Virus record (IMG/VR): IMGVR_UViG_3300028569_000019
Coordinates: 1-64,000 of that record
Length of the DNA stretch: 64,000 bases
Origin: a virus
Strand: one strand, 5' to 3'
The notes under the pieces: generated by a model
The model's database searches: none
What the model was told of the DNA's origin: nothing
What the model saw: the letters and a program-made list of their open reading frames with translations, nothing else
Shown: one piece after another, positions 1-64,000 of the stretch
How the letters are laid out: the number at the start of each line of letters is the position of its first letter
How positions within the stretch are numbered: the first letter of the stretch is position 1
Translations under genes and position numbers: made by a program

Positions 1-111
1 AAAAAGGGGGTATCTTTTGGTAGTGGTTATAAAAAGTGTGTATTTAACAGGTGGTAAAATTTTTCTTTGGGAAAAATCGTATATGTTGATATGTGAGTAT
101 ATTTATAAAAT

Positions 112-381
112 ATGACAAAAATACAAGAAAACAAACTACGTGCTCTTATTAAACGTATAATAAGGGAGGAGTATTATGGAGAACCCAATGATGCTGCTGA
201 GGTAGAAAGTGATAAACTTACAGCACATTTGAGTGAGGATAGTGTGCATGATGATATCAAGGATTTGGAGATGTTGTTAAAAAATCCAGATCCTAGTCGT
301 GCTAAGGATTATGGATCTGTGGAGAATTATAAGAAGATGTTACGTGTTAAGATTGATAAATTAAAGAAGGGAGACAAGTAA
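112..381 (+). CDS. Small hypothetical protein, paralog of 11032..11448
   Basis: Shares AAEVESDKLTAHLSED...IKDLE.LLKNPDPSRAKDYGS.ENYKKML with 11032..11448; TATTTATA motif at 100-107. Confidence 0.75.
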   Translation: MTKIQENKLRALIKRIIREEYYGEPNDAAEVESDKLTAHLSEDSVHDDIKDLEMLLKNPDPSRAKDYGSVENYKKMLRVKIDKLKKGDK

Positions 382-384
382 TAT

Positions 385-1527
385 ATGAAATTTTTCAGTG
401 ATTTATTAAATGAGGTGGTGGTGGAAAACATGATGAACAAGTTTCATGCTGTTCCATTGGATCAATTTGTAAAACAAGAATTGGATGAGGCTGATATGCT
501 TGGTGCTACTACTACACCTATTAGTGCTGCGGATATGCAGGATTATTTACGTAGAACTGCTGGTGGCAGCAAGACCAAGATGGACAAGTATACGATGCCA
601 TATGTGCATAGGGGCAACATACAAATCAAAGATGAAAATGATAGAACATTTGATTTAAATAAGTTAAAGGCAGCGATCACACAACGTCCTGACAAAATTC
701 TCAAACAAAATGAGAAGATTACACATAGTGGTGGTGGCAGCACGATGTATTACAATATTGGGTTACCTGCGTTGAAGGGATTGGCTGTTAATGAGGCTAC
801 TGGTGATTTTGTTGTAGTTGATACGTGTCCTGGTGCGGGTGCTTGTAAGGTATATTGTTATGCCAAGAAGGGTGGATATGTGCAATGGAAGGCTAGTAGC
901 ATGTCACAAACTCGACAATTGAATTTTCTTTTGAATGATCCACAGGGATACAAGAGCAAGTTGGAGAGTGAGTTAAGATCTGCAGAGGCTAAGTATGGTA
1001 AAAAAGGCACCAAGCTTGTGGTGAGATGGCATGATGCTGGGGATTTCTTTAGTCCTGAGTATTTGGATTTGGCATATAGTGTTGCTAGGGATTTTCCTAA
1101 TATTGATTTTTATGCTTATACCAAGATGGCTGGAGTTGCGACTGGTGACAAGCCAAGCAATTTCAAGATGAATTTTAGCATGGGTGCTACACCTGATCAA
1201 GAAAAGCAGATTGATTTTCAAAAGACGAAACATAGTACTGTTGTACCCAAGACTATGTTTGATGATTTGATTACGAGAGATGGCGATGGCAAGGTTGTTA
1301 GAAATGACAAGGGTCAGATACAGTTTAGTGATGAAAATTTGAATATATTGAAGAAGAAGTTGGCATCTAAGTATAATATGTCTGCTGATAGTGTAATTAC
1401 GTATGATGAAATGATGAAGATACCTGTTGGTAGCGAGCCTAAGTATAATGTGATAGTTAAGCCAGGTGATGGTGATGATAGTGCTAATAGAGCTGATGTT
1501 ATTGGAACTTGGTTATTGATACATTAA
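385..1527 (+). CDS. GP88-like (radical-SAM-like) phage protein
   Basis: TCPGAGACKVYCYA Cys cluster, VRWHDAGDFFS and FYAYTK motifs typical of the phage gene-product-88 family. Confidence 0.7.
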   Translation: MKFFSDLLNEVVVENMMNKFHAVPLDQFVKQELDEADMLGATTTPISAADMQDYLRRTAGGSKTKMDKYTMPYVHRGNIQIKDENDRTFDLNKLKAAITQRPDKILKQNEKITHSGGGSTMYYNIGLPALKGLAVNEATGDFVVVDTCPGAGACKVYCYAKKGGYVQWKASSMSQTRQLNFLLNDPQGYKSKLESELRSAEAKYGKKGTKLVVRWHDAGDFFSPEYLDLAYSVARDFPNIDFYAYTKMAGVATGDKPSNFKMNFSMGATPDQEKQIDFQKTKHSTVVPKTMFDDLITRDGDGKVVRNDKGQIQFSDENLNILKKKLASKYNMSADSVITYDEMMKIPVGSEPKYNVIVKPGDGDDSANRADVIGTWLLIH

Positions 1528-1530
1528 CAT

Positions 1531-1998
1531 ATGAAATTGATTGATATATTGACCGAGGTTAAAAGTGTAGATGTTGTGTATAGAGGAGTAAATCCTGCGT
1601 ATGGCGACGTTGGATTGGGCATCAACAGCACCAAGATTGGAGACAAGTTGGTTGCGACGTTGGGGCCTAATCACACTGATAATATTGATGTTGCTAAGCG
1701 ATTTGGCAAGCAGATTATAACAACCAAGTTGAATGGTCGTGGATTAAAGTTGGGTCATTACAATGATATAATCAAGTTGTATCAAGAGTACAAGGATATG
1801 TTAACGCCTGGAATTGCTGGAATGATTAAAAACAGCAGTGGACAGGATCAATTGGAGTATATACAACAGGCTGGCAATGAGTTGCGAGATGTATTGAGCA
1901 AGCGATATGGATATATAACAAGTCCATTGGCTGTGAGTGACGCGAGTTATTTGAGTGAAAAGGGGTTGACTGGTAATTTGTATATACCACTTCGTTGA
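1531..1998 (+). CDS. Putative ADP-ribosyltransferase-fold protein, paralog of 10348..10818
   Basis: VYRG ... GPNHTDNIDVAKRFG pattern resembles ART strands 1-2; near-identical N-terminal half to 10348..10818. Confidence 0.45.
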   Translation: MKLIDILTEVKSVDVVYRGVNPAYGDVGLGINSTKIGDKLVATLGPNHTDNIDVAKRFGKQIITTKLNGRGLKLGHYNDIIKLYQEYKDMLTPGIAGMIKNSSGQDQLEYIQQAGNELRDVLSKRYGYITSPLAVSDASYLSEKGLTGNLYIPLR

Positions 1999-2048
1999 AA
2001 TATAATATTGTGTTTTGTTTTTAAAGTGTTATATTATTATAATACGTT

Positions 2049-3707
2049 ATGAAGATATTAAGTTTTGTTTGTGGCGAACATAGTAGTGGGTTGGCTGTTA
2101 TTGAAAATGGTCGGCCCAAGTATTGTTATGAGGAGGAACGATTCACTAGAATCAAAACCAGCACTGACTGGAAGAATTTGTTTTTTAGGCTTCCGATATT
2201 GAGTTTGTATGAATTGCAATACAAAAACAAAGAAGACATAAATAATTTTGATGTTTATTTATTTCCCAAGGTTATTGGCATAGATAATTTAACTGATGAA
2301 TTTTTGCAAAAGGTTTCTGCTCGTTGCAATTTTTTTATTGATATTGATCGTATCAAGAGCAAATCGTTTGAGTATGACCATCATGGTGCTCATTGTGCTT
2401 TGGCTTATTATACCAGTGGATTTGTTGATAAGAAGTGTTTGGTTGTGAGTATTGATGCGTTGGGATGTAACTATAGTGCCAAGTATTATTTGGGTGAAAA
2501 CAACACCATGAAGTATATTGATGGTATTGAGGTTGGTCGAGTATCATTTGGTATGTATTATGCGATGTTGACTGAATTTTTGGGTTTTCAAAGATTAAAA
2601 GATGAGGGTAAGATAGTTGGTATGAGTTCTCATGGAAAATTTCCTGATGAAATGATACCTGTATTTGAAAATGCTATAGGACAATTGGATGGTATCAAGA
2701 CTCGTAAATTGGCTGACAATTTTGAAGGAAACATGTTTATTGAGTTTTATACTGAAATTTTCAAAAAGATTGGTTCAAGATTTTATAAGAATACTGTAAC
2801 TATGAATGACATAGCTGCGGCTGGTCAGATTGTTTTTGAAAATAAAGTTTGTGAGTTGTTGAATAATTTGCATGATTTGTATCCTGAGTATGATCATGTG
2901 TGTTTGAGTGGTGGAATATTTGCAAATGTTAAGGTAAACAAGCGAATCAATGAATTGCCATGGGTTAAGGAAGTGTATATTACACCTCCTATGGGTGATG
3001 AAGGTTTGACTTTGGGATCTGGGTTGTTGTACAACAGTATCAATAAAAAACAAGATGTATTTAGATTGAATGATGTGTATTTGGGTGGGGGTTATAATGA
3101 CATTGAAATTCAAAATACTATTTTTGATGTAAAGTTCAAAGACAAGTTTGTTTGTGAAGATTTGGATGTGGATCGTGTTGCAAAATTATTGGATGAACAA
3201 CATATAGTGGGATTGTTTCAAGGTCGAATGGAGTATGGGCCTAGAGCGTTGGGCAACAGAACCATATTGGCTGATGCTAGAAGTGCGGAGGCGTATGACA
3301 AATTGAATGATCGATTAAATAGAAATGATTGTATGCCATTTGCTCCTGTGGTATTACCTGAATATGCGGATGATGTATTTAAGATACACAAGAGCAGATA
3401 TACTTCTGAATTTATGACAATGTTGTATGATACACGAATTGATTGGCATGATAGAATACCATCTGCGTTGCATCCAATTGATAAGACTGCACGTATACAA
3501 TTGGTTTATAAAGAAAAGAACGAGTTGTTGTATGATATATTAAAATCGTTTTATATTAGAACGTCTGTGCCTGTGTTGATAAATACGTCATTTAACATAC
3601 ATGAAGAGCCAATAGTATGTTGGCCTGAGAATGCTTTTGATCATTTGGTTAATGGCATTGTGGATTATTTGATTGTGGAAAACAAATTGTATAGTTTAAA
3701 GAAATAA
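2049..3707 (+). CDS. Carbamoyltransferase (NodU/CmcH/TobZ family)
   Basis: EEERFTRIK, HHGAH, EGKIVGMS, LSGGIFANVKVN, MGDEG, GRMEYGPRALGNRTIL, PFAP, INTSFNIHEEPIV motifs. Confidence 0.93.
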   Translation: MKILSFVCGEHSSGLAVIENGRPKYCYEEERFTRIKTSTDWKNLFFRLPILSLYELQYKNKEDINNFDVYLFPKVIGIDNLTDEFLQKVSARCNFFIDIDRIKSKSFEYDHHGAHCALAYYTSGFVDKKCLVVSIDALGCNYSAKYYLGENNTMKYIDGIEVGRVSFGMYYAMLTEFLGFQRLKDEGKIVGMSSHGKFPDEMIPVFENAIGQLDGIKTRKLADNFEGNMFIEFYTEIFKKIGSRFYKNTVTMNDIAAAGQIVFENKVCELLNNLHDLYPEYDHVCLSGGIFANVKVNKRINELPWVKEVYITPPMGDEGLTLGSGLLYNSINKKQDVFRLNDVYLGGGYNDIEIQNTIFDVKFKDKFVCEDLDVDRVAKLLDEQHIVGLFQGRMEYGPRALGNRTILADARSAEAYDKLNDRLNRNDCMPFAPVVLPEYADDVFKIHKSRYTSEFMTMLYDTRIDWHDRIPSALHPIDKTARIQLVYKEKNELLYDILKSFYIRTSVPVLINTSFNIHEEPIVCWPENAFDHLVNGIVDYLIVENKLYSLKK

Positions 3708-3890
3708 AATTATGTCACTAAGCGAATCGCAGTTAGCAATATTGAGTTGGATATTTACGACAGGATGTTCTGTATTATTGATTGCATCTACTGCAATAAT
3801 ATTGTATATGATGTATTTGTTTGTGAAGTTGGTTAAAAATTTCTCAAAAAAATATTGACGAATATATAGTTGTGTGATATATATTATTAA

Positions 3891-3968
3891 ATGAGAGTCA
3901 AGTATACACATATTAAACGCTGGGATACATTTACAAATTGTGAATGTCTGGCGGTTGATATTGTATAG
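3891..3968 (+). CDS. Putative attenuator leader peptide 1 (MRVKYTHIKRWDTFTNCECLAVDIV*), not in ORF track
   Basis: ATG 3891 lies 13 nt after a TATATATT promoter-like motif; TAG stop at 3966-3968; last codons overlap the antiterminator strand; codons match tRNA array 1. Confidence 0.7.
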   Translation: MRVKYTHIKRWDTFTNCECLAVDIV

Positions 3969-4035
3969 TATGTGAACACCTTCTTGTACAAAAAATCAAC
4001 CGCCAATCCAAAAAGATGGCGGTTTTTTGTTTTTT
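3949..4035 (+). terminator. Attenuator 1: overlapping antiterminator and intrinsic terminator
   Basis: TGGCGGTTGAT (3949-3959) pairs perfectly with ATCAACCGCCA (3995-4005); alternatively AACCGCCA (3998-4005) pairs with TGGCGGTT (4017-4024), followed by a U-tract. Confidence 0.8.
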
Positions 4036-4045
4036 CGAAAAGGTG

Positions 4046-4073
4046 TTGACAAGTTGAAAAACTCATGTAAGAT
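4046..4073 (+). promoter_or_regulatory. Sigma70-type promoter
   Basis: TTGACA-16 nt-TAAGAT. Confidence 0.55.
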
Positions 4074-4134
4074 AAAAGGACATTAAACGAAACTAGTAAG
4101 TGAAATCGAAGTAACTGAAAGTTTAAAATGATGA

Positions 4135-4162
4135 TTGACAATTTAAAATAGTCTGTTAGACT
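4135..4162 (+). promoter_or_regulatory. Sigma70-type promoter of tRNA array 1
   Basis: TTGACA-16 nt-TAGACT with extended -10 TG. Confidence 0.6.
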
Positions 4163-4173
4163 TAATGAAGATT

Positions 4174-4293
4174 GTGGAAGGCTTGAAACTCCATCTGTTG
4201 AGCCACCGCCAGTAACCAAAGGTAAAGACTGGGAAAATCAATTGATTGGTCCGTGGGTGTTATGCTGGAATACAGAACCCATAGGGCGATAAT
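4174..4293 (+). ncRNA. Conserved structured leader RNA, copy 1
   Basis: Shares TTGAAACTCYATCTGWTG and TTGATYGGTC..TGGGTGTTATGCTGRAATACAGAACCCAT..GGCGATAAT with 14042-14137; compensatory base changes between the copies. Confidence 0.65.
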
Positions 4294-4342
4294 GACATAA
4301 CTGAGGTTATTGTTATTTGGTATAAGAATAAAAGATTTTTAT

Positions 4343-4417
4343 GCCTCCTAAGCATTGGTAGCGATGCAGAGGTTTTGTAAACCCCAGAGCTCGGCGCAAG
4401 CCCGGGAGGAGGCTCCA
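4343..4417 (+). tRNA. tRNA-Thr(UGU)
   Basis: GCCTCCT/AGGAGGC acceptor, loop TT-TGT-AA, encoded CCA; non-canonical T-loop CGCAAGC. Confidence 0.85.
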
Positions 4418-4429
4418 ATTTATAGTAAT

Positions 4430-4505
4430 GGTGATATTGGTGTAACAGTTAGCATTTGAGTTTGTGAAACTCACGGAACGAGGGCAGCACTCGTATATCA
4501 CCCCA
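4430..4505 (+). tRNA. tRNA-His(GUG)
   Basis: G-1:C73 extended acceptor GGTGATAT/ATATCACC, anticodon arm TGAGT-TTGTGAA-ACTCA, CCA. Confidence 0.9.
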
Positions 4506-4515
4506 AATTTATAAT

Positions 4516-4594
4516 GGCCTCATCGTCTACGAATGTAATAGGATTCTGGATTCTCAATCCGGAGAACTCGGTTTGACTCCGAGTGAGGCTACCA
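4516..4594 (+). tRNA. tRNA-Glu(CUC)
   Basis: GGCCTCA/TGAGGCT acceptor, CTGGA-TTCTCAA-TCCGG, CCA. Confidence 0.85.
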
Positions 4595-4601
4595 ATTTAA
4601 T

Positions 4602-4676
4602 TACCCTATCGTCTAGTAACTAGGACTAGTGTCCCGGACGACACTAACCTTGGTTTGAATCCAAGTGGGGTAACCA
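4602..4676 (+). tRNA. Atypical tRNA-like gene, anticodon undetermined (8-nt loop CCCGGACG)
   Basis: Intact acceptor TACCCTA/TGGGGTA, Glu-type D arm, T arm and CCA, but the anticodon arm AGTGT-CCCGGACG-ACACT lacks U33. Confidence 0.6.
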
Positions 4677-4682
4677 ATTTAT

Positions 4683-4760
4683 GCTGGTGTAGCTCAAATG
4701 GATTAGAGCGTTTGATTACGAATCAAAAGGTTGTAGGTTCAACTCCTACCATCAGCACCA
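4683..4760 (+). tRNA. tRNA-Arg(ACG)
   Basis: Canonical cloverleaf, TTTGA-TTACGAA-TCAAA, CCA. Confidence 0.95.
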
Positions 4761-4767
4761 TTTTAAT

Positions 4768-4842
4768 GGCCTATTCGACAACCAGCTAAGTCACTTGGCT
4801 TTCATCCAAGAGTAGCCGGGGCAGCACCGGCATAGGCTACCA
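4768..4842 (+). tRNA. tRNA-Glu(UUC)
   Basis: GGCCTAT/ATAGGCT acceptor, CTTGG-CTTTCAT-CCAAG, T-loop GGCAGCA, CCA. Confidence 0.88.
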
Positions 4843-4844
4843 TT

Positions 4845-4931
4845 TTTGACGGCACTGTAGGGTGCAGTCGTAAGCAAGATCACCCCTAGCATAATCTGAA
4901 ACAGTGAAGCGTTAAGATCTTGACCGTCAAA
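4845..4931 (+). ncRNA. Unassigned structured RNA within tRNA array 1
   Basis: Closing stem TTTGACGG/CCGTCAAA, nested CACTGT/ACAGTG and GGGTG/CACCC stems. Confidence 0.5.
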
Positions 4932-4939
4932 TATTTCAT

Positions 4940-5017
4940 ATCCGCCAATGTTCCAAGGATTAGGCGACAGGCTCTCCAAAAGCCCGTGGGTAAGTTCGAT
5001 TCTTACGGTGGATGCCA
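4940..5017 (+). tRNA. tRNA-Trp(CCA)
   Basis: ATCCGCC/GGTGGAT acceptor, GGCT-CTCCAAA-AGCC, GTAAG-TTCGATT-CTTAC, G73, CCA. Confidence 0.85.
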
Positions 5018-5025
5018 TTTTTTCA

Positions 5026-5204
5026 AATACATTAGGTGAAGGCAACGAACGTAGTTTAATTGGTAAAACAACCGCACGAATAAGCGGAAGTCATTCAGTT
5101 CGAATCTGAATCACTAGTTGAAGTAGTAAGTAATGTATTGACACTGATAGACATTGAATGTTATAATCTGACGAGGTTATAATTAGTAAGTGGAACGTTC
5201 GTTG
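5026..5204 (+). ncRNA. tRNA-like RNA with ~84-nt insertion between T arm and 3' acceptor strand
   Basis: CAACGAACG (5043-5051) pairs with CGTTCGTTG (5196-5204); D arm GTTT-AATTGGTA-AAAC; T arm ATTCAG-TTCGAAT-CTGAAT. Confidence 0.55.
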
Positions 5205-5228
5205 AAATCCAGTAAACATTTTTTTAAC

Positions 5229-5300
5229 TCCCCTGTAGTGTCAAAGTAGCACGGCTGGTTGTTACCCAGTTAGGTGAAGGTGCGAGTCCTTCTGGGGGAG
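5229..5300 (+). tRNA. tRNA-Asn(GUU), no encoded CCA
   Basis: TCCCCTG/TGGGGGA acceptor, GCTGG-TTGTTAC-CCAGT, G73. Confidence 0.8.
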
Positions 5301-5351
5301 CTTTCGTCAAAATAAAATACATTTTGACAGTTCACATCCATATTTATTATT

Positions 5352-6047
5352 ATGGATGTGAACCAAGATTTCAAATATACAATATATAAAACTACCAATA
5401 AAATTAACAACAAAGTTTATATTGGAATGCATAAAACAAAAAATCCATATGACAGTTATATGGGTTCTGGTAAATTATTCAAAAGAGCAGTAGGAAAATA
5501 TGGTGAAGAAAACTTTGTAAAAGAAGTTTTATTTATATTTGATACCGCTGAAGAAATGTTTGCGAAAGAAAAAGAAATAGTAAATCAATTATTTATTGAA
5601 TCAGATAATACATACAATATTATGGAAGGTGGATGTGGAGGTTATTCATATATAAATGAATCTGGTAAAAATTTGTATGGTCAGAACGGTGATATTAATC
5701 ACGGTGGAAAAAATTTATTAACTGGTAATAAAATAAAAGAATTTTTAATTGAAAAAGGATTATTTGAAGAATGGAAACAGAAAGTATCAACATCTTTAAA
5801 AGAAAAATGGAAACGAGATGGTTTTCATTGGACTGGTAGAAAACATAAAGATGAATCGAAAAAGAAAATGAGCGCAGATAGAAAAGGCAAATATACAGGT
5901 ATAGATAATTCAAATTATGGAAATTGTTGGGTTTATTCAGATTTAGAATCTAAGAATAAAACCATTAAAAAACAAGAATTAAATGATTACATAAATAATG
6001 GATGGAAACCGGGTATAAAAATGAAATATCATAAGAAAATTTCATAA
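5352..6047 (+). CDS. GIY-YIG homing endonuclease (T4 Seg-like) with NUMOD3-like motif
   Basis: YTIYKTTNKINNKVYIGMH, YMGSG, YNIMEGG; C-terminal WTGRKHKDESKKKMS. Confidence 0.9.
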   Translation: MDVNQDFKYTIYKTTNKINNKVYIGMHKTKNPYDSYMGSGKLFKRAVGKYGEENFVKEVLFIFDTAEEMFAKEKEIVNQLFIESDNTYNIMEGGCGGYSYINESGKNLYGQNGDINHGGKNLLTGNKIKEFLIEKGLFEEWKQKVSTSLKEKWKRDGFHWTGRKHKDESKKKMSADRKGKYTGIDNSNYGNCWVYSDLESKNKTIKKQELNDYINNGWKPGIKMKYHKKIS

Positions 6048-6065
6048 TAATTTTTAAATTTCAAT

Positions 6066-6188
6066 TCCAGAGTAGCTCAATGGTAGAGCATGCGGCTGTG
6101 GGCCATAAAGTATTATTTAATAGAGAGTGCAAATCTCATAAGGCCAAAGTTAACCGCAGGGTTGGGGGTTCGAAACCCTCCTCTGGAG
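6066..6188 (+). tRNA. tRNA-Asn(GUU) interrupted by a 51-nt insertion in the anticodon loop
   Basis: TCCAGAG/CTCTGGA acceptor, canonical D and T arms, TGCGG/CCGCA anticodon stem; removing 6098-6148 restores CT-GTT-AA. Confidence 0.8.
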
Positions 6189-6203
6189 CTCTTTCAATAG
6201 TTT

Positions 6204-6320
6204 TATATGATGTATGATATATGCTGATTAAGGGTTAGGCAGTTGATCAAATTGCAATAGTATGAACATAAAGTGCCTTAAGAAATTTAAATAATTTCAT
6301 TGTTCATTATACATTATATA
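6204..6320 (+). ncRNA. Unassigned structured RNA with possible pseudoknot
   Basis: 15-bp closing stem 6204-6218/6306-6320, inner hairpins, TTAAGG/CCTTAA cross-pairing. Confidence 0.5.
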
Positions 6321-6329
6321 ATTTTTCAA

Positions 6330-6430
6330 TAGGGAGTAGTAATTGATAAAAAACAAGCTAGATAGATGAGCAAGTTCGAAATTGCTTGAACGGTGTGAAA
6401 TCCTAGTGTAAGTTTAGATGAACTGCCCTA
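6330..6430 (+). ncRNA. Unassigned structured RNA
   Basis: Closing stem TAGGGAGT/ACTGCCCTA; inner CTAG/CTAG and AGCAA-GTTCGAAA-TTGCT hairpin. Confidence 0.4.
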
Positions 6431-6439
6431 CTAATTTTC

Positions 6440-6526
6440 GGGAGTATCGCATAGCAGCAATTGCTGGACACTGTAAATGTCCCGGCCTAACGGCCTTCGT
6501 AGGTGCAAGTCCTACTGCTCCCACCA
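6440..6526 (+). tRNA. tRNA-Tyr(GUA) copy 1
   Basis: GGACA-CTGTAAA-TGTCC, long variable arm, CCA. Confidence 0.9.
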
Positions 6527-6531
6527 TTTTT

Positions 6532-6617
6532 GGGGTATTATACTGATAAAGACGCAGAACGGTCTGTAAAACCGTTGCCTTCGGGCTGGGTAGGAGCATT
6601 ACCTACATACCCCACCA
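6532..6617 (+). tRNA. tRNA-Tyr(GUA) copy 2
   Basis: ACGGT-CTGTAAA-ACCGT, variable arm GCC-TTCG-GGC, CCA. Confidence 0.85.
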
Positions 6618-6624
6618 TTTCAAT

Positions 6625-6698
6625 TGACCGTTAATTCAATAGCAGAATAGACGACTGATAATCGTCCTACGCCGGAGCGTAACCGGCACGGTCAACCA
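6625..6698 (+). tRNA. tRNA-Ile(GAU)
   Basis: TGACCGT/ACGGTCA acceptor, GACGA-CTGATAA-TCGTC, CCA. Confidence 0.9.
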
Positions 6699-6700
6699 AT

Positions 6701-6770
6701 TTTGTTAGTAAGTGTTGGGTTCAATCCCCTTTACTCTGTGATCACTGGTGAGAACATAACTACTAACAAA
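6701..6770 (+). ncRNA. Small RNA with a T-loop-like hairpin inside a 10-bp closing stem
   Basis: TTTGTTAGTA/TACTAACAAA stem enclosing GGG-TTCAATC-CCC and a TGG-containing hairpin. Confidence 0.45.
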
Positions 6771-6776
6771 TTCAAC

Positions 6777-6856
6777 GGATCAGTATTGGCCACGCCTTCT
6801 AAGCGATAGGTGCATAATTGGATAAGTGTTGGGTTCGACTCCCACCTGATCCACCA
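6777..6856 (+). tRNA. Non-canonical tRNA-Arg(UCU)-like gene (D-arm-like element 3' of the anticodon arm)
   Basis: GGATCAG/CTGATCC acceptor plus CCA, CGC-CTTCTAA-GCG, T arm TGGG-TTCGACT-CCCA. Confidence 0.6.
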
Positions 6857-6909
6857 AATATTTAAAAATAAATGAAACTATTTGCTCTATACAACATATT
6901 TATTTAGAT

Positions 6910-7545
6910 ATGATGAAATGTAAATGGTGTTTGATTAATTTTGATTTAAATGATAAACCTAAAGGATGGGCAGCTGCACACACAAGATGGTGTGATCACA
7001 ATCCAAAAAAACAAGAGTATATAGATAAACTAAAATCTGCAAATAGAACACATTTAATGTGTGAATCAAAAAAAATAAGCGGAAAGACAAATCAATTCAC
7101 AAAAGCAAAAGTAAACGGATTTACTTTAACTAGTAAATTAAAAGGTAGAAAAAATATTGCTCTAAAAGGAAAGAAACATTCAATTCAAAGTAAGCTGAAT
7201 ATGAGTAAAGGATCTTTAAAATCTACTCATAGAAGATTACGCAGAGGAATTATTCAATATAAAGGAATAACACTCGATTCTAGTTGGGAATTAGAATTAG
7301 CTAAAAGATTGGATGATTTAAACATTAAATGGAATAGACCTGATCCATTAAAATGGAAAGATTCCAATGGTTTAGAACACAATTATTTTCCTGATTTCTA
7401 TTTAATAGACTATAATCTATATTTAGATCCAAAAAATCCAGGAGCATATAAAGTTCAAAAATCAAAAATTGATATACTGCTTAATACTTACAATAATATT
7501 TTAATTTTAAAAACTTTAGAAGAATGCAAAGGATTTAAAATTTGA
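6910..7545 (+). CDS. Putative homing endonuclease, NUMOD3 + PD-(D/E)XK domain
   Basis: KGKKHSIQSKLNMS; DSSWE...YFPDFYL...YLDPK. Confidence 0.75.
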   Translation: MMKCKWCLINFDLNDKPKGWAAAHTRWCDHNPKKQEYIDKLKSANRTHLMCESKKISGKTNQFTKAKVNGFTLTSKLKGRKNIALKGKKHSIQSKLNMSKGSLKSTHRRLRRGIIQYKGITLDSSWELELAKRLDDLNIKWNRPDPLKWKDSNGLEHNYFPDFYLIDYNLYLDPKNPGAYKVQKSKIDILLNTYNNILILKTLEECKGFKI

Positions 7546-8317
7546 ATGCTTTTTTGAAGGCATTGCCTGTTTTTTTGGCACCATCATTAATTGCATTACC
7601 TGCATTATTTACAACATTAGTTGTTTCTTTGACGGCAGTATTTGTTACATTGGTAGTTTGTTGAACTACTGGTTGAGTTGCTTTTGCAACGGTATTAGCA
7701 TCTTTTACAACTTTATTTGTATCAATTGTAGCACTTACATCTACCTTTGCGCCAACTAATACTGCAACATCACCACTTACACCAACGGTTACTTTACCAT
7801 TGTCCATAGTGGCTTGAGCAGAACCACCGCCACCAACTTGTTCACCAACACTAACGCCTGAACCAGCGGTAACTGATGCGCCTCTTACTTTTGCAGTTCC
7901 AGAAGCGTCAACACCTACCGCATTACCAATAGAACCTTCCGCACCAACTGCAACACCTTTGTCACCGGCTTGAACATTTGCAGATGCGTTTGTACCACTG
8001 ACTGCGTAAGCGTCTGCTGTACCTGCAACGCCTACACCATTACTTTGAACTTTACCATCTACAACAACGTGAGCTTCTGTACCGCTACTATAACTTGCGT
8101 TTGCGTATACATTGTTACCATCTAGACCACCGGCAGCGGATGCTTCTGTACCAGTTTTTACTGAAGCTTCTACACCAACGGATGCGTTTTTATTTCCAAC
8201 ACTTGCGCCAGCGGATGCTTCTGCGGTATTTGTGTAAGAAACACTTGCTGAGTTTTTATCAACTGTTGCGGTTGCGGATTGGTTGATTTCTGCGGATGTA
8301 TTTGTTTGTGTTACCAT
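7535..8317 (-). CDS. Gly/Ala/Val-rich beta-strand protein, antisense to the tRNA array
   Basis: 260-aa ORF with alternating AxAGASVG-type strands; TATATAT motif upstream on the - strand. Confidence 0.7.
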   Translation of the reverse strand: MVTQTNTSAEINQSATATVDKNSASVSYTNTAEASAGASVGNKNASVGVEASVKTGTEASAAGGLDGNNVYANASYSSGTEAHVVVDGKVQSNGVGVAGTADAYAVSGTNASANVQAGDKGVAVGAEGSIGNAVGVDASGTAKVRGASVTAGSGVSVGEQVGGGGSAQATMDNGKVTVGVSGDVAVLVGAKVDVSATIDTNKVVKDANTVAKATQPVVQQTTNVTNTAVKETTNVVNNAGNAINDGAKKTGNAFKKAFKF

Positions 8318-8368
8318 ATTTGATATATATGGTAGAATAGATACAAGATTGAATTTAAAGTTTTCTTT

Positions 8369-8444
8369 GCCTTCATAGTATAAAAGTATTACACATCATT
8401 GGTAATGATGAAACGTAGGGGGGCGGTACCTACTGGAGGCTCCA
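8369..8444 (+). tRNA. tRNA-Thr(GGU)
   Basis: GCCTTCA/TGGAGGC acceptor, CATCA-TTGGTAA-TGATG, CCA; T-loop enlarged by a G run. Confidence 0.8.
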
Positions 8445-8497
8445 TTTTAAAAATATATTTAGAAGTGTGTGGATTATATATATAGTAAAATAAATTT

Positions 8498-9301
8498 ATG
8501 GAATCTACAAACGCTCCCCAAACATTTTCGTTTACTAATAAAAAGGTATTATATGCAATAATTGCTGTAATTGTATTGGTAATTTTTGGATTATACACAT
8601 TATTTAGTTCAATGAATAGAGATAATAAAGCTCTAACTAAGAAGGTTGTTAATCAGACTGAGATTGTTGTAAATCAAAGTTTATTAATTACCAATTTAAA
8701 TCAAAAGAATGTGGAATTGGCGACGTTATTGAAGAGTTATGACAATAAATTGAGTATATTGCATACTAATTTAACTCAGTTACAAAGTATTACCGAGAAG
8801 TTAAAAGTATCATCTGATGAAAAGGATGTGAAGATTAAAGATTTGTCTCAAGAAAAAACTGCGCTTGAATCTGATTTAAAGTCTTTGCGTAATACGCTTA
8901 CAAAAATGACCAAAGAGATTGTAGATTTAGGCGACGAACTTAAAGTTGCAAAGACTGATAAAGCTCAAAATGAGCTTCTATCTAAGATTGAATTACTTAC
9001 AAAGGAACGAGATTTGTTAAAAAACAAGATAGTAGAGTATGAAAAAATTATAGAAGAATTGAAGAAAGAAAATGTGATTTTGGCTCAAAATTTGAGACAA
9101 AGTGTGAAAAAAAGTGGTTATGAATTTAAAAACAAATTGGGTGAGTGGCCAAAAGGTGGCGAGGTTTTAATGAGGATGTCAAGTTATCACACAAATAATT
9201 CTTTAAAAGAAAATAGTAATGTAAGTGAACCAAAACAAGATGAAAAACCTAAAAAAGTAGGTTTTTGGAAGCGTATTTTTGGTTCGGGTGAAACTGAATG
9301 A
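8498..9301 (+). CDS. Membrane-anchored coiled-coil protein
   Basis: N-terminal TM helix VLYAIIAVIVLVIFGLYTLF, long heptad region, C-terminal KKVGFWKRIFG amphipathic motif. Confidence 0.75.
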   Translation: MESTNAPQTFSFTNKKVLYAIIAVIVLVIFGLYTLFSSMNRDNKALTKKVVNQTEIVVNQSLLITNLNQKNVELATLLKSYDNKLSILHTNLTQLQSITEKLKVSSDEKDVKIKDLSQEKTALESDLKSLRNTLTKMTKEIVDLGDELKVAKTDKAQNELLSKIELLTKERDLLKNKIVEYEKIIEELKKENVILAQNLRQSVKKSGYEFKNKLGEWPKGGEVLMRMSSYHTNNSLKENSNVSEPKQDEKPKKVGFWKRIFGSGETE

Positions 9302-9307
9302 TTTAAT

Positions 9308-9381
9308 GCCTATATAGCTTAAAGGTAAAGCATCAATTTCGTAAACAACGATCACAGGTTCGATTCCAGTAACAGGCTCCA
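9308..9381 (+). pseudogene. Degenerate or chimeric tRNA-Thr(CGU)
   Basis: D arm, TTCGTAA loop, TTCGATT T-loop and TCCA end are present, but the anticodon stem (TCAAT/ACAAC) and part of the acceptor do not pair. Confidence 0.65.
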
Positions 9382-9389
9382 ATTTTAAT

Positions 9390-9480
9390 GCACGACGACG
9401 GAGCTAGTGAACTGAGATGTCTGCAAAACATCATTGTATGAAAATACATATGCAAGGAGCGTAACCTTGGTCGTGCTCCA
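9390..9480 (+). tRNA. tRNA-Cys(GCA) with long variable arm
   Basis: GCACGAC/GTCGTGC acceptor, GATGT-CTGCAAA-ACATC, U73, CCA; variable hairpin TGTAT-GAAA-ATACA. Confidence 0.82.
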
Positions 9481-9534
9481 AAATTTGTTAAATTAATTCA
9501 CATATTATACAATACTCCATATATTTATGTATAT

Positions 9535-10308
9535 ATGAATTCTATTGAATTAATTTGTAAAAATTGTAATATTAAATTTGATAAAAATATCTATTATTAT
9601 AGACAATCTCTTAAGAGAGGATATACCAACTTTTTTTGTTCAATTAAATGTTCTTCTATCTTTGCTGGCGGAATTCTTAAAGAAAAAGGTAAACAATTAA
9701 AAATTAATTGTGAAAGTTCATATTTAAAAAATCCAAAAAATTGCCCTCAGTGTCATAAATTAATTTCTTATAAAAAAAGATACAATGAGTATTGTTCAAA
9801 AAAATGTTCTGCGATTTATACACAAAAAGATAAAGGACATTGTGAATGGAGCATTGAAGATAGAGAGAAAATTTCTTTACGAGTTAAAGATTATCATAAT
9901 AAAAATCCAAAGACTAAAAAGTTAAAAATAAAAATATGTAAAAATTGTAATAATGAAATAAAAGACAAACACAAAAGAATATGCAATAGTTGTTCAGAAA
10001 AATATTATAAATTTTACAGACCATTATGTGAGTTTGATTTTATTTTAGAAAATTACCCTGATAAATTTGATTTATCTTTAATTAAAAAATACGGAAAATA
10101 TAGTCCTAAAAATAAAGGTAATAATTTAACAGGAATAAGTAGAGATCATCTTTATTCTGTAAAAGACGGATTTAAAAATAAAGTAAGTCCTGATATCATT
10201 AGACATCCAGCAAATTGTATGTTAGTAAAACATAAAGAAAATCAAAAAAAATATAACAAAAGTTCTATTTCATTAGAAGAATTAAAAAAAAGAATATTAG
10301 AATGGTAA
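9535..10308 (+). CDS. Zinc-finger HNH-type homing endonuclease
   Basis: Repeated CxxC / FCSxxC motifs; C-terminal SRDHLYSV...HPANC...HKEN. Confidence 0.75.
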   Translation: MNSIELICKNCNIKFDKNIYYYRQSLKRGYTNFFCSIKCSSIFAGGILKEKGKQLKINCESSYLKNPKNCPQCHKLISYKKRYNEYCSKKCSAIYTQKDKGHCEWSIEDREKISLRVKDYHNKNPKTKKLKIKICKNCNNEIKDKHKRICNSCSEKYYKFYRPLCEFDFILENYPDKFDLSLIKKYGKYSPKNKGNNLTGISRDHLYSVKDGFKNKVSPDIIRHPANCMLVKHKENQKKYNKSSISLEELKKRILEW

Positions 10309-10347
10309 TCCAACACGGGACTCCATTTTTTATATATTTATTACTAT

Positions 10348-10818
10348 ATGATATTATTAAAAGATTTATTGATAGAATCACCGTCAGTAATAACAGTATA
10401 TAGAGGTGTTAATCCTGCGTATGGTGATGTTGGTTTGGGTATCAACAGCACCAAGATAGGAGATAAATTAGTTGCAACGTTGGGGCCTAATCATACTGAT
10501 AATTTAGATGTTGCTAAACGATTTGGCAAACAGATAATAACTACTAAATTAAATGGGCCTGGATTGGAATTGTCTCATTATAATGACATAGTTAATTTAT
10601 ATAAGCAGTATGAAAATATGTTACCGCCTGGTCTTGCAAAACAAATCAAATATAGTAGTGGACAAGAACAATTGGAGTTAATACAATTAGCAGGTAAAGA
10701 GTTACGTAGTATATTGAGTAAGAAATATGGATATATTAAGAGTCCACTTGCGGTAAGTGATGCTAATTATTTAAGTCAAAAAGGATTAACAGGAGATTTG
10801 TATATACCGTTGAGATAA
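10348..10818 (+). CDS. Putative ART-fold protein, paralog of 1531..1998
   Basis: VYRGVNPAYGDVGLGINSTKIGDKLVATLGPNHTDN identical to the paralog. Confidence 0.5.
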   Translation: MILLKDLLIESPSVITVYRGVNPAYGDVGLGINSTKIGDKLVATLGPNHTDNLDVAKRFGKQIITTKLNGPGLELSHYNDIVNLYKQYENMLPPGLAKQIKYSSGQEQLELIQLAGKELRSILSKKYGYIKSPLAVSDANYLSQKGLTGDLYIPLR

Positions 10819-10837
10819 TCAAACTACTTATTTTGGT

Positions 10838-11011
10838 ATGAATGAATTTAATCTATATCAAAAGTTTTTGGAGTTGAAGAAGGAAATAGAAAAACATAAA
10901 TGGATAGAGAGTGAAAAGAACGGTAATGATATAGGATTTGAACGTGCATTAGTTGATTGGATATCTAAACATAGAACTGGTTGGTGCGAGAATATAAAGC
11001 ATAATAAATAA
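10838..11011 (+). CDS. Small protein (57 aa, MNEFNLYQKF...HKWIESEKNGNDIGFERALVDW...), not in ORF track
   Basis: Open frame ATG 10838 to TAA 11011; HKWIESEK.G.DIGFERA..DW motif recalled from small conserved PVC-superphylum proteins (DUF4032-like). Confidence 0.7.
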   Translation: MNEFNLYQKFLELKKEIEKHKWIESEKNGNDIGFERALVDWISKHRTGWCENIKHNK

Positions 11012-11031
11012 AATTAATATATTTATAACAT

Positions 11032-11448
11032 ATGACCAAAAATGATTTGAAAAAATTAATAAAAAGTTTGACAAAAGAAGTGTTAAACGAAGATTTTGAC
11101 AATGCAGCCGAAGTGGAAAGTGATAAACTTACTGCTCATTTATCCGAAGATGATACTGCTGCTAACATTAAAGATTTAGAAAAATTGTTAAAAAACCCAG
11201 ATCCAAGTAGAGCAAAAGATTATGGTTCTTTGGAAAATTATAAGAAAATGTTAATGGGTAAAATTGCTAAATTAAAGAAACAAAAGAATGAAAGCAGTGA
11301 TCCTTTTAGAGACATTGTAAAGAAGTATGCTAGTCTTTATAGAGATAGTGAACTTTCACGCAGAGAGAAGGAAGATTATTTTAAATGGTTACAAACCAAC
11401 CAACCTGAGAAATTTAAAAAGGTTGTAGATAAGCTTAAAAAGAAGTAA
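11032..11448 (+). CDS. Hypothetical protein, paralog of 112..381 with C-terminal extension
   Basis: Shared ~60-aa core; TATTTATA at 11020. Confidence 0.75.
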   Translation: MTKNDLKKLIKSLTKEVLNEDFDNAAEVESDKLTAHLSEDDTAANIKDLEKLLKNPDPSRAKDYGSLENYKKMLMGKIAKLKKQKNESSDPFRDIVKKYASLYRDSELSRREKEDYFKWLQTNQPEKFKKVVDKLKKK

Positions 11449-11511
11449 AAATAGATTTAAATTTAAACAAAGTGAAACGATTAATGTTAAAATTAATCGT
11501 TTTATTTTTTA

Positions 11512-11539
11512 TTGACAATGAGACGTTGACAAGTATAAT
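11512..11539 (+). promoter_or_regulatory. Sigma70 consensus promoter
   Basis: TTGACA-16 nt-TATAAT. Confidence 0.65.
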
Positions 11540-11550
11540 AAAAGTATAGT

Positions 11551-11871
11551 ATGAATGAACTAAGTAAAATTGATATGGCGAATTTAGTCTTTAGTAATGA
11601 CAAAAAGGCTAAAATCAAAGATGTATTGTGTTCCAAGTATGGCGCAACTGACGTACAATATAGAGATCTAACGTATGGTATTTGTATTGATGTTGTTGGC
11701 ACTGATAGTTTTAGATTTGTAAAGAACGCAATACTAAAAACATTGGATGTGCATGAAGAAACTTTGTCCGTCTTGGGTGAAAGTAAGAGAAGTATGAAAG
11801 CTTCTTATGTTTATTTACCCGAAAAGGATAAAGTTTTGAACAAACGTCTCAAGAAGCTGAAAACTGCTTGA
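11551..11871 (+). CDS. Hypothetical protein
   Basis: 106-aa ORF directly after a consensus promoter. Confidence 0.65.
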   Translation: MNELSKIDMANLVFSNDKKAKIKDVLCSKYGATDVQYRDLTYGICIDVVGTDSFRFVKNAILKTLDVHEETLSVLGESKRSMKASYVYLPEKDKVLNKRLKKLKTA

Positions 11872-12020
11872 ATAAATAAATAAGTTCTTATAAGATTATA
11901 AAAACTATATATTGATGAACAATTTCGAAAAAATACATTTTATTGGTTTTTTCGGATAACGTTAAGCTGTTCTTAACGTAGTTAGTAAACATAAACAAAC
12001 AAAATAAAGGATAGTTAAAT

Positions 12021-12731
12021 ATGAAGAAAGTATTAGTATTAGTGTCATTGTTGACCGCTCTAGCTGTATCTGCTGGAGATAATTCAAACCTCTCAGTAGA
12101 AGCTGGGTACAACAACCAATACATCGTTAATGGTGTAGCTCGTTCCGAGGGAACAGCGTTTGTTGGTGTAGGTGCTGTAAAGAGTCTAAAGTATGCAGAT
12201 GTATACTTGGGTGGCACTCTTTTGGCCAATGGCGACCTTGATCAGTCACACTGGACATTGGGTACGGGTAAGGAAGTTAGTGTATGGAAGGATGTATTTT
12301 CCGCACGTGCTGATGCTACTGTAACTCGTCACCAAGCTGGTAATTTTGGTATTCCAAACAGTACTGAGTTTGGTGTCAAGTTGGCTCTACCAAACAAGTT
12401 GGCAACTCCTTATGTACGTGGATCATTTGACATTGATCTAGATCAAAAGGGTGCATTTGTTGGTTTGGAACGTGCTCAAAAGTTGCCATTTGGATTTGTA
12501 ATCACACCTGCTGTTGAATATGGTAAGGTATTTGGTGCATCCAGTGATTACACTGCTGTAAATGCCAAGGCATCATTGACTCGTCCATTCGAAACTTCAT
12601 TTGGTGTATTGACTCCATTTGCTACTGTTGGATGGTATGATAATAATTTCAAGGTTGGCAATTATAATTGGGCAACCCGTGAATTTAGTGGAGATGTAGT
12701 ATATTCTGGTGGTTTGAGATTGACCTTCTAA
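12021..12731 (+). CDS. Outer-membrane beta-barrel protein (porin-like)
   Basis: Signal peptide MKKVLVLVSLLTALAVSA, amphipathic strands, terminal GLRLTF Bam signal, AAGGA SD. Confidence 0.8.
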   Translation: MKKVLVLVSLLTALAVSAGDNSNLSVEAGYNNQYIVNGVARSEGTAFVGVGAVKSLKYADVYLGGTLLANGDLDQSHWTLGTGKEVSVWKDVFSARADATVTRHQAGNFGIPNSTEFGVKLALPNKLATPYVRGSFDIDLDQKGAFVGLERAQKLPFGFVITPAVEYGKVFGASSDYTAVNAKASLTRPFETSFGVLTPFATVGWYDNNFKVGNYNWATREFSGDVVYSGGLRLTF

Positions 12732-12752
12732 TCTAGACTACAATAGTGTATT

Positions 12753-12787
12753 AAAACCCGCTTAGAAATAAGCGGGTTTTTTATTTT
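12753..12787 (+). terminator. Intrinsic terminator
   Basis: AAAACCCGC/GCGGGTTTT hairpin plus U-tract. Confidence 0.85.
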
Positions 12788-12822
12788 AATAGTCTATTTA
12801 TAATTAAAGAAAGGTTTATTTT

Positions 12823-13794
12823 ATGTCATCAACAAGTGGATCAAGTGGTAGTAGCGGAATAGGCACTTCCTCATTAAAAACAATAGTTGTTAAATCAACG
12901 TCTGTGGTAACTAAATTTATATCTAATATATTGTTACCAAAAGTGGTACAAAGTACGATAGTGGGTAGTAGTGGTATAGGTGGCAGTAGCGGGACGGGTG
13001 GTAGTAGTGGATCTTCTGATGGTATGCGTACTAACTGGACATCGAATATCAAATCCACAGTGATAAAAATGATGGCAGCTAGCAAAGACCGCAGTTTATT
13101 CAGTGCGTTTATCCAATCTACTTTTTCTTGGGTTCGAAATTCTGCTTCTTGGGTAATATCTTATAAATGGACAGGTACTGCAGCTGGTATAAATGGACTC
13201 GGTGGTGTTGGAGGTGGAACTCTTATTACTAGCAAGCATGTCTTATTGTCTGCACACGTTCCTTATTTGACAAATTCAGAAATCTTTTTTGTTAACGATA
13301 ATAATGTGACTTTCAAGTACAACATTATCAAGATCGACAAGATTGATGGAAGTGATATTGCAATTGGAACGCTTGATCGATCAATTGATAGTAGTTTGAA
13401 GATATATTCGGTATTACCAGACAACTGGCAACAATACATCAAAACTGAAATTAATAGTGTGATGGGGGTACAATTCATAACTTTACGGTTACCTGTTTTG
13501 TTCCTCAATCAAGACAAAAAAGTTTCAATTGGAGATATGACCCGATTAATTGATGCAGTTGCTGATGTAGAAGCTTCAGTATTTGGCACATCACAGTCGT
13601 ATTATGAGACACAAAGAGGTGGTGATTCTGGAAATCCAATATTTGTGCAGGTAGGTAGTGAATTGGCACTATTGGGTACGTGGTATAAAGTTGGAGCTTT
13701 TGCTTGGCTAATCAGTAGGAAAACTCAAGTCGAGTCTATTATTGGTCAAAAACTGAACGTAATTAATATGACTGGATTTGAGAAGGTATCCTGA
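12823..13794 (+). CDS. Trypsin-like serine protease with Ser/Gly-rich N-terminus
   Basis: GTLITSKHVLLSAH (His), SDIAIG (Asp), GGDSGNP (Ser). Confidence 0.85.
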   Translation: MSSTSGSSGSSGIGTSSLKTIVVKSTSVVTKFISNILLPKVVQSTIVGSSGIGGSSGTGGSSGSSDGMRTNWTSNIKSTVIKMMAASKDRSLFSAFIQSTFSWVRNSASWVISYKWTGTAAGINGLGGVGGGTLITSKHVLLSAHVPYLTNSEIFFVNDNNVTFKYNIIKIDKIDGSDIAIGTLDRSIDSSLKIYSVLPDNWQQYIKTEINSVMGVQFITLRLPVLFLNQDKKVSIGDMTRLIDAVADVEASVFGTSQSYYETQRGGDSGNPIFVQVGSELALLGTWYKVGAFAWLISRKTQVESIIGQKLNVINMTGFEKVS

Positions 13795-13872
13795 ACGTTA
13801 ACGAAATTTATTTAAAACTTATTAAATAATTTTATTGATTTTCAATTTCAAACACTATATATTAGTACGAAT

Positions 13873-13926
13873 ATGAATTTAATTTCACAACCTAGTCAAG
13901 CCAGTCAACTCCCATCAGGAAGTTGA
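13873..13926 (+). CDS. Putative attenuator leader peptide 2 (MNLISQPSQASQLPSGS*), not in ORF track
   Basis: ATG 13873 follows a TATATATT motif; TGA at 13924-13926 lies just before the antiterminator strand; codons match tRNA array 2. Confidence 0.7.
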   Translation: MNLISQPSQASQLPSGS

Positions 13927-13928
13927 GT

Positions 13929-13993
13929 ACGAGGTTGTTTGCTAAAAAGATCCAACCCGTCACTCTTAAAAAGAATGATGGGTTTTTGATTTT
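13929..13993 (+). terminator. Attenuator 2: overlapping antiterminator and intrinsic terminator
   Basis: ACG(A)GGTTG (13929-13937) pairs with CAACCCGT (13953-13960); alternatively AACCCGTCA (13954-13962) pairs with TGATGGGTT (13976-13984), followed by a U-tract. Confidence 0.72.
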
Positions 13994-13998
13994 AATGG

Positions 13999-14026
13999 TT
14001 GACAATTTGACGAAGTATGGTAAATT
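13999..14026 (+). promoter_or_regulatory. Sigma70-type promoter of tRNA array 2
   Basis: TTGACA-16 nt-TAAATT with extended -10 TG. Confidence 0.6.
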
Positions 14027-14041
14027 AGAAATATAACGAAC

Positions 14042-14137
14042 GGGGTTGAAACTCTATCTGATGTCCCCAACATAAGTTAAAACATTTGATCGGTCACTGG
14101 GTGTTATGCTGAAATACAGAACCCATCTGGCGATAAT
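14042..14137 (+). ncRNA. Conserved structured leader RNA, copy 2
   Basis: Homologous to 4174-4293; same position between the promoter and the first tRNA. Confidence 0.65.
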
Positions 14138-14166
14138 TAAAATAAAGTATATAACAATTTTTAAAT

Positions 14167-14240
14167 GGGGGTTTAGTTTAAAAGCAAAACAGTAGTTTTA
14201 CACACTTCAAACGGTGGAGCATTACCATCAACCCCTACCA
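14167..14240 (+). tRNA. tRNA-Val(UAC)
   Basis: GGGGGTT/AACCCCT acceptor, loop TT-TAC-AC, CCA. Confidence 0.85.
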
Positions 14241-14308
14241 TTTTTAAAATAAATTAATATTTTAATTGAACTCTTACCTATTTATTACCATAGACATAAT
14301 AATGTAAT

Positions 14309-15004
14309 ATGAAAAGTAAAATTTGGAATATTTCAACGGAGGAATTTAAAAAAATTATAAAAAACAATTGTTGTATGGCAGATGTTTGTAGAACTTTGAA
14401 TATGAGAAAAGAGGGTGGTAATTATAGAACTATTAAACGTAGAATTGAATTTGAAAAAATTGATACTTCACATTTTCTTTCCAAAAAAGAAATTTTTTCA
14501 ATTAAAAATGTAAATACAGTTTCAAAAGATGAACTTTTACTTAGATTAAAAGAAAATACTGACATAGAAACTGTGTGGCTTAAAAATAAATTAATAAAAT
14601 TCAATTTATTTGACAATAAATGTGCAGAATGTTCTATAAAAGATTTTTGGAATAATAAACCACTTAAATTACAATTAGATCACATTGATGGTGATCATTT
14701 TAATAATACATTATCTAATCTTAGATTATTATGTCCAAATTGTCATTCACAGACTCATACATTTTGTGGGAAATCTAAAAAAACTAAAAAATATAAATGT
14801 TCAGAATGTAACACTGAAACAAGTGGTTATACAAATATTTGTAGAACGTGTTCAATGAAAAAACTAAGAAAAGTTGAAAGACCAACAAAAGATGTTTTAC
14901 AACAAGAAATTAAAAATAATACATTTATATCACTTAGTAAAAAATACGGTGTATCAGATAATGCAATTAGAAAATGGTGTAAATATTATTCAATAGATTT
15001 TTAA
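14309..15004 (+). CDS. HNH homing endonuclease with C-terminal HTH
   Basis: LQLDHIDGDHFNNTLSNLRLLCPNCHSQT; KKYGVSDNAIRKW. Confidence 0.92.
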   Translation: MKSKIWNISTEEFKKIIKNNCCMADVCRTLNMRKEGGNYRTIKRRIEFEKIDTSHFLSKKEIFSIKNVNTVSKDELLLRLKENTDIETVWLKNKLIKFNLFDNKCAECSIKDFWNNKPLKLQLDHIDGDHFNNTLSNLRLLCPNCHSQTHTFCGKSKKTKKYKCSECNTETSGYTNICRTCSMKKLRKVERPTKDVLQQEIKNNTFISLSKKYGVSDNAIRKWCKYYSIDF

Positions 15005-15005
15005 T

Positions 15006-15083
15006 CCATCCGTCGCCTAACTTGGTATGGCACTTCATTTGGGGTGAAGAATAATAGGCGTTCAAATCGCCTCGGGTGGACCA
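15006..15083 (+). tRNA. tRNA-Pro(UGG)
   Basis: CTTCA-TTTGGGG-TGAAG, canonical T arm, CCA. Confidence 0.92.
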
Positions 15084-15090
15084 TTTTAAC

Positions 15091-15168
15091 GGCTATGTAG
15101 ACCAACTGGAAGGAGTCGTCTGTCTTAGAAACAGAATAGTATTGGTTCAAATCCAATCATAGCTACCA
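15091..15168 (+). tRNA. tRNA-Leu(UAG) copy 1, short variable loop
   Basis: TCTGT-CTTAGAA-ACAGA, A73, CCA. Confidence 0.85.
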
Positions 15169-15177
15169 TTTTGTAAT

Positions 15178-15255
15178 GGCTACGTAGCCCAACTGGAAGG
15201 AGTCGTCTGTCTTAGAAACAGAATAGTATTGGTTCAAATCCAATCATAGCTACCA
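15178..15255 (+). tRNA. tRNA-Leu(UAG) copy 2 (chimera of copies 3 and 1)
   Basis: 5' end matches copy 3 and the rest matches copy 1, giving C-A and C-T mismatches. Confidence 0.7.
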
Positions 15256-15264
15256 TTTTGTAAT

Positions 15265-15342
15265 GGCTACGTAGCCCAACTGGAAGGAGGCGTCTGTCTT
15301 AGAAACAGAATAGTACTGGTTCGAATCCAGTCGTAGCTACCA
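15265..15342 (+). tRNA. tRNA-Leu(UAG) copy 3, short variable loop
   Basis: GGCTACG/CGTAGCT acceptor, same anticodon arm, CCA. Confidence 0.85.
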
Positions 15343-15351
15343 ATTTTTTGT

Positions 15352-15444
15352 GGATGATAGGCAGATATAAGCTGGCTGCACTAGTCTTGAAAACTAGGTC
15401 CGTCTAAAAAACGGAGGTCCGGGCAGTACGGACATCATCCGCCA
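15352..15444 (+). tRNA. tRNA-Ser(UGA)
   Basis: CTAGT-CTTGAAA-ACTAG, long variable arm, G73, CCA. Confidence 0.88.
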
Positions 15445-15451
15445 TTTTAAT

Positions 15452-15516
15452 ACAACTCCACTTGACAATGGAACCGAAGACTGATAATATCGTCTCTTGA
15501 AGAAATCGGAGTTTGT
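15452..15516 (+). ncRNA. Unassigned small structured RNA between the two tRNA-Ser genes
   Basis: ACAACTCC/GGAGTTTGT closing stem; inner AGAC/GTCT hairpin. Confidence 0.35.
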
Positions 15517-15528
15517 CAAAAGATTTAT

Positions 15529-15619
15529 GGAAAGGTGTCTGAGTGGTCTAAAGAGACAGTTTGCTAAACTGTTGTGGCCTAAAAAACCACCGAGGGTTCG
15601 AATCCCTCCCTTTCCGCCA
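15529..15619 (+). tRNA. tRNA-Ser(GCU)
   Basis: ACAGT-TTGCTAA-ACTGT, long variable arm, G73, CCA. Confidence 0.93.
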
Positions 15620-15622
15620 TTT

Positions 15623-15696
15623 GCGGGTATAGCTTAGTGGTAAAGCGCCAGTCTTCCAAACTGGCAAGGTGAGTTCGATTCTCACTACCCGCTCCA
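15623..15696 (+). tRNA. tRNA-Gly(UCC)
   Basis: GCGGGTA/TACCCGC acceptor, CCAGT-CTTCCAA-ACTGG, U73, CCA. Confidence 0.95.
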
Positions 15697-15703
15697 ATTT
15701 AAC

Positions 15704-15778
15704 TGGGGATTGATTGTAATAGTAGCAAATCAGACTTTGAATCTGAGAGAATCGGAGCGTAACCGGTATCCCCTGCCA
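15704..15778 (+). tRNA. tRNA-Gln(UUG)
   Basis: TCAGA-CTTTGAA-TCTGA, U1 mismatch, G73, CCA. Confidence 0.85.
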
Positions 15779-15845
15779 TTTTATTTAATTAAATATTCAA
15801 TGATAAAATCGAACTTTCATTCTGTTCTTACATATTTATGTATGT

Positions 15846-16526
15846 ATGAGTAAAAAAAGAACAAGTATTATCTGGAAAATTTCAAACGAAGATTTTGCCA
15901 ACTTAGTGAAAAATAGCAAAACTATGACTGAGTTACTAAAGCACTTTGGTATGGAAAATAAAGGTGGAAATTTTAAAACGTGTAAAAAAAGAATTAATGA
16001 ATTACAAATTAATACTAGTCATTTTCTTTCTAGGACACAATCAAGTACTTGGAAGAGACAAGTTACAAAAGAAGATTTATTAAAAAAATTGACAACAAAT
16101 TCGTGTTATAATAGAACAGATTTAAAAAAACGTTTAATTAAATTTGATATAATAAAATATGAATGTGCAAATTGTAAAAATAATGGCATCTGGGGAAATA
16201 AAAAATTAACTCTTCAATTAGAACATAAAAATGGAATATCAGATGATAATAGATTTGAAAATTTAGAATTTTTATGTCCTAATTGTCATAGTCAAACGTC
16301 TACATTTGCAGGTCGTTCTCTAAATAAACACCGCATTAAACCATCGGAAATAAATCCTGATTGGAGACATCAACCAAGATATGAAAAAAGAAAAGTTGAT
16401 AGACCTTCAAAAGAAATTTTAGAAAAAGAAATTAAAGAAAATACTATGGTTAGTCTTGGGAAGAAATACGGTGTATCGGATAATTCCATAAGAAAATGGT
16501 GTAAAAATTATGGTATCAATTTATAA
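15846..16526 (+). CDS. HNH homing endonuclease (paralog of 14309..15004)
   Basis: LQLEHKNGISDDNRFENLEFLCPNCHSQT; KKYGVSDNSIRKW. Confidence 0.92.
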   Translation: MSKKRTSIIWKISNEDFANLVKNSKTMTELLKHFGMENKGGNFKTCKKRINELQINTSHFLSRTQSSTWKRQVTKEDLLKKLTTNSCYNRTDLKKRLIKFDIIKYECANCKNNGIWGNKKLTLQLEHKNGISDDNRFENLEFLCPNCHSQTSTFAGRSLNKHRIKPSEINPDWRHQPRYEKRKVDRPSKEILEKEIKENTMVSLGKKYGVSDNSIRKWCKNYGINL

Positions 16527-16529
16527 TGA

Positions 16530-16625
16530 TGTGCGTGTTGGGTGGAAACGTCCAACAGCGTGAGGGACACGATACACCCCTGTATGTCTGACCCGGACGA
16601 ATCTGATCCAGATAGGATAGGGTAA
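16530..16625 (+). ncRNA. Unassigned GC-rich structured RNA
   Basis: TGTTGGGTG-GAAA-CGTCCAACA GNRA hairpin, GAC..ATACA-CCCC-TGTAT.GTC hairpin, ACCC/GGGT stem. Confidence 0.5.
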
Positions 16626-16671
16626 ATTTTTAGTTTGACTTATACTATATATTGGTGTAAGATTTTTAAAT

Positions 16672-16746
16672 GGGCTTGTGGTGCTAGTGGTAACACGACC
16701 GGTTTGCATCCGGTAATCTCCAGTTCGACCCTGGACAGGTCCACCA
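16672..16746 (+). tRNA. tRNA-Ala(UGC)
   Basis: G3:U70 pair, ACCGG-TTTGCAT-CCGGT, CCA. Confidence 0.92.
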
Positions 16747-16795
16747 TTTTAAATTAATGTATGTTGATTAGTTTCAACTATATATTAATCATACC

Positions 16796-16871
16796 GCACT
16801 AGTAGCTCAATTGGTAGAGCGTATCGTTGCCAACGATAAGGTTGTCGGATCGTACCCGACCTAGTGCTCCA
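16796..16871 (+). tRNA. tRNA-Gly(GCC)
   Basis: GCACTAG/CTAGTGC acceptor, TATCG-TTGCCAA-CGATA, U73, CCA. Confidence 0.92.
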
Positions 16872-16928
16872 TCTTAATTTTGTGTGATCAAAAATCACTT
16901 TTTGCTCCGAAGACTACTATTTATTAGT

Positions 16929-17786
16929 ATGAGTAAGATACCAGTAAATTGTAAAATCTGTAATGTTGAGTTTGTAAAATATGAAAGTGAAATAAAAAGA
17001 ACTAACAATCATTTTTGTTCTAATAAATGTTCAATATTTTTTAATACTCAATTAAAAAAAATATATTTAGAAAAAAGAAAAACAGATTATTATAGCAGTC
17101 CAAAAAAATGTATAAATTGTGAAAATATAATTGATTTTGAAAATAAAATTAAAAATAAATATTGTTCTGTAAGATGTACTGCGATTTATACTCAAAAAAA
17201 TGGAGGACATTGTAAATGGTCTAACGACGATAAAAAAAGATTAGCTGAATTGGCAAAAAACAATTCTAAATTTTGTGGTTGGAATAGAAAAGAAAAAATT
17301 AAAAAAGAATGTGAGACTTGCAAAAAAGAATTTGAAGTGATACCATCTTTAAAAGATAGAAATTGTTGTTCACGACAATGTAAAAATGAATGGATAAAAA
17401 AAACAGATTATCTTAAAAATAAAGGACTCGGAGGATATCGTATAAATAGTGGAACTAGTAAAAGAGGTTGGTATAAAGGATATTTTTGTGGTAGTAGTTG
17501 GGAATTGGCGTGGGTAATATATAATTTAGAACACAATATACAATTTAAACGAAATACAGATAGTTTTGAATATACGTATAATGGAACAATCAAAAAATAT
17601 TATCCAGATTTTAAAATAGACGATGTTTATATTGAAATAAAAGGATATCATTCAAAACAATTTGACGCAAAACAATTACAATTTCCACACAAATTAAAAG
17701 TTTTTCACAAATCGGAATTAAAAGAAATTTTAAAGTATGTAAAAGATAAATATGGGAAAAATTTTACATACTTATATGGGAAGTGA
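16929..17786 (+). CDS. Zinc-finger + PD-(D/E)XK putative homing endonuclease (start moved to ATG 16929)
   Basis: FCSxxC repeats shared with 9535..10308; GSSWE...YYPDF...IEIKG; TATTTAT motif at 16918. Confidence 0.78.
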   Translation: MSKIPVNCKICNVEFVKYESEIKRTNNHFCSNKCSIFFNTQLKKIYLEKRKTDYYSSPKKCINCENIIDFENKIKNKYCSVRCTAIYTQKNGGHCKWSNDDKKRLAELAKNNSKFCGWNRKEKIKKECETCKKEFEVIPSLKDRNCCSRQCKNEWIKKTDYLKNKGLGGYRINSGTSKRGWYKGYFCGSSWELAWVIYNLEHNIQFKRNTDSFEYTYNGTIKKYYPDFKIDDVYIEIKGYHSKQFDAKQLQFPHKLKVFHKSELKEILKYVKDKYGKNFTYLYGK

Positions 17787-17817
17787 TGTGCCGGTTCGAT
17801 TCCGGCTACCCGCTCCA
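17785..17817 (+). pseudogene. 3' half remnant of a tRNA-Gly
   Basis: GCCGG-TTCGATT-CCGGC-TACCCGC-TCCA with no 5' half; same 3' acceptor strand as tRNA-Gly at 15623. Confidence 0.75.
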
Positions 17818-17825
17818 ATTTTATT

Positions 17826-19157
17826 ATGACTGGTTATAATTTCCCAAATATATGGGAGTCTTGTTTACAATTTAACATTGAACAAAAACCCGAAGAATTC
17901 AAATCTTTATTGGATTTTTTGAATGCAAACTCCAAAAAAAGAATCGCACTTGAAATAGGATCTAATTATGGTGGTTTTGCAGCTGGATTGTGTGAACTTT
18001 TTGATAAAGTTATAACGATTGATATAAAGCATAATCCTAATTTTGATTTACTCAAAAATAAATATTCAAATTACGAATATATAATTTCAGATTCCACCAG
18101 CAACGATACAATTAATTATTTAAAATCTCTCAACATTAAGTTTGATTTTATTTTTATAGATGGGGATCATTCATATAATGGAGTAAAATCTGATTATTTA
18201 AAGTTTAAGCAATTATTAAATTCAGATGGTTATTTAGGATTTCACGATGTCGTATCAAGTCCCGAAAATGAAGGCAACAATATTTTTGTAAGTAAGTTTT
18301 GGAGTGAGATCAAAACTCAATATATAGACAGTTACGAATTTATATCGGATAAAGCTACGAACGATTATTCCACCGATAATTTATTTCATTCGATTATGAA
18401 GAACCAAAGATACGAATCTTGGGGTGGAATTGGAATAGTTAAAAATTATCCTGTGTCAGTATTTTCTCACAATTATCTTAAAAATGATTGGGTGTCTATA
18501 ATAAAGAATCAATTTGAAAGAGTGGTTAAGTCTGGATTATACAATAGATGTGATCATTATTTTTGCGGTGTATATTCAGAATCAGATGAAGAATATTATA
18601 ATTTTCTTAAGATAGTAGATTCTTATGATAAAGATGTAAAAATAAAAGTTGTTCGTTATACCACGAATAAATTTGAATATAATACATTAATTAATTTGCA
18701 GAATTACTGTAAGCTAAATCCTAATGGGTGTGTTTTATATCATCACTCAAAAGGAACATCTAAAGTAATACAAACAGAATCAATAAAGTCTTGGCGTGAT
18801 TGTTTAGAATATCTAAACATAGATAATTGGCAAAAATCTGTCGATGTATTAAAGACTAAAAACTATGATGTTGTAGGTGGATTGTATGTTACACATTACG
18901 TTAGTCCGCAAAAAGAATATAGAAATTATTATTCTGGCAATTTTTGGTGGGGTGATTGTGAATATATAAATAGATTGCCAAATTTATCTTTGACTTTTGT
19001 AGATACGATGTATAATGGAGATATGTCAGACCATCGTATGGCGTGTGAGTTATGGATAGGTAAAGGATGGCACCGATGGTTAAACCACTATAGTGAATAT
19101 GTGGTGGGATGGGAGACTCACATTTTTGATTCTAAGAAATATAAAGTATTTGGATAA
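17826..19157 (+). CDS. Class I SAM methyltransferase (Methyltransf_24-like) fused to a putative glycosyltransferase-like domain
   Basis: LEIGSNYGG, FIFIDGDHSY, GFHD; C-terminal LYHHSKG...YSGNFWW domain. Confidence 0.75.
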   Translation: MTGYNFPNIWESCLQFNIEQKPEEFKSLLDFLNANSKKRIALEIGSNYGGFAAGLCELFDKVITIDIKHNPNFDLLKNKYSNYEYIISDSTSNDTINYLKSLNIKFDFIFIDGDHSYNGVKSDYLKFKQLLNSDGYLGFHDVVSSPENEGNNIFVSKFWSEIKTQYIDSYEFISDKATNDYSTDNLFHSIMKNQRYESWGGIGIVKNYPVSVFSHNYLKNDWVSIIKNQFERVVKSGLYNRCDHYFCGVYSESDEEYYNFLKIVDSYDKDVKIKVVRYTTNKFEYNTLINLQNYCKLNPNGCVLYHHSKGTSKVIQTESIKSWRDCLEYLNIDNWQKSVDVLKTKNYDVVGGLYVTHYVSPQKEYRNYYSGNFWWGDCEYINRLPNLSLTFVDTMYNGDMSDHRMACELWIGKGWHRWLNHYSEYVVGWETHIFDSKKYKVFG

Positions 19158-19169
19158 TACTTATATACA

Positions 19170-19180
19170 GTTCTTTAAAA
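19170..19180 (+). promoter_or_regulatory. boxA-like antitermination sequence before tmRNA
   Basis: GTTCTTTAAAA resembles rrn boxA. Confidence 0.35.
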
Positions 19181-19186
19181 TTTTAT

Positions 19187-19572
19187 GGGGATGTGTAGAT
19201 TCGACATAGATAAATATCTATTGTTAGGCACGTAGAGGATAATAGTTGGCCTCTTTAAAAGTTCTATTGAAAATTAACTGCTGAAGATAACGTAGTTAGC
19301 TATGACTTCTCTTATGATGACGTTGTAGCCCTTGCAGCCTAAGTTGTTGCACATTCAATACAATGAAGTCTGATAGTTGTGTTGAGTGTAAATTATTGGA
19401 CTGGACCAAATATTTGATTTGCGTAAATGGTCGAGATATTAGTAAATCTTAAGGGTAATATTTTTAGATATTTTTCATTATTACTTCCCAACAATTTAAA
19501 ATATATAAACGTGTAGTCTGGCAGTAATAATTTTTTATGGACGCGGGGTGCGACTCCCCGCCATCTCCACCA
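19187..19572 (+). ncRNA. ssrA: tmRNA; tag peptide AEDNVVSYDFSYDDVVALAA* (19280-19342)
   Basis: GGGGATG/CATCTCC-ACCA acceptor with G3:U, GATTCGAC 5' motif, T arm, resume codon after TAACT, tag ending in ALAA. Confidence 0.93.
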
Positions 19573-19574
19573 TT

Positions 19575-19790
19575 TTATTCTGGTTCAAAATCAATGTAGC
19601 TATCAATAATCAACACTCCACTATCATTGATGTAACCTTCTTCAATTAAATACTTCGTGATTCGTTCTCTACAACAATCATCCTCGTATAGATCACATTT
19701 TTCTGGATGTCTTAGTACAACAAATCTGTTAGCCCAAACAGTTATATCGTGATTGTTTATACTAACTTGGTGAAAATTAATCTCTTCCAT
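19575..19790 (-). CDS. Hypothetical protein
   Basis: 71-aa acidic ORF; TACTTATA motif upstream on the - strand. Confidence 0.6.
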   Translation of the reverse strand: MEEINFHQVSINNHDITVWANRFVVLRHPEKCDLYEDDCCRERITKYLIEEGYINDSGVLIIDSYIDFEPE

Positions 19791-19815
19791 TAACTATAAG
19801 TATATTTATACAGCA

Positions 19816-20226
19816 ATGAAAAGATATAGTTTATTATACGAATCTAGCATATATGATTATCTAGTATGGGAACCAACTGGAAAATTACAGTATATCGCCG
19901 ATGAGTTAGATAAAATTCCTACAGACAGTACTAAACTTTATAGAGGAATGTCTGAGAAAGAATATAATATTTTGAAGAGTACTGGTAAAGTTACTTCAAA
20001 AGGTAGGGGAAATACCCGAAACATTGTGGGTAGTTATCTAGCGAGTGATTTTAAATTGGCAGCTAGATTTGCCTTGGTCAATTACAGAGACAAAGGAGAA
20101 GGTATTATAGTAGTAATAGATAAAAGTAAGTTACCCGATTTAAAAAATGTAGATCCAGGTAATTATGTTACTAGTTATATACCGATAGAAGCAGTAACCA
20201 AAATTATAGACTTAAAACAGTTATGA
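19816..20226 (+). CDS. Putative ADP-ribosyltransferase-fold protein
   Basis: LYRGMSEKEY ... GSYLASDFKLAARFA ... GIIVVID. Confidence 0.5.
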   Translation: MKRYSLLYESSIYDYLVWEPTGKLQYIADELDKIPTDSTKLYRGMSEKEYNILKSTGKVTSKGRGNTRNIVGSYLASDFKLAARFALVNYRDKGEGIIVVIDKSKLPDLKNVDPGNYVTSYIPIEAVTKIIDLKQL

Positions 20227-20408
20227 GTAATATTAAACTAACAAAGGCTGAAGCCGAAAAGAAAGTATATCAACTAACCGAAGATCTCTTACACGTTAAG
20301 AAAGACTTCAAGGATGTAGCTGCTGGCTACAAAGATCGCATGAAAGAAATTGAATCTGAAATTAAAGCGATTGTAGAAGAAGCTTCAATTGGAGATCCAA
20401 CTAAATAA
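20223..20408 (+). CDS. Small coiled-coil protein
   Basis: 61-aa ORF followed by a terminator. Confidence 0.65.
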   Translation: MSNIKLTKAEAEKKVYQLTEDLLHVKKDFKDVAAGYKDRMKEIESEIKAIVEEASIGDPTK

Positions 20409-20411
20409 AAC

Positions 20412-20439
20412 AAAACCCGGTCTTTCGACCGGGTTTTTT
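20412..20439. terminator. Bidirectional intrinsic terminator
   Basis: AAAACCCGGTC-TTTC-GACCGGGTTTTTT between convergent genes. Confidence 0.88.
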
Positions 20440-20446
20440 ATTACTG

Positions 20447-20725
20447 TTATTTAGGAGCGGGTTTAAACGTGCCGTCTTTTAAATTGAGGCTGCCATCACC
20501 GTATTTTGTAGCTAAATTATTCAATAAACCTTCTTCTAATTTTTGAATATCTTTCCATTCAGCGAGAATTGCGGTTCTTCTATCAGTTAGTTCTGTTTTG
20601 GTTTGTTCCAATTCGATTTCTTCTAATTGCAATTGACCAAGTTCAAATATTTTCTGTTGATATTTGGATTGAACGATTGCGATTTCTTGCATTTCTTGTT
20701 CTGTAAATTTAGTAACATCACTCAT
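20447..20725 (-). CDS. Small coiled-coil phage protein (probable start MSDVTKF)
   Basis: C-terminal LATKYGDGSLNLKDGTF motif common in T4-like phage small proteins. Confidence 0.7.
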   Translation of the reverse strand: MSDVTKFTEQEMQEIAIVQSKYQQKIFELGQLQLEEIELEQTKTELTDRRTAILAEWKDIQKLEEGLLNNLATKYGDGSLNLKDGTFKPAPK

Positions 20726-20892
20726 AATATTTTCATATACATATGACGATTTTCTATTATTAGATTTTTTATATTTTAAAATAAAGTTGACGTAATCGCT
20801 ATTTGTATGTATTATTAGATTATGTTCTAAGGCTGGTAATCTTAGAACTCGAAAATATATTACCACGGTTAAATATTAAATTATAAATTAGT

Positions 20893-21084
20893 ATGACAGT
20901 TAAAAGTGATAGTGTTATGGATAACAATATTAAGTACGTAATCCTACGTGATGGCAGACGAGTTTCAGATTTGGAATATCCATCCAAGGATGAAGCTAAA
21001 ACTGAATATGATCATTGGTCTTCAATTCTTAAACGATGGCCAGATGGTTCTAAAATTGAAATTGTAGAAGTGAAAGGTAAATAA
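20893..21084 (+). CDS. Hypothetical protein
   Basis: 63-aa ORF, coupled to the next gene (TAATG). Confidence 0.6.
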   Translation: MTVKSDSVMDNNIKYVILRDGRRVSDLEYPSKDEAKTEYDHWSSILKRWPDGSKIEIVEVKGK

Positions 21085-21317
21085 TGAGTGGTAATATATT
21101 TGGTCTGAAACAGAAGATTAACGCAGCTAGTACAGAAAAAGAAGTACTAGATTTGTTGCAGATAAGCAAAACATACGTAGATGCATCTCCAGAAACAATT
21201 CGTTCTTGGAAAAATGCTTCTGCGAAAAAATTACAACAGTTAAATTCGACTATTTCGTCAGTAGAAAAGGTTGAAAATGATAGTGATAAACCAGTAAAAA
21301 AGAAAAAGAAAAAGTAA
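21084..21317 (+). CDS. Hypothetical protein, Lys-rich C-terminus
   Basis: 77-aa ORF followed by a terminator. Confidence 0.6.
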   Translation: MSGNIFGLKQKINAASTEKEVLDLLQISKTYVDASPETIRSWKNASAKKLQQLNSTISSVEKVENDSDKPVKKKKKK

Positions 21318-21339
21318 GATTTAACCAAATTGGTTCTGA

Positions 21340-21372
21340 AAAGACGTTACTTCGGTAACGTCTTTATTTTTT
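21340..21372 (+). terminator. Intrinsic terminator
   Basis: AAAGACGTTAC-TTCG-GTAACGTCTTT plus U-tract. Confidence 0.85.
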
Positions 21373-21387
21373 CCTATATACTTATAT

Positions 21388-21741
21388 ATGATGACAGATA
21401 AATACTCTTCATTAACTTTGCCATCTGATTATGGTCAGATGGAGAGTTTGATTAAAATCAATAAAATTAAATTGATGGAACAGGTTGTTTCGTCAATATG
21501 TTATGCGGTGGAGAACAATTTGAATGCGATAGAGGTCTTTAATTTTAAAGACTCCGATTTCATAGTAGTATTAGACCGCAATTCTTTCGAAAGTAATTTA
21601 AATACTATTTATAATTACTACATCTCATCTGAGGTATATGAACATTGCGGTCGTGTTTTAAATATTAAACAACAACTAAACCAAAAAAATGAGCAAGAAA
21701 AAAGACACAAGCCCAAAGGTTCACCAAAACGAAAAAATTAG
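21388..21741 (+). CDS. Hypothetical protein
   Basis: 117-aa ORF, TACTTATA motif upstream. Confidence 0.65.
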   Translation: MMTDKYSSLTLPSDYGQMESLIKINKIKLMEQVVSSICYAVENNLNAIEVFNFKDSDFIVVLDRNSFESNLNTIYNYYISSEVYEHCGRVLNIKQQLNQKNEQEKRHKPKGSPKRKN

Positions 21742-22399
21742 AGAATCAGTTAGAATAGATGAACGATCTCTTACCCCAAAACAAATTGAATTATTAAATT
21801 TACTACAAAATAAAACAACCAAACTAGTCTTTATATCTGGCCCAGCTGGAACTTCCAAAACATATACATCAATATTAGCCGGTTTAAACTTATTGAATCA
21901 AAAAAGAGTGAGTGAAATAGTTTATGTACGAAGCATAGTAGAAAGTAGTGATAGCAAATTAGGATTTTTACCAGGTGAAATGGATGAAAAAATGAGTCCA
22001 TACATTCAACCATTGATCGATAAGTTAGAAGAATTATTGCCAAAACACGACATTGATAAGTTGAAAAAAGAAGAACGCATTCATGGATTTCCAATCAATT
22101 TCTTACGCGGTTTAAGTTGGAATGCTAAATGTATCGTAGCAGATGAAGCTCAAAATATGACTAAAAAAGAATTAACCACATTGATCACACGTGTTGGCGA
22201 ATTTAGTAAGTTATTTATCTGTGGCGATCCTGATCAAAGTGATATCAATAGTAAAAGTGGATTTGTACCGATGATGAACATTTTTGACGACGAAGAAAGT
22301 AGAAATAATGGCATTTATGTGTTTAAATTCGACGAAGAAGACATTGTTCGAAGCGGTTTAGTAAAATTTATATTAAAAAAACTAAAAAATGTTGGGTGA
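21689..22399 (+). CDS. phoH: PhoH-family ATPase
   Basis: GPAGTSKT Walker A, LGFLPG, FLRG, DEAQN, GDPDQSD, DIVRSGLV. Confidence 0.95.
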   Translation: MSKKKDTSPKVHQNEKIRESVRIDERSLTPKQIELLNLLQNKTTKLVFISGPAGTSKTYTSILAGLNLLNQKRVSEIVYVRSIVESSDSKLGFLPGEMDEKMSPYIQPLIDKLEELLPKHDIDKLKKEERIHGFPINFLRGLSWNAKCIVADEAQNMTKKELTTLITRVGEFSKLFICGDPDQSDINSKSGFVPMMNIFDDEESRNNGIYVFKFDEEDIVRSGLVKFILKKLKNVG

Positions 22400-22419
22400 T
22401 TAATAATTATTAATATATT

Positions 22420-24792
22420 ATGGCGATAGTATCCAATCAAGGTAGAACCGTTCCCGAATTACCAACATTAACATCTGGTAATATTGGAAACAATGATTAT
22501 TTGATCATACAAAATGTAAGTAGCAATTCAACTAAAAAATCTACTGTAAATAATTTTGTACAAAAGACCGGCGATCTTTTAACCACATTCAATAGCTTAA
22601 ATTTTGTAGGGCCAAACAACACTTATACAGGTTCTTTTAGAAGCTTTGAAAGTGATAACTATTCTGTCATAAGTCAAAAAGTACCAAATCTATTTAAAAG
22701 AGCCATAGTAAGCGATTATCTTACTATTGGATACAATCCATCCGCACCGACGTTTTTGGGAATCTATGCAAAAACGATAGATGTTAATCAGGCAACTGGA
22801 GGCGGTGGTAATATTAGCTTTACTGGAAATGCTTTAAGTAGTCAAATAACAATTTTAGATTATCCAAATGGATTGAATCTTGAAAACACGCCTTTTAAGA
22901 TTGAACAAATCACAGCTAGTATTGGTATATCAGGCAGTTTAAAAGGTCGTTTATTGGGTAATGTAACAGTTGGCACAGGTAAAAGTTCATTTAACAATGT
23001 AGACGTAAATAATGATTTATACGCTGCATATGCTGAAATAGATCTAGTCGCTGTAAACGGTGGGGCTATTGGTAGTGTAAATATAGACAATTCTCCAATT
23101 GGAACAACTACACCTTCAATTATATCTGGTTCAAAAATCTATTCTCAAAATGGATTCTCAGGAGTATTTTCTGGTAGTGGCAATATTTCAATGACTGGTA
23201 GTTTAAAAGGAAAGCTAACAGGTAATGTAACAGCTAATTCAGGTATCAGTACATTCAATAATATTTCTGCTGCTAGTATATACTCTAGTGTTTATATTGA
23301 ATCACCATCATTCGTAGGTACATCTAGTTACTCTTACAATGGAGTTGGCGAATTGTCTTCTCTATCCAGTAGCTACGCACAAACATCAAGTATGTGTATG
23401 TCAACTACTGCTGACACAGCTTCATATTTGAATTGGTCCAATCTAAGAACAAATGGTACCGCTAGTTATTCTTACAATGGAAGTGGAAAGTATTCCTCTT
23501 TCTCAAGCAGTTACGCACTTACTTCAAGTAAAGCTATAAGCAGTAGTTATTCTACAAGAACTACAAGTGCTTCATACGCATTAAGAGCTTCAACTGTACT
23601 TGGTACAGTTGATAATGCTTTGAACGCCGTAACAGCTGATTCATCTACTACTTCATTGACATCCTCTTATTTATTAAAAGGATCTTTAAATAGTTCAAGT
23701 GCTGTACCATACTTTGACAACAATAGATTAACAACATCTCCATTGTTTTATAAAAATGAGTTTGGACAAATTAATTTTTATATATCAGCTTCTGCTAAAT
23801 ATGCGCAGTCAAATCTTTTTGTAGTAAATAGAGGATCTGGCATATATAGTTCAGCTGGATTTGTATTACAAAATAAAAACAGATCAACTGCATTTCCAAA
23901 TCAAGATCAATGGTTTATATCATCTGTTACCAGTGGCAGTTTAACATTGAGTATTACTACAGGATCATATCATCTTAAAAATAGTACCATTACAACAAGA
24001 ACATCAGATTCAGGTGGGGTGATGGTTGCACTGAAACAAGTACGTAATGGTTTTTACTTCTGGCCATATATTAATACAGATTCGGCTGCAAGAGATGGTT
24101 CAGTTGGTATAGGCATACAACCTCCAGCCGAGCCAACTGGTTCTATAGACAAGTATTTACGTGCTAAGTTGCAAATCAGAATGTTTAGCGGTAGTAATCA
24201 GGCTGCTAACGTTGCTGGATCAGTATTAGCTGGTAAATTTGTTGGTGGAGCGCCTATTGGTGTAGAAAACAAACAAACAGCGATATTAGTACAATACGGA
24301 TCTAGTAGTTTTTCAAATACATTTTACGTATCTAGTAGCGGTGATATGCGGGCATATGGATCTATTAGCGGCAGTAAAATATATTCATATGGAAACATCA
24401 AAGTTGATAATGGATCGTATATTTCTAAAACAGATAGTGCTATCATAACAGGATCTTTTAAAGGAAATTATCAAAAAGATTATACTACCGTGAGTGCAAC
24501 TGTTGCAGCTGCAACCACAAATTTGAGTTTTGATGATTATGATATGATTTATCTAACAGCTACAGCTGCTCAAACATTTAATGTAAATCTTACACAGAAA
24601 AAAGTGTGTTATTTATATTTCTATAATAATAGTGGCGGAACATCATTTACTTGGAGTACAGGCACACCTAATTCATTAAAATGGCCAGGTGGATCGGCAA
24701 CCAATCCATCAAATGGTGCTAGAGATCTATATTCTATAGTATTAATGGGAAGTGAAATTCTTATTAATAGAATCGGAGCTTCTTATTCTTAA
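22420..24792 (+). CDS. Ser/Gly/Thr-rich virion protein (tail fibre-like)
   Basis: SGS/TGS/SYA repeats; C-terminal LKWPGG...DLYS tail-fibre-type domain. Confidence 0.65.
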   Translation: MAIVSNQGRTVPELPTLTSGNIGNNDYLIIQNVSSNSTKKSTVNNFVQKTGDLLTTFNSLNFVGPNNTYTGSFRSFESDNYSVISQKVPNLFKRAIVSDYLTIGYNPSAPTFLGIYAKTIDVNQATGGGGNISFTGNALSSQITILDYPNGLNLENTPFKIEQITASIGISGSLKGRLLGNVTVGTGKSSFNNVDVNNDLYAAYAEIDLVAVNGGAIGSVNIDNSPIGTTTPSIISGSKIYSQNGFSGVFSGSGNISMTGSLKGKLTGNVTANSGISTFNNISAASIYSSVYIESPSFVGTSSYSYNGVGELSSLSSSYAQTSSMCMSTTADTASYLNWSNLRTNGTASYSYNGSGKYSSFSSSYALTSSKAISSSYSTRTTSASYALRASTVLGTVDNALNAVTADSSTTSLTSSYLLKGSLNSSSAVPYFDNNRLTTSPLFYKNEFGQINFYISASAKYAQSNLFVVNRGSGIYSSAGFVLQNKNRSTAFPNQDQWFISSVTSGSLTLSITTGSYHLKNSTITTRTSDSGGVMVALKQVRNGFYFWPYINTDSAARDGSVGIGIQPPAEPTGSIDKYLRAKLQIRMFSGSNQAANVAGSVLAGKFVGGAPIGVENKQTAILVQYGSSSFSNTFYVSSSGDMRAYGSISGSKIYSYGNIKVDNGSYISKTDSAIITGSFKGNYQKDYTTVSATVAAATTNLSFDDYDMIYLTATAAQTFNVNLTQKKVCYLYFYNNSGGTSFTWSTGTPNSLKWPGGSATNPSNGARDLYSIVLMGSEILINRIGASYS

Positions 24793-24811
24793 TACTTTAT
24801 ATTTATAAAAT

Positions 24812-25351
24812 ATGGCAACTCCGTGCAATAGTTTAAATGTTCAATTAATAAAGGTCAGTGATCTTACGAGCTATACTAGTATAAAAGACGCAGATCAACT
24901 GATGCTTATAGAAAATACAGCTGGTTCAAAATATTCTAGAAAATCTACTCTATCAGATTTAAAGGATTATGTTAATTCAGATGGTATATCTGGTTATACA
25001 ACCTCTTTGTTTAATACCACAACTGATTCAAATAGTTTTTATACACGCAATTCAAATGTCTTTTCTTTTTCACATGGATTTTCATCGATTCCATCTATAG
25101 TCAGAGTGGTTTTAAGCTGTCAAGCAAATGATGGTAGATTTGTTATTAATCAAGAAATTGATACATTTTCATTTTTTAATAATCAAACCAAACCAATTTG
25201 TAGTATTGTTTCGAGTTCTAGTAATGTATTGGTCATAGTTCCTACATACACTAGTATTACAACATATGATTATAATAGTAGTACTAGTGTTGTGAGTGAA
25301 TACAGCATCGATCCAACCAAATGGTACATTAAAATATACGCCTGGAAGTAA
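24812..25351 (+). CDS. Tail fibre-associated protein
   Basis: N-terminus (CN..Q.IKVSDL...YSRKST) homologous to the next gene. Confidence 0.55.
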   Translation: MATPCNSLNVQLIKVSDLTSYTSIKDADQLMLIENTAGSKYSRKSTLSDLKDYVNSDGISGYTTSLFNTTTDSNSFYTRNSNVFSFSHGFSSIPSIVRVVLSCQANDGRFVINQEIDTFSFFNNQTKPICSIVSSSSNVLVIVPTYTSITTYDYNSSTSVVSEYSIDPTKWYIKIYAWK

Positions 25352-25353
25352 TT

Positions 25354-26844
25354 ATGTCAACCACCTGCAATTTAATACAACAAGTAAAAGTTAGTGATTT
25401 ATTAAGATATAATACACTAACAGCTAAAGATTTAATATTAACAATTGAATCTGGTTCGTCAAATGATCTATATTCTCGAAAGAGTACATTTGGCGATATT
25501 GTAACGTTTTTAAAATCGGTAACAGGTTCATACACAGGAAGTTTTTCAGGATCTGCAAAAACATTAAGCGGTAAATTTACAGGTAGTTTTACAGGCAGTT
25601 TCAAAGGAAAACATTCAGGCAGTTTTAGTGGTAATTTTAATGGCAGTAATACAGGCAGTTTCACTGGAAGTTTTAAAGGCTCGACCACAGGCAGATCCAA
25701 AACATCTGGATCATTGAGTGGCAGTTTTAGTGGTTATATATTGACCAAAAAAGCAAATGCTAGTGGTAGTTTTAGTGGAAGTTTGTATGGTACTATAATT
25801 AGTAAAAACTCTAAATTGACTGGTAGTTTCAATGGAACTTCAAGAGGTCGTTTTTCAGGAAGTGTTTCGGCTAGTATACAGGGTTATATCAGTGCGTCAA
25901 ATCATTATAATGCTAATAGAAAAGTAGCATTTTATGGTACAGCTAGTTGTGCTAAAACAGCATCTTATGCTTTAAATTCAGGTGGAAACATAACGGGTAC
26001 AGGTACTACCAATCAATTTTCATATTGGTCAGGAACAAGTGCATTGGGATCTACCAATTATATTGTAAGAAATAGTACTATTAATAATTTAGGTAGTATG
26101 CCTGCAGGTAGAATTACAGTTAATAACCCTTTACAATTTTCCGCTGTAGGCGAACAGATTATTCAAAACTCTTCATCTGGACAATCTATATCTGGATTGG
26201 GATTGCAAACTTCTAATAATTATTTAAGAGCCGCTGCTAATTTTGCAATTTATTATTCAGGATCTCATGTAAATACATCGGCTTTACCAGGCAGAGATGT
26301 AATTTGGCAATCAGGTAAATCTGGATGGGGAGTATTGGGTGTAAGACAAAGACTATTAAGTATAGGCAATATAGTAAGTTCTGATAATGTAAATGCTCAA
26401 TTGCACTTACATTTAAGCGGATCTACTGGTTGGCCAACAGGATACAATCCAAATTCAAATGTATTTTTGATCACATCGGGAAGTAGTCAGACCAAATTAT
26501 TACGTGTGAGTGGTAGCGGTCAGTTGGATGTAAGAGGTGATATAGTTGCACTATCCACATTCGCTTCGTCAGATATAAGACTCAAAGATAACATCAAACC
26601 TATAGAAAACGCTTTATCCAAAGTTAATCAGATAAATCCAATTGAATTTAATTGGAAATCAAATGGAAAACAAGATTTTGGTGTTAGTGCTCAACAAATC
26701 GAAGAACTATATCCTGACTTGGTAACTGAAAATATCGAGGGATATAAAGTTGTAAAGTATAATCCACTTATCGCATTGTTACTAAAATCTATTCAAGAAC
26801 TACACAAAGAAGTTCAAGAACTAAAAAATAATATCGAATCTTAA
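25354..26844 (+). CDS. Tail fibre/spike with C-terminal intramolecular chaperone (peptidase S74)
   Basis: GSF(S/T) repeats; SDIRLKDNIKPI...GVSAQQIE...V.Y..LIALLLKSIQEL. Confidence 0.88.
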   Translation: MSTTCNLIQQVKVSDLLRYNTLTAKDLILTIESGSSNDLYSRKSTFGDIVTFLKSVTGSYTGSFSGSAKTLSGKFTGSFTGSFKGKHSGSFSGNFNGSNTGSFTGSFKGSTTGRSKTSGSLSGSFSGYILTKKANASGSFSGSLYGTIISKNSKLTGSFNGTSRGRFSGSVSASIQGYISASNHYNANRKVAFYGTASCAKTASYALNSGGNITGTGTTNQFSYWSGTSALGSTNYIVRNSTINNLGSMPAGRITVNNPLQFSAVGEQIIQNSSSGQSISGLGLQTSNNYLRAAANFAIYYSGSHVNTSALPGRDVIWQSGKSGWGVLGVRQRLLSIGNIVSSDNVNAQLHLHLSGSTGWPTGYNPNSNVFLITSGSSQTKLLRVSGSGQLDVRGDIVALSTFASSDIRLKDNIKPIENALSKVNQINPIEFNWKSNGKQDFGVSAQQIEELYPDLVTENIEGYKVVKYNPLIALLLKSIQELHKEVQELKNNIES

Positions 26845-26858
26845 TATATATAGGATAT

Positions 26859-28814
26859 ATGCCTGTCAATATATTAAACAGATTTGGCCCGTTGAGTTTC
26901 AAAAGCGAAACAAATAACAGCGAAAATCTTTCGATCAATAGTTTATTAAGTAACTTTTATAATCCAGGTTCAAATAACTTTTCTATATCACAAAGTTATT
27001 ATCAATTGGAAAATAGAATTGGCAATTCAAACTCCGATTCACGAACGATTAATATCACAAAAGCTTTAGGCGTTGGATTCATAAATAAAGACAATAGACG
27101 ACCAATAAAGTTTAGTGAATTTTATGGAGCTTCTTATATAAGTAGTTCGTTCAATGTAGCTGCGTCTACCGGTGTCGCTACTGTTAAAATTTATTCTCCA
27201 AGTGTAGTACAAAATAATAACTTTTTGACCAATAATATACAGGATAAAATTTATCAATACACATTATACTCTAAGTCAGATGTTACCACGCCTATTGTAG
27301 ATTCTGGATGGAATAAGATGTTTTCTTATGCTAAATCCGGTGATAATGTTGAATTATTTTATAATTTAGTTGATACAAAAGCGTATAAATTGGTTTCTAA
27401 AGATTGTTTGTCAAATGCATTTACATCTAGTATGTTCATAGGTACATGTGCAAGTGCAGTTGTTGATAATACAACATACACATACACAATGTCCGCATCA
27501 GATTTACCAACTGCGGCTTCTTTATTGTTTCAAACAATAAATAATGATAAAACGGCTAATGGATATACAAATGTCAAGATAACAGATTTGTCTAATATAT
27601 TGAATAACCTAAATAGTTTATTGCAAAATCCAAATATTACGACTTATAAATCAAGTGGACAACTTTTGCCAGTTATATCTTATAAAGACAATTTAGGATA
27701 CAATAGAACTTTGACTTTTGACGGATTGATTTTGCAAAAATCAGCCACACCGGATGGTTCACTTGGATATTTTTACACTGGATTGGTAACCGCTACTAGT
27801 TCGGGCGGAACAAATCCTACATATGCATATTCTTTTGAAAATACATCTACATTTGGTCAAATTGCACTTTACATTTTAGGCACTCAAGATTCAAGCTCGA
27901 CATCGTGTGCGACATCACCAACACTGGTTGGTAATTTTCCAACCAATATTTCGTTTACAGGCCCAAGATGTGGTTATTTAGATTGTGGTGATGGTTATAC
28001 TCAACCAGTGTGTAATCCAACTTCTACCACTCAAATAAAACATAGTGGTAGCTTCATAATCACGAATAATAACAATGCAGAGATGTTAGCCACTATCAGT
28101 CCAACTTGGACTAACTTGGATGGAACTCCTTTAAATTCGTTAATTAGTACCGTTAATTTTACCCCAACCGGTATGTTTTCTGTTTCGGCTAACAGTACAC
28201 GTAAAATTAGTATTGGTTTTGGGTTGTCTAATTATCAAAATACACTTCAACCAAAAACATTTACAGCTAAAGGTTCAGTTAATTTAACCTTACCATTAGG
28301 GTATTCTCCGCAATCGCAAAATTGTGAAATTATAGCTAATTTTGATAAAAATTCGTGTGTGATTTCACCAGTAACGCCTCCTGTAGTTACGCCTGTAACA
28401 AGTAATTTAGGATGTATAAGTTATAATCCTAGTATGCTTGAAAGTTGGACGCAAATAAAACTTAGAACGGTGGTAACAATTGCGTATAAAACTGGTACAT
28501 CAGCTGATAAAACTTTTGCCAAAGCAGTTGTTAATGCTTTGCCAAATTCAGGATGTACACTACCAACAAGTATAACACAAGATGGTTATTCAGTCAGTAT
28601 CAATTGGATTTTGGATCCTGCGGGTGGACAAGAATATGTGTGTACACCAGGCACATCAGGTCAATTTTCAGGCACTTATACAGTTGAAACAACAAATTCC
28701 ATATTAGGAAGTGCAAATTTTTATATATTGTTCTTAAGAAAAAACAATAATAATGTAGACGCTGAAAGTTACATTAATTTGTGTCAAACAGGCGGAGTTT
28801 CGTCGGTTGGATAA
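26859..28814 (+). CDS. Putative virion structural protein
   Basis: Ser/Thr/Asn-rich, PIKFSEFYG motif typical of tail-fibre-adjacent proteins. Confidence 0.55.
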   Translation: MPVNILNRFGPLSFKSETNNSENLSINSLLSNFYNPGSNNFSISQSYYQLENRIGNSNSDSRTINITKALGVGFINKDNRRPIKFSEFYGASYISSSFNVAASTGVATVKIYSPSVVQNNNFLTNNIQDKIYQYTLYSKSDVTTPIVDSGWNKMFSYAKSGDNVELFYNLVDTKAYKLVSKDCLSNAFTSSMFIGTCASAVVDNTTYTYTMSASDLPTAASLLFQTINNDKTANGYTNVKITDLSNILNNLNSLLQNPNITTYKSSGQLLPVISYKDNLGYNRTLTFDGLILQKSATPDGSLGYFYTGLVTATSSGGTNPTYAYSFENTSTFGQIALYILGTQDSSSTSCATSPTLVGNFPTNISFTGPRCGYLDCGDGYTQPVCNPTSTTQIKHSGSFIITNNNNAEMLATISPTWTNLDGTPLNSLISTVNFTPTGMFSVSANSTRKISIGFGLSNYQNTLQPKTFTAKGSVNLTLPLGYSPQSQNCEIIANFDKNSCVISPVTPPVVTPVTSNLGCISYNPSMLESWTQIKLRTVVTIAYKTGTSADKTFAKAVVNALPNSGCTLPTSITQDGYSVSINWILDPAGGQEYVCTPGTSGQFSGTYTVETTNSILGSANFYILFLRKNNNNVDAESYINLCQTGGVSSVG

Positions 28815-28946
28815 AAAATATTGACATTTTTCTGAATTTATGTCATATATATTCTTGAATGACACAGATGTGTTATTCACTATAGTGCTCGAGTGAGGCT
28901 ATTAGGTTAATAAGTTCAATAGAATTATTAAAAGAAAGGTAAATAT

Positions 28947-29429
28947 ATGTCAGTAATTAAATATAGTCCGTTTGCATTGCGACACATTGATCGTGATGAG
29001 TTTTTAACACCATTTGACCGCGTATTCGATGAAGTATTTGCGGCACATTTCCCAGAACTAAATAAAGAGTTAGGTGTTGGTTTTTTTGAAAAACAAAGTT
29101 ATCCCCGTGTAGATGTTGTTGATTACAATGACCGTGTAGAAATTCTAGCTGAAATTCCTGGTCTATCCAAAGATGAAGTATCTGTGGATGTACAAGAGAA
29201 CGTGCTTACCATTAGTGGTCAAAAGATTAAAAATGTCGATGGTAGAGAATCAACTGGAAAGTATATTCGTAGGGAGTTGAAACATAGTAGCTTTAAACGA
29301 AGTTTTACTTTGGGAGATCAAATCGATAGAAACAATCCTAGTGCAAAGTTTGAAAATGGGTTGTTGAAGGTGACTTTATCAAAGGTCAAACCAACAATTC
29401 CTGAAACCAAGAAAGTAAAGATTGATTAA
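28947..29429 (+). CDS. Small heat-shock protein (Hsp20/alpha-crystallin)
   Basis: PRVDV...AEIPGL.K...VLTISG...FKRSFTL...AKFENGLL. Confidence 0.95.
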   Translation: MSVIKYSPFALRHIDRDEFLTPFDRVFDEVFAAHFPELNKELGVGFFEKQSYPRVDVVDYNDRVEILAEIPGLSKDEVSVDVQENVLTISGQKIKNVDGRESTGKYIRRELKHSSFKRSFTLGDQIDRNNPSAKFENGLLKVTLSKVKPTIPETKKVKID

Positions 29430-29449
29430 TAATCAGTCAAGGTTATATT

Positions 29450-29479
29450 AACCCCGCCATTAAATTGGCGGGGTTTTTT
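29450..29479 (+). terminator. Intrinsic terminator
   Basis: AACCCCGCCA/TGGCGGGGTT plus U-tract. Confidence 0.88.
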
Positions 29480-29499
29480 ATTTCTATCTATTTATAGAT

Positions 29500-30543
29500 A
29501 TGATAAAATTTCATCATTTGGTAATAGCAACATCTTTTTTAATTGCAGGATGTGCTGCGTATTTCAGTGTATATGGTATTGGATTGTTATTTTCAGGCGC
29601 AACCATCGCAGCTATGATTATGGCTGGATCTTTAGAACTCGGAAAGTTGGTAACAACTAGTTGGTTATTTAGATACTGGAATAAAGTCAATTTTCTAATG
29701 AAGACATATATGATAATTGCAGTATTTGCATTGATGGCTATAACATCATTGGGTGTATTTGGATTTTTAACTGCTGCTTTTCAAAAATCATCATTAGAAA
29801 CCGAATTGTCATTGAATAAAATTTCTACATTAGAGTCTCAAAAAAAAGAAGAGATTAATAAGATCGAATCCACAAAAAAATCTATAGAAAAACTCTATGC
29901 GTTAAGAAATAGTCAAGAAAATAGATTAAATGAAGTACTCACAAACGCATTAATCGCTCGTAATCCAATTCAACTACAAAATATTCAAAATCAAATTAAC
30001 GATCAAATCACAGATCTTAACAAACAGTTAGAAAACGAAAATGACAAAATTAAAACCTATAGTGCTAAATCTACATCTATAGACGATGATATTTTCAAGT
30101 TGAAAGTGGATAATAGTCAGAAAAAAGACATTACAACCTTTAAATTCGTAGCGGATCAATTTAGTACAACCATTCAAAACGTAGTGAAATGGTTTATTGT
30201 AGTACTTATTACAGTATTTGATCCACTCGCCGTTGTACTATTATTGGCATATAATATAAGCACGAATAAAATTTATTCAGAAGATGACAAAAATTACGAA
30301 TTGTATAAAAAACAAGAAAAGCCTACTGATGAATCTAACGTTGATCCAATTGCACCAACTCAAACCGTAGTGGAAAAAATTGTTGAGAAGCCTGTTGAGG
30401 TTGAAAAGATAGTGGAAAAAATTATTGAAAAACCAGTTGAAGTTGAGAAAATAGTTGAGAAGCCTGTTGAGGTTGAAAAGATAGTGGAGAAAATAGTCGC
30501 GCGAAAAGGCAAGGCGGGAGTAAGAGGAATGTTTAGTTTTTAA
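29500..30543 (+). CDS. Multi-TM coiled-coil membrane protein with VEKIVEKP repeats
   Basis: AAYFSVYG, LELGKLV and VFDPLAV motifs common in T4-like phage membrane proteins. Confidence 0.75.
   Translation: MIKFHHLVIATSFLIAGCAAYFSVYGIGLLFSGATIAAMIMAGSLELGKLVTTSWLFRYWNKVNFLMKTYMIIAVFALMAITSLGVFGFLTAAFQKSSLETELSLNKISTLESQKKEEINKIESTKKSIEKLYALRNSQENRLNEVLTNALIARNPIQLQNIQNQINDQITDLNKQLENENDKIKTYSAKSTSIDDDIFKLKVDNSQKKDITTFKFVADQFSTTIQNVVKWFIVVLITVFDPLAVVLLLAYNISTNKIYSEDDKNYELYKKQEKPTDESNVDPIAPTQTVVEKIVEKPVEVEKIVEKIIEKPVEVEKIVEKPVEVEKIVEKIVARKGKAGVRGMFSF
30367..30498 (+). repeat. Coding tandem repeat (VEKIVEKPVE)n
   Basis: Repeated GTTGAGAAGCCTGTTGAGGTTGAAAAGATAGTGGA units. Confidence 0.9.
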
Positions 30544-30601
30544 CAATTAAAATAATTCTTTTATAATTTTGTAGTCGGTTCATATATATGTACTTATAAG
30601 T

Positions 30602-30745
30602 ATGGATGAAACTGAACTTAAAGAATTGTATAAATTGATCAAAAGATCATACGACGAATCGTGTTGGAAAACCTTGAATGACGCTTTAGATTATATTTCG
30701 GAATTTGTGGAAGTGGACGAAGAACTACCTACAGACAATGATTGA
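30602..30745 (+). CDS. Small acidic protein (47 aa, MDETELKELYKLIKRS...), not in ORF track
   Basis: ATG 30602 after a TACTTATA motif; TGA 30743-30745 overlaps the next start. Confidence 0.6.
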   Translation: MDETELKELYKLIKRSYDESCWKTLNDALDYISEFVEVDEELPTDND

Positions 30746-31019
30746 AATTTTGTTATTAATATTACTGTTTGCATCAGTATCGGTTAATGTGTTTTTATTA
30801 ATCACACTAAAAAAGTTATTTAGCCAGGTTGATATCTTAGAAGACTGGATAATAAACTTTAAAAAATCTGTAGAAAATACTTTTAATAAATTGAAAGACA
30901 TTGATAACCGTGGTATCTTTGAAAAAGATGACGACGTTGGTTTTCTTTTTTCCGATTTAAAACAAATAATCGAATCTTTAAATAAAAAGGTAAAAGAAGA
31001 AGAAACCGATAACGTTTGA
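30738..31019 (+). CDS. Small single-TM protein (probable start MIEILLL)
   Basis: N-terminal TM helix; FEKDDDVG motif. Confidence 0.65.
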   Translation: MIEILLLILLFASVSVNVFLLITLKKLFSQVDILEDWIINFKKSVENTFNKLKDIDNRGIFEKDDDVGFLFSDLKQIIESLNKKVKEEETDNV

Positions 31020-31032
31020 TATTATTACTTGA

Positions 31033-32043
31033 ATGAAACAAACAAAAAAAAGTAAAGTCGCAAATAAAAAAACGACTAAAGTAGTAAAAGTTAAAAAACG
31101 TAAAATTACTTCTATGGTAAAAAGTGTTGATAAAAAAATCAAAAAGCCAACTAAGATAACATCTTTTAAAAAGATAGTTAAAAATGAAACACCTAAAAAA
31201 AATAAAAAACTAAAATTAGATATTACGTATGAATCTAAGAAGATATCTGAGATAACAGTTCCAAGAAATATTACAGATAAAGATATAATAGTAATCAATG
31301 ATTTAAATGCTATTAATAAAGAAGTAGAAGAGTTAACAGACGTAAGAAAAAAACGTCGTGGTAGAAACAAGAAAGAAAAGATTTATTTTTCTAAAAAAAC
31401 TGAAGAAGCAATTGTTGAATATAATTTAGAATCAGATATTGCAAAGAGAAATGAAATATATGAGAATCGTATAAAGTACAGTTTTGACAAATTAGTTGAG
31501 AACATATTCAATACATTCAAATTCACTTATTTTGATAATAGTCCATTAGAAATTCAAAAAGAAACTGTAACGCATTTGGTTTCAAATATGCATAAATTTG
31601 AAGCCGGTAAAGGTAAAGCTTTTAGTTATTTCAGTATTGTAGCCAAAAACTATTTGATATTTCATAATAATAACAATTATAAACGATTCAATCAACACGT
31701 AGACATTAGTGAAACTCCAGGAGAAGATGGTGTCTGTTTACAAACAGAAGACGCTCATCATAAGACTATTCAAACCCAAGAGTTTATGAAATTGTTAATT
31801 AATTACTGGGAAAAAAATATAACAAAGATATTCACCAAACAAAAAGATCTTAATATAGCATATGCGGTAATCGAATTATTTCGTAGTAGCGATAGAATAG
31901 AGAATTTTAATAAAAAAACACTGTATCTTTATATCAGAGAATTGAGTAATTGTAAAACACAACAAATTACTAAAATCATTAATAAGATGAAATCCTATCA
32001 AAATGTAGTTATGAAAAATTACATAGACAGTGGTAAAGTATAA
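31033..32043 (+). CDS. Phage sigma factor, T4 gp55-like, with Lys-rich N-terminal extension
   Basis: YFSKKTEEAI...KFEAGKGKAFSYFSIVAKNYLI resembles sigma region 2 of gp55-like proteins. Confidence 0.65.
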   Translation: MKQTKKSKVANKKTTKVVKVKKRKITSMVKSVDKKIKKPTKITSFKKIVKNETPKKNKKLKLDITYESKKISEITVPRNITDKDIIVINDLNAINKEVEELTDVRKKRRGRNKKEKIYFSKKTEEAIVEYNLESDIAKRNEIYENRIKYSFDKLVENIFNTFKFTYFDNSPLEIQKETVTHLVSNMHKFEAGKGKAFSYFSIVAKNYLIFHNNNNYKRFNQHVDISETPGEDGVCLQTEDAHHKTIQTQEFMKLLINYWEKNITKIFTKQKDLNIAYAVIELFRSSDRIENFNKKTLYLYIRELSNCKTQQITKIINKMKSYQNVVMKNYIDSGKV

Positions 32044-32060
32044 CACAAAACAAAACAAAT

Positions 32061-32086
32061 AAACCACTCCAAACGGAGTGGTTTTT
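32061..32086 (+). terminator. Intrinsic terminator
   Basis: AAACCACTCC-AAAC-GGAGTGGTTTTT. Confidence 0.85.
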
Positions 32087-32100
32087 CTATTTATAGATAT

Positions 32101-32442
32101 ATGGACTTAAATTTTGAAATTTACAAAGGAAAGAATTTTTCGGGTCTTTGTAAGGACATAGTGAAAAATTCCGAGAGCAAAAAGGATCAGATTGATATTC
32201 TGATATCAGAGTTACGAAGCTTGATAAAAACCATCAATGATGCTACCATCATCGTTCCTATGATCAAAGATTATTACGATGTAGGCATCAAAAACGACGA
32301 ACAATTGGTTAAATTAGCCGCTGTTGTACAACGTTTAGTAGCTAAAGGCGAAGCTAGTGGTGAAGGAACTTCTATGGTTTTAAGTGAAGACGAACGTAAA
32401 CAATTGATGGATGAAGTTATAACAATCAGTAAAGGTGAATAA
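32101..32442 (+). CDS. Hypothetical helical protein
   Basis: 113-aa ORF, TATTTATA upstream. Confidence 0.7.
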   Translation: MDLNFEIYKGKNFSGLCKDIVKNSESKKDQIDILISELRSLIKTINDATIIVPMIKDYYDVGIKNDEQLVKLAAVVQRLVAKGEASGEGTSMVLSEDERKQLMDEVITISKGE

Positions 32443-34120
32443 TATGGTAAGCACGGACATATCTAAATCAAATAAATCTCCTCAACTAAATGATCAACAA
32501 ATAAAAGATTTGGTTGATGTTCGTTCACCCATACAACTTGCTGTAGTAGTCGATGTAATTTTTGATGAAACTCATATAAAATTACAAGATGCTTATAAAC
32601 AAAAAATAAATCCACAAACCGTTCCGCTTAATTATAAAAATGAAGCCGCAAATGAAAATGATGTGGATTTTTCTTATATAGGCCGAGCTAAAGTAAGAAT
32701 ATTATCTCAAGAAAAAAAGTCATCGGTCGAAAAATTACCTTGGGCTATACCACTTGAACAAACTATCACACAATATCCATTGGTCAATGAATTGGTATTG
32801 GTACAAAAGGTTGGAAACAATTATTACTATAGCAAACCATTAAACAAATTCAATTTCCCCAATAATATCGATTATACAGTTGAAACCGTATATAGCGAAA
32901 ATGGAAAGCCAGCTGTACCTTTTTATTTTGATGGTACTAGAGCAACTTATACATCTGCTCCAATTTATTCAAAGTACAATAATATAGGATACGTAGGACA
33001 ATATTTCATTTCAAATCCATTTATAAGATTGGTTAAGAAAAATGAAGGTGACACTGTAATAGAAAGTAGATTTGGTCAATCAATTCGATTTAGTGCATAT
33101 GATGATAACAGACAAAATGATAAAGGTGTATATCCATCTTACGATTTAAATGGCAATTTATTGAAAGACTCAAGCGGCGGTGGATATGGTAATCCTAAAG
33201 TTACTATTAGAAATAGACAACGAAATATTGCTTTGGATGAACCGCAACAATTACACCCTAAGTTACCACCTATTCCTAAAATTACACCTATTGAAAAGAA
33301 TTTCGGTGGTCAAATACAAGAAGATATTAATAACGATGGATCCACTATTCAGTTAACAAGTGGCAGAACATCGAGCGATTGGAAAACTACAGTTTATAAA
33401 AGTACATTTGGCAAAACATCAAATGGAGAGCCAACTGAAGAACAAGTAAGATTCAATCCAAAAAATTCCACTCCATTTGTATTTCCAACTTTAAACGGCG
33501 ATCAAATCGTAATAAATACTGATAGATTGGTGCTGAGTAGTAGATTTGCAGAAACACTACATTTTAGTAAAAAACGTTATGCCGTAACTACTGATAGCGA
33601 ATACACAGTAGACGCTAATGATAATGTAGTTATAACTACAAATAACACTGCTACTATAAATGCTCCACAAATATTTTTGGGTCAATATGGTGAAACTAAT
33701 GAACCAGCATTATTGGGTCAAACAACTGTAGATTGGATGTATGATCTTTGTAATTGGTTATTGGATCACGTTCACTGGCATCATCACGTACACCCACATC
33801 CTCATACACATCCTAGATCAGGTGCTGCCACTCCAGAAAATACAAAGGATGCTAATCCGGATCAAACGCAAATACCAGTACAACAAATTAAACTACAATT
33901 ATTAAGAGATAATTTACACAAGACACTAAGTAGACGAGTATTCGTTACTGGAGGCGGTTATGCGCCTGGCAGTAACGGAGTTAAACCAACTGGAAGTGGC
34001 GGAGAGTGTAAAGATCCAGTAGTAATTAATACAGTTACAGGAGCTGGAGTTGTCGGTGATTTCAAAGGTAGAAATCGTCGTGAAGGTCCAGTACAAGTTG
34101 AATTTGAATTTGAGAATTAA
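32435..34120 (+). CDS. Baseplate hub/central spike protein (gp5/gpV-like)
   Basis: N-terminal OB-like GRAKVRI..PL..YPLVNELV, EGDTVIESRFGQSIRF, beta-helix region, His-rich tip motif. Confidence 0.72.
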   Translation: MNNMVSTDISKSNKSPQLNDQQIKDLVDVRSPIQLAVVVDVIFDETHIKLQDAYKQKINPQTVPLNYKNEAANENDVDFSYIGRAKVRILSQEKKSSVEKLPWAIPLEQTITQYPLVNELVLVQKVGNNYYYSKPLNKFNFPNNIDYTVETVYSENGKPAVPFYFDGTRATYTSAPIYSKYNNIGYVGQYFISNPFIRLVKKNEGDTVIESRFGQSIRFSAYDDNRQNDKGVYPSYDLNGNLLKDSSGGGYGNPKVTIRNRQRNIALDEPQQLHPKLPPIPKITPIEKNFGGQIQEDINNDGSTIQLTSGRTSSDWKTTVYKSTFGKTSNGEPTEEQVRFNPKNSTPFVFPTLNGDQIVINTDRLVLSSRFAETLHFSKKRYAVTTDSEYTVDANDNVVITTNNTATINAPQIFLGQYGETNEPALLGQTTVDWMYDLCNWLLDHVHWHHHVHPHPHTHPRSGAATPENTKDANPDQTQIPVQQIKLQLLRDNLHKTLSRRVFVTGGGYAPGSNGVKPTGSGGECKDPVVINTVTGAGVVGDFKGRNRREGPVQVEFEFEN

Positions 34121-34122
34121 TT

Positions 34123-35631
34123 ATGAGTGATTATTATATAGCTTATGAAGAAACTGTACCTTGGAATGGTAGCGTTTTTAATGCTAACGAATATAGAAGA
34201 GCTATAAACTCATTCTATTCAAAAGTTGATCTTGTACAACCAAATGTAATAGTGGAGGATGGTGCTCCAACCCCAAATATTTCTGTAAAAAATTTGTCTC
34301 CAGATGCGAATTTTCCCAACGAATTGAATTTTAGTTTAAGTGGAAAATTTTCAACATCAAAACGTGATCAATTAACGGGAAATTACTTAGCAAATGTTAC
34401 TTTAAGTGGAGACGTTAAGGTTCCAAGACAAACATCTAGTGGAAAAACACTGAAAGCTATTATAGCATCTTCTTTTAAAACTACGACTGCTTTTGGAAAG
34501 ACTCCAGGTGAAGCTTTCAATAATGCTTTTAAAGAACTAAGAGAATCTTTGTTACAAACTTTAGCTGATCAAGTTGGTGGTTCTGGTAAGGGAATTAAAG
34601 TGGAACGACAAGATCCATTTACCGATCCAGATCCTGCTTTAGTAGGACCACCTACACAAACGATATCAGGAGTTACAAATAAAGCTCCTGTGGTAGACAA
34701 TCCTAACATAAAACTTCCAACACAAGAAGTAAAGGGGTTAGATGCAAATGCAGCACAACAAGCAGCCTCAAAAGCCCAGGACGCAGCGAGTAGTGCTACA
34801 TCTCAAGTTAAAAGTGCAGCTGGAGGATTAACATCACAGGTTCAAGGAGCTGCTGGACAGGCACAAGGTGCATTACAAGGAGCTGCTGGACAAGCACAAG
34901 GTGCAATTGGTGGTGCTCAAGAATCCGCAGGTGGAATACTTAGTAATCTTTCATCTGGGGTTAAAGGTGCAATTGGCGGAGGTGCTTTAGGGGCTGGTAT
35001 TGGAGCATTGGCAGGTGGAGGAAAAGGCGCATTGATTGGTGCTGGTGCTGGATTGGTAGCAGGTGGTGTAGCCGGTAAAGTATTTGATAAACTCAATCCA
35101 AAAGGTATAACACCAGATGGTTTGGGTAAGGATTGGTCGCCTGATAAGTTTAGTCCTGAATCTATAGCTGGAAATGATACAATTGTTAATGCAAAAACTG
35201 GAACAATTAGTTCAACCTCTAAATTAGCAGCTGGATTAAAAGGTGGAGTATTAGGTGGCGCTCTAGGTGCTGGAGTAGGCGCATTGGCTGGGGGAGGAAA
35301 AGGAGCTTTAATAGGTGGTTTAAGCGGTACTGCACTCGGCGCTGGTTTATCTGTTGGCGGAGTAACAGGCGGAGCCTTGGCTGGAGGTGGGTTGGGTGCT
35401 GGTATAGGCGGAATAGTTGGGGGTGGAAAAGGAGCTGTAATTGGTGCTGTTTCTGGAGGTGCAATTGGTGCAGCTGCGGCTAAATTAGCCAGTATACAGA
35501 AGGATATGCCTAAACCAAATATACCCAAACCACCTAGTACACCTCGTATTAAGACAGTAAAGATACCAAGACCATCTGATACAAAAGGAGCACAAGCATT
35601 ATTAAATTTACCTAAATCTCGTTTGGGTTAA
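34123..35631 (+). CDS. Gly-zipper-rich virion protein
   Basis: Repeated GGALGAGIGALAGGGKGALIG units; located in the baseplate cluster. Confidence 0.65.
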   Translation: MSDYYIAYEETVPWNGSVFNANEYRRAINSFYSKVDLVQPNVIVEDGAPTPNISVKNLSPDANFPNELNFSLSGKFSTSKRDQLTGNYLANVTLSGDVKVPRQTSSGKTLKAIIASSFKTTTAFGKTPGEAFNNAFKELRESLLQTLADQVGGSGKGIKVERQDPFTDPDPALVGPPTQTISGVTNKAPVVDNPNIKLPTQEVKGLDANAAQQAASKAQDAASSATSQVKSAAGGLTSQVQGAAGQAQGALQGAAGQAQGAIGGAQESAGGILSNLSSGVKGAIGGGALGAGIGALAGGGKGALIGAGAGLVAGGVAGKVFDKLNPKGITPDGLGKDWSPDKFSPESIAGNDTIVNAKTGTISSTSKLAAGLKGGVLGGALGAGVGALAGGGKGALIGGLSGTALGAGLSVGGVTGGALAGGGLGAGIGGIVGGGKGAVIGAVSGGAIGAAAAKLASIQKDMPKPNIPKPPSTPRIKTVKIPRPSDTKGAQALLNLPKSRLG

Positions 35632-35648
35632 TAATTATATATAATAAT

Positions 35649-36116
35649 ATGAAAATAGACGTATTAAAAGAATTTATCAAGAAAACAGTACAACAAGAGG
35701 TACGAAGTGTAGTACAAGCTGAACTTAAGCTTCAATTGGCAGAAATATTTTCTAAAGAAGTTCTTCAAGCCAAGAAAAAATCATCTGATTCTGATTTGGA
35801 ACAACAGATTCTAAAAGAATTGGAAACTATGAATGAATCTGTTGTTGAAGAGCCAATTAAACCCGTAAAGAAGTTTGTCAAATATACAAGTAACCCAATG
35901 TTAAATGATATTTTGAATCAAACTACCGGTGGAATACCACAAGAGGGCGGTATGGTTAATATGATGGGTGGATTTGGTGGTGCAACTCAAACTACAATAA
36001 ATGAGACCAAAGTTCCAGAAAATGCTCCTGCACCGGTAAAATCTGTGTATTCAGCAATGAATAGAGATTATAGATCTTTAATGAAAGCAGTAGATAGTAA
36101 AAAATCCAAAGTTTAA
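35649..36116 (+). CDS. Hypothetical virion-associated protein
   Basis: NPMLNDILNQT and RDYRSLMKA motifs. Confidence 0.65.
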   Translation: MKIDVLKEFIKKTVQQEVRSVVQAELKLQLAEIFSKEVLQAKKKSSDSDLEQQILKELETMNESVVEEPIKPVKKFVKYTSNPMLNDILNQTTGGIPQEGGMVNMMGGFGGATQTTINETKVPENAPAPVKSVYSAMNRDYRSLMKAVDSKKSKV

Positions 36117-36118
36117 TT

Positions 36119-36520
36119 ATGGCTAAAAAAGCACTAGGACTTAAAATACCGTTTAGATTGGGTCAAGATGGTTATTTTGAAACAAATGTTGATACTATTT
36201 CACAAGTTTCTAGTAATATAAAGAATCTTTTATTAACTAAACCAGGAGAACGCAGATTTAATAATGCGTTTGGTTCTTCATTATATAAAGTTTTGTTTGA
36301 TCAAAATGAATTGGGTGAAATGTTACCTATGTTAGTAAATCTCATTCAAAATGATGTAAATAGATTTATGAACGGTGTAATAGTTGAAGATGTTAAAGTT
36401 CAATTATTGGAAAATGATGTTGTAAATAATGATTATAATAAAATATTTATAAAAGTAGCCTTTAGTTACAAAGAATTAAAGTCAACCACTGAAGTGATTA
36501 TCACAAACAACAATATATAA
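36119..36520 (+). CDS. Baseplate wedge subunit, gp25/GPW-like
   Basis: NIKNLLLTKPGERRFNNAFGSSL..LFD. Confidence 0.9.
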   Translation: MAKKALGLKIPFRLGQDGYFETNVDTISQVSSNIKNLLLTKPGERRFNNAFGSSLYKVLFDQNELGEMLPMLVNLIQNDVNRFMNGVIVEDVKVQLLENDVVNNDYNKIFIKVAFSYKELKSTTEVIITNNNI

Positions 36521-38505
36521 TGCAACAATTAATTAACAAAACATTTAAAGCTAATACAAAAGACGTTTTGTATTTAAATCGTGATTTCACTTCTTTAAAA
36601 CAACAACTCATTGATTTTACCAAGCAGTATTATCCACAAAGTTATAAAGATTTTAGTGAAAGTTCACCAGGCCAAATCTTTATTGAACAAGCTTCTTTCG
36701 TTGGGGATGTATTATCATACTATACTGATTATCAATTCAAAGAAAGTTTTATTCAATTTGCAGGTGAACGTAAAAATATTATAAACCAAGCTCAGTTTTT
36801 GGGATATAAGCCAAAGGTATCTTCAGTATCATCTACATATGTAGAGTTGTTTCAATTGTTGCCCGCAACTCGTACTTCGGGTGTTAATGGTGAATATATA
36901 CCAGATGAAAGATATTGTTTGATTTTAAAACCATATACACAACTATCCAGTGTATCAGGTGTATCATTTATAGTTGAAGAAAGTGTAGATTTTAGTCAAG
37001 ATACCTTATTCTCCCCAAGACAAATAAGTGTTTATAATCGTGACAACACAGGTGCTCCTTTATTTTACTTGGTGAAGAAAACTGCACAATGTTACTCTGG
37101 TCGAATAACTTCAAAAACATTTAGTATTGGCGACCCACAAGCATTTTTAAAAATAAAGTTAGATGAAACCGATGTAGTTAAGATAATCAGTGTGGTAGAT
37201 TCTAATGGTAATAATTACTATGAAACTCAGTATCTAGCACAAGATACAATTCCACTATTAATCGATAATGTACCTCTTAATAATCAAACATTATCACCAT
37301 ATAGAAATGAAACTCCTAAGATTTTAAAGTATCTACGAACTGAACGCAGATTCATCACAACAGTAGATCAAAATAATTTCACTTATATTCAATTTGGTGC
37401 AAATACGGAAAACTATGAAAACACTGTTATTATACCAAATCCAACTAATGTTGGCGTTGCATTATCCAATCTAAAGAATTTAAATATATCTTTGGATGGT
37501 ACAAACGTATTGAAAGCCAATTCATACGGTGTATCTCCATCAAATACAACATTGACCGTTAATTATGTTGTTGGCGGTGGTTTGGATTCAAATGTAAATT
37601 CTGAAGAAATAAATAAGATTGCTAGTACCGATTATTTAAATGACGTAACCAGTTTAACTGACAGTGAAGTTATTTTATTAAACAACATTAAAAATTCACT
37701 AAGAGTAAACAATCCACTTTCATCAACTGGTGGTAATGATGCAGAAACAGATGAAGAAATTCGTCAAAATGCTATATTAAACTTTTCTGCTCAAAACAGA
37801 ATGGTTACTTCCGAAGATATTCTACTAAGAGTATACTCATTACCAACTTACTTGGGTAACATTTCAAAGGCATATGTTGAAAGTAATTCTAATAGACGCA
37901 TTCAATACAACCAATTAATACAAGGTGTAGTAACTGAAGGTGGCAATGAAGCTTTGGATCTAAATCCATTAAATCCATTGGATAGAAGAAAGTTTTTGGA
38001 AGCAAGTAATCCATTTACTAACAATCTTTATTTGTTGGGATACGATGTCAATAAAAATTTAACAAAGTTGAATCCTGCCACATTACAAAATTTAATAAGT
38101 TATCTTAATAACTTCAAGATACTCACAGATAAGATCAATATTATTGACGGTTATATTATCAATTTAGGGTTGGACTTTAAAATTACAGTATTTACCGGCT
38201 TCAATAAACGAGACGTATTAAATAACTGTATTCAGTCTGTAAAAAACTATTTGAATATTGATAATATGAGTTTTAACCAACCAATAAATCTCAGTCAGCT
38301 CAATTTCGAAATAATGAAAAACGAAGGAGTTCAATCTGTAATTGAGTTGAAGATTAAGAATTTGACAATTGATGATGGGGATTATTCACCTATAGCATAT
38401 AACGTAAGTATTGCTACACAAAATAATATTCTCTATCCATCAAAAGACCCATCAGTATTTGAAATTAAATATCCTGATAACGATATAAAAGGATTGGTAG
38501 TATAA
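36520..38505 (+). CDS. Baseplate wedge protein, T4 gp6/baseplate-J-like
   Basis: RDFTSLK, DFSESSPG, GDVLSYY, GGNDAET.EEIR, QNRMVT.ED. Confidence 0.9.
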   Translation: MQQLINKTFKANTKDVLYLNRDFTSLKQQLIDFTKQYYPQSYKDFSESSPGQIFIEQASFVGDVLSYYTDYQFKESFIQFAGERKNIINQAQFLGYKPKVSSVSSTYVELFQLLPATRTSGVNGEYIPDERYCLILKPYTQLSSVSGVSFIVEESVDFSQDTLFSPRQISVYNRDNTGAPLFYLVKKTAQCYSGRITSKTFSIGDPQAFLKIKLDETDVVKIISVVDSNGNNYYETQYLAQDTIPLLIDNVPLNNQTLSPYRNETPKILKYLRTERRFITTVDQNNFTYIQFGANTENYENTVIIPNPTNVGVALSNLKNLNISLDGTNVLKANSYGVSPSNTTLTVNYVVGGGLDSNVNSEEINKIASTDYLNDVTSLTDSEVILLNNIKNSLRVNNPLSSTGGNDAETDEEIRQNAILNFSAQNRMVTSEDILLRVYSLPTYLGNISKAYVESNSNRRIQYNQLIQGVVTEGGNEALDLNPLNPLDRRKFLEASNPFTNNLYLLGYDVNKNLTKLNPATLQNLISYLNNFKILTDKINIIDGYIINLGLDFKITVFTGFNKRDVLNNCIQSVKNYLNIDNMSFNQPINLSQLNFEIMKNEGVQSVIELKIKNLTIDDGDYSPIAYNVSIATQNNILYPSKDPSVFEIKYPDNDIKGLVV

Positions 38506-38506
38506 T

Positions 38507-40174
38507 ATGCATATTTTCATTTATCCATCTCAAGACACTTATATTAACAATTCCGACAAATTCCAAAACAAAAATTTTGGAATAGACGAAATATTAGAAA
38601 TATATGCGTCAAACGCAGGCAAAAAAACTGTTTACACAGATCCAAATTGGCACACTCCGCCTCTTACCGCCTCTTCATACGGTAATAATGGATGGTTGGC
38701 ATACACCACTTCTTCATTGTTCATTTATTCTGGCAGTAAGTGGTATGCTTTTAATCTCACATCTTCTGTAATACCAAATACATCATTTATTGCTAATTTT
38801 ACAGGTAGATTGTCTAACGTAAACACCAGTCCGAGAAAACCTCTATATATTTCTGGGTCAGCAACATTTGCGTCTGGTTCATTTGTTGGAAGCATTACTG
38901 GATCTAACTGTGTAAGCAGATCTTTTAGTGGTAGTTTTTCGAGTTCAAGTTTTAGATCGATTATTAACACAAATACGTCTAGTGTATCTTACTACGTAGA
39001 TGTCAGAAATTTTGCCGGTTACTTTAAAGGTAGATATAGTGGATCTTTTCAAGCTCCTTCGACAGCCACATACTTAAACTATCCAGAGTTTAGTAGAACA
39101 TTAATTAAGTTTGATTTAACCACATTGAGTCAGTCTATTTCCAAGAACGAAATTAGTAGTTCAAAATTAAAATTTACACTCAATTTAAAAGCATGTGGTA
39201 TGAGAAATCTTCCTCTCAATTATTCCATATATGCTTATCCAATAAGTCAAAGTTGGGAAAATGGAAATGGTAGATATGCAGATGATGGTTCTCAACTAGG
39301 AGCTACTTGGAACAATAGAAGTTATTCGGGTAGTAATTTGTGGTATGGTAATAAAATCACAAATAGTTATCAACAAGTAAATTATTTATTAACAGCTTCA
39401 TATTCAAGCGCTAGTTTTCAAAATCAAGGTGGTACTTGGTATTATAAAGTTCCAGCTTCTTATACAAACAAGCCAAAATGGATTTGCAACTCCACTCCGT
39501 TTCCATCATTAGTCAACAGCGGATTGATTTGCAGTCAGTCATTTACTTATGGTAAACAAAGTGACATATCAATGGACATCACGCAAATTGTCCGTTCTTG
39601 GTTATGTGGATGCATTCCAAATCAAGGACTTATGTTATTGAGTTCATTTGAAATAAGTACACCTCCTCTTCAACCAACCAATGGATTGTTACAGTTTTTT
39701 AGTAAAGATACCAATACCATTTATAGTCCATATATTGATGTAGGGTGGAATGACACTGTATTTAGTACAGGTAGTTTAAAGCCTGTGTCATCTTCTATAC
39801 AAAATCTAATTACTTTACAGTCATTAAATAGTGCATATAAAGCTGGCAGTGTTGCTAAAATATTTGTTTTTGCGAGAGACAAATATCCTCTAAAGACATT
39901 TAATAAAGCATATCAACAACCAGCAATGGTCACTCCTAAGTATTTGCCAACTTCTTCTTATTATATGGTAAAAGATGCTGAGTCTGAGGAGGTCTTGGTT
40001 AACTTCGACGAATATACTAAGTTAAGTTGTGATGCTTTGTATGGTAATTATTTTAAATTAAATACTAATGGATTGCCTCAAGAACGTTATTTGACAGTAT
40101 TTATTAAGGTAGAGTACAAGGATGGTACAATTGACATCGTTGATACTGGAAAAATATTTAAAATAACTCGTTAG
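38507..40174 (+). CDS. Virion protein with DNRLRE-like domain
   Basis: IYPSQDTYI...NFG.DEIL and SRTLIKFDL motifs. Confidence 0.6.
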   Translation: MHIFIYPSQDTYINNSDKFQNKNFGIDEILEIYASNAGKKTVYTDPNWHTPPLTASSYGNNGWLAYTTSSLFIYSGSKWYAFNLTSSVIPNTSFIANFTGRLSNVNTSPRKPLYISGSATFASGSFVGSITGSNCVSRSFSGSFSSSSFRSIINTNTSSVSYYVDVRNFAGYFKGRYSGSFQAPSTATYLNYPEFSRTLIKFDLTTLSQSISKNEISSSKLKFTLNLKACGMRNLPLNYSIYAYPISQSWENGNGRYADDGSQLGATWNNRSYSGSNLWYGNKITNSYQQVNYLLTASYSSASFQNQGGTWYYKVPASYTNKPKWICNSTPFPSLVNSGLICSQSFTYGKQSDISMDITQIVRSWLCGCIPNQGLMLLSSFEISTPPLQPTNGLLQFFSKDTNTIYSPYIDVGWNDTVFSTGSLKPVSSSIQNLITLQSLNSAYKAGSVAKIFVFARDKYPLKTFNKAYQQPAMVTPKYLPTSSYYMVKDAESEEVLVNFDEYTKLSCDALYGNYFKLNTNGLPQERYLTVFIKVEYKDGTIDIVDTGKIFKITR

Positions 40175-40175
40175 T

Positions 40176-40652
40176 ATGGCAAATATACCATTAGTATATA
40201 ACGTATCATTAAGTGATATACAAACATTTAAAGACTTTGGTACATTTCAAAATAACTTTGATGATTTTGGAAATGACCAATTGGTTTACAATATATCACA
40301 ATCGTTTGATGGCAAATTCAATTATATTAAATTGCCAATTAAAAGTTTTTTATATAACCAAAACAAAATTGCCGATACATCTACTGTAGAATTCACCGAA
40401 TTACAAACGTCTGCGGTTGAAGAAAAAAGAAATTTGACAGATGTTATAATTCAGTATAATAATTTGATTGAGGAAAATAGAATCTTAAATCAAACAGTAA
40501 ATAGCTTGGTAGAGAAATATGAAAACAACGATGACAAACAAGTTATCGCCGCTATGAAAAACGAAATTATTGGTTTGCGAATCAAACTAGGTCAAGGAAA
40601 AGTTCCTTCGGATTTTGGTGACGACTATCCATTTTTACCATTAACTTCTTAA
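40176..40652 (+). CDS. Hypothetical structural-region protein
   Basis: 158-aa ORF in a tightly packed operon. Confidence 0.65.
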   Translation: MANIPLVYNVSLSDIQTFKDFGTFQNNFDDFGNDQLVYNISQSFDGKFNYIKLPIKSFLYNQNKIADTSTVEFTELQTSAVEEKRNLTDVIIQYNNLIEENRILNQTVNSLVEKYENNDDKQVIAAMKNEIIGLRIKLGQGKVPSDFGDDYPFLPLTS

Positions 40653-40653
40653 T

Positions 40654-43600
40654 ATGCCTTACGACTATTTGACAATAAACGATAATGATTTAAATAAGGG
40701 CATTACAAGTGCGTCTTATTTGAATGCTAATTTACAGTCTTTGTACGAACAAAAATTGGTCAATGAGGATATATTTTATGGAGAATCCGATGATGACTTG
40801 TTTGAGTTTACTCTTTATAATAACAATCAACAACTAGTAAGTTTTAACAGAGTAGTTCCTTCAGTTACGTATTCTGTATTACAAGGAAGCTATAGAGATA
40901 TTAATAACGTATTGCGATCATACAGATTTGCAAACCCATTTACAAATATTGTATCTTATAAGAATGATATTTTATTACATCCACAATTTGATTTAAATGC
41001 AAGTGGAGTGGGTCCTGGTTTATATTATTTGTTGTATAACCCAGTTAGAAATATAGCTGGTAATCCAACGAACAGATTAGTTATAAAAGAGATATCTCCT
41101 AGTAGAACTGAAATACGATTATCTTACGCATTTGACACAACTAAAAATGAATCATCTAGATTAGATGCTGTTAAGATAACATCTTTTGCGGATAAAAAAT
41201 ATTTGCTATTAAGAATCTATCAAGATTTAATCGCTATTATTAAAAATAATCCAATTGAACAAGACTTTTTATTAAATAAAGACAAGTATAATTATGCGGA
41301 TATTTGTTTAAAGTTGGGACTTAAAAGCGAAGCCGAATTGCAAGAGTTTATAACATCAACTTACGTTGGGTACAATACAGTTATAAAATTAAATAACGAT
41401 ACAGATAATGCAATTTTACAGACAAGTAAATTTTCAGGTGTACAAGAACAAATTAATAATTTTATTTACACATACAACAACGTAGAATTTACCAGTGAAG
41501 ACATATTGGAGTCTTTTAGAATAATCACACTAAAAGTATCTCAAGATAGAGTGTTGCAAAAAAGCTCTATAAATGACATTGATTTACAAAATATATTGGG
41601 GTTGTTTGAACAAACAATTTATACCGATTGGATATTGCCACAGGTAACTAATTTACTTGAAAATTATAAAACAAAATATTACGGTTATTACAAGAATGCT
41701 TTGAATTTCGACAATGGAAATTTGATAAAAATTCTGGATCATACAAACTATTTGAATCCAACGGATGATACTTTTAACATCCAAGTAAAATTAGATGCAC
41801 CGTTACCTTTGCAGTACAATGTAAAAACGACTTGTTGGATATCAAATATATCAATTGCGCCAATTTATTTCAAAGCTAACTTGTTTACATCAAAAATATC
41901 AAGAAAAGTATTTTTAAACGATATAAACTTTGATGTACAGGTAAATGCTGTAAACTCCTCTACTCAAAAATTCGATAGTAATGATGCGTTTACATTGGAT
42001 AAAGCAACGATAAGATTAAAAGAAAAGTATAATGATTTGTATATCGATTATACAGATTTTAACAATTTCATTAATTATTCATCCGCTGAATTACGTACTA
42101 AGATCGCTAAGAATAAGATTAAGGATTATAATCAACTTGAATCCGTTAAGAAATCAACGATCACATCTTCGTTGAATACAAACGCTTTAATTTCGTCTTC
42201 TTACAGTCAATTAGTAAATCAAAAAACAACACAACAAATCACATTACTGGATACATTCGATGAGTACGAATCCTATTTGTTTTTCAATTCATCGAGTATA
42301 GATGATAAAATTGATGAAGCTATTACATATGATTCGGATAACTATAATAGTTTAGTATATCAACTTCCTGAGTATGTAAAGGACGATTCCGATTCAGCTG
42401 ATTATATAAAATTCACAGCAATGGTTGGTCATTTCTTTGATAATATATTAGTCTTTATCAAGAAGTTTCCAAAAGCATATCCTATTTCTAACAATGATTC
42501 AAACTACTATCCAAAGAATTATATAGACGAATTGTTGAATAGTTTTAGTTGGAATATTGATATTGATAAATTTTCTCAGAGTGATTTGAATCAATTGTAT
42601 TTCAATAACCAAGAAATTGCAGGTTATAATTCTGCATCTTATTTTGATTATACAAAATCAATTTTAAATAGATTCGCAAATAATATTTCATCGGTATATA
42701 AATCCAAGGGTACGGTCAATTCATTCGAAATGATACGTACTATGTTTGGCATTCCAGCTGGAATAATATCAACCAGAGAATACGGAAGCGCTGATGCTTT
42801 TTCTAACCGTGATAATTACTTTGTATACGATGATATTATTTATATGACAGATTTCAAGGAAAATAATTTCTTGAATTTTGAACATACCAGTAGTGATTTT
42901 ATTTATACCACTAGTAGTTATTATGCGTCCGGCTCCAATATTAATACACTCACCAGTAGTGTTGAATACGCTTCACGATTTAACGGCATATCTACAATAG
43001 AATTTTCTTTAAGATTTAAGTCTACGGATTATAACTTTGGTGATAAAATACAATTGTTGTCAAAGTACAGAAATAAAAAATCCGATTGGAATTTATTTGT
43101 TAAAAAATCAAAACAGGTTGAGTCAGGTCAATTAATATTTGAAATTCACCCCTATGAATTAGGCAATACAACATCTAGTTTGGTGTTGAATGAAATGCCT
43201 TTGTTAAACGGTAACATTTTTACAGTGATGTTAAAACGTGAACCTATCGCTGGTGATTTTGATAAATTGAATATAAGTTCAAGTAAAATTATAAATCAAG
43301 TTACGCCGTTTATTATAGAAGACGACGGAGATTTCGTGGTTGAAGATGATAATGATTTTGTAACATTAGCGTCTCAAAAAACAACTTTAACTTCATCATA
43401 TTTCGTCAATTCAACAAAAGAATATATTCCATACGTTTATAGTCTATCTATTAATCAATACGATGGTAGTACTAAGAATTTTTCATCAACTAAACGTAAA
43501 ATTATAAGCCATACCGCTAATAGAAACTTTTCATCAGGCAGTTATTATATAGGTAATTATTCATCTTCAGTTTCATTTATAGGAAATTTGGATAAAATCA

Positions 43601-45279
43601 AAGTTTTAAAAGACCCACTTGATAATCAATATTTTGATGAGCATTCCTATAATTTAGACTCAATATCAATACCAAATAAGGAAGATGTTTATTCCAATTT
43701 GTTTTATTTATGGAGTTTTGATACGCCTGTAGATTTGTATTCACCTTCATCTATCCGTACATCTGTAGATAATCAAAATATTTATTATCAGACACAATTC
43801 TTTGCTTATAATTTTGGTCAAAAAGAAAAATATTTTAGTTATCCAACTTGTTCCAATGTATTGATAAATCAATTTCCATATCAGTTTGATAAAATCAATG
43901 TTAAACAAACTATAAATACAAATAATTTTGGGCCAAATTATAAGATTAACAGTAAGATAAACAAAATAACAGAAACTGCGTTGTCTAATTTAACACCATA
44001 CGATTATTCAACACGTATTCAGGACAGTTTGGGTGATGATTCCATCTTATCTGGATTTTTTATAAGTCCATATAACTATTTGAATCAAAAAATAGAGAAT
44101 TTTATAGGTTTAGATGGTATAGCAGATATCATCGGTGAACCTGAAAATCTAACTAAACAAAATTATGTTGGTTTAACTACCTTACAACGTGAATTTGGAA
44201 AAATCAATGAAAAATATGTATATCCACAAGAATTTTACAGTACGTATAAATTCTATATTGATTTTTCTGTATTTGACGTTGTACAAAATTTAAAACCAGC
44301 TAGATCCAATTTATTAACAGGAGTTTTATTGGAGCCAAGCTTATTTGAACGTAAAAAGTTTAACTATAGAGATGTAGAGTTTGTAACAAATAATGAATTT
44401 AATTTATATTTTAATAATAAAGCTACATTTACATCTTCATTAATAAATACGAACAATACTTCAAGCTTTACTATAGTAACTAGTTCACGTGTTAATGACA
44501 TTACATCTGATAAAAATACATACAACTATTCTCGTCTCGAAATTAAAGATGCAATAGATGATCGTGATTTTATTTATGCAAAATATGGGAAGTATGTATT
44601 TGTTGATCCAAATGGATACAATGTACGTGACACCGTTAATGTATCAAGAAATGATTATTATCAATGCGTTAATAATGATGGATTTGTAGTAACATTTACA
44701 TCTTCGTTTGATGAAGTTCAAGTTATTGGGTCTGGGTCAGGATATTCAACAGGTACATCTGGCACAGCAGGTTCTTCTGGTACATCTGGTACATCCGGAA
44801 CATCAGGCACTTCAGGCACATCTGGTACAAACTATATAGGATTTAATGTTCAAGTTACAGGAAGTAAGTACTTAAAAAACTACTATAAAGGTGTGTTTAA
44901 TACAGGATATTCTAATAGACATTTAAGTAAGTTCTCATTTGTTGGAAGTAGAACTAAATATCAAGCAGTAAGTGGTTCTAAGACGCAACTTTTGAATGGA
45001 CTAAAGTTGAATTCAAAAGGCGATATTACATATTATACTTATACCAAGGGTAAAAATGATCAAAATAGTACTGTAAATAGAGATGGCATTACAAATGGAA
45101 GTGCGCCTGTTATTACTATACCTGGATTTTTAAGTTTGAATATCGAAACTAATAATGCTCCTATATATGGCGACACAACTGGATCAATTGGTAGTCCAGA
45201 CTCACTATTCACGCAATTACCACTAACCGCTTCTTTACTAACCAGTGCAAGTTTGGAAAGATACATAATGAATTTATAA
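40654..45279 (+). CDS. Large baseplate/tail structural protein (gp7-like position)
   Basis: EISPSRTEIRL, MVGHFFDNI, YKSKGT, REYG motifs; 1541 aa. Confidence 0.65.
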   Translation: MPYDYLTINDNDLNKGITSASYLNANLQSLYEQKLVNEDIFYGESDDDLFEFTLYNNNQQLVSFNRVVPSVTYSVLQGSYRDINNVLRSYRFANPFTNIVSYKNDILLHPQFDLNASGVGPGLYYLLYNPVRNIAGNPTNRLVIKEISPSRTEIRLSYAFDTTKNESSRLDAVKITSFADKKYLLLRIYQDLIAIIKNNPIEQDFLLNKDKYNYADICLKLGLKSEAELQEFITSTYVGYNTVIKLNNDTDNAILQTSKFSGVQEQINNFIYTYNNVEFTSEDILESFRIITLKVSQDRVLQKSSINDIDLQNILGLFEQTIYTDWILPQVTNLLENYKTKYYGYYKNALNFDNGNLIKILDHTNYLNPTDDTFNIQVKLDAPLPLQYNVKTTCWISNISIAPIYFKANLFTSKISRKVFLNDINFDVQVNAVNSSTQKFDSNDAFTLDKATIRLKEKYNDLYIDYTDFNNFINYSSAELRTKIAKNKIKDYNQLESVKKSTITSSLNTNALISSSYSQLVNQKTTQQITLLDTFDEYESYLFFNSSSIDDKIDEAITYDSDNYNSLVYQLPEYVKDDSDSADYIKFTAMVGHFFDNILVFIKKFPKAYPISNNDSNYYPKNYIDELLNSFSWNIDIDKFSQSDLNQLYFNNQEIAGYNSASYFDYTKSILNRFANNISSVYKSKGTVNSFEMIRTMFGIPAGIISTREYGSADAFSNRDNYFVYDDIIYMTDFKENNFLNFEHTSSDFIYTTSSYYASGSNINTLTSSVEYASRFNGISTIEFSLRFKSTDYNFGDKIQLLSKYRNKKSDWNLFVKKSKQVESGQLIFEIHPYELGNTTSSLVLNEMPLLNGNIFTVMLKREPIAGDFDKLNISSSKIINQVTPFIIEDDGDFVVEDDNDFVTLASQKTTLTSSYFVNSTKEYIPYVYSLSINQYDGSTKNFSSTKRKIISHTANRNFSSGSYYIGNYSSSVSFIGNLDKIKVLKDPLDNQYFDEHSYNLDSISIPNKEDVYSNLFYLWSFDTPVDLYSPSSIRTSVDNQNIYYQTQFFAYNFGQKEKYFSYPTCSNVLINQFPYQFDKINVKQTINTNNFGPNYKINSKINKITETALSNLTPYDYSTRIQDSLGDDSILSGFFISPYNYLNQKIENFIGLDGIADIIGEPENLTKQNYVGLTTLQREFGKINEKYVYPQEFYSTYKFYIDFSVFDVVQNLKPARSNLLTGVLLEPSLFERKKFNYRDVEFVTNNEFNLYFNNKATFTSSLINTNNTSSFTIVTSSRVNDITSDKNTYNYSRLEIKDAIDDRDFIYAKYGKYVFVDPNGYNVRDTVNVSRNDYYQCVNNDGFVVTFTSSFDEVQVIGSGSGYSTGTSGTAGSSGTSGTSGTSGTSGTSGTNYIGFNVQVTGSKYLKNYYKGVFNTGYSNRHLSKFSFVGSRTKYQAVSGSKTQLLNGLKLNSKGDITYYTYTKGKNDQNSTVNRDGITNGSAPVITIPGFLSLNIETNNAPIYGDTTGSIGSPDSLFTQLPLTASLLTSASLERYIMNL
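44752..44829 (+). repeat. 9-bp coding repeat (GTS)n
   Basis: GGTACATCT-like units encoding GTSGTAGSSGTSGTSGTSGTSGTSGT. Confidence 0.9.
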
Positions 45280-45325
45280 TTCATATTTTTGAGTAAAAAT
45301 TAAAACTTATCAATAATTATTATAT

Positions 45326-45967
45326 ATGGCATATTTAAATAACAACATTCTTACAGTGAATGCTGTATTGACTAAAAAGGGAAGAGAAATCCTCGCAAAA
45401 ACGGGTGGATTAAACATTACAGCCTTTGCTTTGGCTGACGATGAAATTGATTACACGCAGTTTAATCCAAATCATCCACTAGGTAGTGCATATTACGACA
45501 TAGCTATTCGTAACACTCCTATTATGGAACCTATTACGGATGAGTCACAATCAATGAAGTATAAGTTAGTAACTTTAAATGACGGAGTAACGTCTGTGCC
45601 AACAATAAGTGTAGCACAAAGTGTAATTACTGTAGATAGAGATTATACAGGCGAACTCTTAATTAGTCCTAGTACAAACCCAACTTACAATGTTACCCTT
45701 GGGTATACCGCAATTTTGGCAAATAAAAACGTTGGCACATTGGTTGTGACCGAAACAAATAGTTTGAATTCAACCAGTGCTACAATTCCTACTTTCTCAG
45801 GAGATTTAACTTCACAAACTTCTCAAGTAGTAGTAGGTAACAAATTTAGATTTGTTCCAAATGCTGGTTTGTCTAAAACTACAACCACTAATATTACAAT
45901 TATTGGCAATGAAAGTGGTGGTAATACATCCATTACAGTGACAGTTAAAGTTCCAACAACAACATAA
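45326..45967 (+). CDS. Virion structural protein (baseplate/tail)
   Basis: LTKKGRE.LA...ITAFALADDEIDY motif. Confidence 0.7.
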   Translation: MAYLNNNILTVNAVLTKKGREILAKTGGLNITAFALADDEIDYTQFNPNHPLGSAYYDIAIRNTPIMEPITDESQSMKYKLVTLNDGVTSVPTISVAQSVITVDRDYTGELLISPSTNPTYNVTLGYTAILANKNVGTLVVTETNSLNSTSATIPTFSGDLTSQTSQVVVGNKFRFVPNAGLSKTTTTNITIIGNESGGNTSITVTVKVPTTT

Positions 45968-45969
45968 TT

Positions 45970-47088
45970 ATGATATTTAGTAAATTTAATAATGACGACA
46001 TCGTAGTGGGTAGAATAAATCAAGTATCTTCTGGTTTATTTGGAACTGGCAGTTTATTTGTTAGTCAATCTACGTTTGTAACACAATCAGGTGTTACTGG
46101 TCAAGCTAATCAACTTACTGGTTCCAGTCCATATGATGTGAGAAATGGTCAATATTATCTTGATATTTACTCAGGTGGCGACTTATATTTTGATGTAGCA
46201 TATGGCGATTATGCAAATAGTGGTAGTTCACTTTTCGATGTCACTACTTATACAACTCCAGTATTGACAAATGAAACAAAAGTCATCTATTCTCAATACA
46301 AAAATACGCTCTTACAACCAGGTGATACTTTATTTAGTTTTGCATCTGGAAGCGTGGATAATATCGTGGATAGTGAAGCTATTTATGTAATTAGTTATGC
46401 CGCCGACAAATTTAAAGATCAAACAGACCCTGGGCAAATACAAATTTCTTTCAGTGGATCAGTTGGACCAAAGAAATTTACATTTATCGATGATTCACAA
46501 GTTGTAAATAAACAACAAAATTCATACAATTTAATTTCCGGATCAATTGTAAATGGAATCGCTACGCCTTATTTGAAAAATGGATCGCCTGTTTATGCAG
46601 GCATCGGTCTACTATATCCATCGAATGGCGTTATCGTATTTAATGCTATAAACCTAGATAGGTACGTTGGAATTACAGCTGGTCAACAAATTTTAAATAG
46701 AAAAAACTATTCCAATAGTGTAACTACCACAAATCGAAGTGGATACTGGAAAGTTTGGACAAGAGATTTTTATAATTCTTTAAGAAGATCCAAATCAACT
46801 ATGGGTGTTAGAAAGTCTGAATTTGTACCTTCTACAAATTACTTCGTTCGTGTTAAAAATAAAGAATTTAATTATAGCAACAATCCAACTTTTGTTTCTG
46901 ATGGAACTGATGGTTTGACTAAAGGAACTATTATTTATCAAGATTTGATTAATAATCCAAGAACCTATATTACCTCGGTTGGTTTATATAATGATAATAA
47001 CGAACTATTGGCAATTGGTAAAATTAGTCAGCCTACAATGAAATCCTTTGATAACGAATTATTGATTAAGGTGCGGATTGATTTCTAA
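45970..47088 (+). CDS. Virion structural protein
   Basis: C-terminal TYITSVGLYND..ELLAIGK..QP..K motif, shared with 47825..50401. Confidence 0.7.
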   Translation: MIFSKFNNDDIVVGRINQVSSGLFGTGSLFVSQSTFVTQSGVTGQANQLTGSSPYDVRNGQYYLDIYSGGDLYFDVAYGDYANSGSSLFDVTTYTTPVLTNETKVIYSQYKNTLLQPGDTLFSFASGSVDNIVDSEAIYVISYAADKFKDQTDPGQIQISFSGSVGPKKFTFIDDSQVVNKQQNSYNLISGSIVNGIATPYLKNGSPVYAGIGLLYPSNGVIVFNAINLDRYVGITAGQQILNRKNYSNSVTTTNRSGYWKVWTRDFYNSLRRSKSTMGVRKSEFVPSTNYFVRVKNKEFNYSNNPTFVSDGTDGLTKGTIIYQDLINNPRTYITSVGLYNDNNELLAIGKISQPTMKSFDNELLIKVRIDF

Positions 47089-47124
47089 TATATAATAGTT
47101 TGTTTTTATTCTATTTATAATAGA

Positions 47125-47823
47125 ATGATCAAATTTTTTAAAACACAAGACGTACTGGTTACCAGATTTACTGTTTCCAAAGAAAAGACGTTTAATAACG
47201 TTTTAAATAATCTTCTTTTTGGCACAGACGGTACTGATGACAGTGCATTTCCGATACAATTGTCTTACGTTTCGTGCGATAATAATAAGTCTGGAAGTTG
47301 TGAGGGAGTTACTTTTGACGATGTATATTTAGCAATTACACAATTTGAAGAATCGTCTCAAATTGATTTTTCAGTGGGTAAATATGTAAATTCTAGCTCT
47401 GTTTTTTATCCGTCGTCAAGTGCTAAATGGAATCCGGTGGTTAATCCTGTAAATGTTAACGGTACATACAAAGGACAGGTTTATAACACTGTAAATAAAA
47501 TGTATTATAATAACTACAATAATAGTTATAACATATTTGGCTTTGACGATTACGATAACCAACGTACAAAATTAGATTTGACTAATGATTTTTCTTTATA
47601 TAGATTAGCCGTTGATCAAACCGGTGATGGAATTAAAAGAAATTCAGTTGTGATATATAATCAATCAGGAGATATAGTTTCCAACATACTCGACGATGGA
47701 AATCATAATTTGATATTGGGTGGTACTTATTTCATTAATAGTTACGAATTTACTACTGGAAGCAAAGATACTGTAGAAAACCGTGGTACTTATGGTTTGG
47801 GTTATTATTTATTGAATACATAG
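47125..47823 (+). CDS. Virion structural protein
   Basis: DDGNHNL motif; operon context. Confidence 0.6.
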   Translation: MIKFFKTQDVLVTRFTVSKEKTFNNVLNNLLFGTDGTDDSAFPIQLSYVSCDNNKSGSCEGVTFDDVYLAITQFEESSQIDFSVGKYVNSSSVFYPSSSAKWNPVVNPVNVNGTYKGQVYNTVNKMYYNNYNNSYNIFGFDDYDNQRTKLDLTNDFSLYRLAVDQTGDGIKRNSVVIYNQSGDIVSNILDDGNHNLILGGTYFINSYEFTTGSKDTVENRGTYGLGYYLLNT

Positions 47824-47824
47824 T

Positions 47825-50401
47825 ATGAGTTTAATTAACATATATAACGAACGATATGGTACCTCTGTTGCTACTAACGGTAATATAATAGCAATAGGAA
47901 ATCCCCCAACTAAAAACTGGAGTTATTCAGAGGGATTTTCCCGCAGAGGACAAATATTGTTGGTTCGTAAAAATCAATTTGAATCAAACTATGAAGTGAT
48001 TAAAACTTTATTCAATGAAAACGATAATTTGTTAACTCCATATTACACAGAACAAAGTAGTAGTATGGTAAACACAAGTTCTTTAATTGCTAATAGTGGC
48101 AGTTTACCAAATGTAAATGCATCGTGTAGTTATTTAACAGTTGAAAACGATACCAAATTTGTTTATCAGAGCAAGTACGGAGAATCTTTGGACGTTAGTG
48201 ATTATTTTCTCGCAGCAAGCGACATTTCACTAACGCAAAGTGTCGATAATAGAAACCTCTTCACACAAAATCAAGTAAACATATATGAAATCGATCCAAA
48301 TTACGTATATGAAAGCGGAAGTATAAGAGCCAAATCCACTGAGTTTACCAAGGAAACTATAAGTACCTATCAAATAAGTTCGACTCCGATTGCTTATTTA
48401 ACATCATCGATAAATTCCCAATTTGGTAAAGCTGTTAGCATTTCAAACAATTATTTAGCGGTGGGTGCGCCGGGTTATAACAATGGCAGAGGATGTGTTT
48501 ATGTTTTTAAGAATGTAAACAATAACTACAATTTTGTGCAAACATTAAGTAGTAGTGTTACTTTAGATCCATATCAATCCGCATTTGGATTCAGTGTTTG
48601 TATAGACAAATATTCTGAAAATAAGTTGGCGGTGGGATGTAACCAAGTGTCCGCTAGCAAAGTGTTTTTATTTACATCTGGTTCAGGTGGATGGAGACTG
48701 TCTCAGAGATTTCAAAATATAACTGGATCTGAATATTTGAAATTGGAAGGTTTTGAATTTGATTTGTATCCATCTGGAAGTTTATCAGCCGCTCAGAAAA
48801 ACAATAGATTTGGTTATTCTGTGTCTTTACATAAAAACGTTCTAGCAATAGGTTCTCCCAATGATCTTTTGTATTATGAATATTCAGGATCAAATCTGTT
48901 AAGACAAAGAGGAGCAACTTATATTTATGAAAACGGATTGTGTCCAACCGGATCCAATCAATATTTGTTTATTGAAAAACTTTATGGCGATGAAATAACC
49001 TTTAAAGATAATATGATGGGTTATTCTGTATCAACATACAATAATAAAGTATTAATAGGATCCCCAAAGCCATATTTCCCATTTAGCTCACTTTACATTT
49101 CTAGTTCAGTTAGATACTATGATAAATTTTATGACGTAAATGATTACGGGGAATCAAGTTACTGTGGTCAATGTTTATATTATAACGTCAGTAATTCTAT
49201 TGTAACGCAGATTACTACAGATCCTATTGCTAAACGAAAAGAGTATAATAAACCATTTAGTGCATTTGGATATTCAGTAGCTTTATCAGAACCAAATTTA
49301 ATTGTTGGATCTCCTATTCCATTAAATGACGATTTATACTTAAGTATACCATTGATAACAGAATCAGGCAGTTACAGTGATCCTAATTATGCAAAAACAT
49401 CATCGTTTAATCCTGAAAACTGTACTGAGTCCGCTGATGTGGTATATTTTCAAATAGAAGACACAGTTTATGGAAGTGGTAGCGTTGAAGCAAAAATTGC
49501 TTTACAAATGGAGGCAGAAACATATACCGATATAGTTGGTAAAGCTTATATTTATGACAATTTAGATTTAAAAACAAATTATCCCGTTGGTAATATTTTT
49601 TATAACAACAATAGTTTGGTTTTGAATAACACAGGCAGTGTACTGAATTTGTTGACAAGAGATCCTGTTAACCCCGACCAACCATCTTTGTATATGGATT
49701 ATAGGACTCTCATAACAACTTATGAAAAGCAGTATATTTGCACAATAATGCCTGGGGAATTTAATATATCAACGAATCCTACAGCTACAACTTCATCACT
49801 GATAAATTATTGTGTATTTAACAAGAGCACATTTAATTTCGAAAATTTGGATATCATTTTAAGATATATAAACTATAAGAACGTTGTACCTGGTTCTGAA
49901 AAATGGTATTTAAATATGATATCAAATGATGTAGAACAAAACATTTTTGGGTTCTACACTTCGTCTTATTTAAATTATAACACCAATTTACTAACATCTG
50001 ATTTGAAAAATATATTGGCAGAAAAGAATTTGGATGTGGATAATGATGGTAAAGTAGATGTTTACGACGGTAAAATGATGTGGAAGTATTTCATTGAAAA
50101 ATTAAACTTCACCAATTATAAATCTTATTTGAACACCTTAAGCAATCGAAATAACTACGATGACATTATTAGATTCTTGGATAACCAAACAGGTAAATCA
50201 ATCAAGAATTATGTCAAACAACCATTTTTCAATTATCAATATAGTTCATCAATTGATCCAACGGGATCTTACTTAGCACCATATATAACTACAGTTGGAT
50301 TATACAGTGGATGTGACTTGGTTGCAGTGGCTAAATTAGCACAACCAATTAAAAATACGGGAGAAATTCCAATAAATATTTCTGTTAAATGGGACACTTA
50401 A
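47825..50401 (+). CDS. Virion protein with FG-GAP-like beta-propeller repeats and an EF-hand/dockerin-like loop
   Basis: FGKAVSISNNYLAVGAP, FGYSVSLHKNVLAIGSP, FGYSVALSEPNLIVGSP; DVDNDGKVDVYD. Confidence 0.75.
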   Translation: MSLINIYNERYGTSVATNGNIIAIGNPPTKNWSYSEGFSRRGQILLVRKNQFESNYEVIKTLFNENDNLLTPYYTEQSSSMVNTSSLIANSGSLPNVNASCSYLTVENDTKFVYQSKYGESLDVSDYFLAASDISLTQSVDNRNLFTQNQVNIYEIDPNYVYESGSIRAKSTEFTKETISTYQISSTPIAYLTSSINSQFGKAVSISNNYLAVGAPGYNNGRGCVYVFKNVNNNYNFVQTLSSSVTLDPYQSAFGFSVCIDKYSENKLAVGCNQVSASKVFLFTSGSGGWRLSQRFQNITGSEYLKLEGFEFDLYPSGSLSAAQKNNRFGYSVSLHKNVLAIGSPNDLLYYEYSGSNLLRQRGATYIYENGLCPTGSNQYLFIEKLYGDEITFKDNMMGYSVSTYNNKVLIGSPKPYFPFSSLYISSSVRYYDKFYDVNDYGESSYCGQCLYYNVSNSIVTQITTDPIAKRKEYNKPFSAFGYSVALSEPNLIVGSPIPLNDDLYLSIPLITESGSYSDPNYAKTSSFNPENCTESADVVYFQIEDTVYGSGSVEAKIALQMEAETYTDIVGKAYIYDNLDLKTNYPVGNIFYNNNSLVLNNTGSVLNLLTRDPVNPDQPSLYMDYRTLITTYEKQYICTIMPGEFNISTNPTATTSSLINYCVFNKSTFNFENLDIILRYINYKNVVPGSEKWYLNMISNDVEQNIFGFYTSSYLNYNTNLLTSDLKNILAEKNLDVDNDGKVDVYDGKMMWKYFIEKLNFTNYKSYLNTLSNRNNYDDIIRFLDNQTGKSIKNYVKQPFFNYQYSSSIDPTGSYLAPYITTVGLYSGCDLVAVAKLAQPIKNTGEIPINISVKWDT

Positions 50402-50430
50402 TTATATTTATTATATAATAGAACAAATAT

Positions 50431-50736
50431 ATGGCAACATCACCAGACGCAAAAGTAATTGACCGTGAATCATTGAAGACCAATTTGGAAGCTAGATATT
50501 TAGCTAAACAAAAAGCTGGTGGCACATTCAATGCGTATAAATCTGATGCAGCTACGCCTGGTAATATGTTGGAAGGCTTGCAAGGTGGACTCGGATATAC
50601 ACAAAAATCACGTGCTTGGACCACTGAACCAGGGTTTAAGACAAAATCTCAGACTATGCAAGAAAATTTCAACGAGAAAGCTTTGAATTACTCTGACACT
50701 TTGCCAGGATTTAATACGAAACGATATTATCGTTGA
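50431..50736 (+). CDS. Hypothetical protein
   Basis: 101-aa ORF, TATTTAT upstream. Confidence 0.65.
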   Translation: MATSPDAKVIDRESLKTNLEARYLAKQKAGGTFNAYKSDAATPGNMLEGLQGGLGYTQKSRAWTTEPGFKTKSQTMQENFNEKALNYSDTLPGFNTKRYYR

Positions 50737-50748
50737 TATGTATTTTAA

Positions 50749-51261
50749 ATGGTTATATTAGGTTTAGATTCATCTACATCAGTTACAGGTTGGGCATTTA
50801 GTAAAGACGGAAAAGTCTTGGATGCTGGTTATATTGATACCAAAAAGTTTGAAACAACAAAAGAAAAAACTTATTTTGTTATATCTGAACTGGAAAAGAA
50901 TTCGTTAATTAAAGATGTCACTGATATTAATTTGGAAGCAGCTCTTAGTGGTTTCGCCGGCGGATTCACATCCCAACAAGTTATAATCACATTAGCCCGT
51001 CACAATGCAGTGTTTGCTTACATTATAGAAGAACACTTCAAAGTCAAGGTAAATCTGTTATCGGTTAACACTATGCGCAAACAGTTGTTTGGTAAGTGTA
51101 GAATCAAGGGAATTAAATCAAAAGACTTTGTGAGAATTGAGCTTGAAAAGATGTTGCCCGAAGTCACCAAGTTCACAGTACTAAATAAAAAAGGCAATTG
51201 GGATGAACGAAACGGCGATATGTACGATGGAATAGTCTGCTCTCTATATAAAAAGTTGTAA
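50749..51261 (+). CDS. RuvC-like Holliday junction resolvase
   Basis: ILGLDSSTSVTGW, INLE, DMYDG acidic catalytic pattern. Confidence 0.82.
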   Translation: MVILGLDSSTSVTGWAFSKDGKVLDAGYIDTKKFETTKEKTYFVISELEKNSLIKDVTDINLEAALSGFAGGFTSQQVIITLARHNAVFAYIIEEHFKVKVNLLSVNTMRKQLFGKCRIKGIKSKDFVRIELEKMLPEVTKFTVLNKKGNWDERNGDMYDGIVCSLYKKL

Positions 51262-51290
51262 ACTACAAAATCTGTGTTATACTGTTTAAA

Positions 51291-52202
51291 ATGACTGTAG
51301 TTGACACTCTATCAAGATTATTTAAACAAAAGGTTCACATCCAAAAAGGCGGTGAAGAAATTCTTGTTTTTTGTCCCAATTGCAAACATCATAAACGAAA
51401 GTTAAACATAAATACCAAAACTGGTTTTTACCAATGTTGGGTATGTAACTTTAGCGGAAAAAGTTTTCATAGTCTTCTTAAAAAAGTAAAAGCGCCCAAA
51501 GAATATTATGACGTTTTATGTAAAGATGTACCAAAACGAAATAACGTCGAAGTAAAAGAAGAAAAAAAGATATTAAGTTTGCCTGAGGAGTTTAAACCGT
51601 TGTGTAAACCAAATAGTGATATTGAATATAAACGTGCTTTGAGTTATTGTTTAAATAGAAATATAACTACACTTGATATAGTTAGATACAATATTGGTTA
51701 TTGCAATAGTGGTGCATTTATAAATAGAGTAATTGTGCCATCATATGACTCCACAGGAAAACTTAACTTTTATTGTGGTAGATCATTTTATGATGGATAT
51801 CTCAAATATAGATTGTGTGATGGTAGCAAGGACATCGTAGGGTTTGAGTTGTTTACAGATTTTAATAAACCGATTACTTTGGTTGAAGGTGTATTTGATG
51901 CTATGTCTGTGAAATATAACGCAATACCTCTTTTTGGGAAAACCTTATCCAAAACACTCAGAATGAAGTTGATGGATAATAAACCACCTAGAGTAAATGT
52001 GCTTTTGGATAACGATGCATTATCATCAAGTCTGAAAATTTGTGATTTTTTACTTGCCAACAATATAGAAACTTATTTGGTACGACTTGATGGTAAAGAT
52101 CCAAATGAATTGGGTCACGAAAAGACTTGGCAAACCATACACAACAGTGTTAGAATGAATGAGAGTCTACTGTACAAGTTTAAATTAACGGTTAAATTAT
52201 GA
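51291..52202 (+). CDS. DNA primase (Zn finger + TOPRIM)
   Basis: CPNC...CWVC, LVEGVFDAM, LLDND, KDPNE. Confidence 0.9.
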   Translation: MTVVDTLSRLFKQKVHIQKGGEEILVFCPNCKHHKRKLNINTKTGFYQCWVCNFSGKSFHSLLKKVKAPKEYYDVLCKDVPKRNNVEVKEEKKILSLPEEFKPLCKPNSDIEYKRALSYCLNRNITTLDIVRYNIGYCNSGAFINRVIVPSYDSTGKLNFYCGRSFYDGYLKYRLCDGSKDIVGFELFTDFNKPITLVEGVFDAMSVKYNAIPLFGKTLSKTLRMKLMDNKPPRVNVLLDNDALSSSLKICDFLLANNIETYLVRLDGKDPNELGHEKTWQTIHNSVRMNESLLYKFKLTVKL

Positions 52203-55200
52203 TTATACTAAAAAATACCGACGATAAAATCAACTGCGTGATGCATGTTGCAGATATTCACATTCGTCTAACAAAACGACACGACGAATATACATCTGTA
52301 TTTGATCGGTTTTATAATGCTTTAGATAAAGCTAAATCATTAAATGCAATCTTAGTTATTGCTGGCGATGTTTTTCACAATAAATCAGATTTAAGTCCCG
52401 AGTGTGTTAAAATTGGAAGCGACTTTCTAAAAAGTTGTGCTGATCGTGTACCCGTAATTTTAACAGCTGGTAACCACGATGCTACGTTAGCAAACAAGTC
52501 AAGATTGGATTGTTTAACTCCAATTGTACAGGCATTAAATCACCCAAACCTTTACTATCTAAAAGATACCGAAGTATATCGTTATCAAAACATCTTATTT
52601 AATAATTTCAGTGTATTTGATGATCCTGATAAGTATATTCGATATAAGGATATTCCATCTAAACATCGTGTGGAAACCGATCATCACATTGCATTATTCC
52701 ACGGTCCAGTAAACCACGCTGTTACTGATGTTGGATATACTGTAAGTAATCGTGCTATTACAAATCAACTATTTGATGGACATCACATTGCAATGTTGGG
52801 TGACATTCATAAACATCAAATTCTACAAGAATATGATGAAACTGAAGGTAAGCCTGTAATTGTATACGCCGGATCTATGATTCAACAGAATCACGGCGAA
52901 GATCTTAAAGGACACGGATTTTTGATGTGGGATCTAAAGAGAAAAGTTTATAAACACTATGAACTAAAGAATGATTATGGCTTTTATACAATTGAAATCA
53001 ATAAAGGTAAGTTGATAACTGATATCAGTGACATCCCAAAAAAAGTTCGTATTCGTACACTTTGTTGTGAATCTATTCCATCTCAGGTAAAAGAAATTAT
53101 CAATGAAGTTAAGAATAAGTGCGATATTATCGAGACCACATTTAATCGAATTGATGAACCCACAACAGATTTGACTTTAAAATCCGGTCAAATATTTGAT
53201 ATCCATAACATCTTTGATGTAGACTATCAAAATAAACTGATTGAAGAAAATCTTCTATCAAAGAACGTTTCAACTGATTTGATTTATAAAGTCAAAGAGT
53301 TGAATAAAACTATTAATTTAGAAATACCAAAAGATAAAGCTCCAAAGAATATTCGTTGGAAGCCAAAGATTTTTGAATTTGATAATATGTTTAGTTATGG
53401 TGAAGGAAACTTAATTGACTTTACCAAATTGAAAGGTACAATTGGACTATTTGCACCTAATGCTAGTGGTAAGTCTAGTATTATGGACGCATTGGCATTT
53501 TGTGTATTCGATAAGTTTAGCAAAGGATACAAAGCTGTACATGTATTGAATACTCAGAAAATGAGTTTTCGTTGTAAGTTCAACTTTGAAGTAAATGGAG
53601 TCGATTATTTCATTGAACGAGACGGCAAGGCTGATAAAAAAGGAAATGTCAAAGTAGATGTCAAGTTTTATAAAATTGAAAATGGCAATGAAGTACCATT
53701 GAATGGTGAAGCTCGTCGTAGTACCAACGATATTATCAGAGATTATGTTGGTACATATGAAGACTTTATTCTTACAGTATTAAGTATTCAAAATAGTAAA
53801 ACTGGATCATTTATTGATTTGGGTCAGACTGAACGTAAAGACTTATTGTGTCAATTTATGGGTCTAACTGTATTTGATCAATTATACACTATTGCAAATG
53901 ATAAGTTTAAGGAAACAAATACACTACTTAAGAATATAAGCAAAGATAGTTTAATTGAAGATTTACAAAATGTTTCTGGTAGCATTGATCTAAATAATAA
54001 AAATATATCACAGTATAATTGTGATATTAAAGATTTAGAGGTCAAGAAAGAAGATCAGAATAATAAGCTTCTAGAGTTGTCTAATAATATCATTAAAACA
54101 GCTAATTTTGATTTTGATATCACCAAATTAGAATCTGAAAAGACACAGTTGGAATCTAAGATCAATGCATTTGAAACTGATATAAACCAGAAAAAAACTA
54201 AGTTTTCATCAATTGAAACTCAACTTTCAGATTTATCTTCTTCTTTGAAGAGTTGTGAAAATATAGAAAGTGATTATGATCAATATAAAATCTGTAAAGA
54301 TAACGAGTCTAAAAAGTCTTCTGAAATAGAAAAACTTAAGGTAGTAGTTAAGAATAAAATTGATAAGTTGAAAAAGTTAGAGGAACACAAGTATGATCCT
54401 AATTGCACGTACTGCGTAAATAACGTATTCGTAAAAGATGCTATTAAAACTAAGGAAGAACTTGAACTTGATAAAAACAAGGGCAAAATCTTAGTAGAAG
54501 AATTTAATGTCATCAAATCTAAGTTGGATTCATTTGGAGATATTGAATCTCGTTATAAGGAATGTCAACGTGTAGATGCCGAAAAAGTTAAATTAGAAAA
54601 GACCAAAGAAGTTTTATCTACGGCAATATTACGTGATGAAAATTTCAAGATCCGATTGCAAAATGATTTGAATGGGGTAATTCAAAACATTGAAACTTTT
54701 TATAAGAACAAGGATATTATTGAAAACAATTCCAAACTACTTGTTAGTGTTAATGAAGTAAAAACTATTGTTAAGAATATTGAATCGGAGATTAAATCGG
54801 TCAATAATAAATTGTTTAACTCTTCCACTGAAAAGGGCAAGTTGGAATTGCAATATAAAAATACTACGGAACAACTAAATAAAGTTAAAGAACTTGAAGC
54901 TTCATACGAGGCTTATAAGTTGTATACTAATATTATTAGTCGAGACGGTATTCCATATGAAATCATCACCAAAACATTGCCTGAAATTGAAAAAGAGGTA
55001 AATAATATTCTACAACAACTTGTTGAATTTACCATCACTCTTCAGACAGACGGCAAGAACATTATGACTAACATTGTTTACGATGATAAGCGTTGGCCAT
55101 TAGAAATGGCCAGTGGTATGGAGAAGTTCGTCAGTGGTTTGGCTATCAGAGTATCATTAATCAATATTAGCAATTTACCAAGACCAAATATCATTTGTAT

Positions 55201-55384
55201 TGATGAAGGATTTGGCTGCGCTGATAGTGATCATTTGGGACAAATGGGTGCTTTATTTAGTTATTTGAAACATCAATTTGATTTTATTTGGGTGATTAGT
55301 CATTTGGATCAAATGCGAGATATGGTAGATGAACAAATCGAAATAAAAAAAGAAAATGGATTTAGTAAGGTAGTATATATTTAA
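52199..55384 (+). CDS. Fused Mre11/SbcD nuclease - Rad50/SbcC ATPase (T4 gp47-gp46-like)
   Basis: ADIH, GDVFH, GNHD, LGDIH; then NASGKSS Walker A, coiled coil with CTYC hook, ASGME signature, IDEGFG, ISH. Confidence 0.92.
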   Translation: MIILKNTDDKINCVMHVADIHIRLTKRHDEYTSVFDRFYNALDKAKSLNAILVIAGDVFHNKSDLSPECVKIGSDFLKSCADRVPVILTAGNHDATLANKSRLDCLTPIVQALNHPNLYYLKDTEVYRYQNILFNNFSVFDDPDKYIRYKDIPSKHRVETDHHIALFHGPVNHAVTDVGYTVSNRAITNQLFDGHHIAMLGDIHKHQILQEYDETEGKPVIVYAGSMIQQNHGEDLKGHGFLMWDLKRKVYKHYELKNDYGFYTIEINKGKLITDISDIPKKVRIRTLCCESIPSQVKEIINEVKNKCDIIETTFNRIDEPTTDLTLKSGQIFDIHNIFDVDYQNKLIEENLLSKNVSTDLIYKVKELNKTINLEIPKDKAPKNIRWKPKIFEFDNMFSYGEGNLIDFTKLKGTIGLFAPNASGKSSIMDALAFCVFDKFSKGYKAVHVLNTQKMSFRCKFNFEVNGVDYFIERDGKADKKGNVKVDVKFYKIENGNEVPLNGEARRSTNDIIRDYVGTYEDFILTVLSIQNSKTGSFIDLGQTERKDLLCQFMGLTVFDQLYTIANDKFKETNTLLKNISKDSLIEDLQNVSGSIDLNNKNISQYNCDIKDLEVKKEDQNNKLLELSNNIIKTANFDFDITKLESEKTQLESKINAFETDINQKKTKFSSIETQLSDLSSSLKSCENIESDYDQYKICKDNESKKSSEIEKLKVVVKNKIDKLKKLEEHKYDPNCTYCVNNVFVKDAIKTKEELELDKNKGKILVEEFNVIKSKLDSFGDIESRYKECQRVDAEKVKLEKTKEVLSTAILRDENFKIRLQNDLNGVIQNIETFYKNKDIIENNSKLLVSVNEVKTIVKNIESEIKSVNNKLFNSSTEKGKLELQYKNTTEQLNKVKELEASYEAYKLYTNIISRDGIPYEIITKTLPEIEKEVNNILQQLVEFTITLQTDGKNIMTNIVYDDKRWPLEMASGMEKFVSGLAIRVSLINISNLPRPNIICIDEGFGCADSDHLGQMGALFSYLKHQFDFIWVISHLDQMRDMVDEQIEIKKENGFSKVVYI

Positions 55385-55385
55385 T

Positions 55386-56348
55386 ATGTCCTTTACCGAT
55401 ACCATTTATTTAGAAAAATTTGGCAAATTAACTATCAATATTTCAGATGATGGAATATTTCAAACTATAAACGACGGCTCTATTAATTGTGAATTCTTAA
55501 TAACACTAAGAAGTTTGGATTCTAATCTGATTTCAAACGTAATGTATCACCACTGCACAGTTGGATATGATCTATGGACATATAATAACCCTATATATTA
55601 CATTCAAAATATTGTAAAAAAAATTCATCCTGGTTTTTCTATAGAAATACACGATGTAATTACAAATGATCTTTTGTTTAGTAAAAATTATCACAGTGCC
55701 AAAAAGTTTAGATGTTTAGATTTGAAATCTAAAGATGGAGATGTTACATATCCATCGTATCATACGTTTTTTTATGATGATCATTTTCTAGATAATTTTA
55801 ACATAAAAGACGGAGATGTTGTTTATGATATGGGAGCTAATATAGGAGCATTCTCAATTGCATGTTCAAACTATAATGTTAAAAAAATATATGCATTTGA
55901 GCCACATCCAGAAATATTTGACCACTTAAGCTATAACTTGGACAGATATGGAAAAAATGCAACATCATTTAATAATGCAATTGCAGGAACGTTTTCAAAA
56001 GTAAAATTTGGTACCAAAGAAACTACCGTTGGATCTAGCATCAGTGACAATGGAACGTTCGAAGTTGATACTATTAATTTAGAAAAGTTTGTATCTTCTA
56101 ATAATTTGGAATTGCCAACCTATCTTAAAATCGACATTGAGGGTGCCGAATATGATTTTTTTGAAAATACCAGTGATGATTTCTTTAAAAACGTTCGTAG
56201 TATATTTTTTGAATTTCACCATAATAACGGCTCAAATGTTTCGAAAATAATTGATAGATTTAAAAATTTAGGATACACGTTGAGTCACAAAGAAAATGCT
56301 TTAGATCATAATCTATCCCATATGAATACCATCTATCTCAATAAGTAA
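55386..56348 (+). CDS. FkbM-family methyltransferase
   Basis: YDMGANIGAFS, AFEP, LKIDIEGAE, EFH. Confidence 0.9.
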   Translation: MSFTDTIYLEKFGKLTINISDDGIFQTINDGSINCEFLITLRSLDSNLISNVMYHHCTVGYDLWTYNNPIYYIQNIVKKIHPGFSIEIHDVITNDLLFSKNYHSAKKFRCLDLKSKDGDVTYPSYHTFFYDDHFLDNFNIKDGDVVYDMGANIGAFSIACSNYNVKKIYAFEPHPEIFDHLSYNLDRYGKNATSFNNAIAGTFSKVKFGTKETTVGSSISDNGTFEVDTINLEKFVSSNNLELPTYLKIDIEGAEYDFFENTSDDFFKNVRSIFFEFHHNNGSNVSKIIDRFKNLGYTLSHKENALDHNLSHMNTIYLNK

Positions 56349-56351
56349 ATT

Positions 56352-58364
56352 ATGAAAAAAATATTGTTTATAGCTCCCCATCTTTCCACAGGCGGATTAC
56401 CTCAGTTTTTATTAAAGAAGATACAATCACTAATAAATGATTATGAAGTATATTGTGTAGAGTATGATGATATCACAGGAGGAGTTTTAGTTGTACAAAG
56501 AAAACAACTTCAAAAAATCTGTGGTAAAAGATTTTATACATTATCATCAAATAAGTTTGAGTTATTCAAACTAATCGATGACATAAAGCCTGACATTATT
56601 CATCTTGAAGAAATGCCTGAGTATTTTATGGATGTTAATTTAGCAACCAAACTCTATAATAAAGACAGAGAATATCTAATTGTAGAGACATCCCACGATA
56701 GTAGTTTTGATCCTAAAAGAAAAAGAGTTTTTCCAGACCAATTTACCTTTGTCAGTAATTATCAAAAACAAAATCTGGAATCTCTTAATGTAAGTACGGA
56801 TGTTATTGAGTATCCAATTGCGGTTAAATGTAGAAAAAATAGAACTGAAGGTCTGAAGTTTTTGGGATTGGATGAAAACAAAAAACACGTATTGCATGTT
56901 GGATTATTTACTCCACGTAAAAATCAAAAAGAATTTATAGAATATGCTCGAGCAATGGAAAAAGAAAATGTTCAATTTCATTGTTTGGGTAATATGGCTG
57001 ATAACTTTAAAACCTATTGGCAACCATTATTAGAAAATTTGCCAAAGAATGTAAAAGTTTGGGGTGAAAGAAAAGATGTAGAAAACTTCTATAGTTGTAT
57101 GGATCTGTTTCTGTTCACCAGTAGAGGACACGCTACCGATAAAGAAACAGCTCCAATCGTAATTAAAGAAGCTATATCTTATAATATACCATCTTTATTA
57201 TATAACTTGCCTGTTTATCTTAATCGATATAAGGTATTTGAGACTATCAAGTATTTGGACGAAACCAATTTTAATCGTAATGTAAAACTTATAAAAAATC
57301 AATTAGGAATGATCTCTGATTTGGAGGTTGTCAATTTGGTTTCAAATAAAACCGCAAGTAAAGATACAGTGGTTGTTATATCAACACATCCAAATTTTAA
57401 AGCTATAGAAGATACAACATTAGAATCAATTAACCAAGCTAAAAAAGCTGGTTATAAAGTTTTATTGACATCACACTATCCAGCTAGTGTAATCTTACAA
57501 CAAGCAGCTGACCACTATGTTTATGACTCAAATAATCCTATTTTAAAACACAACTTTTATAATAGATGGACGTATGATTCAAATAATACCAAGATTAATT
57601 TGTATTTCCCACCATCTGATTGTGACAATTATCACGGACTCGCTGTATTAATAAATTATTATAATGGTATATCTTTAGCAAACAAAATTGGATATAAAAA
57701 TGCAATTTGTTTCAATTATGATATGATTATTTCAGATTCGGATTTTTCAAAGTTATATGACGTTGATGAAATACTCTCAAATAAGAAAGCATTTTTCTTT
57801 TATGATAAGGCGCTTGAGGGAGATACATTTAAAACAGTATTTCACGGAATTAATACTCAATTCTTTTTGGAAAATTTTGAATATTATACACCTGAAACGT
57901 ATATGAATTTTGTTACCACAAAGAATATTTCAAACGGGTTAGAACAATTTTATTATAATAGACTAATTTCTCATAAAAATATTTTACATATAGATTATGC
58001 AAATAATGAAGAAACATATTTGAGTAATAGTAAGAATAATTTATTTTCAATGGTGGAATATCTATCTGTATTGAGAATGAAAAATGTAAATAAGTTTGGT
58101 GTTTTAACTTATATCAATAATAAGATAGATGGTAGAATAAATGAAATCATAATTAAAAAGAACGGAGAGATTATTAACAAATACTCTTACGACGTAGTGG
58201 ACAAAGTTTGCTTTTATTTGGCAAATGATTTTGAAAATGATAACTTTTATGAAATTGAAAACAGTTTGTACGATCAAAATAAAATTTTATTGAAGAGTTA
58301 TAAAAAGTCGTTTAGACGGTTAGAAGACATAGATATTAACGGTTCTATTGAAGTTACACAATGA
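56352..58364 (+). CDS. GT-B (GT4-like) glycosyltransferase with additional C-terminal domain
   Basis: PHLSTGG, VGLFTPRKNQ, DLFLFTS, E.APIVIKEA. Confidence 0.85.
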   Translation: MKKILFIAPHLSTGGLPQFLLKKIQSLINDYEVYCVEYDDITGGVLVVQRKQLQKICGKRFYTLSSNKFELFKLIDDIKPDIIHLEEMPEYFMDVNLATKLYNKDREYLIVETSHDSSFDPKRKRVFPDQFTFVSNYQKQNLESLNVSTDVIEYPIAVKCRKNRTEGLKFLGLDENKKHVLHVGLFTPRKNQKEFIEYARAMEKENVQFHCLGNMADNFKTYWQPLLENLPKNVKVWGERKDVENFYSCMDLFLFTSRGHATDKETAPIVIKEAISYNIPSLLYNLPVYLNRYKVFETIKYLDETNFNRNVKLIKNQLGMISDLEVVNLVSNKTASKDTVVVISTHPNFKAIEDTTLESINQAKKAGYKVLLTSHYPASVILQQAADHYVYDSNNPILKHNFYNRWTYDSNNTKINLYFPPSDCDNYHGLAVLINYYNGISLANKIGYKNAICFNYDMIISDSDFSKLYDVDEILSNKKAFFFYDKALEGDTFKTVFHGINTQFFLENFEYYTPETYMNFVTTKNISNGLEQFYYNRLISHKNILHIDYANNEETYLSNSKNNLFSMVEYLSVLRMKNVNKFGVLTYINNKIDGRINEIIIKKNGEIINKYSYDVVDKVCFYLANDFENDNFYEIENSLYDQNKILLKSYKKSFRRLEDIDINGSIEVTQ

Positions 58365-60505
58365 AAATTATACAAGTTAATCTGGGGTTATTGCCTATTC
58401 CACCTAATGGATGGGGAGCAATTGAAAAAATTATTTGGGATTATTATCAATTATTAAATAATAAGGGATTGGAATGTCAGATAAAATATCTCAATGAAAT
58501 TCAATATGCAGATGACGTAATTGTACACGTTCACGTAGCAAATCTTGCCAACGAGTGTCATAAACGTGGCATACCATATATATTCAGTTTACACGATCAT
58601 CACGCTTACTTGTATGGTAAAAACTCCGTTGTTTATAAAGAGAATCTAGAAGCAATTGAGAACAGTGTAATATCAACTTGTCCGGCCAAATATTTAGTTG
58701 ATTATTTTGGTAGTAAGAAACTGCGTTACTTTTCGCATGCGGTTAATACAACTGTATTCAAATGTAGAAATAATAAAAATCCAGTAAATAAATTGTTATG
58801 TGTTGCAAATAATGGATATGCCAATGACAAGTCCTATGATAGAAAAGGATTTACATATGCAATCAAAGCTGCTAAAGAATTAGGATATCCAATCACAATC
58901 GCTGGTCCGTCGAATAATAAAAAATTCTTTGATACGTTGGATGCTGAATTAAATCAGTATGATAAACTTACTAAATTATTTGATTTAAATGAAGAACAAT
59001 TAATCGATTTATACAATGACCACTCTATATTTTTACATCCATCTGAATTGGAAGCTGGACATCCAAATTTAACTTTGTTAGAAGCAATGAGTTGTGGTTT
59101 ACCTATAGTAGGCACATTTGAAGAAAAATCATATGATGGTATGATTGTTGTCGAACGTAATGTAGAACAAATAAAATCCGCTATACAAAATATAGTCAGT
59201 GACTACGACACATATAAAAATAAAGCACTTCAAACTGCTAATGTAAATTCTTATTTTAATCGTGTAGATCAACTAATCGATTTATACGATCAGTATACTG
59301 AAAGATTATTTGCTATCCGACATATTAATGTTTATGAAAATATAAAAAAGAATAACAAGAGTATTAAAACAAATGCTGTATTTAAGTATTCTTTTAACGA
59401 TAATGCAAAAATAGAAGTTGATAATCCAATTGATACAGAACAAAGTTTTCACGTTACATTCTATAATAGTGACGATAATACTATTAAATACGAAACAGAT
59501 TTAAAACACAATTGGTGGGGAAGTTGTAATTTTACATATTACATTCCTTACGAAGTTCATATCAAGGATAATAAGACAAATGAATTGGTAGAAACTTATA
59601 AATTCAATTTGAAAAATAAGAAGGTATTAGTTGAATATGAAAGTTTTTCTTTGGGAGATCAATTGGCTTGGATGCCTATCATTGAACAATTCAGAAAGAA
59701 ACACGAATGCGATCTTTATGTAAAGTTGCCTTTAAAAAACATTTTTGAAAGCAAATATCCTGAAATTAAGTTTGTTAACCATAACAAATATGTATCAGAT
59801 GCTTTTGCTACTTACAAGTTGGGATTTTATGTTGATGAAAATGGGACAAATAATGATAGATGTAAATCTGATCCTAGAAAACAACCATTGCAAAAAATAG
59901 CAAGCGATTATTTGGGGTTGCCATACGAACCAGAGTTACCTCTAATTGACTTTAAAGTAAAAGAACGTCCACTAAAGAAACGATATGTTACTATTGCAAC
60001 GCAAAGTACGTGTCAAGCAAAGTATTGGAATAATAAAGGTGGGTGGGAAAAAGTAGTGGAATATCTAAAGTCAAAAGACTTTGAAGTAATTTGTATCGAT
60101 AAACATAAAGTATTTGGTAATGGAAAAGATTGTGTCAACAATATGCCATCAAATGCTTTGGATTATACAGGAGATAAACCTCTTGAAGATCGTATGAATC
60201 AAATATACCACAGTGAATTTTTTATTGGACTGCCATCTGGTTTATCTTGGTTAGCTTGGGCAGTTAAAAAGCCAGTGGTATTAATCAGTGGGTTTTCTTA
60301 TCCATACACCGAATTTGAGACCCCATATAGAGTACAAAATCATTCAGTATGTACAGGATGTTGGAATGATTCGTTATTTGACAAGGGAGATTGGAAGTGG
60401 TGTCCAAAATCAGATAAAAGAGAAGAATTTGAATGTACCAAACAAATAACTCCAAAAATGGTTATTGATGTTATTGATCAATTATTAATAGAACAAAATA
60501 TTTAA
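58361..60505 (+). CDS. GT4-like glycosyltransferase fused to a TibC/Aah-like autotransporter heptosyltransferase domain
   Basis: IPPNGWGAIE, EAGHPNLTLLEAMSCG; C-terminal SLGDQLAW, QSTCQAKYW, FIGLPSGLSWLAW, CTGCWN...WCP...FECTKQI. Confidence 0.8.
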   Translation: MKIIQVNLGLLPIPPNGWGAIEKIIWDYYQLLNNKGLECQIKYLNEIQYADDVIVHVHVANLANECHKRGIPYIFSLHDHHAYLYGKNSVVYKENLEAIENSVISTCPAKYLVDYFGSKKLRYFSHAVNTTVFKCRNNKNPVNKLLCVANNGYANDKSYDRKGFTYAIKAAKELGYPITIAGPSNNKKFFDTLDAELNQYDKLTKLFDLNEEQLIDLYNDHSIFLHPSELEAGHPNLTLLEAMSCGLPIVGTFEEKSYDGMIVVERNVEQIKSAIQNIVSDYDTYKNKALQTANVNSYFNRVDQLIDLYDQYTERLFAIRHINVYENIKKNNKSIKTNAVFKYSFNDNAKIEVDNPIDTEQSFHVTFYNSDDNTIKYETDLKHNWWGSCNFTYYIPYEVHIKDNKTNELVETYKFNLKNKKVLVEYESFSLGDQLAWMPIIEQFRKKHECDLYVKLPLKNIFESKYPEIKFVNHNKYVSDAFATYKLGFYVDENGTNNDRCKSDPRKQPLQKIASDYLGLPYEPELPLIDFKVKERPLKKRYVTIATQSTCQAKYWNNKGGWEKVVEYLKSKDFEVICIDKHKVFGNGKDCVNNMPSNALDYTGDKPLEDRMNQIYHSEFFIGLPSGLSWLAWAVKKPVVLISGFSYPYTEFETPYRVQNHSVCTGCWNDSLFDKGDWKWCPKSDKREEFECTKQITPKMVIDVIDQLLIEQNI

Positions 60506-60585
60506 AGATATAATAAATAGTTGGTTCTTGGATTTTTTCAGTTATATTTATAATTTAAATATAACTTTGAAAGGATATTAATATT

Positions 60586-63500
60586 ATGGCAATACAAGAA
60601 GGCGGTAGATTCGCCCCAACACAAAATATAGTAAGCCCAGGTGTATTCACACGTGAAAATGACCTCTCCGGTCTGGCTCAAGGAGTAGCAAACATTGGAG
60701 GAGCAATTATAGCTCCATTCGCTGATGGACCAGCGTTTTTTCCAAATACAATAACCGACGTAGCTGACTTGGAAACAAGATTCGGTGTCGCTGATGGTGT
60801 GTATTATGGACCATACACAGCCAAAGAATATCTACTACAACAAGGCATCGTTACTGTTGTTCGTGTAGGTGGTCTAACTGGTTACTGGCAAAAGAATCCA
60901 TTGATTGTATATGCTCAACCAGGTATCTGGGACAGAGACGCTGATAAAGGTGCTATCACCACAGCTTCATTTATGTATATTGACACTGCAGATTATACAT
61001 CAAATGTAATATATCAACAAACTAGTACTCCTATTAGTATTACCGGTTCAGCTGCAATTAAAGGTTCAGTTGGTAGTGGTATAACAGGATCTGCTACATT
61101 TACAAGAGCAACAACCGCTGAAATTGCTTCTTTCTTAGCTACAGTTGGAAGTGTTGTTGGAATTAATTCACTTTCAGCTTCTTTGTCAATTTCATCCAGC
61201 TTTGGCAAAGTATTTAAAGTGGTTTCTACAAGACATTATGAATTGTTTAGCAGTTCAGTAGTAGCTAGAGGTGGTAAAGTAGCAAAACTAGGTAGTTCCA
61301 CCGACCACTCATTGGCCGCATTTGATTTTGAAAAATCAAATATAAATGGTAGTGTTACAGTTGGCGGCGCATCATCAGCTAAGCTAAAATTAACATTTGA
61401 TACCAGCACCTCCAATAGTTATTTGACATCTTCTTTTAATGCTCCAAATACATTCGGACTAGTGTTTGCTAAAGCCGCAAATCAAAATACATCCTTTGCA
61501 ACCGCAAGTTTAAGTGGAGCAGGATTAAGTTCTTCTATTCAGTTGACACAACGTATTGATATTTCAACAATGACAATCAGTGGGTCATTGAATGTTAAAT
61601 TTGGATCCGCAACTCTAACAAGTGGCGTAACCGCAGATGACGTTGATGGTGTAGGTAAGTTGAGTGGTAGTATCTTGTACGCCAATAAAACAGTTGATAT
61701 CGGTTCAGTTTCTTCTGGATTATTGGTACGTAAATTCAGTACTGCAACTCTTGCCAATGGCAATGCAAAACCAGTCGGTACTAAATTCTTCTTGTTAACT
61801 TCAAGTCTACAAGGTTCAAATATTGATGCCGAAACAGCAATTGCTACCGCTTTTGATGAAAGCACAACAACTGTTGATCTAGTAAGTTCATCTTACTTCA
61901 ATGGTAATATCGCTTACAATCTAACAAACTTCAATGTGGAAGCAGCTACAACACTAACACTTCAAAGTGGTAGTTTCCATTCACTACGTGGTGTTGGAAC
62001 TTGTGTAGCTGGTCTACAAGTAAGAGGTGTAGTAAGTGGTGATTTCGGTAAATATACCGGTGGATTTACAAGTCAAGATAATGCAAGTCCAGATCAATGT
62101 AATCCAGTACTAACAGGTCGCCAAAAGTTGATCTTGTCAGTATTAGCAAATACTCAAAATGCTTCATCACAATTCACCAGTGATTATCAAGTATTTGGTT
62201 TCAATACCTCAACATTAAGCCAACTAACAAGTAGCACATTCCCATATAAGGGTGTAATTAATCCTAATGAAAATGTTTACAACTTGGCATTGAAATATAG
62301 CTATACAAATCCAGCTGGTGGCACTAGTGCCGGTACATATGGTTACTACGACTTCAGTTTGAATGAAAATGATAATAACTATATCAAAGAAGTATTCGGT
62401 GTAGATCCAACCGTTGGTAATCCTAACAAACAAGTTGCTGGTCAAAAAGTTGAAGCTGCTTATAACTACGTTCTATTCGAAGATAGCATCAAGAAGTTCG
62501 TAGCTGAAAAGACAAGTGCTTATGGATGGAGACTACAAGTAGGTACAAGTAATCTATCAGGAAGTTCTATTGTCGGTGAACCTCTAAAGTTCGTTGATCA
62601 ATATAGTACTGATTTGAATAACGGCGATAGTCAATTCAGCATCACAAATGCTTCTACCCCTTGGATCTACAGTCAAAAGATTGCTCCATTCAAAGGTAGT
62701 GCTGATGTAGCCGCTCAACCAACTAAGTTCAAGTTGTTCAAAGTTCACACCTTGAGCGATGGTACACTAAGTAACACTAAGTTTAAGATTGAAATTAGCA
62801 ACGTTAAGTTGGCTGGTACTGTTCCAGGCAGCGACTGGGGTAGTTTCACACTAGCAGTACGTGCTTATAGTGATACTGATAAGAAGCCAAAGTATTTGGA
62901 AATCTACCAAAACTTGAATTTGGATCCAGAGTCTGCAAATTATGTTGCTCGTAGAATTGGTAACAGATATGCATATATCACTTACGCTGGTAAATTGATT
63001 CAATTTGGTGATTTCACCACATTGAGCAAATATATCAGAATTGAAGCCAGTGACGTTTCTTACCCAGTAAGTTGCGTACCATACGGATTCGAATCATATA
63101 GTACACCAATTGATAGTACCGCAAGTAACTATGTACCTGCTATACAATACAGTAAAGCAAGTATCTATGGTCTAGGTCCTGGTAAGTATCCATCTGGTAC
63201 AGTATTTGGAAGTGTTCCAGGCACCGACAGTGAAATTCAAGCTCTATACCCAACATCTTCATTTGGTGTAGGTGTAGACAATAACACCAAACAATACTTC
63301 AAACCACTACCATACTATGGTACATCTGATAGCAATGGTACTAATATCGACTTCGATTTAGAAGATAAGGTATGGGGTACAACAAATAGTAAATTCTATG
63401 CTCAAGGCACATACGTGAGTACTGGATCACTACTATCTCCAACATTGAGTGGTAGTATTCCAAGTGTTTACGATGCTGTAAATGAATCTACATATGTCAA

Positions 63501-64000
63501 ACTACGTAAGTTTGTACTTGGATTCCAAGGTGGATTTGAAGGTCAATGGCCAGCAATTCCAATCAATGTAGGTGGTAATATTACAGCTGGTAATACACAA
63601 GGTCTAGATTGTACAAATATCAATAGCCCAGGTAGTATCGCTTATAAGCAAGCAATTGCTGCAATCGGTAATCCTGATGAATTTGATATCAACTTGATCG
63701 TAACTCCAGGTATCTTCCGTGAACAACACAGTTATGTTACCGAATTGGTAATTGATATGTGTGAAACTCGTCAAGATTGTTTCTACATTATGGATAACGT
63801 AGTGTTCCCAGCAAGCAATCAAACTGTAGGATTGATTGATGCAGCAATTAATACTGTTGCTACAATTGACAGTAACTATGTAGGTACTTATTATCCTTGG
63901 GTTAAGATCCTAGATACTAATACCAACAAGATTATTAGTGTTCCTCCTTCAGTAGTATTGCCAGCAGTTTATGCTGCTAACGATAACTCCGCTGCTGAAT
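60586..64000 (+). CDS. Contractile tail sheath protein (partial, runs off the window end; not in ORF track)
   Basis: MAIQEGGRFAPTQNIVSPGVFTREND...GP...VVRV N-terminus; near the window end FQGGFEG, INLIVTPG, YYPWVKILD...VPPS; AAGGA SD. Confidence 0.93.
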   Translation, partial: MAIQEGGRFAPTQNIVSPGVFTRENDLSGLAQGVANIGGAIIAPFADGPAFFPNTITDVADLETRFGVADGVYYGPYTAKEYLLQQGIVTVVRVGGLTGYWQKNPLIVYAQPGIWDRDADKGAITTASFMYIDTADYTSNVIYQQTSTPISITGSAAIKGSVGSGITGSATFTRATTAEIASFLATVGSVVGINSLSASLSISSSFGKVFKVVSTRHYELFSSSVVARGGKVAKLGSSTDHSLAAFDFEKSNINGSVTVGGASSAKLKLTFDTSTSNSYLTSSFNAPNTFGLVFAKAANQNTSFATASLSGAGLSSSIQLTQRIDISTMTISGSLNVKFGSATLTSGVTADDVDGVGKLSGSILYANKTVDIGSVSSGLLVRKFSTATLANGNAKPVGTKFFLLTSSLQGSNIDAETAIATAFDESTTTVDLVSSSYFNGNIAYNLTNFNVEAATTLTLQSGSFHSLRGVGTCVAGLQVRGVVSGDFGKYTGGFTSQDNASPDQCNPVLTGRQKLILSVLANTQNASSQFTSDYQVFGFNTSTLSQLTSSTFPYKGVINPNENVYNLALKYSYTNPAGGTSAGTYGYYDFSLNENDNNYIKEVFGVDPTVGNPNKQVAGQKVEAAYNYVLFEDSIKKFVAEKTSAYGWRLQVGTSNLSGSSIVGEPLKFVDQYSTDLNNGDSQFSITNASTPWIYSQKIAPFKGSADVAAQPTKFKLFKVHTLSDGTLSNTKFKIEISNVKLAGTVPGSDWGSFTLAVRAYSDTDKKPKYLEIYQNLNLDPESANYVARRIGNRYAYITYAGKLIQFGDFTTLSKYIRIEASDVSYPVSCVPYGFESYSTPIDSTASNYVPAIQYSKASIYGLGPGKYPSGTVFGSVPGTDSEIQALYPTSSFGVGVDNNTKQYFKPLPYYGTSDSNGTNIDFDLEDKVWGTTNSKFYAQGTYVSTGSLLSPTLSGSIPSVYDAVNESTYVKLRKFVLGFQGGFEGQWPAIPINVGGNITAGNTQGLDCTNINSPGSIAYKQAIAAIGNPDEFDINLIVTPGIFREQHSYVTELVIDMCETRQDCFYIMDNVVFPASNQTVGLIDAAINTVATIDSNYVGTYYPWVKILDTNTNKIISVPPSVVLPAVYAANDNSAAE

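Follow-up and report, generated by a model that had tools for sequence, protein, structure and literature searches.

How does a giant phage regulate the tRNA genes that it carries? The uncultured giant freshwater phage studied here has two blocks of tRNA genes, each lying behind a short leader ORF and a switchable terminator, and the question is whether these upstream elements couple the expression of each block to the reading of particular codons. The window, by which we mean the whole stretch of DNA analysed, comprises 64,000 nucleotides (positions 1 to 64,000 of the IMG/VR record IMGVR_UViG_3300028569_000019). A preliminary description, made from the letters alone, had proposed that the two leaders are codon-matched attenuators that sense the depletion of tRNAs. 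When the sequence was read again, every element that it described in both modules was at its place (Table 1), and our comparative tests support the attenuator reading. We regard it as likely, with real room for doubt, that each module attenuates transcription in the ribosome-mediated manner of the trp/his leaders, with a roster of many codons gating the genes of the very tRNAs by which these codons are read. Slow reading of the matching codons probably leads the phage to make more of a tRNA set. The ORFs are conserved, the competing helices covary, the stop codons are consistently placed, and the leaders match their arrays and vary together with them. It is inferred that translation and transcription are coupled and that the switch responds to tRNA level; the trigger, either cleavage of host tRNAs by anticodon nucleases or plain supply feedback, is inferred as well. 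The evidence comes from comparison and folding alone, without experiments and without reads that cover the leaders.

Table 1. Positions in the window of the elements of the two modules and of the tRNA arrays that follow them.
Feature	Position	Strand	Remarks
Promoter P0, module 1	3855..3885	+	TTGACG at 3855-3860, then TATATA/TATATATT (TATATATT at 3878-3885); read from sequence
Leader ORF 1	3891..3968	+	25 codons, ATG start; proposed sensor, codons 2-19; A strand within the last codons
Region 1:2 hairpin inside leader 1	3918..3953	+	MFE fold of the free leader; would sequester the beginning of the A strand when the RNA is untranslated; inferred
Antiterminator 5' strand (A), module 1	3949..3959	+	Codons 20-23; 11 perfect bp with 3995-4005
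B strand, intrinsic terminator and T-run, module 1	3995..4035	+	Arms 4000-4005 / 4017-4022; T-run 4023-4035
Sigma-70-type promoters P1 and P2	4046..4162	+	P1 4046-4073, P2 4135-4162; TTGACA-type, from promoter scan; 3' of terminator 1
Conserved structured RNA, copy 1	4180..4293	+	Head of array 1; function unknown
tRNA array 1	4343..9477	+	Thr, His, Glu(CUC), Arg(ACG), Glu(UUC), Trp, Asn, Asn with insert, Tyr x2, Ile, Arg(UCU)-like, Thr(GGU), Cys
Promoter P0', module 2	13835..13863	+	TTGATT, 17 nt, TATATT; TATATATT at 13856-13863; read from sequence, kept in relatives
Leader ORF 2	13873..13926	+	17 codons; conserved hairpin 13905-13912 : 13918-13926 includes the stop codon
Regions 1 and 2, module 2	13886..13941	+	CACAACC 13886-13892 with A strand 13931-13941; MFE fold of untranslated RNA; pairing inferred
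B strand, terminator and T-run, module 2	13952..13987	+	CAACC 13953-13957; arms 13955-13967 / 13972-13983; read and folded
Sigma-70-type promoter P1'	13999..14026	+	Promoter scan, kept in relatives; 3' of terminator 2
Conserved structured RNA, copy 2	14042..14137	+	Before array 2; second copy of the array-1 motif
tRNA array 2	14167..16868	+	Val, Pro, Leu(UAG) x3, Ser(UGA), Ser(GCU), Gly(UCC), Gln, Ala, Gly(GCC); two HNH endonuclease genes within

The tRNA inventory claimed earlier was recovered in full with Rfam and a custom scanner; ARAGORN alone gave only 12 tRNAs. Array 1 is broken up by homing-endonuclease genes and other genes, and its Cys tRNA (9390-9477) lies 5.4 kb from leader 1, beyond a gene on the opposite strand. 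Copy 1 of the structured RNA is 86% identical to positions 14079-14137. The motif occurs 138 times among the fetched loci, has six pairs with compensatory changes and is present in RNA libraries; an Rfam search with it gave no match.

The ATG of leader 1 stands 5-6 nt past the -10 element of P0, so that the mRNA of leader 1 would be leaderless or nearly so, and the ATG of leader 2 stands 9 nt past the -10 element of P0'. A comparison of relatives showed that the -10 element and a gap of 6-9 nt to the ATG are kept across all leader types. No Shine-Dalgarno sequence was found before leader 1. Most genes of the same phage likewise have none.

Both leader ORFs recur across related loci from viruses and metagenomes, about 100 in all. 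Leader 1 was found in about 56 loci, in 26 distinct nucleotide versions, and leader 2 in about 40 loci; these loci were ascertained through the downstream RNA motif and not through the leaders themselves. All indels within the leader ORFs are multiples of 3, and the spacer beyond the stop codon varies freely. At codon 3 of leader 1 all four Val codons are in use, and synonymous changes occur at codons 9, 13 and 15. From the in-frame indels and the synonymous variation we infer that the leader ORFs are translated, which has not been observed. Leader 2 also has two more divergent types with the same composition, and in about five loci it takes a long form of 60-66 codons with the same 3' part, in frame, which could mean that it descends from an ordinary small gene.

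The alternative hairpins, whose conservation alongside the short ORFs had been put forward as a check, are conserved in these relatives and covary. In the alignment of terminator 1, 98.7% of the cells are paired, three pairs are compensated, and none of 500 shuffles reached the observed score; in terminator 2 of the relatives GTCAC/GTGAC alternates with GTCAC/GTGAT, a G-U wobble. The distal helix of the antiterminator is 97-100% paired, and the antiterminator contains both compensatory changes and changes to wobble pairs. Where the shared B strand has A in place of G, the A and the C strands both have U in place of C, so that both pairings are preserved, and one relative (L026) carries a double compensatory change. 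The 1:2 hairpin of leader 1 shows a change of ACA to ACC accompanied by a partner change to AGAGGT, judged by eye without a formal count. In every leader type the stop codon is part of the A strand or at most 10 nt away from it.

That antiterminator and terminator are mutually exclusive, as had been claimed, was reproduced when the RNA was folded with the stretch under a ribosome masked. In the window versions of both leaders, a ribosome on codons 1-15 left the terminator arm sequestered, and a ribosome on codons 17 to stop left the arm free. The antiterminator of module 2, in which GGTTG (13933-13937) lies opposite CAACC (13953-13957), is only 5-6 bp in the window version; that of type B is 10 bp. 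The 1:2 hairpin appears in MFE folds of the free leaders, and the outcome for free RNA differs between types. When the full-length RNA of several types is folded to equilibrium, the terminator state prevails, and therefore the switch must be kinetic.

The two leaders have the complementary composition that had been noticed at the outset. Codons 2-19 of leader 1 include all nine amino acids of array 1 and no Ser, Gln, Pro, Gly, Leu or Ala, and 14 of the 16 codons of leader 2 specify array-2 amino acids. Against random windows of the phage's own proteins, scored by joint precision and recall, P ranged from <5e-6 to 5e-4 per leader/array pair. We also ranked all ORFs of the 96.8-kb record that start with ATG and have 15-35 codons, 542 in total, with leader 1 scored against the family array-1 set: each leader came 1st for its own array set, and for the other set leader 1 came 541st and leader 2 came 495th.

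The claim that leader codons track the arrays held in general, and not without exceptions. Across 11 leader/array pairs, composition followed array content with a permutation P of 0.002. In type C (L155) the array serves 12 amino acids, all of them present in the leader, and Lys, Arg, Trp and Phe are missing from both. Glu tRNAs and Glu codons are both missing in relatives G005 and G008, and Arg is missing from both leader and array in G005. The sensor codons read by the own array number 18/18 in G001, 17/17 in G004 and 12/18 in the window, 18 of 18 being the figure given by the complete 296-kb relative; the third tRNA array of the complete relative has no leader. On the other side, Lys, Phe and Asp codons persist in the leaders of the window and G005 with no tRNAs for them in array 1, G002 has a Cys tRNA without a Cys codon, and G006 has Glu tRNAs without a Glu codon. 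Array 1 of relatives G001-G003, G007 and G008 also carries Phe, Lys and Asp tRNAs, and therefore the leader-1 residues counted as unmatched in the window find their match in these fuller relatives.

Taken together, these data can be fitted to the following scheme, which remains a proposal. Transcription would start at P0 with almost no 5' untranslated part, and a ribosome would trail the polymerase. If all codons are read promptly, the ribosome at the last codons or the stop codon would cover A, B would pair with C, and the P0 transcript would end before the array. If the ribosome waits at any sensor codon for a tRNA in short supply, A would be free to pair with B once B is made, no terminator would form, and transcription would read through via the structured RNA into the array. 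A basal supply would come from the constitutive promoters P1 and P2 past the terminator, and P0 with the attenuator would provide supply on demand. The earlier caveat that internal sigma-70 promoters could act independently was correct: the promoters 3' of each terminator are conserved (the TTGACA boxes of P1 and P2 are kept in relatives), and therefore the attenuator governs only the upstream transcript and the arrays can be expressed without P0. In contigs from RNA libraries of relatives the match to the window starts at about 4178-4180, which is only a weak hint.

The same structural evidence is expected if the switch is real and senses general translation speed or ribosome availability and not single tRNAs, so that codons for phage tRNAs would serve only for fast reading and shut-off of P0. 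We consider this possible although unlikely. Each amino acid occurs just one to three times in a leader, unlike the codon runs of classical attenuators, and the exceptions to tracking would matter less to such a sensor. It needs no roster, however, yet four of the five independent leader types cover the full 12-14 amino acids of their arrays, in reshuffled order, and Glu, Arg, Lys, Trp and Phe have been lost jointly from leader and array. For the attenuator that reads individual codons, one to three codons per amino acid mean that a single tRNA may elicit only a weak response.

The short ORFs could also be micro-protein genes of the ordinary kind, each with a promoter and a terminator of its own, whose product is simply the peptide and which stand before the promoter-driven arrays by chance, leader 2 being a deletion remnant of a 60-66-codon gene. 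The conserved peptide sequence of leader 1, the plausible folded N-terminal part of the long forms of leader 2 and the independent promoters past the terminators all agree with such genes. A functional peptide would be expected to keep its order of residues, whereas the divergent leader types B, C, G005 and G007 have the order reshuffled and keep only the set of amino acids. Nor would such genes call for a first rank among 542 in the array match for both ORFs, or for a stop codon that always adjoins the strand competing with the terminator in a helix that covaries; moreover, the short form of leader 2 is commoner than the long one (about 40 loci vs 5). We therefore think this explanation improbable. 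That nothing special is present, and that an intergenic terminator with a promoter behind it is merely accompanied by ORFs and complementarity due to chance, is hardly credible. Small ORFs are numerous in this AT-rich genome, as the 542 ranked above attest, and a simple terminator scan listed neither module terminator; both were missed because of loop length or a mismatch. Chance is contradicted by the conservation, the in-frame indels, the covariation and the random-window probabilities of every pair. The many-codon attenuator remains the reading that we prefer.

We found no published account of such control for tRNA genes in the literature. The closest known systems are the leader-peptide attenuators of enterobacteria, which include trpL, hisL and pheL and the multivalent thr and ilvGMEDA leaders. 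To our knowledge, all described leader-peptide attenuators regulate enzymes of amino-acid biosynthesis or aminoacyl-tRNA synthetases. The genes 3' of the phage attenuators are tRNA genes and not genes of either kind, so that the modules depart from the family in this respect, although they would work in the same way. The phage modules share with the enterobacterial attenuators, for example that of pheL (PMC3082878), the short leader, the intrinsic terminator, an antiterminator that shares a strand of the terminator, and the masking stop codon; an upstream 1:2 hairpin like theirs is inferred for the phage from folds of the free leaders. In the enterobacterial systems a stall for want of charged tRNA leads to readthrough, which is inferred for the phage modules, and the multivalent leaders, like those of the phage, sample more than one amino acid. 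The phage modules differ in gating tRNA genes and not biosynthetic enzymes, and their leaders sample 7 to 14 amino acids with one to three codons each, in contrast to the runs of the enterobacterial leaders. They further differ in that the mRNA is leaderless or nearly so, in being phage-borne, in occurring once per array with complementary codon sets, and in having constitutive promoters past the terminator.

T-box riboswitches resemble the phage modules in that transcription antitermination reads the state of tRNA. A T-box binds uncharged tRNA directly through its specifier codon and T-box sequence, responds to one tRNA and involves no ribosome. A search of positions 3000-18000 with Rfam gave no match to the T-box (RF00230) at E up to 1. 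A study of how phage tRNAs counter host anticodon nucleases deals with the sequences of these tRNAs and describes no sensing or regulated expression of arrays; it offers a reason for resupplying particular tRNAs during infection (PMC10264068). In Anabaena sp. PCC 7120 the trn operon, a silent array of 26 tRNA genes, is induced by translational stress (PMC8421152, PMC10272220). In the text of the paper no attenuation, leader peptide or terminator is mentioned. The Anabaena operon is cellular, and its promoter is controlled by the repressor TrcR acting on direct repeats (PMC8421152, PMC10272220); it resembles the arrays of the phage in that an accessory set of tRNA genes is turned up when translation is impaired.

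The same series of elements lies upstream of both tRNA arrays, and on re-reading the sequence we confirmed the two leader/terminator modules of the preliminary description, with every element at the coordinates reported there. Module 1 directly follows a gene (2049-3707) that matches Nol-like carbamoyltransferases (PHROG 1601, E 2e-88). Most genes of the phage lack a Shine-Dalgarno sequence and carry instead an AT-rich element that precedes the ATG by a few bases, so that a start close to the promoter is normal for this phage. A ATATTTAT-type element stands 5-8 nt upstream of the ATG at the gene starts listed in the table and at many others in the genome G000, and its recurrence suggests phage-specific promoters that would give leaderless or very short-leader mRNAs. 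An Rfam search of positions 3000-18000 (E up to 1) revealed no T-box. Weak matches to Leu_leader and Trp_leader at 12650-12808 (E 0.28-0.6) were dismissed as chance; they fall on the terminator that follows the gene at 12021-12731.

Elements of modules 1 and 2, in 5' to 3' order, and features of the tRNA arrays behind them
Feature	Module or array 1	Module or array 2	Description
TATATATT element			TTGAYK box 17 nt upstream
ATG			5-9 nt past the TATATATT element; no Shine-Dalgarno sequence
Short ORF (leader 1, leader 2)	3891-3968 (25 codons)	13873-13926 (17 codons)	
Strand A			Able to pair with strand B
Intrinsic terminator			5' arm overlaps strand B; T-run follows
TTGACA-type promoter(s)			One or two
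Structured RNA	4180-4293	14042-14137	~100 nt, two copies 86% identical; heads both arrays; conserved, no Rfam match
tRNA array 1	4343-9477		Thr(UGU), His, Glu(CUC), Arg(ACG), Glu(UUC), Trp, Asn, Tyr x2, Ile, Thr(GGU), Cys; also an Asn gene carrying a 51-nt insert, and an Arg(UCU)-like RNA of odd form
tRNA array 2		14167-16868	Val, Pro, Leu x3, Ser x2, Gly x2, Gln, Ala
tRNAs with unusual T loop	4343-4417, 4431-4502, 4768-4839, 6532-6614, 6625-6695	14167-14237, 15352-15441, 15704-15775	
tRNA-Asn(GUU)	6066-6188		Otherwise canonical; insert lies in the anticodon loop (Rfam 52.5 bits)
tRNA-like RNAs	4600-4679, 5043-5204		Abnormal anticodon arms
TTGACA-18-TATAAT promoter	5138-5167		Perfect; within the 84-nt insertion of one tRNA-like RNA
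Structured RNAs between tRNAs	4846-4938, 6699-6776		Closing stems of 7-10 bp; no CCA end
ATATTTAT-type elements	6894-6913	15830-15849	Also at 9519-9538 and 10332-10351, outside both arrays	

The window spans the initial 64 kb of an IMG/VR record of 96.8 kb that was judged to be ~29% complete. A related record of 295.8 kb was judged complete, indicating that the window's virus is a giant phage, and freshwater metagenomes are the main source of its relatives. A blastn search of a GenBank phage collection with the module returned homing-endonuclease similarity only, and no relative. Loci were gathered by the structured RNA motif, which gave 18 viral loci and 114 metagenome stretches with 138 motif occurrences in total; because they were ascertained in this way, the leaders themselves were not selected for. 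A scan of viral contigs for the motif's 5' half was rejected, as it gave mostly chance matches with the 3' half in only 2 of 88 new places. Four further divergent leaders in the fetched loci were spotted through the terminator region.

The preliminary description had proposed conservation of the short ORF and the alternative hairpins in relatives as a check, and both are kept: about 56 motif occurrences have leader 1 upstream and about 40 have leader 2, with covarying helices. Leader 1 exists in 26 nucleotide versions, across which all four Val codons are used at codon 3, codons 9, 13 and 15 vary synonymously, and codon 4 is hypervariable yet encodes only Asn, Gln, His, Glu, Arg or Lys. Exactly one His codon occurs in every version, at position 4 or 7. 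Length changes within the ORF are all multiples of three, and the spacer after the stop is free in length and sequence. The common form of leader 2 is nearly invariant, and about five loci have a 60-66-codon form with the same promoter and the same 3' part in frame. Conservation together with synonymous changes, in-frame indels and in-frame long forms indicates that both ORFs are read by ribosomes, although translation is here inferred. In four loci (L015, L084, L122 and L124) the 60-66-codon ORF takes the place of leader 2 and its last 11-14 residues are the short leader; in a tblastn search against the fetched loci and G000, the N-terminal part of the 66-codon form was matched only in L014 and L015.

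We counted helix covariation on an alignment of 33 distinct sequences. The terminator helix was 98.7% paired, with compensatory changes at three pairs, and its score was reached by none of 500 shuffles. The distal part of the helix between strand A, at the leader end, and the shared strand B was 97-100% paired with little variation; in the proximal part a register shift in half of the sequences lowered the count to 87%. The change we find most informative is in strand B: when G is replaced by A there, as in type C and the relative G007, C is replaced by U both in strand A and in the terminator 3' arm. One locus (L026) shows a double compensatory change in the distal A:B helix. The stop codon lies within strand A or no more than 10 nt from it in every type. 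In types B and C it is a TGA inside strand A, and the remainder of the strand, though non-coding, is conserved; this suggests that the strand is constrained by pairing and not by what it encodes.

The free leader-1 RNA of the window was predicted to fold into an upstream hairpin (3918-3953) and the terminator. We then folded the RNA only up to strand B under a 30-nt ribosome mask. With the ribosome on codons 1-15 of leader 1, strand A paired to strand B; with the ribosome on codon 17 to the stop, strand B was free for the terminator. Leader 2 behaved similarly, switching at its last three codons. In two divergent leader-2 types the simple mask did not free strand B. On full-length RNA the terminator state was often the more stable, as in the trp leader, and masked minimum-free-energy folds were uninformative for several types. 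Any switch must therefore be kinetic.

ARAGORN at default settings called 12 tRNA genes in the window and Rfam added others; with introns allowed, ARAGORN gave 183 mostly spurious calls, which were discarded. The final inventory came from a purpose-written scanner checked on the window. In about half of the tRNAs the T loop is unusual, of the AGCNNNA or GGCAGCA type instead of TTCRANY, which explains why default ARAGORN missed them. Homing-endonuclease genes are dispersed across both arrays. The insert of the tRNA-Asn(GUU) gene is shorter than a group I intron could be, and the same 123-nt gene is present in three relatives (G001, G002 and G003). One of the two tRNA-like RNAs has a 7-bp anticodon stem and a 6-nt loop, and the other an 8-nt loop besides its insertion. 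Array 1 of G004 (L162) contains a CUA-anticodon tRNA of the amber suppressor type on the reverse strand, at ~5579 of the reverse complement. A third array, in the complete relative, has no leader and no motif.

The structured RNA combines a stem-loop, whose 18-nt loop (TTGAAACTCYATCTGNTG) is invariant, with a second domain that is nested. Compensatory changes occur at six pairs, and the RNA is present in RNA-library contigs. Short similarities (GAAAC, CTGATG, ACAGAACCC) had raised a hammerhead or RNase P reading, which we rejected as the required stems are absent and there is no Rfam match. In L018 and G004 the structured RNA is preceded by an inserted ORF of ~50 codons rather than by a promoter.

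How well each leader lists its own array was assessed by counting the proposed sensor codons (codons 2-19 in the window's leader 1) read by that array under strict wobble rules. All were matched in the complete relative G001 (18/18) and in G004 (17/17), 18 of 20 in G002 and G003, and 12 of 18 in the window. Lys, Phe, Asp and Val codons of leader 1 had been described as unmatched; this is true of Lys, Phe and Asp for the window's array, but they are matched in fuller relatives. In G001, G002, G003, G007 and G008, array 1 has Phe, two Lys, Asp and Arg(UCU) tRNAs as well, and in some cases a Val tRNA. The window's array 1 lacks the Phe, two Lys, Asp and Thr(CGU) genes that lie between Tyr and Cys in L158, L160 and L161, and endonuclease genes and other genes occupy their site. 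Precision and recall of a leader for its own array, taken jointly and compared with random windows from proteins of this phage, gave P values from <5e-6 to 5e-4. As a look-elsewhere control, we scored every ATG ORF of 15-35 codons in the 96.8-kb record, 542 in all. The ORF at 3891 ranked 1st when scored for the family array-1 set, 541st for array 2 and 7th for the window's own reduced array-1 set, and the ORF at 13873 ranked 1st for array 2 and 495th for array 1.

Divergent relatives allow the match to be tested without reliance on sequence in common. Leader-1 homologues in type B (a 248-kb metagenome contig), G005, G006 and G007 differ in residue order and retain the same amino-acid set. Three leader-2 types share little sequence, yet all are made of Ser, Gln, Pro, Leu, Ala, Val and Gly, and in two of them none of the seven array-2 amino acids is missing. 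Type C (L155) has a single array of 12 tRNAs (Thr, Ala, Ile, Gly, Pro, Tyr, Ser, Gln, Met, Glu, His, Cys); each of these twelve amino acids occurs in its leader, and Lys, Arg, Trp and Phe are absent from leader and array alike. G008 has neither Glu tRNAs nor Glu codons, and G005, whose reduced array lacks Arg and Glu tRNAs, has neither residue in its leader. For 11 leader-1-type pairs, with leaders located by short start patterns, 180 of 220 amino-acid cells agreed, compared with a mean of 160 when arrays were permuted (P = 0.002, or 0.016 with the last six leader codons left out). The proposed tracking of array content by leader codons thus holds overall but has exceptions: in the window and in G005 the leader retains codons for Lys, Phe and Asp although the array has no tRNAs for them, G002 lacks a Cys codon despite its Cys tRNA, and G006 lacks a Glu codon despite its Glu tRNAs. 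We read these as a lag after recent gene loss, yet they limit the claim. Because the pairs are related by descent, the P values are not to be multiplied as independent.

The sigma-70-type promoters behind the terminators are conserved and can express the arrays alone, as the preliminary description had cautioned, so that an attenuator would govern only transcripts from the promoter before the leader or from further upstream. In RNA-library contigs (four runs) the structured RNA and tRNAs are covered from ~4178 onward and 3700-4177 is uncovered; since contigs cannot show absence, nothing can be inferred about leader transcription either way.

The purpose of phage tRNA genes has been debated for decades, between codon compensation and escape from tRNA-cleaving host defences. 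We consider it highly likely that the modules are translation-coupled terminator switches of some kind. That they are attenuators sensing tRNA, as first proposed, is supported by the comparative evidence and seems probable to us, with less assurance: this mechanism is inferred from sequence, and attenuation in action has not been shown. A fuller picture is tentative at best. Giant phages may carry a modular tRNA-on-demand circuit in which each array has a roster leader with codons for exactly its own tRNAs, and loss of any one, for example by host anticodon nuclease cleavage, would stall the ribosome and resupply that array alone, with the structured RNA in the same circuit, perhaps in processing or sensing. 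The link to host anticodon nucleases (PMC10264068) is only a plausible motive. If tRNA-sensing attenuation is true, a leader that lists the codons of its array and gates transcription would let the phage measure decoding and adjust tRNA supply, and classical attenuation would then reach beyond single amino acids to entire sets of tRNAs. Such a leader would also be a compact natural sensor of tRNA availability, directly testable with reporters, and suggests a rule for unannotated short ORFs adjoining tRNA arrays in metagenomic phage genomes.

No description of attenuation-type control of tRNA genes was found in the literature searched, nor of the multi-codon attenuation of a phage tRNA operon for which the first reading had also known no precedent. 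The nearest published case is a stress-induced tRNA array of Anabaena, controlled at its promoter by a protein repressor (PMC8421152, PMC10272220). The feature that appears new, with no published precedent found, is leader-peptide attenuation applied to tRNA genes. In anatomy the modules are classical leader-peptide attenuators, nearest to the multivalent thr and ilv leaders; they differ from these in that the regulated genes are tRNAs, the leader resembles a roster, its start is leaderless, the system is viral, and each array has a module of its own.

Follow-up and report, generated by a model that had tools for sequence, protein, structure and literature searches.

A conserved four-segment module, probably a leader-peptide attenuator, whose leader matches the tRNA set of the phage array that follows it

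We found that a tRNA array of an uncultured giant phage is preceded by a real, conserved four-segment leader-peptide attenuator, and that the leader lists the tRNA set of the array lying downstream of it. This type of mechanism is already known; what appears to be new is its target, tRNA genes. The anatomy of the module, its conservation, the covariation of its helices, the open frame of its leader, the match in composition between leader and array and an in silico switch were all obtained in this analysis, whereas we infer leader translation, the transcription start site, and readthrough in vivo together with its size relative to the downstream promoters. We consider it probable that the module works as a ribosome-mediated transcription attenuator of the trp/his/ilv type ahead of the phage tRNA array. 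An earlier note on this DNA had arrived at the attenuator interpretation, and our results supported it, with those of its suggested checks that could be run all coming out on its side; the note had nevertheless left unweighed the conserved promoters that lie between the terminator and the array, to which we return below.

The 64-kb window (the whole stretch of DNA that was analysed) is the start of a 96,779-base IMG/VR virus contig. CheckV completeness of the contig is 29%, which makes it a piece of a phage of ~300 kb, and a complete relative (G001) has 295,831 bases. The window encodes a GP88-family protein, a carbamoyltransferase, a peptidase S74 domain and a tmRNA. Megablast and blastn searches against 50,697 deposited phage genomes gave no DNA-level match, so no cultured relative or host is known. 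Relatives were collected from IMG/VR, using as queries the leader motifs and a conserved element found ahead of the array, which yielded ~20 contigs with leader 1 and ~35 with leader 2, the leader of a second module described below. The leader-1 alignment consists of 16 distinct variants drawn from those ~20 contigs. A related-locus search with the upstream carbamoyltransferase returned no match, and of the 90 extra loci retrieved with a 16-base pattern of the element, most were chance matches that had no tRNAs.

The leader-1 region has the classical four-segment arrangement, with pairings 1:2, 2:3 and 3:4 (Table 1). All the helices proposed in the earlier note were recovered in the sequence: the antiterminator strand TGGCGGTTGAT (3949-3959) can pair with 3995-4005 over 11 bp without a mismatch, and the pairing is extended by TTGTA (3961-3965) with TACAA (3987-3991); the terminator arm AACCGCCA (3998-4005) pairs with TGGCGGTT (4017-4024) and is followed by the T-run TTTTGTTTTTT; and a hairpin forms inside the leader between 3927-3935 and 3939-3947. 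By a rough estimate, ~0.003 perfect inverted repeats of 11 bp would be expected by chance per 150-nt stretch. The antiterminator makes use of the 5' arm of the terminator and thereby excludes it, with 11 bp here and only ~6 bp of terminator-arm overlap in relatives. Its first strand is formed by the last six codons of leader 1, the 1:2 helix lies within the ORF, and the stop codon is located where a ribosome terminating on it would mask segment 2. The predicted fold of the region has an energy of -43.2 kcal/mol (z = -4.6), and 0 of 200 shuffled sequences folded as well.

Table 1. Positions in the window of the two leader modules, the tRNA arrays and associated features.
Feature	Position	Strand	Details
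Leader promoter	3855-3885	+	-35 TTGACG 3855-3860, spacer 17-19 nt, -10 within TATATATT 3878-3885
Leader-1 ORF, 25 codons + TAG	3891-3968	+	ATG 3891, TAG 3966-3968; encodes MRVKYTHIKRWDTFTNCECLAVDIV
Segment 1 (anti-antiterminator strand)	3903-3923	+	partner is segment 2; in 5' half of ORF
Apical hairpin in ORF, possible pause hairpin	3927-3947	+	ACATTTACA / TGTGAATGT, 3927-3935 with 3939-3947
Segment 2	3948-3967	+	spans last six codons; includes 11-nt antiterminator strand 3949-3959
Segment 3	3987-4005	+	partner is segment 2 (antiterminator) or segment 4 (terminator 5' arm 3998-4005)
Segment 4 and T-run	4017-4035	+	terminator 3' arm 4017-4024
Two sigma-70-type array promoters	4046-4162 (4046-4073, 4135-4162)	+	3' of terminator; conserved in all relatives
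Conserved element, 5' end of array transcript	4174-4293	+	
tRNA array 1	4343-6698	+	ARAGORN and Rfam; members in text
tRNAs found in mitochondrial mode	4343-4505, 4767-4841, 6534-6604, 14167-14240, 15352-15444, 15704-15778		
ATATTTAT motif copies, examples	6894-6912, 9519-9537, 10332-10350		
tRNA Thr-GGU, further copy	8369-8444		
Second module, ahead of array 2	13873-13987	+	17-codon leader 13873-13926, encodes MNLISQPSQASQLPSGS
Segments of second module	1 at 13888-13895, 2 at 13929-13937, 3 at 13953-13962, 4 at 13976-13984	+	
Conserved element, copy before array 2	14042-14137		

Both the antiterminator and the terminator pairs covary in relatives, in favour of the attenuator reading. Across the aligned variants, the terminated fold had 89% of its cells paired and nine pairs changed on both sides; these values were matched by 0 of 500 shuffles, and controls in which the pairing was slid reached 30-51%. 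Taken separately, helix 2, which joins segment 1 with segment 2, was paired in 84% of cells with four pairs changed on both sides, and terminator helix 5 was paired in 100% with three such pairs, while one pair of the apical hairpin is A-U in eight sequences and C-G in seven. The 9-bp core of the antiterminator, which in relatives is formed by TGATATTGT and ACAATATCA, is paired in nearly every sequence. One pair between segments 3 and 2 is C-G in this contig, U.G in L014 and U-A in L022 and L025, and along this series segment 4 compensates in parallel. Segment 2 of L097 has an A-to-G change that is answered by U-to-C changes in segment 1 and in segment 3, a dual compensation that is the prediction of alternating partners for segment 2. 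The G+C extension of the antiterminator that competes with the terminator arm shifts register among variants, which is a point against the reading, and for this reason its alignment score is poor.

We then considered the reading frame. The 25-codon ORF had been reported with a full codon list, and start, stop and every codon were exactly as listed. Frame 1 is open over 24-28 codons in 16 of the 16 aligned variants, and frames 2 and 3 hold between zero and six stops. Frame-breaking mutations were looked for in these variants and none was present, as indels in leader 1 either measure 3 or 6 nt (L022, the L005 group, L044 and L097) or, in L014, form a compensated +1/-1 pair. In a cut-off copy of leader 1 (L021), a 1-nt insertion shifts the stop four codons upstream, into segment 2, so that the C-terminal residues are of no importance as peptide. 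Variable sites are distributed over codon positions as 7/3/6, which is neutral for third-position bias and, as a point against the reading, lacks the purifying-selection signature of a protein. Conservation extends over the ORF and over segments 3 and 4, while the spacer past the stop codon is highly variable.

Upstream of the ORF, the TATATATT motif and a TTGAyr -35 hexamer keep the same distance from the ATG in most relatives. The ATG starts 5 nt past the end of the promoter and has no Shine-Dalgarno sequence, and given this short gap the leader mRNA is probably leaderless. Leaderless mRNAs seem to be a habit of this phage, since no Shine-Dalgarno sequence precedes 62 of the 76 long ORFs of the contig, and since a motif, ATATTTAT, stands just before gene starts. 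This motif occurs 39 times in the contig, in 16 cases 4-7 nt ahead of the ATG of a long ORF, and is probably a phage promoter yielding leaderless mRNAs. The idea that the leader promoter is itself of the ATATTTAT type was dropped, because its motif differs and a -35 hexamer is present.

The strong structure (z = -4.6), the absence of a Shine-Dalgarno sequence and several synonymous-looking changes that double as compensatory base-pair changes would also fit a structured non-coding RNA switch, that is, a terminator controlled by a protein, a tRNA or a ligand, with an incidental ORF. We consider this quite improbable. The frame has stayed open in all aligned variants despite their indels, the composition match described below has a P of 1e-4 to 1e-5, and a missing Shine-Dalgarno sequence is normal in this phage. 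In addition, a search of 3850-4040 against Rfam at E up to 1 returned no family, T-box and leader families included. Weak Rfam matches to Leu and Trp leaders at 12650-12785 fell on an ordinary post-gene terminator and were far below the gathering score.

If the attenuator reading is correct, the leader should be related to the array that it precedes. In this contig, array 1 consists of tRNAs Thr-UGU, His, Glu-CUC, a tRNA with an 8-nt anticodon loop, Arg-ACG, Glu-UUC, Trp, Asn, an intron-bearing Asn, Tyr and Ile-GAU. Ten matches between leader codons and tRNAs of the contig had been claimed, and ARAGORN and Rfam confirmed eight of them (Thr-UGU, His-GUG, Arg-ACG, Glu-UUC, Trp, Asn, Tyr and Ile-GAU). 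The other two did not stand: the gene at 4516-4594 described as Arg UCU-like has the anticodon loop UUCUCAA, and hence CUC (Glu), and tRNA-Cys is represented in the contig only by a 41-nt remnant (10288-10325). The term "exact" for the codon-anticodon matches was also too strong. They are cognate, with the NNT codons of leader 1 (CAT, AAT, TAT, GAT, TTT, TGT and ATT) read by GNN anticodons through wobble.

The match is clearer at the level of the family. The array-1 tRNAs of relatives serve T, H, R, E, W, N, Y, F, K, D, I and C, with both ACG and UCU anticodons for R and both CUU and UUU for K; in some relatives Val-UAC, Val-GAC, Met or Gln-CUG is found in addition. The tRNAs that the earlier note predicted to have been lost from this array, or to be encoded elsewhere in the genome, were indeed found in the orthologous array of relatives, namely Lys (CUU and UUU), Asp and Phe, as well as Val-GAC in L028, and the Cys and Arg-UCU tRNAs are likewise there. 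Codons 2-19 of leader 1 include 12 of the 12 array-1 amino acids (P ~1.6e-5 for random 18-mers of proteome composition). The only outsider in this stretch is Val, for which array 1 has a tRNA in some relatives. Leader 1 is alone among the 746 small ORFs of the contig in having all twelve amino acids; in shuffles preserving nucleotide composition the same test gave P = 4e-4.

Changes among relatives point in the same direction, with exceptions. In L044, Tyr was lost at codon 5 and gained at codon 14 and Asp has moved, with 12 of 12 amino acids retained, and the leader of L097 also samples 12 of 12. In the L007/L023/L026 lineage the single Cys codon has changed from TGT to CGT, and the complete array (L033, L032) is without tRNA-Cys, which is present beside the sister leaders that have TGT (the L005 contig and L028). 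The leader of L119 has no Arg or Glu codons and those tRNAs are absent from the part of the array seen; against the match, it samples K, D and F, whose tRNAs are also absent from that part. Similarly counting against it, the array of this contig is without Lys, Asp, Phe and Arg-UCU tRNAs and has only the Cys remnant, yet its leader retains the codons. As the array has lost tRNAs that are still coded in the leader, the match is to the ancestral or family array and is not perfect for every single genome. Matching of synonymous codons to individual anticodons was also tried, but since every synonymous codon of most families is read by the array tRNAs, it could not discriminate.

Several features of the tRNA genes deserve a description of their own. 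Between the remaining array-1 tRNAs of this contig there are ORFs. The tRNA with an 8-nt anticodon loop (4602-4676) is conserved (L005:2645-2720, L007:1847-1922); its loop reads ...TT CTCT GA in relatives, and this contig has CC CGGA CG instead. The ARAGORN call is tRNA-?(ctct), and the tRNA is possibly four-base-decoding or otherwise unusual. Many array tRNAs were found only in the mitochondrial mode of ARAGORN and have a non-canonical T-arm, GGnGCAnnACC instead of GGTTCGAAT, an oddity that recurs in His, Glu, Tyr, Phe, Ile and other tRNAs of relatives. The intron-bearing tRNA-Asn(GTT) at 6066-6189 was called in the intron mode of ARAGORN with a 51-nt insert in its anticodon loop, and it matches the Rfam tRNA model with 52.5 bits over 123 nt.

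A second module of the same kind lies ahead of array 2, its leader ORF flanked by the TATATATT motif before it and a terminator after it. Segment 1 of this module lies in codons 6-8 (CAACCTAG) and mimics segment 3 (CAACCCGT); its segment 2 lies 2 nt past the stop codon, as it does in trp. In relatives, array 2 carries tRNAs for V, P, L, S (UGA and GCU), G, Q and A, and 14 of the 16 residues of leader 2 belong to this set, a value reached by 0 of ~23,000 shuffles. Independently diverged versions of leader 2 are similarly rich in array-2 residues, with 20/23 in L021, 21/23 in L052, 14/17 in L110 and 14/16 in L050, and each of the four contains all seven array-2 amino acids. A Fisher test of leader against set gave p = 5.7e-5. 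Small ORFs are abundant in AT-rich intergenic DNA (746 in the contig), and a chance ORF together with a chance inverted repeat beside an ordinary terminator might be imagined. With the first module conserved in ~20 contigs, its covariation and the composition statistics, coincidence is very unlikely indeed.

Other observations were made around array 2 and in relatives. In L018 (8930-9192) and also in L017, the last 12 codons of leader 2 form the in-frame C-terminus of a 66-codon ORF, whose stop and terminator are those of leader 2. A tmRNA is located just past array 2 (19187-19572; Rfam 101.6 bits), and the tag peptide of relatives ends in ...ALAA. The complete relative G001 has a third tRNA cluster (275800-281500; L130), comprising Arg-UCU, Lys-UUU, Glu, three Met, Ile, Leu-CAA and Leu-UAA, with a plain promoter and no leader or attenuator.

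To evaluate the switch in silico, the ribosome was modelled as a 30-nt mask in footprint folding, a check that had been suggested earlier and that gave the predicted behaviour. For leader 1, P(terminator) was 0.91 without ribosome, fell to 0.18 or less with the A site at codons 3-15, and was again 0.91 from codon 16 to the stop. Before segment 4 is made, the probability that segment 3 is sequestered stayed at 0.98 up to codon 15, fell to 0.75 at codon 16 and 0.36 at codon 17, and did not exceed 0.11 from codon 18 onwards. A similar drop near the end of the ORF was seen in nearly all variants of both modules. The equilibrium switch was weak, with P(terminator) of 0.6-0.9, in L024, L025, L027, L028, L097, L116 and about half of the leader-2 variants, so that in these relatives the effect would have to be kinetic.

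The interval between the attenuator and the genes it would regulate is not free of promoters. Sigma-70-type promoters intervene, and in every variant one or two strong, conserved ones separate the terminator from the array. Having its own promoters after the terminator, array 1 can receive additional transcription through the attenuator but cannot be gated by it. Tandem promoters under different regulation are known from the rRNA operons of E. coli. Such promoters in every variant, the plain promoter without leader of the third G001 cluster, and the weak equilibrium switch of some relatives speak for a different explanation, namely that the leader is an independent small transcription unit (a gene for a small peptide or a small RNA) whose terminator mainly insulates the array promoters from transcription coming from upstream, with non-regulatory readthrough. 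This seems unlikely to us, as it leaves unexplained the correspondence between the amino-acid set of the leader and the array behind it, which holds for both paralogous modules and for diverged sequences, the covariation of segment 2 with segment 1 as well as with segment 3, and the fact that the peptide has drifted in sequence but not in composition.

Past both terminators the order is the same: conserved sigma-70-type promoters, a conserved element of ~100 nt, and tRNAs. The two copies of the element are 86% identical over 59 nt, and it occurs in dozens of IMG/VR contigs; it matched no Rfam family, and its fold compared with shuffles gave a z near 0. Metatranscriptomes (freshwater, estuary and river) were examined as assembled contigs, in which starts, ends, strand, level and readthrough are invisible and DNA carry-over is possible. 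Contigs of this kind cover the element and the tRNAs, and one low-depth contig, which may be DNA carry-over, covers 3789-3967; in a relative, one contig whose start and strand are unreadable runs 242 nt upstream of the element. Two further regions within array 1 stood out. In one riverine metatranscriptome, RNA contigs over 5044-5212 had a depth of 270-530 vs 5-25 on neighbouring tRNAs; within this region, a partial tRNA-like sequence lies at 5052-5110 and a perfect TTGACA/TATAAT promoter at 5138-5167. The 92 nt between tRNA-Glu and tRNA-Trp (4846-4937) have an 8-bp inverted repeat, TTGACGG / CCGTCAA, at their ends and are replaced by ATAGT in RNA contigs from two runs, which is probably an indel between strains.

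Under the attenuator reading, the following sequence of events is proposed. The sigma-70-like leader promoter would start a probably leaderless mRNA at or beside the ATG, and its 25 codons would sample the amino acids served by the tRNAs of the downstream array. If a ribosome reached about codon 17-18, or the stop, before segment 4 was synthesised, segment 2 would be covered, segment 3 would pair with segment 4, and transcription would stop at ~4030. Slow decoding of any sampled codon would make the ribosome lag over segment 1, leaving segments 2 and 3 to pair and the polymerase to cross the array promoters into the tRNA genes. The net effect would be a feedback supplement on top of a basal, promoter-driven tRNA supply, and slow reading of the leader codons by ribosomes probably increases the tRNA output of the phage. 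More tentatively, though we regard it as quite possible, the leader might be a timer that sums decoding times with one codon per tRNA species of the array. It could then serve as a feedback homeostat for the phage tRNA supply. Output would go up while host tRNAs are being broken down in the course of takeover or cleaved by anticodon-nuclease defences, and would go down once phage tRNAs accumulate; the proteinogenic amino acids would be split between two sensors.

Leader-peptide attenuation is the textbook way in which bacteria couple amino-acid biosynthesis to the supply of charged tRNA. Among the enterobacterial examples are trpL, hisL, pheL and leuL, and multivalent leaders exist in which thr responds to Thr and Ile and ilvGMEDA to Ile, Leu and Val. 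The phage module shares with them a short ORF with regulatory codons, four segments pairing as 1:2, 2:3 or 3:4, an intrinsic terminator, and a stop codon positioned so that a terminating ribosome masks segment 2. It differs in that it targets tRNAs, whereas theirs are biosynthetic enzymes, and in being phage-encoded, with a probably leaderless mRNA, promoters between attenuator and genes, and no Rfam leader match. Enterobacterial leaders contain runs of one to three amino acids, whereas the phage leaders sample twelve (or seven) amino acids one to three times each; sampling per amino acid is therefore far below that of the his or phe leaders, which counts against the attenuator reading. A gene of the translation machinery is the target in pheM, the leader-peptide attenuator of the aminoacyl-tRNA synthetase operon pheST, which senses one amino acid. 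T-box riboswitches bind uncharged tRNA directly, without a ribosome, by means of a specifier loop and a T-box sequence. In both of these, as would be the case in the phage module, the supply of cognate tRNA controls a gene of the translation machinery through the choice between terminator and antiterminator; unlike T-boxes, the phage module has no Rfam T-box match.

In our literature search we found no report of a leader-peptide attenuator acting on tRNA genes. The nearest published regulated tRNA array is the trn operon of Anabaena sp. PCC 7120 (PMC8421152, PMC10272220), a long array under the repressor TrcR. The binding sites of TrcR are direct repeats that overlie the -10 box and the transcription start, and the 2021 paper on the operon makes no mention of an attenuator, leader peptide or terminator. 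The two cases are alike in that the array is accessory and that trn expression rises when translation is impaired, but control of trn is by a repressor at its promoter.

If our interpretation is true, phage tRNA arrays would be under feedback from decoding speed, a single short ORF would be able to sample a whole tRNA roster, and leaderless mRNAs would be usable as attenuator leaders. It would also become possible to predict the members of a phage tRNA array from sequence alone, even those that a given genome has lost, as the earlier note did correctly here. The finding bears on the question of why phages carry tRNAs, whether for codon usage, host shut-off or the evasion of defence.

Follow-up and report, generated by a model that had tools for sequence, protein, structure and literature searches.

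An uncatalogued pseudoknotted leader RNA heads the main tRNA arrays of a clade of uncultured aquatic phages

Leader copies, promoters and tRNA arrays of the window

The window (the whole stretch of 64,000 nt that was analysed) belongs to an uncultured giant lake phage in which each main tRNA block starts with one copy of a leader RNA (Table 1). Both copies lie 12–17 nt behind a sigma70-type promoter and are followed by the first tRNA 30–50 nt further 3'. The first-pass annotation had located two copies downstream of sigma70 promoters, and both were found again there, each preceded by a promoter-like TTGACA-16-TAnnnT site. The extent that it gave to copy 1 (4174–4293) is right at its start and too short at its end, as a covarying hairpin extends further. 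That annotation divided the leader into a module A (a stem closing a conserved loop) and a module B (a long hairpin). The 28-nt core of module B matched twice in the window against 0.00 matches expected by chance; the core of module A also matched twice, a number reached by 4 of 100 shuffles at ≤3 mismatches. RNA-library contigs from four studies span the leaders. At copy 2, such contigs start at 14038 and at the position equivalent to 14033, close to the predicted start; this is no more than a hint, as the ends of an RNA are not visible in contigs.

Table 1. Features of the two leader RNA loci in the window.
Feature	Position	Strand	Description	Basis
Copy 1, upstream context	4000–4035	+	Intrinsic-terminator-like hairpin CCGCCA...TGGCGG and T run, end of upstream unit	Read from sequence
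Copy 1, promoter	4135–4162	+	TTGACA, 16 nt, TAGACT; TG before −10; predicted start ~4169	
Copy 1, leader RNA	4174–4316	+		
Copy 1, outer helix	4174–4177 with 4206–4209	+	GUGG/CCGC	MFE fold prediction only
Copy 1, P1 hairpin	4179–4205	+	G4180-C4204, G4181-C4203, C4182-G4202; encloses near-invariant UUGAAACUCYAUC	Alignment
Copy 1, pseudoknot 5' strand	4195–4201	+	C-U-G-U-U-G-A, within P1 loop, abuts P1 3' strand	Covariation
Copy 1, P2 linker hairpin	4209–4232	+	CCAGU...ACUGG, conserved AAGGUAAAG interior; variable, optional in family	Alignment helix 4
Copy 1, pseudoknot 3' strand	4238–4244	+	U-C-A-A-U-U-G	Covariation
Copy 1, long hairpin P3-P4-P5 (module B)	4245–4290	+	AUUG(G)UCC/GGGCGAU, GUGGGU/ACCCAU	Alignment
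Copy 1, P6	4292–4316	+	Extra 3' hairpin, UGAG loop; long-linker type only	RNAalifold
Copy 1, first gene	4343–4417	+	tRNA-Thr(UGU)-like; 7-bp acceptor stem, encoded CCA, odd T loop	By eye
Copy 2, upstream context	13954–13994	+	Terminator-like hairpin and T run, 3' of 17-codon ORF (13873–13926)	Read from sequence
Copy 2, promoter	13999–14026	+	TTGACA, 16 nt, TAAATT; TG before −10; predicted start ~14033	
Copy 2, leader RNA	14042–14134	+		
Copy 2, P1 hairpin	14042–14068	+	GGGG/CCCC with conserved loop	Sequence and alignment
Copy 2, pseudoknot 5' strand	14058–14064	+	C-U-G-A-U-G-U	Covariation
Copy 2, P2	14069–14078	+	3-bp mini-hairpin AAC-AUAA-GUU	Read from alignment only
Copy 2, pseudoknot 3' strand	14082–14088	+	A-C-A-U-U-U-G	Covariation
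Copy 2, long hairpin P3-P4-P5 (module B)	14089–14134	+		MFE fold and alignment
Copy 2, spacer	14135–14166	+	A/U-rich, U run at end; no conserved structure or terminator	
Copy 2, first gene	14167–14237	+	tRNA-Val(UAC)-like, degenerate D arm in this phage	Rfam tRNA, 45.8 bits

The record has 17 tRNA hits, every one of them behind one of the two copies. The tRNA-Thr(UGU)-like gene was called neither by ARAGORN nor by Rfam; in relatives, ARAGORN placed a tRNA-Thr(UGU) 40–60 nt 3' of the leader in 40 of 61 cases, and the relatives of copy 2 carry a canonical tRNA-Val(UAC) 20–40 nt 3' of it. RNAalifold gave no helix between P3 and the tRNA in 20 relatives, and no terminator was found directly behind the leader. 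The unit behind copy 1 is about 8.6 kb long, with its predicted start at 4169 and its first strong terminator at 12753–12780, and the terminator scan identified no strong intrinsic terminator inside the arrays. Consensus promoters are also present within the arrays (5138–5167, 11512–11539 and 15462–15490), all of them without a leader. No conserved partner gene was seen in the arrays, whose ORFs are homing endonucleases or have no assigned function.

Family spread and genomic placement

The search yielded 181 occurrences, corresponding to 100 distinct sequences, in viral and metagenome contigs from lakes, rivers and some marine samples. Among 185,579 prokaryote species genomes the leader was absent except for two 3-kb MAG contigs. 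An Rfam scan gave no family at gathering score or at E values up to 1, in agreement with the first-pass annotation, which had not recognised the motif as a known family. Both leader copies belong to an uncatalogued pseudoknotted RNA family.

The suspected association with tRNA arrays was borne out, as same-strand tRNAs follow within 3 kb (median 7–8) in 140 of the 141 occurrences with enough flanking sequence. A TTGACN-N16-18-TAnnnT promoter ends 12–23 nt 5' of P1 in 161 of the 174 copies with enough flank, around 11 copies lack a recognisable promoter, and in one relative (L027) the leader is found behind an inserted tRNA-Val and a 54-codon ORF, not directly behind the promoter, with its fold intact. 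Main-clade genomes carry two diverged paralogues, one heading each main array; at least 15 contigs have two copies, and every one that was read combined one long-linker with one short-linker copy. The leader was not seen at any mid-array or array-end position. In G002, a complete relative, a third tRNA cluster follows a similar promoter but lacks the leader. In a clade of uncultured aquatic phages of 200–300 kb, the leader is the element encoded first after the sigma70-type promoter of every main tRNA array.

Fold of the leader RNA

Leader RNAs of the family measure about 95–150 nt, and a fold made up of the P1 hairpin, an H-type pseudoknot, the variable P2 linker hairpin and the long hairpin P3–P5 is well supported. 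The stem of module A stands as P1 (columns 11–45: CG 52, GC 30, UA 15, UG 3, unpaired 0). Its supposed loop does not, since the 3' half of this loop pairs with the stretch directly 5' of module B and forms the pseudoknot. Of the closing pair T4183-A4201 proposed for that stem (GGCT/AGCC), A4201 fits better in the knot, as A4201-T4238 (columns 44–99: AU 55, UA 45, unpaired 0). Five pairs of the knot helix (columns 40–44) are 99.2% paired, and the sixth (27–105) is an invariant C-G. Besides pair 44–99, pair 41–102 covaries (UA 55, GC 33, AU 10), and two relatives (L134 and L191) are identical except for a swap from A-U to G-C at this pair. In copy 2 the two covarying knot pairs are A14061-T14085 and T14064-A14082; their counterparts in copy 1 are U-A and A-U.

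The linker between both modules had been reported to differ, which is correct; it proved to be a variable hairpin, long in copy 1 and, in copy 2, a 3-bp stem capped by a tetraloop (AUAA; GNRA in many relatives). The mini-hairpins of the relatives, as read from the alignment, are AAC-GAAA-GUU, GCU-GAAA-AGC or UC-GUAA-GA. In P2 (helix 4), four of the five pairs show changes on both sides, such as UGAGAU/AUCUCA in L114, and an additional hairpin, mostly GNRA-capped, is inserted at this site in relatives.

In the P3-P4-P5 hairpin, the internal loop G-W-U-A / G-A-A is invariant and the apical stem is short. Helix 5 within it is 95.6% paired, with covariation at 113–149, 115–146 and 116–145 (six pair types), and the P5 pair 125–138 is GC 89, CG 10. 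Both substitutions first noticed between the module B copies recur in the family: the compensatory C-G/A-U change, at the base of the module, is real (CG 50, AU 44), as is the consistent Y-G change (UG 57, CG 43). For P6, RNAalifold predicts ten pairs, nine of them with compensatory changes among 24 relatives.

Across the alignment 93.9% of the cells are paired, compared with 83.9% in shuffles, and the covariation score is 0.225 against 0.082 in shuffles (0 of 500 reach 0.225) and at most 0.051 with the partners slid. There are 13 pairs with changes on both sides, compensatory double substitutions occur in six helices, and RNAalifold recovered the long-range knot helix unaided. In addition, the fold is specific to the + strand, owing to G-U pairs that are invariant or frequent. 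Folding stability was not unusual with respect to shuffled sequence (z = 0.15 and 0.38 for the two copies), and with this ordinary stability the case for structure rests on covariation. The covariation originally claimed from two copies held, and the leader is a conserved, covarying and strand-specific RNA.

Possible function of the leader RNA

For the function, the first-pass annotation had suggested a put-like or rrn-like processive antiterminator or a processing signal. Our best guess, offered tentatively, is that the leader may be a nascent RNA that acts in cis to sustain elongation by RNA polymerase. It would fold while still attached to the polymerase and affect the unit that it heads, most likely by binding RNA polymerase during elongation or a factor that travels with it. 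Transcription would thereby resist pausing and Rho-type termination over several kb of untranslated, hairpin-dense tRNA and homing-endonuclease DNA, in the manner of HK022 put RNA, whose fold is unrelated. An RNase P cut at the first tRNA would then free the leader as a 5'-triphosphate RNA of about 100–150 nt. Action in cis rather than in trans is suggested by the two diverged paralogues, one per main array, and by their absence from mid-array and array-end positions; antitermination is favoured by the location directly behind the promoter and by the length of the unit behind copy 1. Several data argue against it. The leader has neither sequence or structural likeness to put nor a boxA, and, as the arrays hold no strong intrinsic terminators, the remaining obstacles would be Rho-type or pause effects alone. 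The array-internal promoters and the third cluster of G002 do without a leader, some copies lack a recognisable promoter or, in L027, are displaced from the promoter, and in folding energy the leader does not surpass shuffled sequence. Furthermore, the very strongly conserved unpaired bases and the GNRA-capped peripheral helices suit a ligand-binding, protein-binding or catalytic core at least as well.

A possible, although doubtful, alternative is a stable trans-acting small RNA or RNA-protein particle, with its 5' end given by the array promoter and its 3' end by RNase P. Its invariant loops would bind a phage or host protein or RNA, and in function it would be akin to the T4 species 1 and 2 RNAs. 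This would agree with the long unpaired stretches that are invariant, with the compact fold, which is knotted and GNRA-decorated, and with the absence of an expression platform downstream. The constant position 20–60 nt before a tRNA means that RNase P would free the leader, the T4 tRNA cluster also holds two stable RNAs of unknown role, and the leaderless third cluster of G002 shows that the leader is not needed for tRNA expression; the coverage of the leaders by RNA-library contigs of four studies is a weak hint in the same direction. However, a trans actor would not need one copy per main array, nor always the first position. Neither homology to T4 rnaC/rnaD nor a conserved partner gene in the arrays was seen, and the window is not enriched in matches to the complement of the conserved loop (13, with 10.7 expected).

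That the leader is a module for processing or stability of the tRNA precursor seems unlikely. As the 5'-most part of the transcript, with a pseudoknot near the 5' end, it could protect the RNA against decay that depends on the 5' end (RNase E entry, RNase J or another 5'-3' exonuclease), or it could place RNase P or RNase E so that the array matures in order. However, a simple 5' hairpin would suffice for protection, leaving the invariant loops unexplained; mature tRNAs are stable without the leader, and L027-type copies behind a tRNA and an ORF would lose the 5'-terminal position and yet keep the fold. Coremin-type features (3–4-bp hairpin with YGAD loop, conserved 10-nt spacer, second hairpin; PMC6546385) are absent, as is any Rfam xrRNA match.

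Less probable still is a riboswitch-like aptamer that senses a ligand or tRNA and would tune the transcription or processing of the array by a non-classical route, for example through Rho access or by letting the knot compete with the P3 base. Aptamers typically have such an architecture, in which a pseudoknot and conserved junction nucleotides are combined with variable, GNRA-looped peripheral helices. An extension of the knot by AUC/GAU could take place if the first two P3 pairs were given up, a possible two-state switch; the competing pairs are invariant, though, so nothing shows that both states are used. Terminator, anti-terminator and ribosome-binding site are all absent downstream, and no Rfam riboswitch or T-box matched.

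We consider very improbable a self-cleaving ribozyme of a new class trimming the 5' leader of the array. Small knotted RNAs beside phage tRNAs can indeed be ribozymes, such as theta/HDV-like ones (PMC10879173) and hammerheads, and the conservation pattern would suit a catalytic core; but the helix order (P1 5', knot 5', P1 3', linker, knot 3', hairpin) departs from the nested double pseudoknot that HDV-like ribozymes have, none of the Rfam ribozyme models matched, and RNA-library contigs cross the leader without a recurrent break, which is weak evidence. Finally, a duplicated DNA-level site (operator or homing-target remnant) or a small coding sequence is close to refuted: the window copies share the promoter too, so that part of their similarity is promoter conservation, but compensatory changes and strand-specific G-U pairs contradict it, apical-loop and linker length changes are not multiples of three, and the copy differences within the sole ATG-started frame are non-synonymous.

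Comparison with known systems

The leader RNA is unrelated to HK022 put, boxA leaders, T4 rnaC/rnaD and RNase P RNA. The rrn and lambda nut (boxA/boxB) leaders protect long untranslated RNA operons from termination. In those systems a linear protein-binding box is conserved, whereas here it is a folded knot, and no boxA-like sequence was found on the + strand of either leader. Like the leader, the T4 species 1 and 2 RNAs (rnaC and rnaD) are small, have no assigned function and come from the tRNA cluster of a large myovirus; they are matured with the tRNAs and lie at the distal end of the cluster instead of its head. Against the T4 locus, the best hit of the covariance model (10.4 bits, E = 0.12) was elsewhere than rnaC/rnaD.

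Theta and minimal HDV-like ribozymes are likewise small pseudoknotted RNAs directly beside phage tRNA genes (PMC10879173), but differ in helix order, habitat (gut) and phage group, and no HDV-like Rfam match was obtained. GOLLD and ROOL (Rfam RF01998 and RF03087; PMC12286853) are phage and prophage structured RNAs often found beside tRNA genes, GOLLD having been described first from lake metagenomes; they are about four to eight times larger than the leader, have no fixed position behind a promoter and gave no Rfam match here.

The HK022 putL and putR sites are two paralogues behind early promoters that need no protein factor and counteract both intrinsic and Rho termination across at least 10 kb (PMC9378689). 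As in our phage, these are two paralogous structured RNAs behind sigma70 promoters and the first to be transcribed in long units. The covariance model had no match in an 8-kb HK022 stretch taken to hold the early region. In contrast to put, which is about 70 nt long and consists of two stems in a V with a triplex, the leader has an H-type pseudoknot and a long internally looped hairpin, shows much stronger sequence conservation and is tied to tRNA arrays.

Structure and covariation of the leader

Both copies of the leader that the first-pass annotation had placed at the start of the two tRNA arrays were confirmed by their sequence, by their promoter sites and by the 28-nt core of module B, of which the window has two occurrences and no more, with zero expected by chance. 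Extraction of the family yielded 181 occurrences, 100 of them distinct, and the module A loop was present in every sequence having module B. The two window copies show all the elements that define the family: the 5' hairpin P1 with a UUGAAACUCYAUC loop, a pseudoknot (the knot) to CANUUGAU, the long hairpin P3-P5 of module B with a G-W-U-A / G-A-A loop, and a tRNA array behind. They scored 93.7 and 108.3 bits with R1, the covariance model built from the family, whose seed alignment included both of them.

When the final structure was imposed on the 100 distinct sequences, 93.9% of the cells were paired vs 83.9% in column shuffles, counts that overstate the independent events because many of these sequences are closely related. 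Changes on both sides were found at 13 pairs. The covariation score was 0.225 vs 0.082 in shuffles, was reached by none of 500 shuffles and dropped to 0.051 or less once the 3' partners were slid one to three columns. The module A stem and the module B hairpin, already proposed in the first-pass annotation, were upheld by covarying alignment columns in P1 (11-45: CG 52, GC 30, UA 15, UG 3), at the base of module B (113-149: CG 50, AU 44), in P4 (116-145, with six pair types) and in the apical stem (125-138: GC 89, CG 10).

The stem of module A is therefore real, but the 3' part of what had been taken as its loop (CUGNUGN) is a paired strand, since it forms the knot with NCANUUG directly 5' of module B. 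Knot pair 41-102 was UA in 55 sequences, GC in 33 and AU in 10, with one exception, and pair 44-99 was AU in 55 and UA in 45, with no exception. RNAalifold, which cannot draw knots, chose this long-range helix over P1 unprompted. The most telling case for the knot is that of the family members L134 and L191, whose sole differences over about 103 nt are two knot positions, A-U in one and G-C in the other; the same swap, plus one further difference, separates L130 from L254.

The linker between the two modules is a variable hairpin (P2), often GNRA-looped in relatives, and the additional 3' hairpin of the long-linker type (P6, window positions 4292-4316) shows compensatory change in 9 of its 10 pairs. 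Because G-U pairs are invariant or frequent, the fold is specific to the + strand. Its folding energy was not better than that of shuffled sequence (z = 0.15 and 0.38), and its unpaired bases are conserved very strongly. At the cost of the first two pairs of P3, the knot could also gain three invariant pairs (AUC with GAU), which would allow two states in such a model; the competing bases never vary. All these results showed that the leader is a strand-specific knotted RNA fold with strongly conserved unpaired bases, and the original observation is thus confirmed and extended.

Promoters, tRNA arrays and position of the leader

In each main array, the leader is placed between a sigma70-type promoter and the first tRNA gene. 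A TTGACN-N16-18-TAnnnT site ending 12-23 nt before P1 was found in 161 of the 174 copies with enough upstream sequence, so the fold begins about 5-16 nt into the transcript. Same-strand tRNAs, with a median of 7-8, were detected within 3 kb in all but one of the 141 copies having at least 300 nt downstream (140/141), and the link with tRNA arrays suggested from the window extends to the family. The first tRNA is tRNA-Thr(UGU) after about 50 nt in the long-linker type, and tRNA-Val(UAC) or tRNA-Pro(UGG) after 20-40 nt in the short types. Both first tRNA genes of the window are non-canonical, and their homologues are canonical in most relatives. Neither conserved structure nor a terminator was identified in the spacer between the leader and the first tRNA, and no conserved helix that could serve as an expression platform follows copy 2. 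A possible helix between the A-rich linker and the U run preceding the first tRNA was dropped, since similar spacers of the AAUUUAU type are also found ahead of other tRNAs of the array.

Main-clade genomes carry one diverged paralogue per main array. Complete or nearly complete genomes of 295.8 and 303.6 kb have two copies 9-18 kb apart, one heading each array, and in the record of the window all 17 tRNA matches are located behind its two copies. A divergent genome of 202.7 kb has a single copy, heading a 21-kb tRNA-bearing region.

Exceptions to this placement were also observed. About 11 copies have no recognisable promoter. In the one examined in full, on contig L027 (12178-12607, + strand), and in several contigs sharing its upstream sequence, the promoter is separated from the leader by a second tRNA-Val(UAC) and a 54-codon ORF, and the leader, which begins about 10 nt after an ORF stop codon, is thus not promoter-proximal; such an arrangement would suggest that a small insertion or duplication took place. 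In the complete 295.8-kb genome (G002) there is, in addition, a third tRNA cluster whose promoter is similar but which lacks the leader; R1 detected nothing significant in this cluster, which is a natural leaderless control. Finally, the arrays are probably transcribed from several starts, because consensus promoters are found inside them.

Coordinates of the features identified in the window and of the leaderless cluster of a relative
Feature	Position	Description
Leader, copy 1	4174-4316 (+)	Long-linker type
Leader, copy 2	14042-14134 (+)	Short-linker type
Promoter-like site, copy 1	4135-4162 (+)	TTGACA-16-TAnnnT, behind a terminator-like hairpin
Promoter-like site, copy 2	13999-14026 (+)	TTGACA-16-TAnnnT, behind a terminator-like hairpin
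Terminator-like hairpin and T run	within 13873-13994 and 3891-4035 (+)	Upstream of each leader promoter
First gene behind copy 1	4343-4417 (+)	Non-canonical Thr(UGU)-like tRNA, unusual T loop; missed by ARAGORN and Rfam
First gene behind copy 2	14167-14237 (+)	Non-canonical Val(UAC)-like tRNA, degenerate D arm
Promoters inside arrays	5138-5167, 11512-11539, 15462-15490 (+)	Sigma70 consensus, perfect or near-perfect, without leader
tRNA-Asn(GUU)-like gene	6066-6188 (+)	51-nt insert in the anticodon loop
ORFs between tRNAs	5352-6047, 6910-7545, 14309-15004, 15846-16526, 16884-17786 (+)	GIY-YIG, HNH or other endonuclease-like
tmRNA gene	19187-19572 (+)	Full-length; Rfam RF00023, 101.6 bits, model positions 1-374
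RNA-library contig X3	13900-14067	From the upstream hairpin/ORF region into the leader
RNA-library contig X11	13980-14176	From the upstream hairpin/ORF region into the leader
Leaderless third tRNA cluster	L393 (G002 275800-281500), about 1510-1640	Cluster starting about 25 nt after a TTGACT-17-TAAATT promoter

Gene content of the arrays and RNA-library contigs

In the window, genes for HNH and GIY-YIG homing endonucleases are interspersed among the tRNA genes of the two arrays, and a tmRNA gene and, further on, tail genes are also present. The arrays look like a homing-endonuclease hotspot, as the interleaved ORFs are endonuclease-like and include a pair of close paralogues (phrog_10822, E = 1e-45 and 3e-42). 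On the same strand as the second array, the tmRNA gene is located about 2.3 kb past its last called tRNA (16871). The 17-codon ORF before copy 2 is rich in Ser, Gln, Pro and Leu. With regard to the tRNA-Asn-like gene, RNA-library contigs of two studies join position 6097 to 6149, without the insert, which could reflect either splicing or relatives that have no insert. Uninterrupted tRNA-Asn genes are present at 5229-5301 and in related contigs.

In four studies, both leaders are covered by assembled contigs from metatranscriptomes of rivers, estuaries, freshwater and lakes, which hints at transcription of the region. One of two contigs starts at 14038 and the other at the position equivalent to 14033, where the -10 hexamer predicts the transcript to begin; such contigs do not show the ends, strand or level of RNAs, be it by their termini, their depth or the bins without cover, and they may stem from carried-over DNA.

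Distribution of the leader family

The IMG/VR record is A+T-rich and 96.8 kb long, the window being its first 64 kb, and it is a fragment of a genome of about 300 kb, as CheckV rates it 29% complete. A scan of IMG/VR with the module B core pattern gave 25 stretches, and 64 with a looser pattern. At least 119 metagenome contigs had the leader pattern, mostly from lake, river and reservoir samples, with a few marine or TARA ones. Among prokaryote genomes (one per species, 185,579 species) it was found only in two 3-kb MAG contigs, which are most simply explained as mis-binned phage DNA.

Three layouts were distinguished: the long-linker type of copy 1, which carries P2 and P6, the short-linker type of copy 2, and a type with almost no linker. 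Additionally, members of a divergent subtype (L126, L140) scored about 48 bits, one member having a whole hairpin inserted in the P1 loop. A looser pattern designed for divergent members gave only two additional matches, due to chance and in coding DNA, and a 14-mer of the divergent subtype gave more than 116 chance matches, with no new member among the matches listed.

Regarding cultured phages, the leader region had no blastn match in 50,697 phage records. The tail sheath has only distant relatives (36% identity or less), in Microcystis phage Mel-JY01 and in an uncultured phage of 484 kb; R1 detected nothing in the former and only a 20-bit match (E = 0.04) in the latter.

Possible role of the leader

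tRNA arrays are a hallmark of large phages and, to our knowledge, little is known of how multi-kilobase untranslated arrays are transcribed and matured. Since each main array keeps its own copy of the leader at its head, the most economical reading is a cis role on its own transcription unit. Rho would be expected to attack transcripts such as long untranslated arrays, as in the case of rrn operons, which depend on antitermination. By analogy with the nascent put RNAs of phage HK022, the closest working model, we tentatively propose that the leader might act in cis on RNA polymerase and limit pausing and termination across the array. Against this proposal, there are no strong terminators inside the arrays, promoters without leader occur within them, a third cluster is leaderless, and no likeness to put or boxA was found. 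Moreover, such a conservation pattern would be just as expected of a core that binds a protein, a ligand or a substrate.

A somewhat less probable alternative is a stable trans-acting RNA freed by RNase P. With regard to its target, the window shows no enrichment in complements of the invariant loop, and the search for a partner protein in the ORFs in and between the arrays gave only HNH or GIY-YIG homing endonucleases, or ORFs without family. A module for processing or stability is unlikely, a sensor is more so, and a ribozyme is very improbable. An explanation other than RNA is hardly credible for a fold that covaries and is strand-specific.

It may be, although this is less likely than not, that the leader is a self-sufficient RNA device for tRNA arrays, either a second natural class, after put, of protein-free RNA reprogramming RNA polymerase or a new aptamer or ribozyme class gating phage tRNA supply. 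If so, giant aquatic phages would control their translation toolkit by a structured RNA without cellular counterpart. In any case, the leader is a compact RNA with a well-supported fold, common in lake viromes, which heads tRNA arrays and has no catalogued relative. Should RNA polymerase be its target, the leader would be a new RNA for elongation control without protein, and if it were a stable RNA, a sensor or a ribozyme, a different question would be opened on phage control of translation. Its small size makes it accessible to direct transcription assays, to chemical probing and to the determination of its structure, and the natural swaps of knot pairs (A-U, G-C, U-A) are ready designs of compensatory mutants.

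Comparison with known RNAs

A search with the 4227 covariance models of Rfam 15, either at the gathering score of each family or, with permissive filters, at E up to 1, gave nothing overlapping 4169-4320 or 14033-14166, in agreement with the first-pass annotation, which had not recognised the motif as a known family; elsewhere in the window only tRNA, tmRNA and chance matches were obtained. The literature search retrieved no publication describing the element, which may be included unnamed in a catalogue of 8,495 IMG/VR candidate RNAs (PMC10690425). The leader family is new to catalogues.

Several known classes were considered and rejected. A classical riboswitch or T-box was discarded because there is no terminator/antiterminator or sequestered ribosome-binding site, the spacer has no conserved helix and Rfam gave no match; P6 of copy 1 has no U run behind. 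In HDV-like and theta ribozymes the helix order differs, being a nested double pseudoknot (P1, P1.1, P2, P3, P4, with a 5' cleavage site), and no HDV-type Rfam match was obtained. A pistol-like topology was found neither by inspection nor with Rfam. The coremin type of xrRNA is defined by a YGAD-looped hairpin of 3-4 bp, together with a conserved spacer of 10 nt and another hairpin (PMC6546385). By inspection, only the P6 loop (UGAG) fits YGAD, and P6 is an 11-bp stem without a conserved spacer behind. As for bacterial RNase P RNA, the record has no RF00010 match and no colinear CR-I to CR-V with P4; the words in common with E. coli rnpB (AAACUCCA, ACAGAACCC and AUCGGUC) are not colinear, and the alignment scores were reached by 11-31% of shuffles.

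In the T4 tRNA cluster with rnaC/rnaD, R1 gave no significant match and its best weak ones were outside the rnaC/rnaD interval (locus 1909-2172); the highest-scoring match overlapping it (1995-2104, 4.2 bits, E = 4.7) lies on the other strand. No boxA (GCUCUUUAACAA-like, up to 3 mismatches, + strand) lies inside either leader, the whole window having 88 vs 97 expected.

Finally, the leader was compared with HK022 put. R1 with filters off on HK022 24000-32000, which we take to be the early region holding putL and putR, gave a best score of 10.2 bits (E = 0.22), without likeness in sequence. The put RNAs are two paralogous nascent RNAs behind early promoters that bind the beta' zinc-binding domain of RNA polymerase and, without any protein, suppress pausing and termination, whether intrinsic or Rho-dependent, for 10 kb or more (PMC9378689). 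Their structure is also different, since put consists of two stem-loops of about 70 nt whereas the leader is a pseudoknot plus a long hairpin. Common to both systems are paralogous copies just behind sigma70 promoters, heading long units, which is an analogy of layout and not homology.

Follow-up and report, generated by a model that had tools for sequence, protein, structure and literature searches.

In enterobacteria, leader-peptide attenuators (trpL, hisL, leuL, pheL, thrL, and ilvL) control amino-acid operons, and in trp the choice between the alternative folds of the leader RNA is kinetic. A class I attenuator of this kind combines a promoter directly upstream, a translated short leader ORF with clustered codons matching the regulated pathway, mutually exclusive 1:2, 2:3, and 3:4 hairpins of which 3:4 is the terminator, a stop codon in a position where segment 2 is masked by a ribosome that terminates and segment 1 by one that has stalled farther upstream, and regulated genes without a promoter of their own. 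Phage tRNA arrays are usually taken for constitutive aids to codon usage or for a reserve against host defences that cleave tRNAs. In the literature searched, no attenuator of the leader-peptide type is described for tRNA genes. An analogy with Phe-rich leader attenuators at pheU and pheV of Escherichia coli was dropped: the K-12 sequence upstream of pheV contains no such leader, and the annotated intergenic gap upstream of pheU is only ~106 nt. Among cellular systems, stalling on the uORF of mycobacterial whiB7 (wblC) is thought to cause antitermination, with the amino acids of the uORF setting the shortages that are sensed, and whiB7 is activated by knock-down of tRNAs and tRNA synthetases (PMC10274678). 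In Anabaena, a cryptic accessory tRNA operon is induced under translational stress (PMC8421152) and is controlled by the ribbon-helix-helix repressor TrcR (PMC10272220).

Layout and conservation of the leader unit

The window analyzed here covers the first 64 kb of an IMG/VR virus record that is 96.8 kb long and has an estimated completeness of ~29%. It belongs to an uncultured giant phage, and the DNA runs containing the sequence come from lake and other fresh water. Its G+C content is 33%, and two tRNA arrays and a tmRNA are present. The GenBank phage records searched gave matches to the HNH gene only and no close cultured relative, and the neighboring genes, compared with Pfam and PHROGs, gave matches to HNH endonucleases and a methyltransferase only.

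The unit follows a gene of 323 residues that ends at 13794, and its parts, from the first promoter to the first tRNA, are all on the plus strand. A consensus scan predicted a sigma70-type promoter, P0, at 13835 to 13863 (TTGATT, a 17-nt spacer, and TATATT). The ATG of a 17-codon ORF (13873 to 13926, with its TGA at 13924 to 13926; peptide MNLISQPSQASQLPSGS) stands only 9 nt past the -10 box of P0, so that the leader mRNA would be leaderless or nearly so. Such a start is normal for this phage, since most of its genes lack a Shine-Dalgarno site and begin a few nucleotides after promoter-like motifs. Downstream of the ORF come an intrinsic terminator (13954 to 13993), a second predicted promoter, P1 (13999 to 14026; TTGACA, a 16-nt spacer, and an extended -10 box, TG-n-TAAATT, with a scan score of 10/12), a conserved transcribed element of ~100 nt (14040 to 14140), and the first tRNA of the unit (14167 to 14237), a degenerate-looking relative of tRNA-Val(UAC) that was found by Rfam only, with 45.8 bits. 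An HNH endonuclease gene (14309 to 15004) separates these from the rest of array 2 (15006 to 16871). The first description of this locus, a sequence-only reading, had placed the leader before array 2; P1, the element, this tRNA, and the HNH gene lie in between, so that the leader does not directly precede the array. The ~100-nt element was found in 43 viral loci, has no Rfam match, and occurs a second time in the window at 4180 to 4295, before array 1.

Within array 2, ARAGORN identified Pro-UGG, Leu-UAG (three copies), Ser-GCU, Gly-UCC, Ala-UGC, and Gly-GCC. To these are added a Gln-UUG tRNA (15705 to 15775), found by Rfam and with its anticodon read by eye, and a Ser-UGA tRNA (15351 to 15445) recognized by eye, whose homologues in L026 and L020 are Ser(tga) according to ARAGORN. 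The tRNAs that had been named from the sequence as matching the leader codons are therefore present in the array. When the stretch from 13780 to 14320 was compared with Rfam, allowing E-values up to 5, the tRNA was the sole match, with no leader or attenuator family and no T-box, and the whole window gave no leader family match at the gathering score.

Relatives were gathered via the upstream protein, the ~100-nt element, and a segment 2/3 pattern, which yielded 19 distinct homologous units (16 + 3); in the motif pattern scan, 10 of the 16 new loci were chance matches in unrelated phages. All 19 keep P0, the ATG, a stop codon inside a hairpin, segments 1 to 4, and P1, and all precede P1 and a tRNA-Val-Pro-Leu-Ser-Ser-Gly-Gln-Ala-Gly array followed by the tmRNA. 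A comparative alignment had been proposed as a check on the original description, and it shows the four-segment geometry in every related sequence. The P0 hexamers are kept in 18 distinct relatives, together with a TATATATT box, while the 17-nt spacer has diverged. In L056 and L063 a separate terminator stands directly upstream of P0, which argues that the leader unit is a transcription unit of its own and not the tail of the upstream gene. The promoter that a class I attenuator has directly upstream is thus represented by P0, predicted from its sequence and its conservation. The regulated genes, however, do not lack their own promoter. P1, invariant among the relatives, looks like a constitutive, near-consensus promoter of the tRNA array and lies between the terminator and the tRNAs; therefore, regulated read-through would at most add to strong constitutive expression.

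Of the 19 distinct sequences, 18 have an open leader ORF of exactly 17 codons, with six peptide variants among them (MNLISQ.., MNSVSQ.., MISQSQ.., MISQSQPNQASQSPVGY, MILSSQPSLVSQAPSGY, and MNSKPQPSLASQFPSGY), and the alignment places indels only outside it. In one shallow lineage (L007, L008, L036, and L040), an in-frame insertion of ~150 nt produces a 66-codon ORF with the same last 13 codons, and the first 49 residues of this form have no homologue outside that lineage. Since the long form is confined to a single lineage and its N-terminal part has no homologue, we consider the short form ancestral and not a relic. The deep-branching L017, L044, L026, L056, and L057 all have 17 codons, and the idea that the ORF is the 3' remnant of a 66-codon gene was rejected. 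As for the peptide itself, it is of low complexity (Ser, Gln, Pro) and varies at all positions other than those set by RNA helices; conservation is confined to Gln6-Pro7, Ser11-Gln12, Pro14, and Gly16, exactly the residues that helix nucleotides encode. Substitutions are distributed over the three codon positions as 6:8:8, with no third-position bias and hence no sign of coding selection. For the translated leader ORF of a class I attenuator, we thus have 17 codons that are kept and a leaderless spacing like that of the other genes, to be set against the absence of third-position bias. By our own estimate (~0.3 per frame), 16 sense codons in a row are nothing rare at a G+C content of 33%.

Alternative hairpins around the stop codon

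Minimum-free-energy folds divide the leader RNA into four segments. Segment 1 (ACAACCUAGUC, 13887 to 13897) covers codons 5 to 9 and pairs with segment 2 (GAGUACGAGGUUG, 13925 to 13937), which can instead act as an antiterminator strand and pair with segment 3 (CAACCCGUCACUC, 13953 to 13965), the 5' arm of the terminator. The 3' arm is segment 4 (13973 to 13984), and the resulting 3:4 hairpin (13954 to 13984, -14.4 kcal/mol) is followed by UUUUUGAUUUU and a T-run. An inner hairpin (UCAACUCC...GGAAGUUGA, 13905 to 13926) contains the stop codon. The sequence-only reading had seen here a CAACT..AGTTG hairpin at the 3' end of the leader as a candidate pause site; it is present at 13906 to 13925 (CAACU/AGUUG in the RNA), and the inner hairpin is a possible pause hairpin. 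The region folds with a z of -4.1 against shuffles and, over 11 representatives, the three alternative hairpins are about equally stable, with -12 to -22 kcal/mol for 1:2, -11 to -17.7 for 2:3, and -13 to -16 for 3:4. This is the set of mutually exclusive structures, with 3:4 as terminator, that characterizes a class I attenuator, the core pairs of 2:3 being invariant.

The window forms the 2:3 pairing with 12 pairs and two bulges (GAGU-ACG-A-GGUUG), and comprises ACGAGGTTG (RNA ACGAGGUUG) at 13929 to 13937 in segment 2 and CAACCCGT (RNA CAACCCGU) at 13953 to 13960 in segment 3. The potential pairing with the 5' arm of the terminator that had been proposed from the sequence was confirmed, although not with the geometry given there, an antiterminator of 8 bp starting 2 nt past the TGA. 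It has 12 pairs, and segment 2 starts within the stop codon, with the second base of the TGA, where it would be covered by a ribosome that terminates. The stop codon is thus placed as in class I attenuators, where termination masks segment 2 and a stall upstream masks segment 1. The most stable duplex that the upstream RNA can form with the terminator 5' arm has -14.9 kcal/mol, a value matched by 0.2% of shuffles, and across 16 sequences the 2:3 duplex ranges from -12.8 to -17.6 kcal/mol. In a survey of the terminators of this genome, strong upstream complementarity to the 5' arm appeared only ahead of the tRNA-array promoters (-14.9 at this unit and -19.8 at 3998), as opposed to -3 to -10 at eight clean terminators elsewhere.

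Compensatory change is unevenly spread over these structures. The inner hairpin covaries, with three pairs changed on both sides and pairing kept, and in the terminator one pair alternates between G-C and G-U while the upper stem changes compatibly in relatives. Pair counts for segment 1 showed pairing in 96% of cells but no covariation. Among the relatives, the core pairs of 1:2 and 2:3 are invariant, and covariation is therefore uninformative on these two helices. Some relatives in which ACG is replaced by GAG were candidates for loss of the antiterminator; we rejected this, as GAGUGA pairs there with UCACUC and the pairing is even stronger (-17.6 kcal/mol). In L056 and L057 the upper stem of the terminator has changed from CACUCU to CAUCC, and it pairs well only with their own GAUGACG segment 2. 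Overall, native segment 2/3 pairings beat permuted ones (-14.4 versus -13.5, p ~0.015), a difference that amounts to essentially one lineage event.

We also folded the leader of 10 sequences with a stretch of nucleotides blocked, as a stand-in for a ribosome. All 10 formed the terminator when nothing was blocked and also when the A site was set at the stop codon. When it was set at codon 9, the minimum-free-energy fold of 4 of 10 changed to the 2:3 hairpin, while at equilibrium the terminator was still lower in the other 6, so that a switch would need to be kinetic. RNA libraries of four studies contain contigs of this region, which cover 13810 to 14176 only; several bridge the terminator and P1, and one is identical to the window over 13902 to 14137. 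Being assembled contigs that cannot show RNA ends or levels and that may derive from DNA carry-over, they hint only weakly at transcription of the unit and at occasional read-through. The flanks that these contigs leave uncovered differ among relatives and so are not informative.

A paralogous unit, distant leaders, and the codon content

A similar unit, attenuator 1, is found at 3855 to 4030 of the same window, with a promoter, a mini-ORF, a terminator, the element, and tRNAs. The terminators of both units are alike (CAACC(C)GTCAC...GTGACGG(G)TTTTT; CAACCGTCAC...GTGACGGTTTTTT in relatives of attenuator 1), and the P0 motif, P1, and the element are also homologous. For this reason we regard attenuators 1 and 2 as paralogous modules, and the earlier view that the two sequences are unrelated has to be abandoned. 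In attenuator 1 the 3' end of the ORF pairs with the terminator arm at about -20 kcal/mol, which 0 of 2,000 shuffles reach, and one pair appears as A-U, G-U, and G-C across relatives (by eye). In the distant relative L052, both leader and terminator are unrelated in sequence, and there the last part of the ORF together with its stop codon can pair with the terminator arm, with -23.8 kcal/mol (0 of 2,000 shuffles); L032 resembles L052, but the signal is weaker (p ~0.05). The leader peptides of attenuator 1 and of L052 and L032 are clearly conserved at the amino-acid level.

Compared with the unit under study, these leaders have the same order of parts, with RNA at or near the ORF end complementary to the 5' arm of the terminator. 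They differ in that the antiterminator strand lies inside the ORF end and there is no segment 1; read-through would therefore be their default state without ribosomes. Neither L052 nor L032 has a promoter between the terminator and the tRNAs, which in L052 is the classical leader arrangement.

The codons of the leader (TCA twice, AGT and CAA three times each, and CCT, CCA, GGA, GCC, CTC, and TTA), read directly from the sequence, agree with the list first given for it. Ten of 16 are strictly cognate to array-2 tRNAs, against 3.9 expected, and 14 of 16 residues of leader 2 fall within the array set {V,P,L,S,G,Q,A}. Each of the two counts ranks in the top 0.6 to 0.7% of 16-codon windows in the ORFs of this phage, a nominal value of ~0.007 obtained post hoc. 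At non-helix positions, the replacement codons are often still cognate (CTA, GTA, GCA, TCA, and CCA; our own count over the variants). In leader 1 (MRVKYTHIKRWDTFTNCECLAVDIV), 19 of 24 residues belong to the complementary set, that of array 1 in relatives, but in L052 only 16 of 32 come from the set of its own array, and the mirror fails. Furthermore, the mirror is largely forced, since helix nucleotides dictate the codons: CAACCU gives Gln-Pro, AGUCAA gives Ser-Gln, and CC/GG gives Pro/Gly. Of the claim that the leader mirrors its array, the nominal enrichment stands, but it is post hoc, largely imposed by the helices, and absent in L052, and we treat the mirror as suggestive only. Unlike hisL or pheL, the leader has no run of identical codons; as regards the clustered codons of a class I attenuator, it shows 10 of 16 cognate codons, mostly in helix nucleotides.

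Interpretation and known systems

We tentatively read the unit as a transcription attenuator of the trp type, dependent on ribosomes, by which regulated read-through from P0 would supplement the constitutive transcription from P1, a reading to which we give somewhat less than an even chance. Under this scheme, host RNA polymerase would start at P0 and produce a nearly leaderless mRNA whose 17 codons would be translated during transcription. With no ribosome on the leader, 1:2 and 3:4 would form, and a ~115-nt RNA would end at ~13990. A ribosome reaching the TGA would cover segment 2, and the terminator would form again. A ribosome held at about codons 2 to 12, which are mostly Ser, Gln, Pro, and Ala, would cover segment 1 and free segment 2, which could then pair with segment 3 before segment 4 is made, so that no terminator would arise. 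Transcription from P0 would then continue past P1 into the conserved element and the tRNA genes, on top of the output of P1. We infer activity of P0, translation of the ORF, a change of fold upon stalling, whether at particular codons or through slow translation in general, and a contribution of read-through that matters beside P1. We counted in favor of attenuation the conserved parts, the nearly isoenergetic hairpins, the masked folds, the covariation of the inner hairpin, the rare 2:3 complementarity, the advantage of native over permuted pairings, the autonomy of the unit, the leaderless starts common in this phage, the recurrence of the same plan in attenuator 1 and L052, and, weakly, the RNA-library contigs. 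Against it we counted the invariant core pairs, the single lineage event, the likeness of segments 1 and 3 and of 2 and 4, P1, the missing third-position bias, the lack of a codon run, and the terminator that stays the best fold in 6 of 10 sequences under the stall mask.

The same parts might be explained otherwise. From P0 to the terminator, the unit could be the gene of a small stable RNA of ~115 nt, made up of a 5' single-stranded stretch, a long hairpin, and the terminator hairpin, either acting in trans or a by-product, with an incidental ORF; we think this unlikely. Such a gene would have its own promoter and terminator, as this unit does, conservation follows the RNA helices and not the peptide, the unpaired stretch AGUCAAGCCAG is almost invariant and seed-like, the RNA-library contigs of the four studies cover the unit, and a chance ORF of this size would not be surprising at this G+C content. 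However, the window contains no target complementary to 13888 to 13908, and an incidental ORF would hardly have its ATG at the leaderless promoter distance of the real genes of this phage, or a length fixed at 17 codons over six peptide variants with indels confined to the outside. The leaders of attenuator 1 and of L052 and L032 encode conserved peptides at the same position, and a small RNA would leave the mimicry of the terminator 3' arm by segment 2 without explanation. A further alternative is an unregulated mini-unit or insulator, in which a relic mini-gene and a duplicated terminator stop transcription from P0 and from upstream before P1. Segments 1 and 3 are alike, as are segments 2 and 4, so that a duplicated hairpin would give the 2:3 pairing as a side effect, without selection. 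A U-rich stretch, UUGUUUGCU, follows the first hairpin, the core pairs do not covary, and, given P1, attenuation is dispensable for tRNA expression.

This insulator reading seems to us about as improbable as the small RNA, because in L056 and L063 upstream transcription already has its own terminator and a dedicated, conserved promoter feeding only a terminator would be purposeless. Moreover, diverged lineages with a changed terminator upper stem have kept the 2:3 complementarity and even strengthened it, the other terminators of the genome have no such partners, and L052 shows the same plan although it lacks a second promoter. If the unit were instead a gene for a functional peptide of 17 residues with an ordinary terminator behind it, this would fit an ORF that is open in all relatives and extended in frame to 66 codons in one lineage, but we consider it very improbable for a low-complexity peptide that varies wherever no RNA helix fixes the residue, shows no third-position bias, and has its 49 N-terminal residues in the long form in one lineage only.

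If the attenuator reading is right and the switch is real, the phage would measure ribosome speed and top up tRNA on demand, and leader-peptide attenuation, so far a matter of amino-acid operons, would reach tRNA genes and viruses as well. As a short and conserved module that is complete in itself, it would, if working, be a compact translation-stress sensor. A broader and more speculative proposal, which we regard as doubtful, is that these giant phages of fresh water use tiny leaderless test genes to gauge how well the infected cell can decode, each written largely in the amino acids of the tRNA block that follows and wired to a terminator/antiterminator switch. Were this true, a tRNA shortage or a host defence that targets tRNAs would raise exactly the phage tRNAs that are lacking.

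Compared with the enterobacterial attenuators, the unit has the same succession of a promoter, a short leader ORF (here putatively translated), and mutually exclusive 1:2, 2:3, and 3:4 pairings with 3:4 as intrinsic terminator, a stop codon whose position would let a terminating ribosome mask segment 2, and a comparable energy ladder. It differs from them in its leaderless mRNA, in the interleaved Ser, Gln, and Pro codons that replace a single-codon run, in the strong second promoter before the regulated genes, and in the absence of sequence similarity; furthermore, they control biosynthetic genes, whereas here a phage tRNA array lies downstream. The whiB7 attenuator is cellular, controls a transcription factor, and has an Ala-enriched uORF, with no link to tRNA genes or phages (PMC10274678). 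The Anabaena operon resembles the present case as an accessory tRNA array that is switched on when translation is impaired, but it is cellular and not viral, and its control is exerted by a protein repressor and not by a leader ORF and terminator switch.

Mini-ORFs of the leaders

In four loci of related phages (L007, L008, L036, and L040), the 17-codon ORF upstream of tRNA array 2 (13873-13926) is extended to 66 codons by an in-frame insertion of ca. 150 nt. The long form, located in L007 at 4019-4219, encodes MVIEKTYKLV...SEPSQASQLPSES, and no homologue of its first 49 residues was found among the related-phage loci compared.

Mini-ORFs of 23 to 33 codons were also present in att1, the paralogous leader unit upstream of array 1 (3855-4030), and in the leaders of two distant relatives, L052 (3840-4060) and L032 (minus strand, about 12900-13160). 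The end of the mini-ORF is complementary to the 5' arm of the next terminator in att1 (-20 kcal/mol) and L052 (-23.8 kcal/mol), and this pairing is weaker in L032. The att1 peptide has the conserved sequence M(R/K)VxYT(H/N)IKRW(D/N)TFT, while KQHWFK is common to the L052 and L032 peptides.

Transcribed element, promoters, and gene starts

A conserved transcribed element of ca. 100 nt (14040-14140 and 4180-4295), found in 43 viral loci and without a match in Rfam, separates the tRNA promoter from the first tRNA. Its place is occupied by an unrelated stretch of ca. 150 nt in three loci (L058, L066, and L070). A strong sigma70-like promoter (TTGACA-17-TAATAT) was predicted inside array 2 at 15456-15490, flanked by tRNA-Ser(UGA) on one side and tRNA-Ser(GCU) on the other, and it is also kept in relatives. 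Throughout the whole record, the majority of genes have no Shine-Dalgarno site, and most carry ATATTTAT 5 to 8 nt upstream of the ATG; this suggests a phage promoter motif giving leaderless or near-leaderless mRNAs.

Unusual tRNA genes, HNH genes, and tmRNA

The tRNA at 14167-14237, with an anticodon read as UAC, was found only by Rfam (45.8 bits) and not detected by ARAGORN. It resembles a degenerate version of the relatives' tRNA-Val(UAC), and its T-arm is odd. Genes for three HNH homing endonucleases (14309-15004, 15846-16526, and 16884-17786) have been inserted amid the tRNA genes, and at the site of the first one tRNA-Val directly adjoins tRNA-Pro in relatives.

Array 1 contains a tRNA-like gene (4602-4676) to which ARAGORN assigned the four-letter anticodon cgga. 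A tRNA-like gene with a four-letter ARAGORN anticodon is conserved between the window and relatives, where it reads ctct (L015, 9467-9542; L019, 2645-2720; L049, 3310-3385; L031, 5562-5637); it possibly encodes a tRNA whose anticodon loop is unusual. Shortly after array 2, the phage encodes a tmRNA (19187-19572; Rfam, 101.6 bits). Relatives have a tmRNA at the equivalent site, with the tag peptide AEDNVISYNFTSRDAVALAA.
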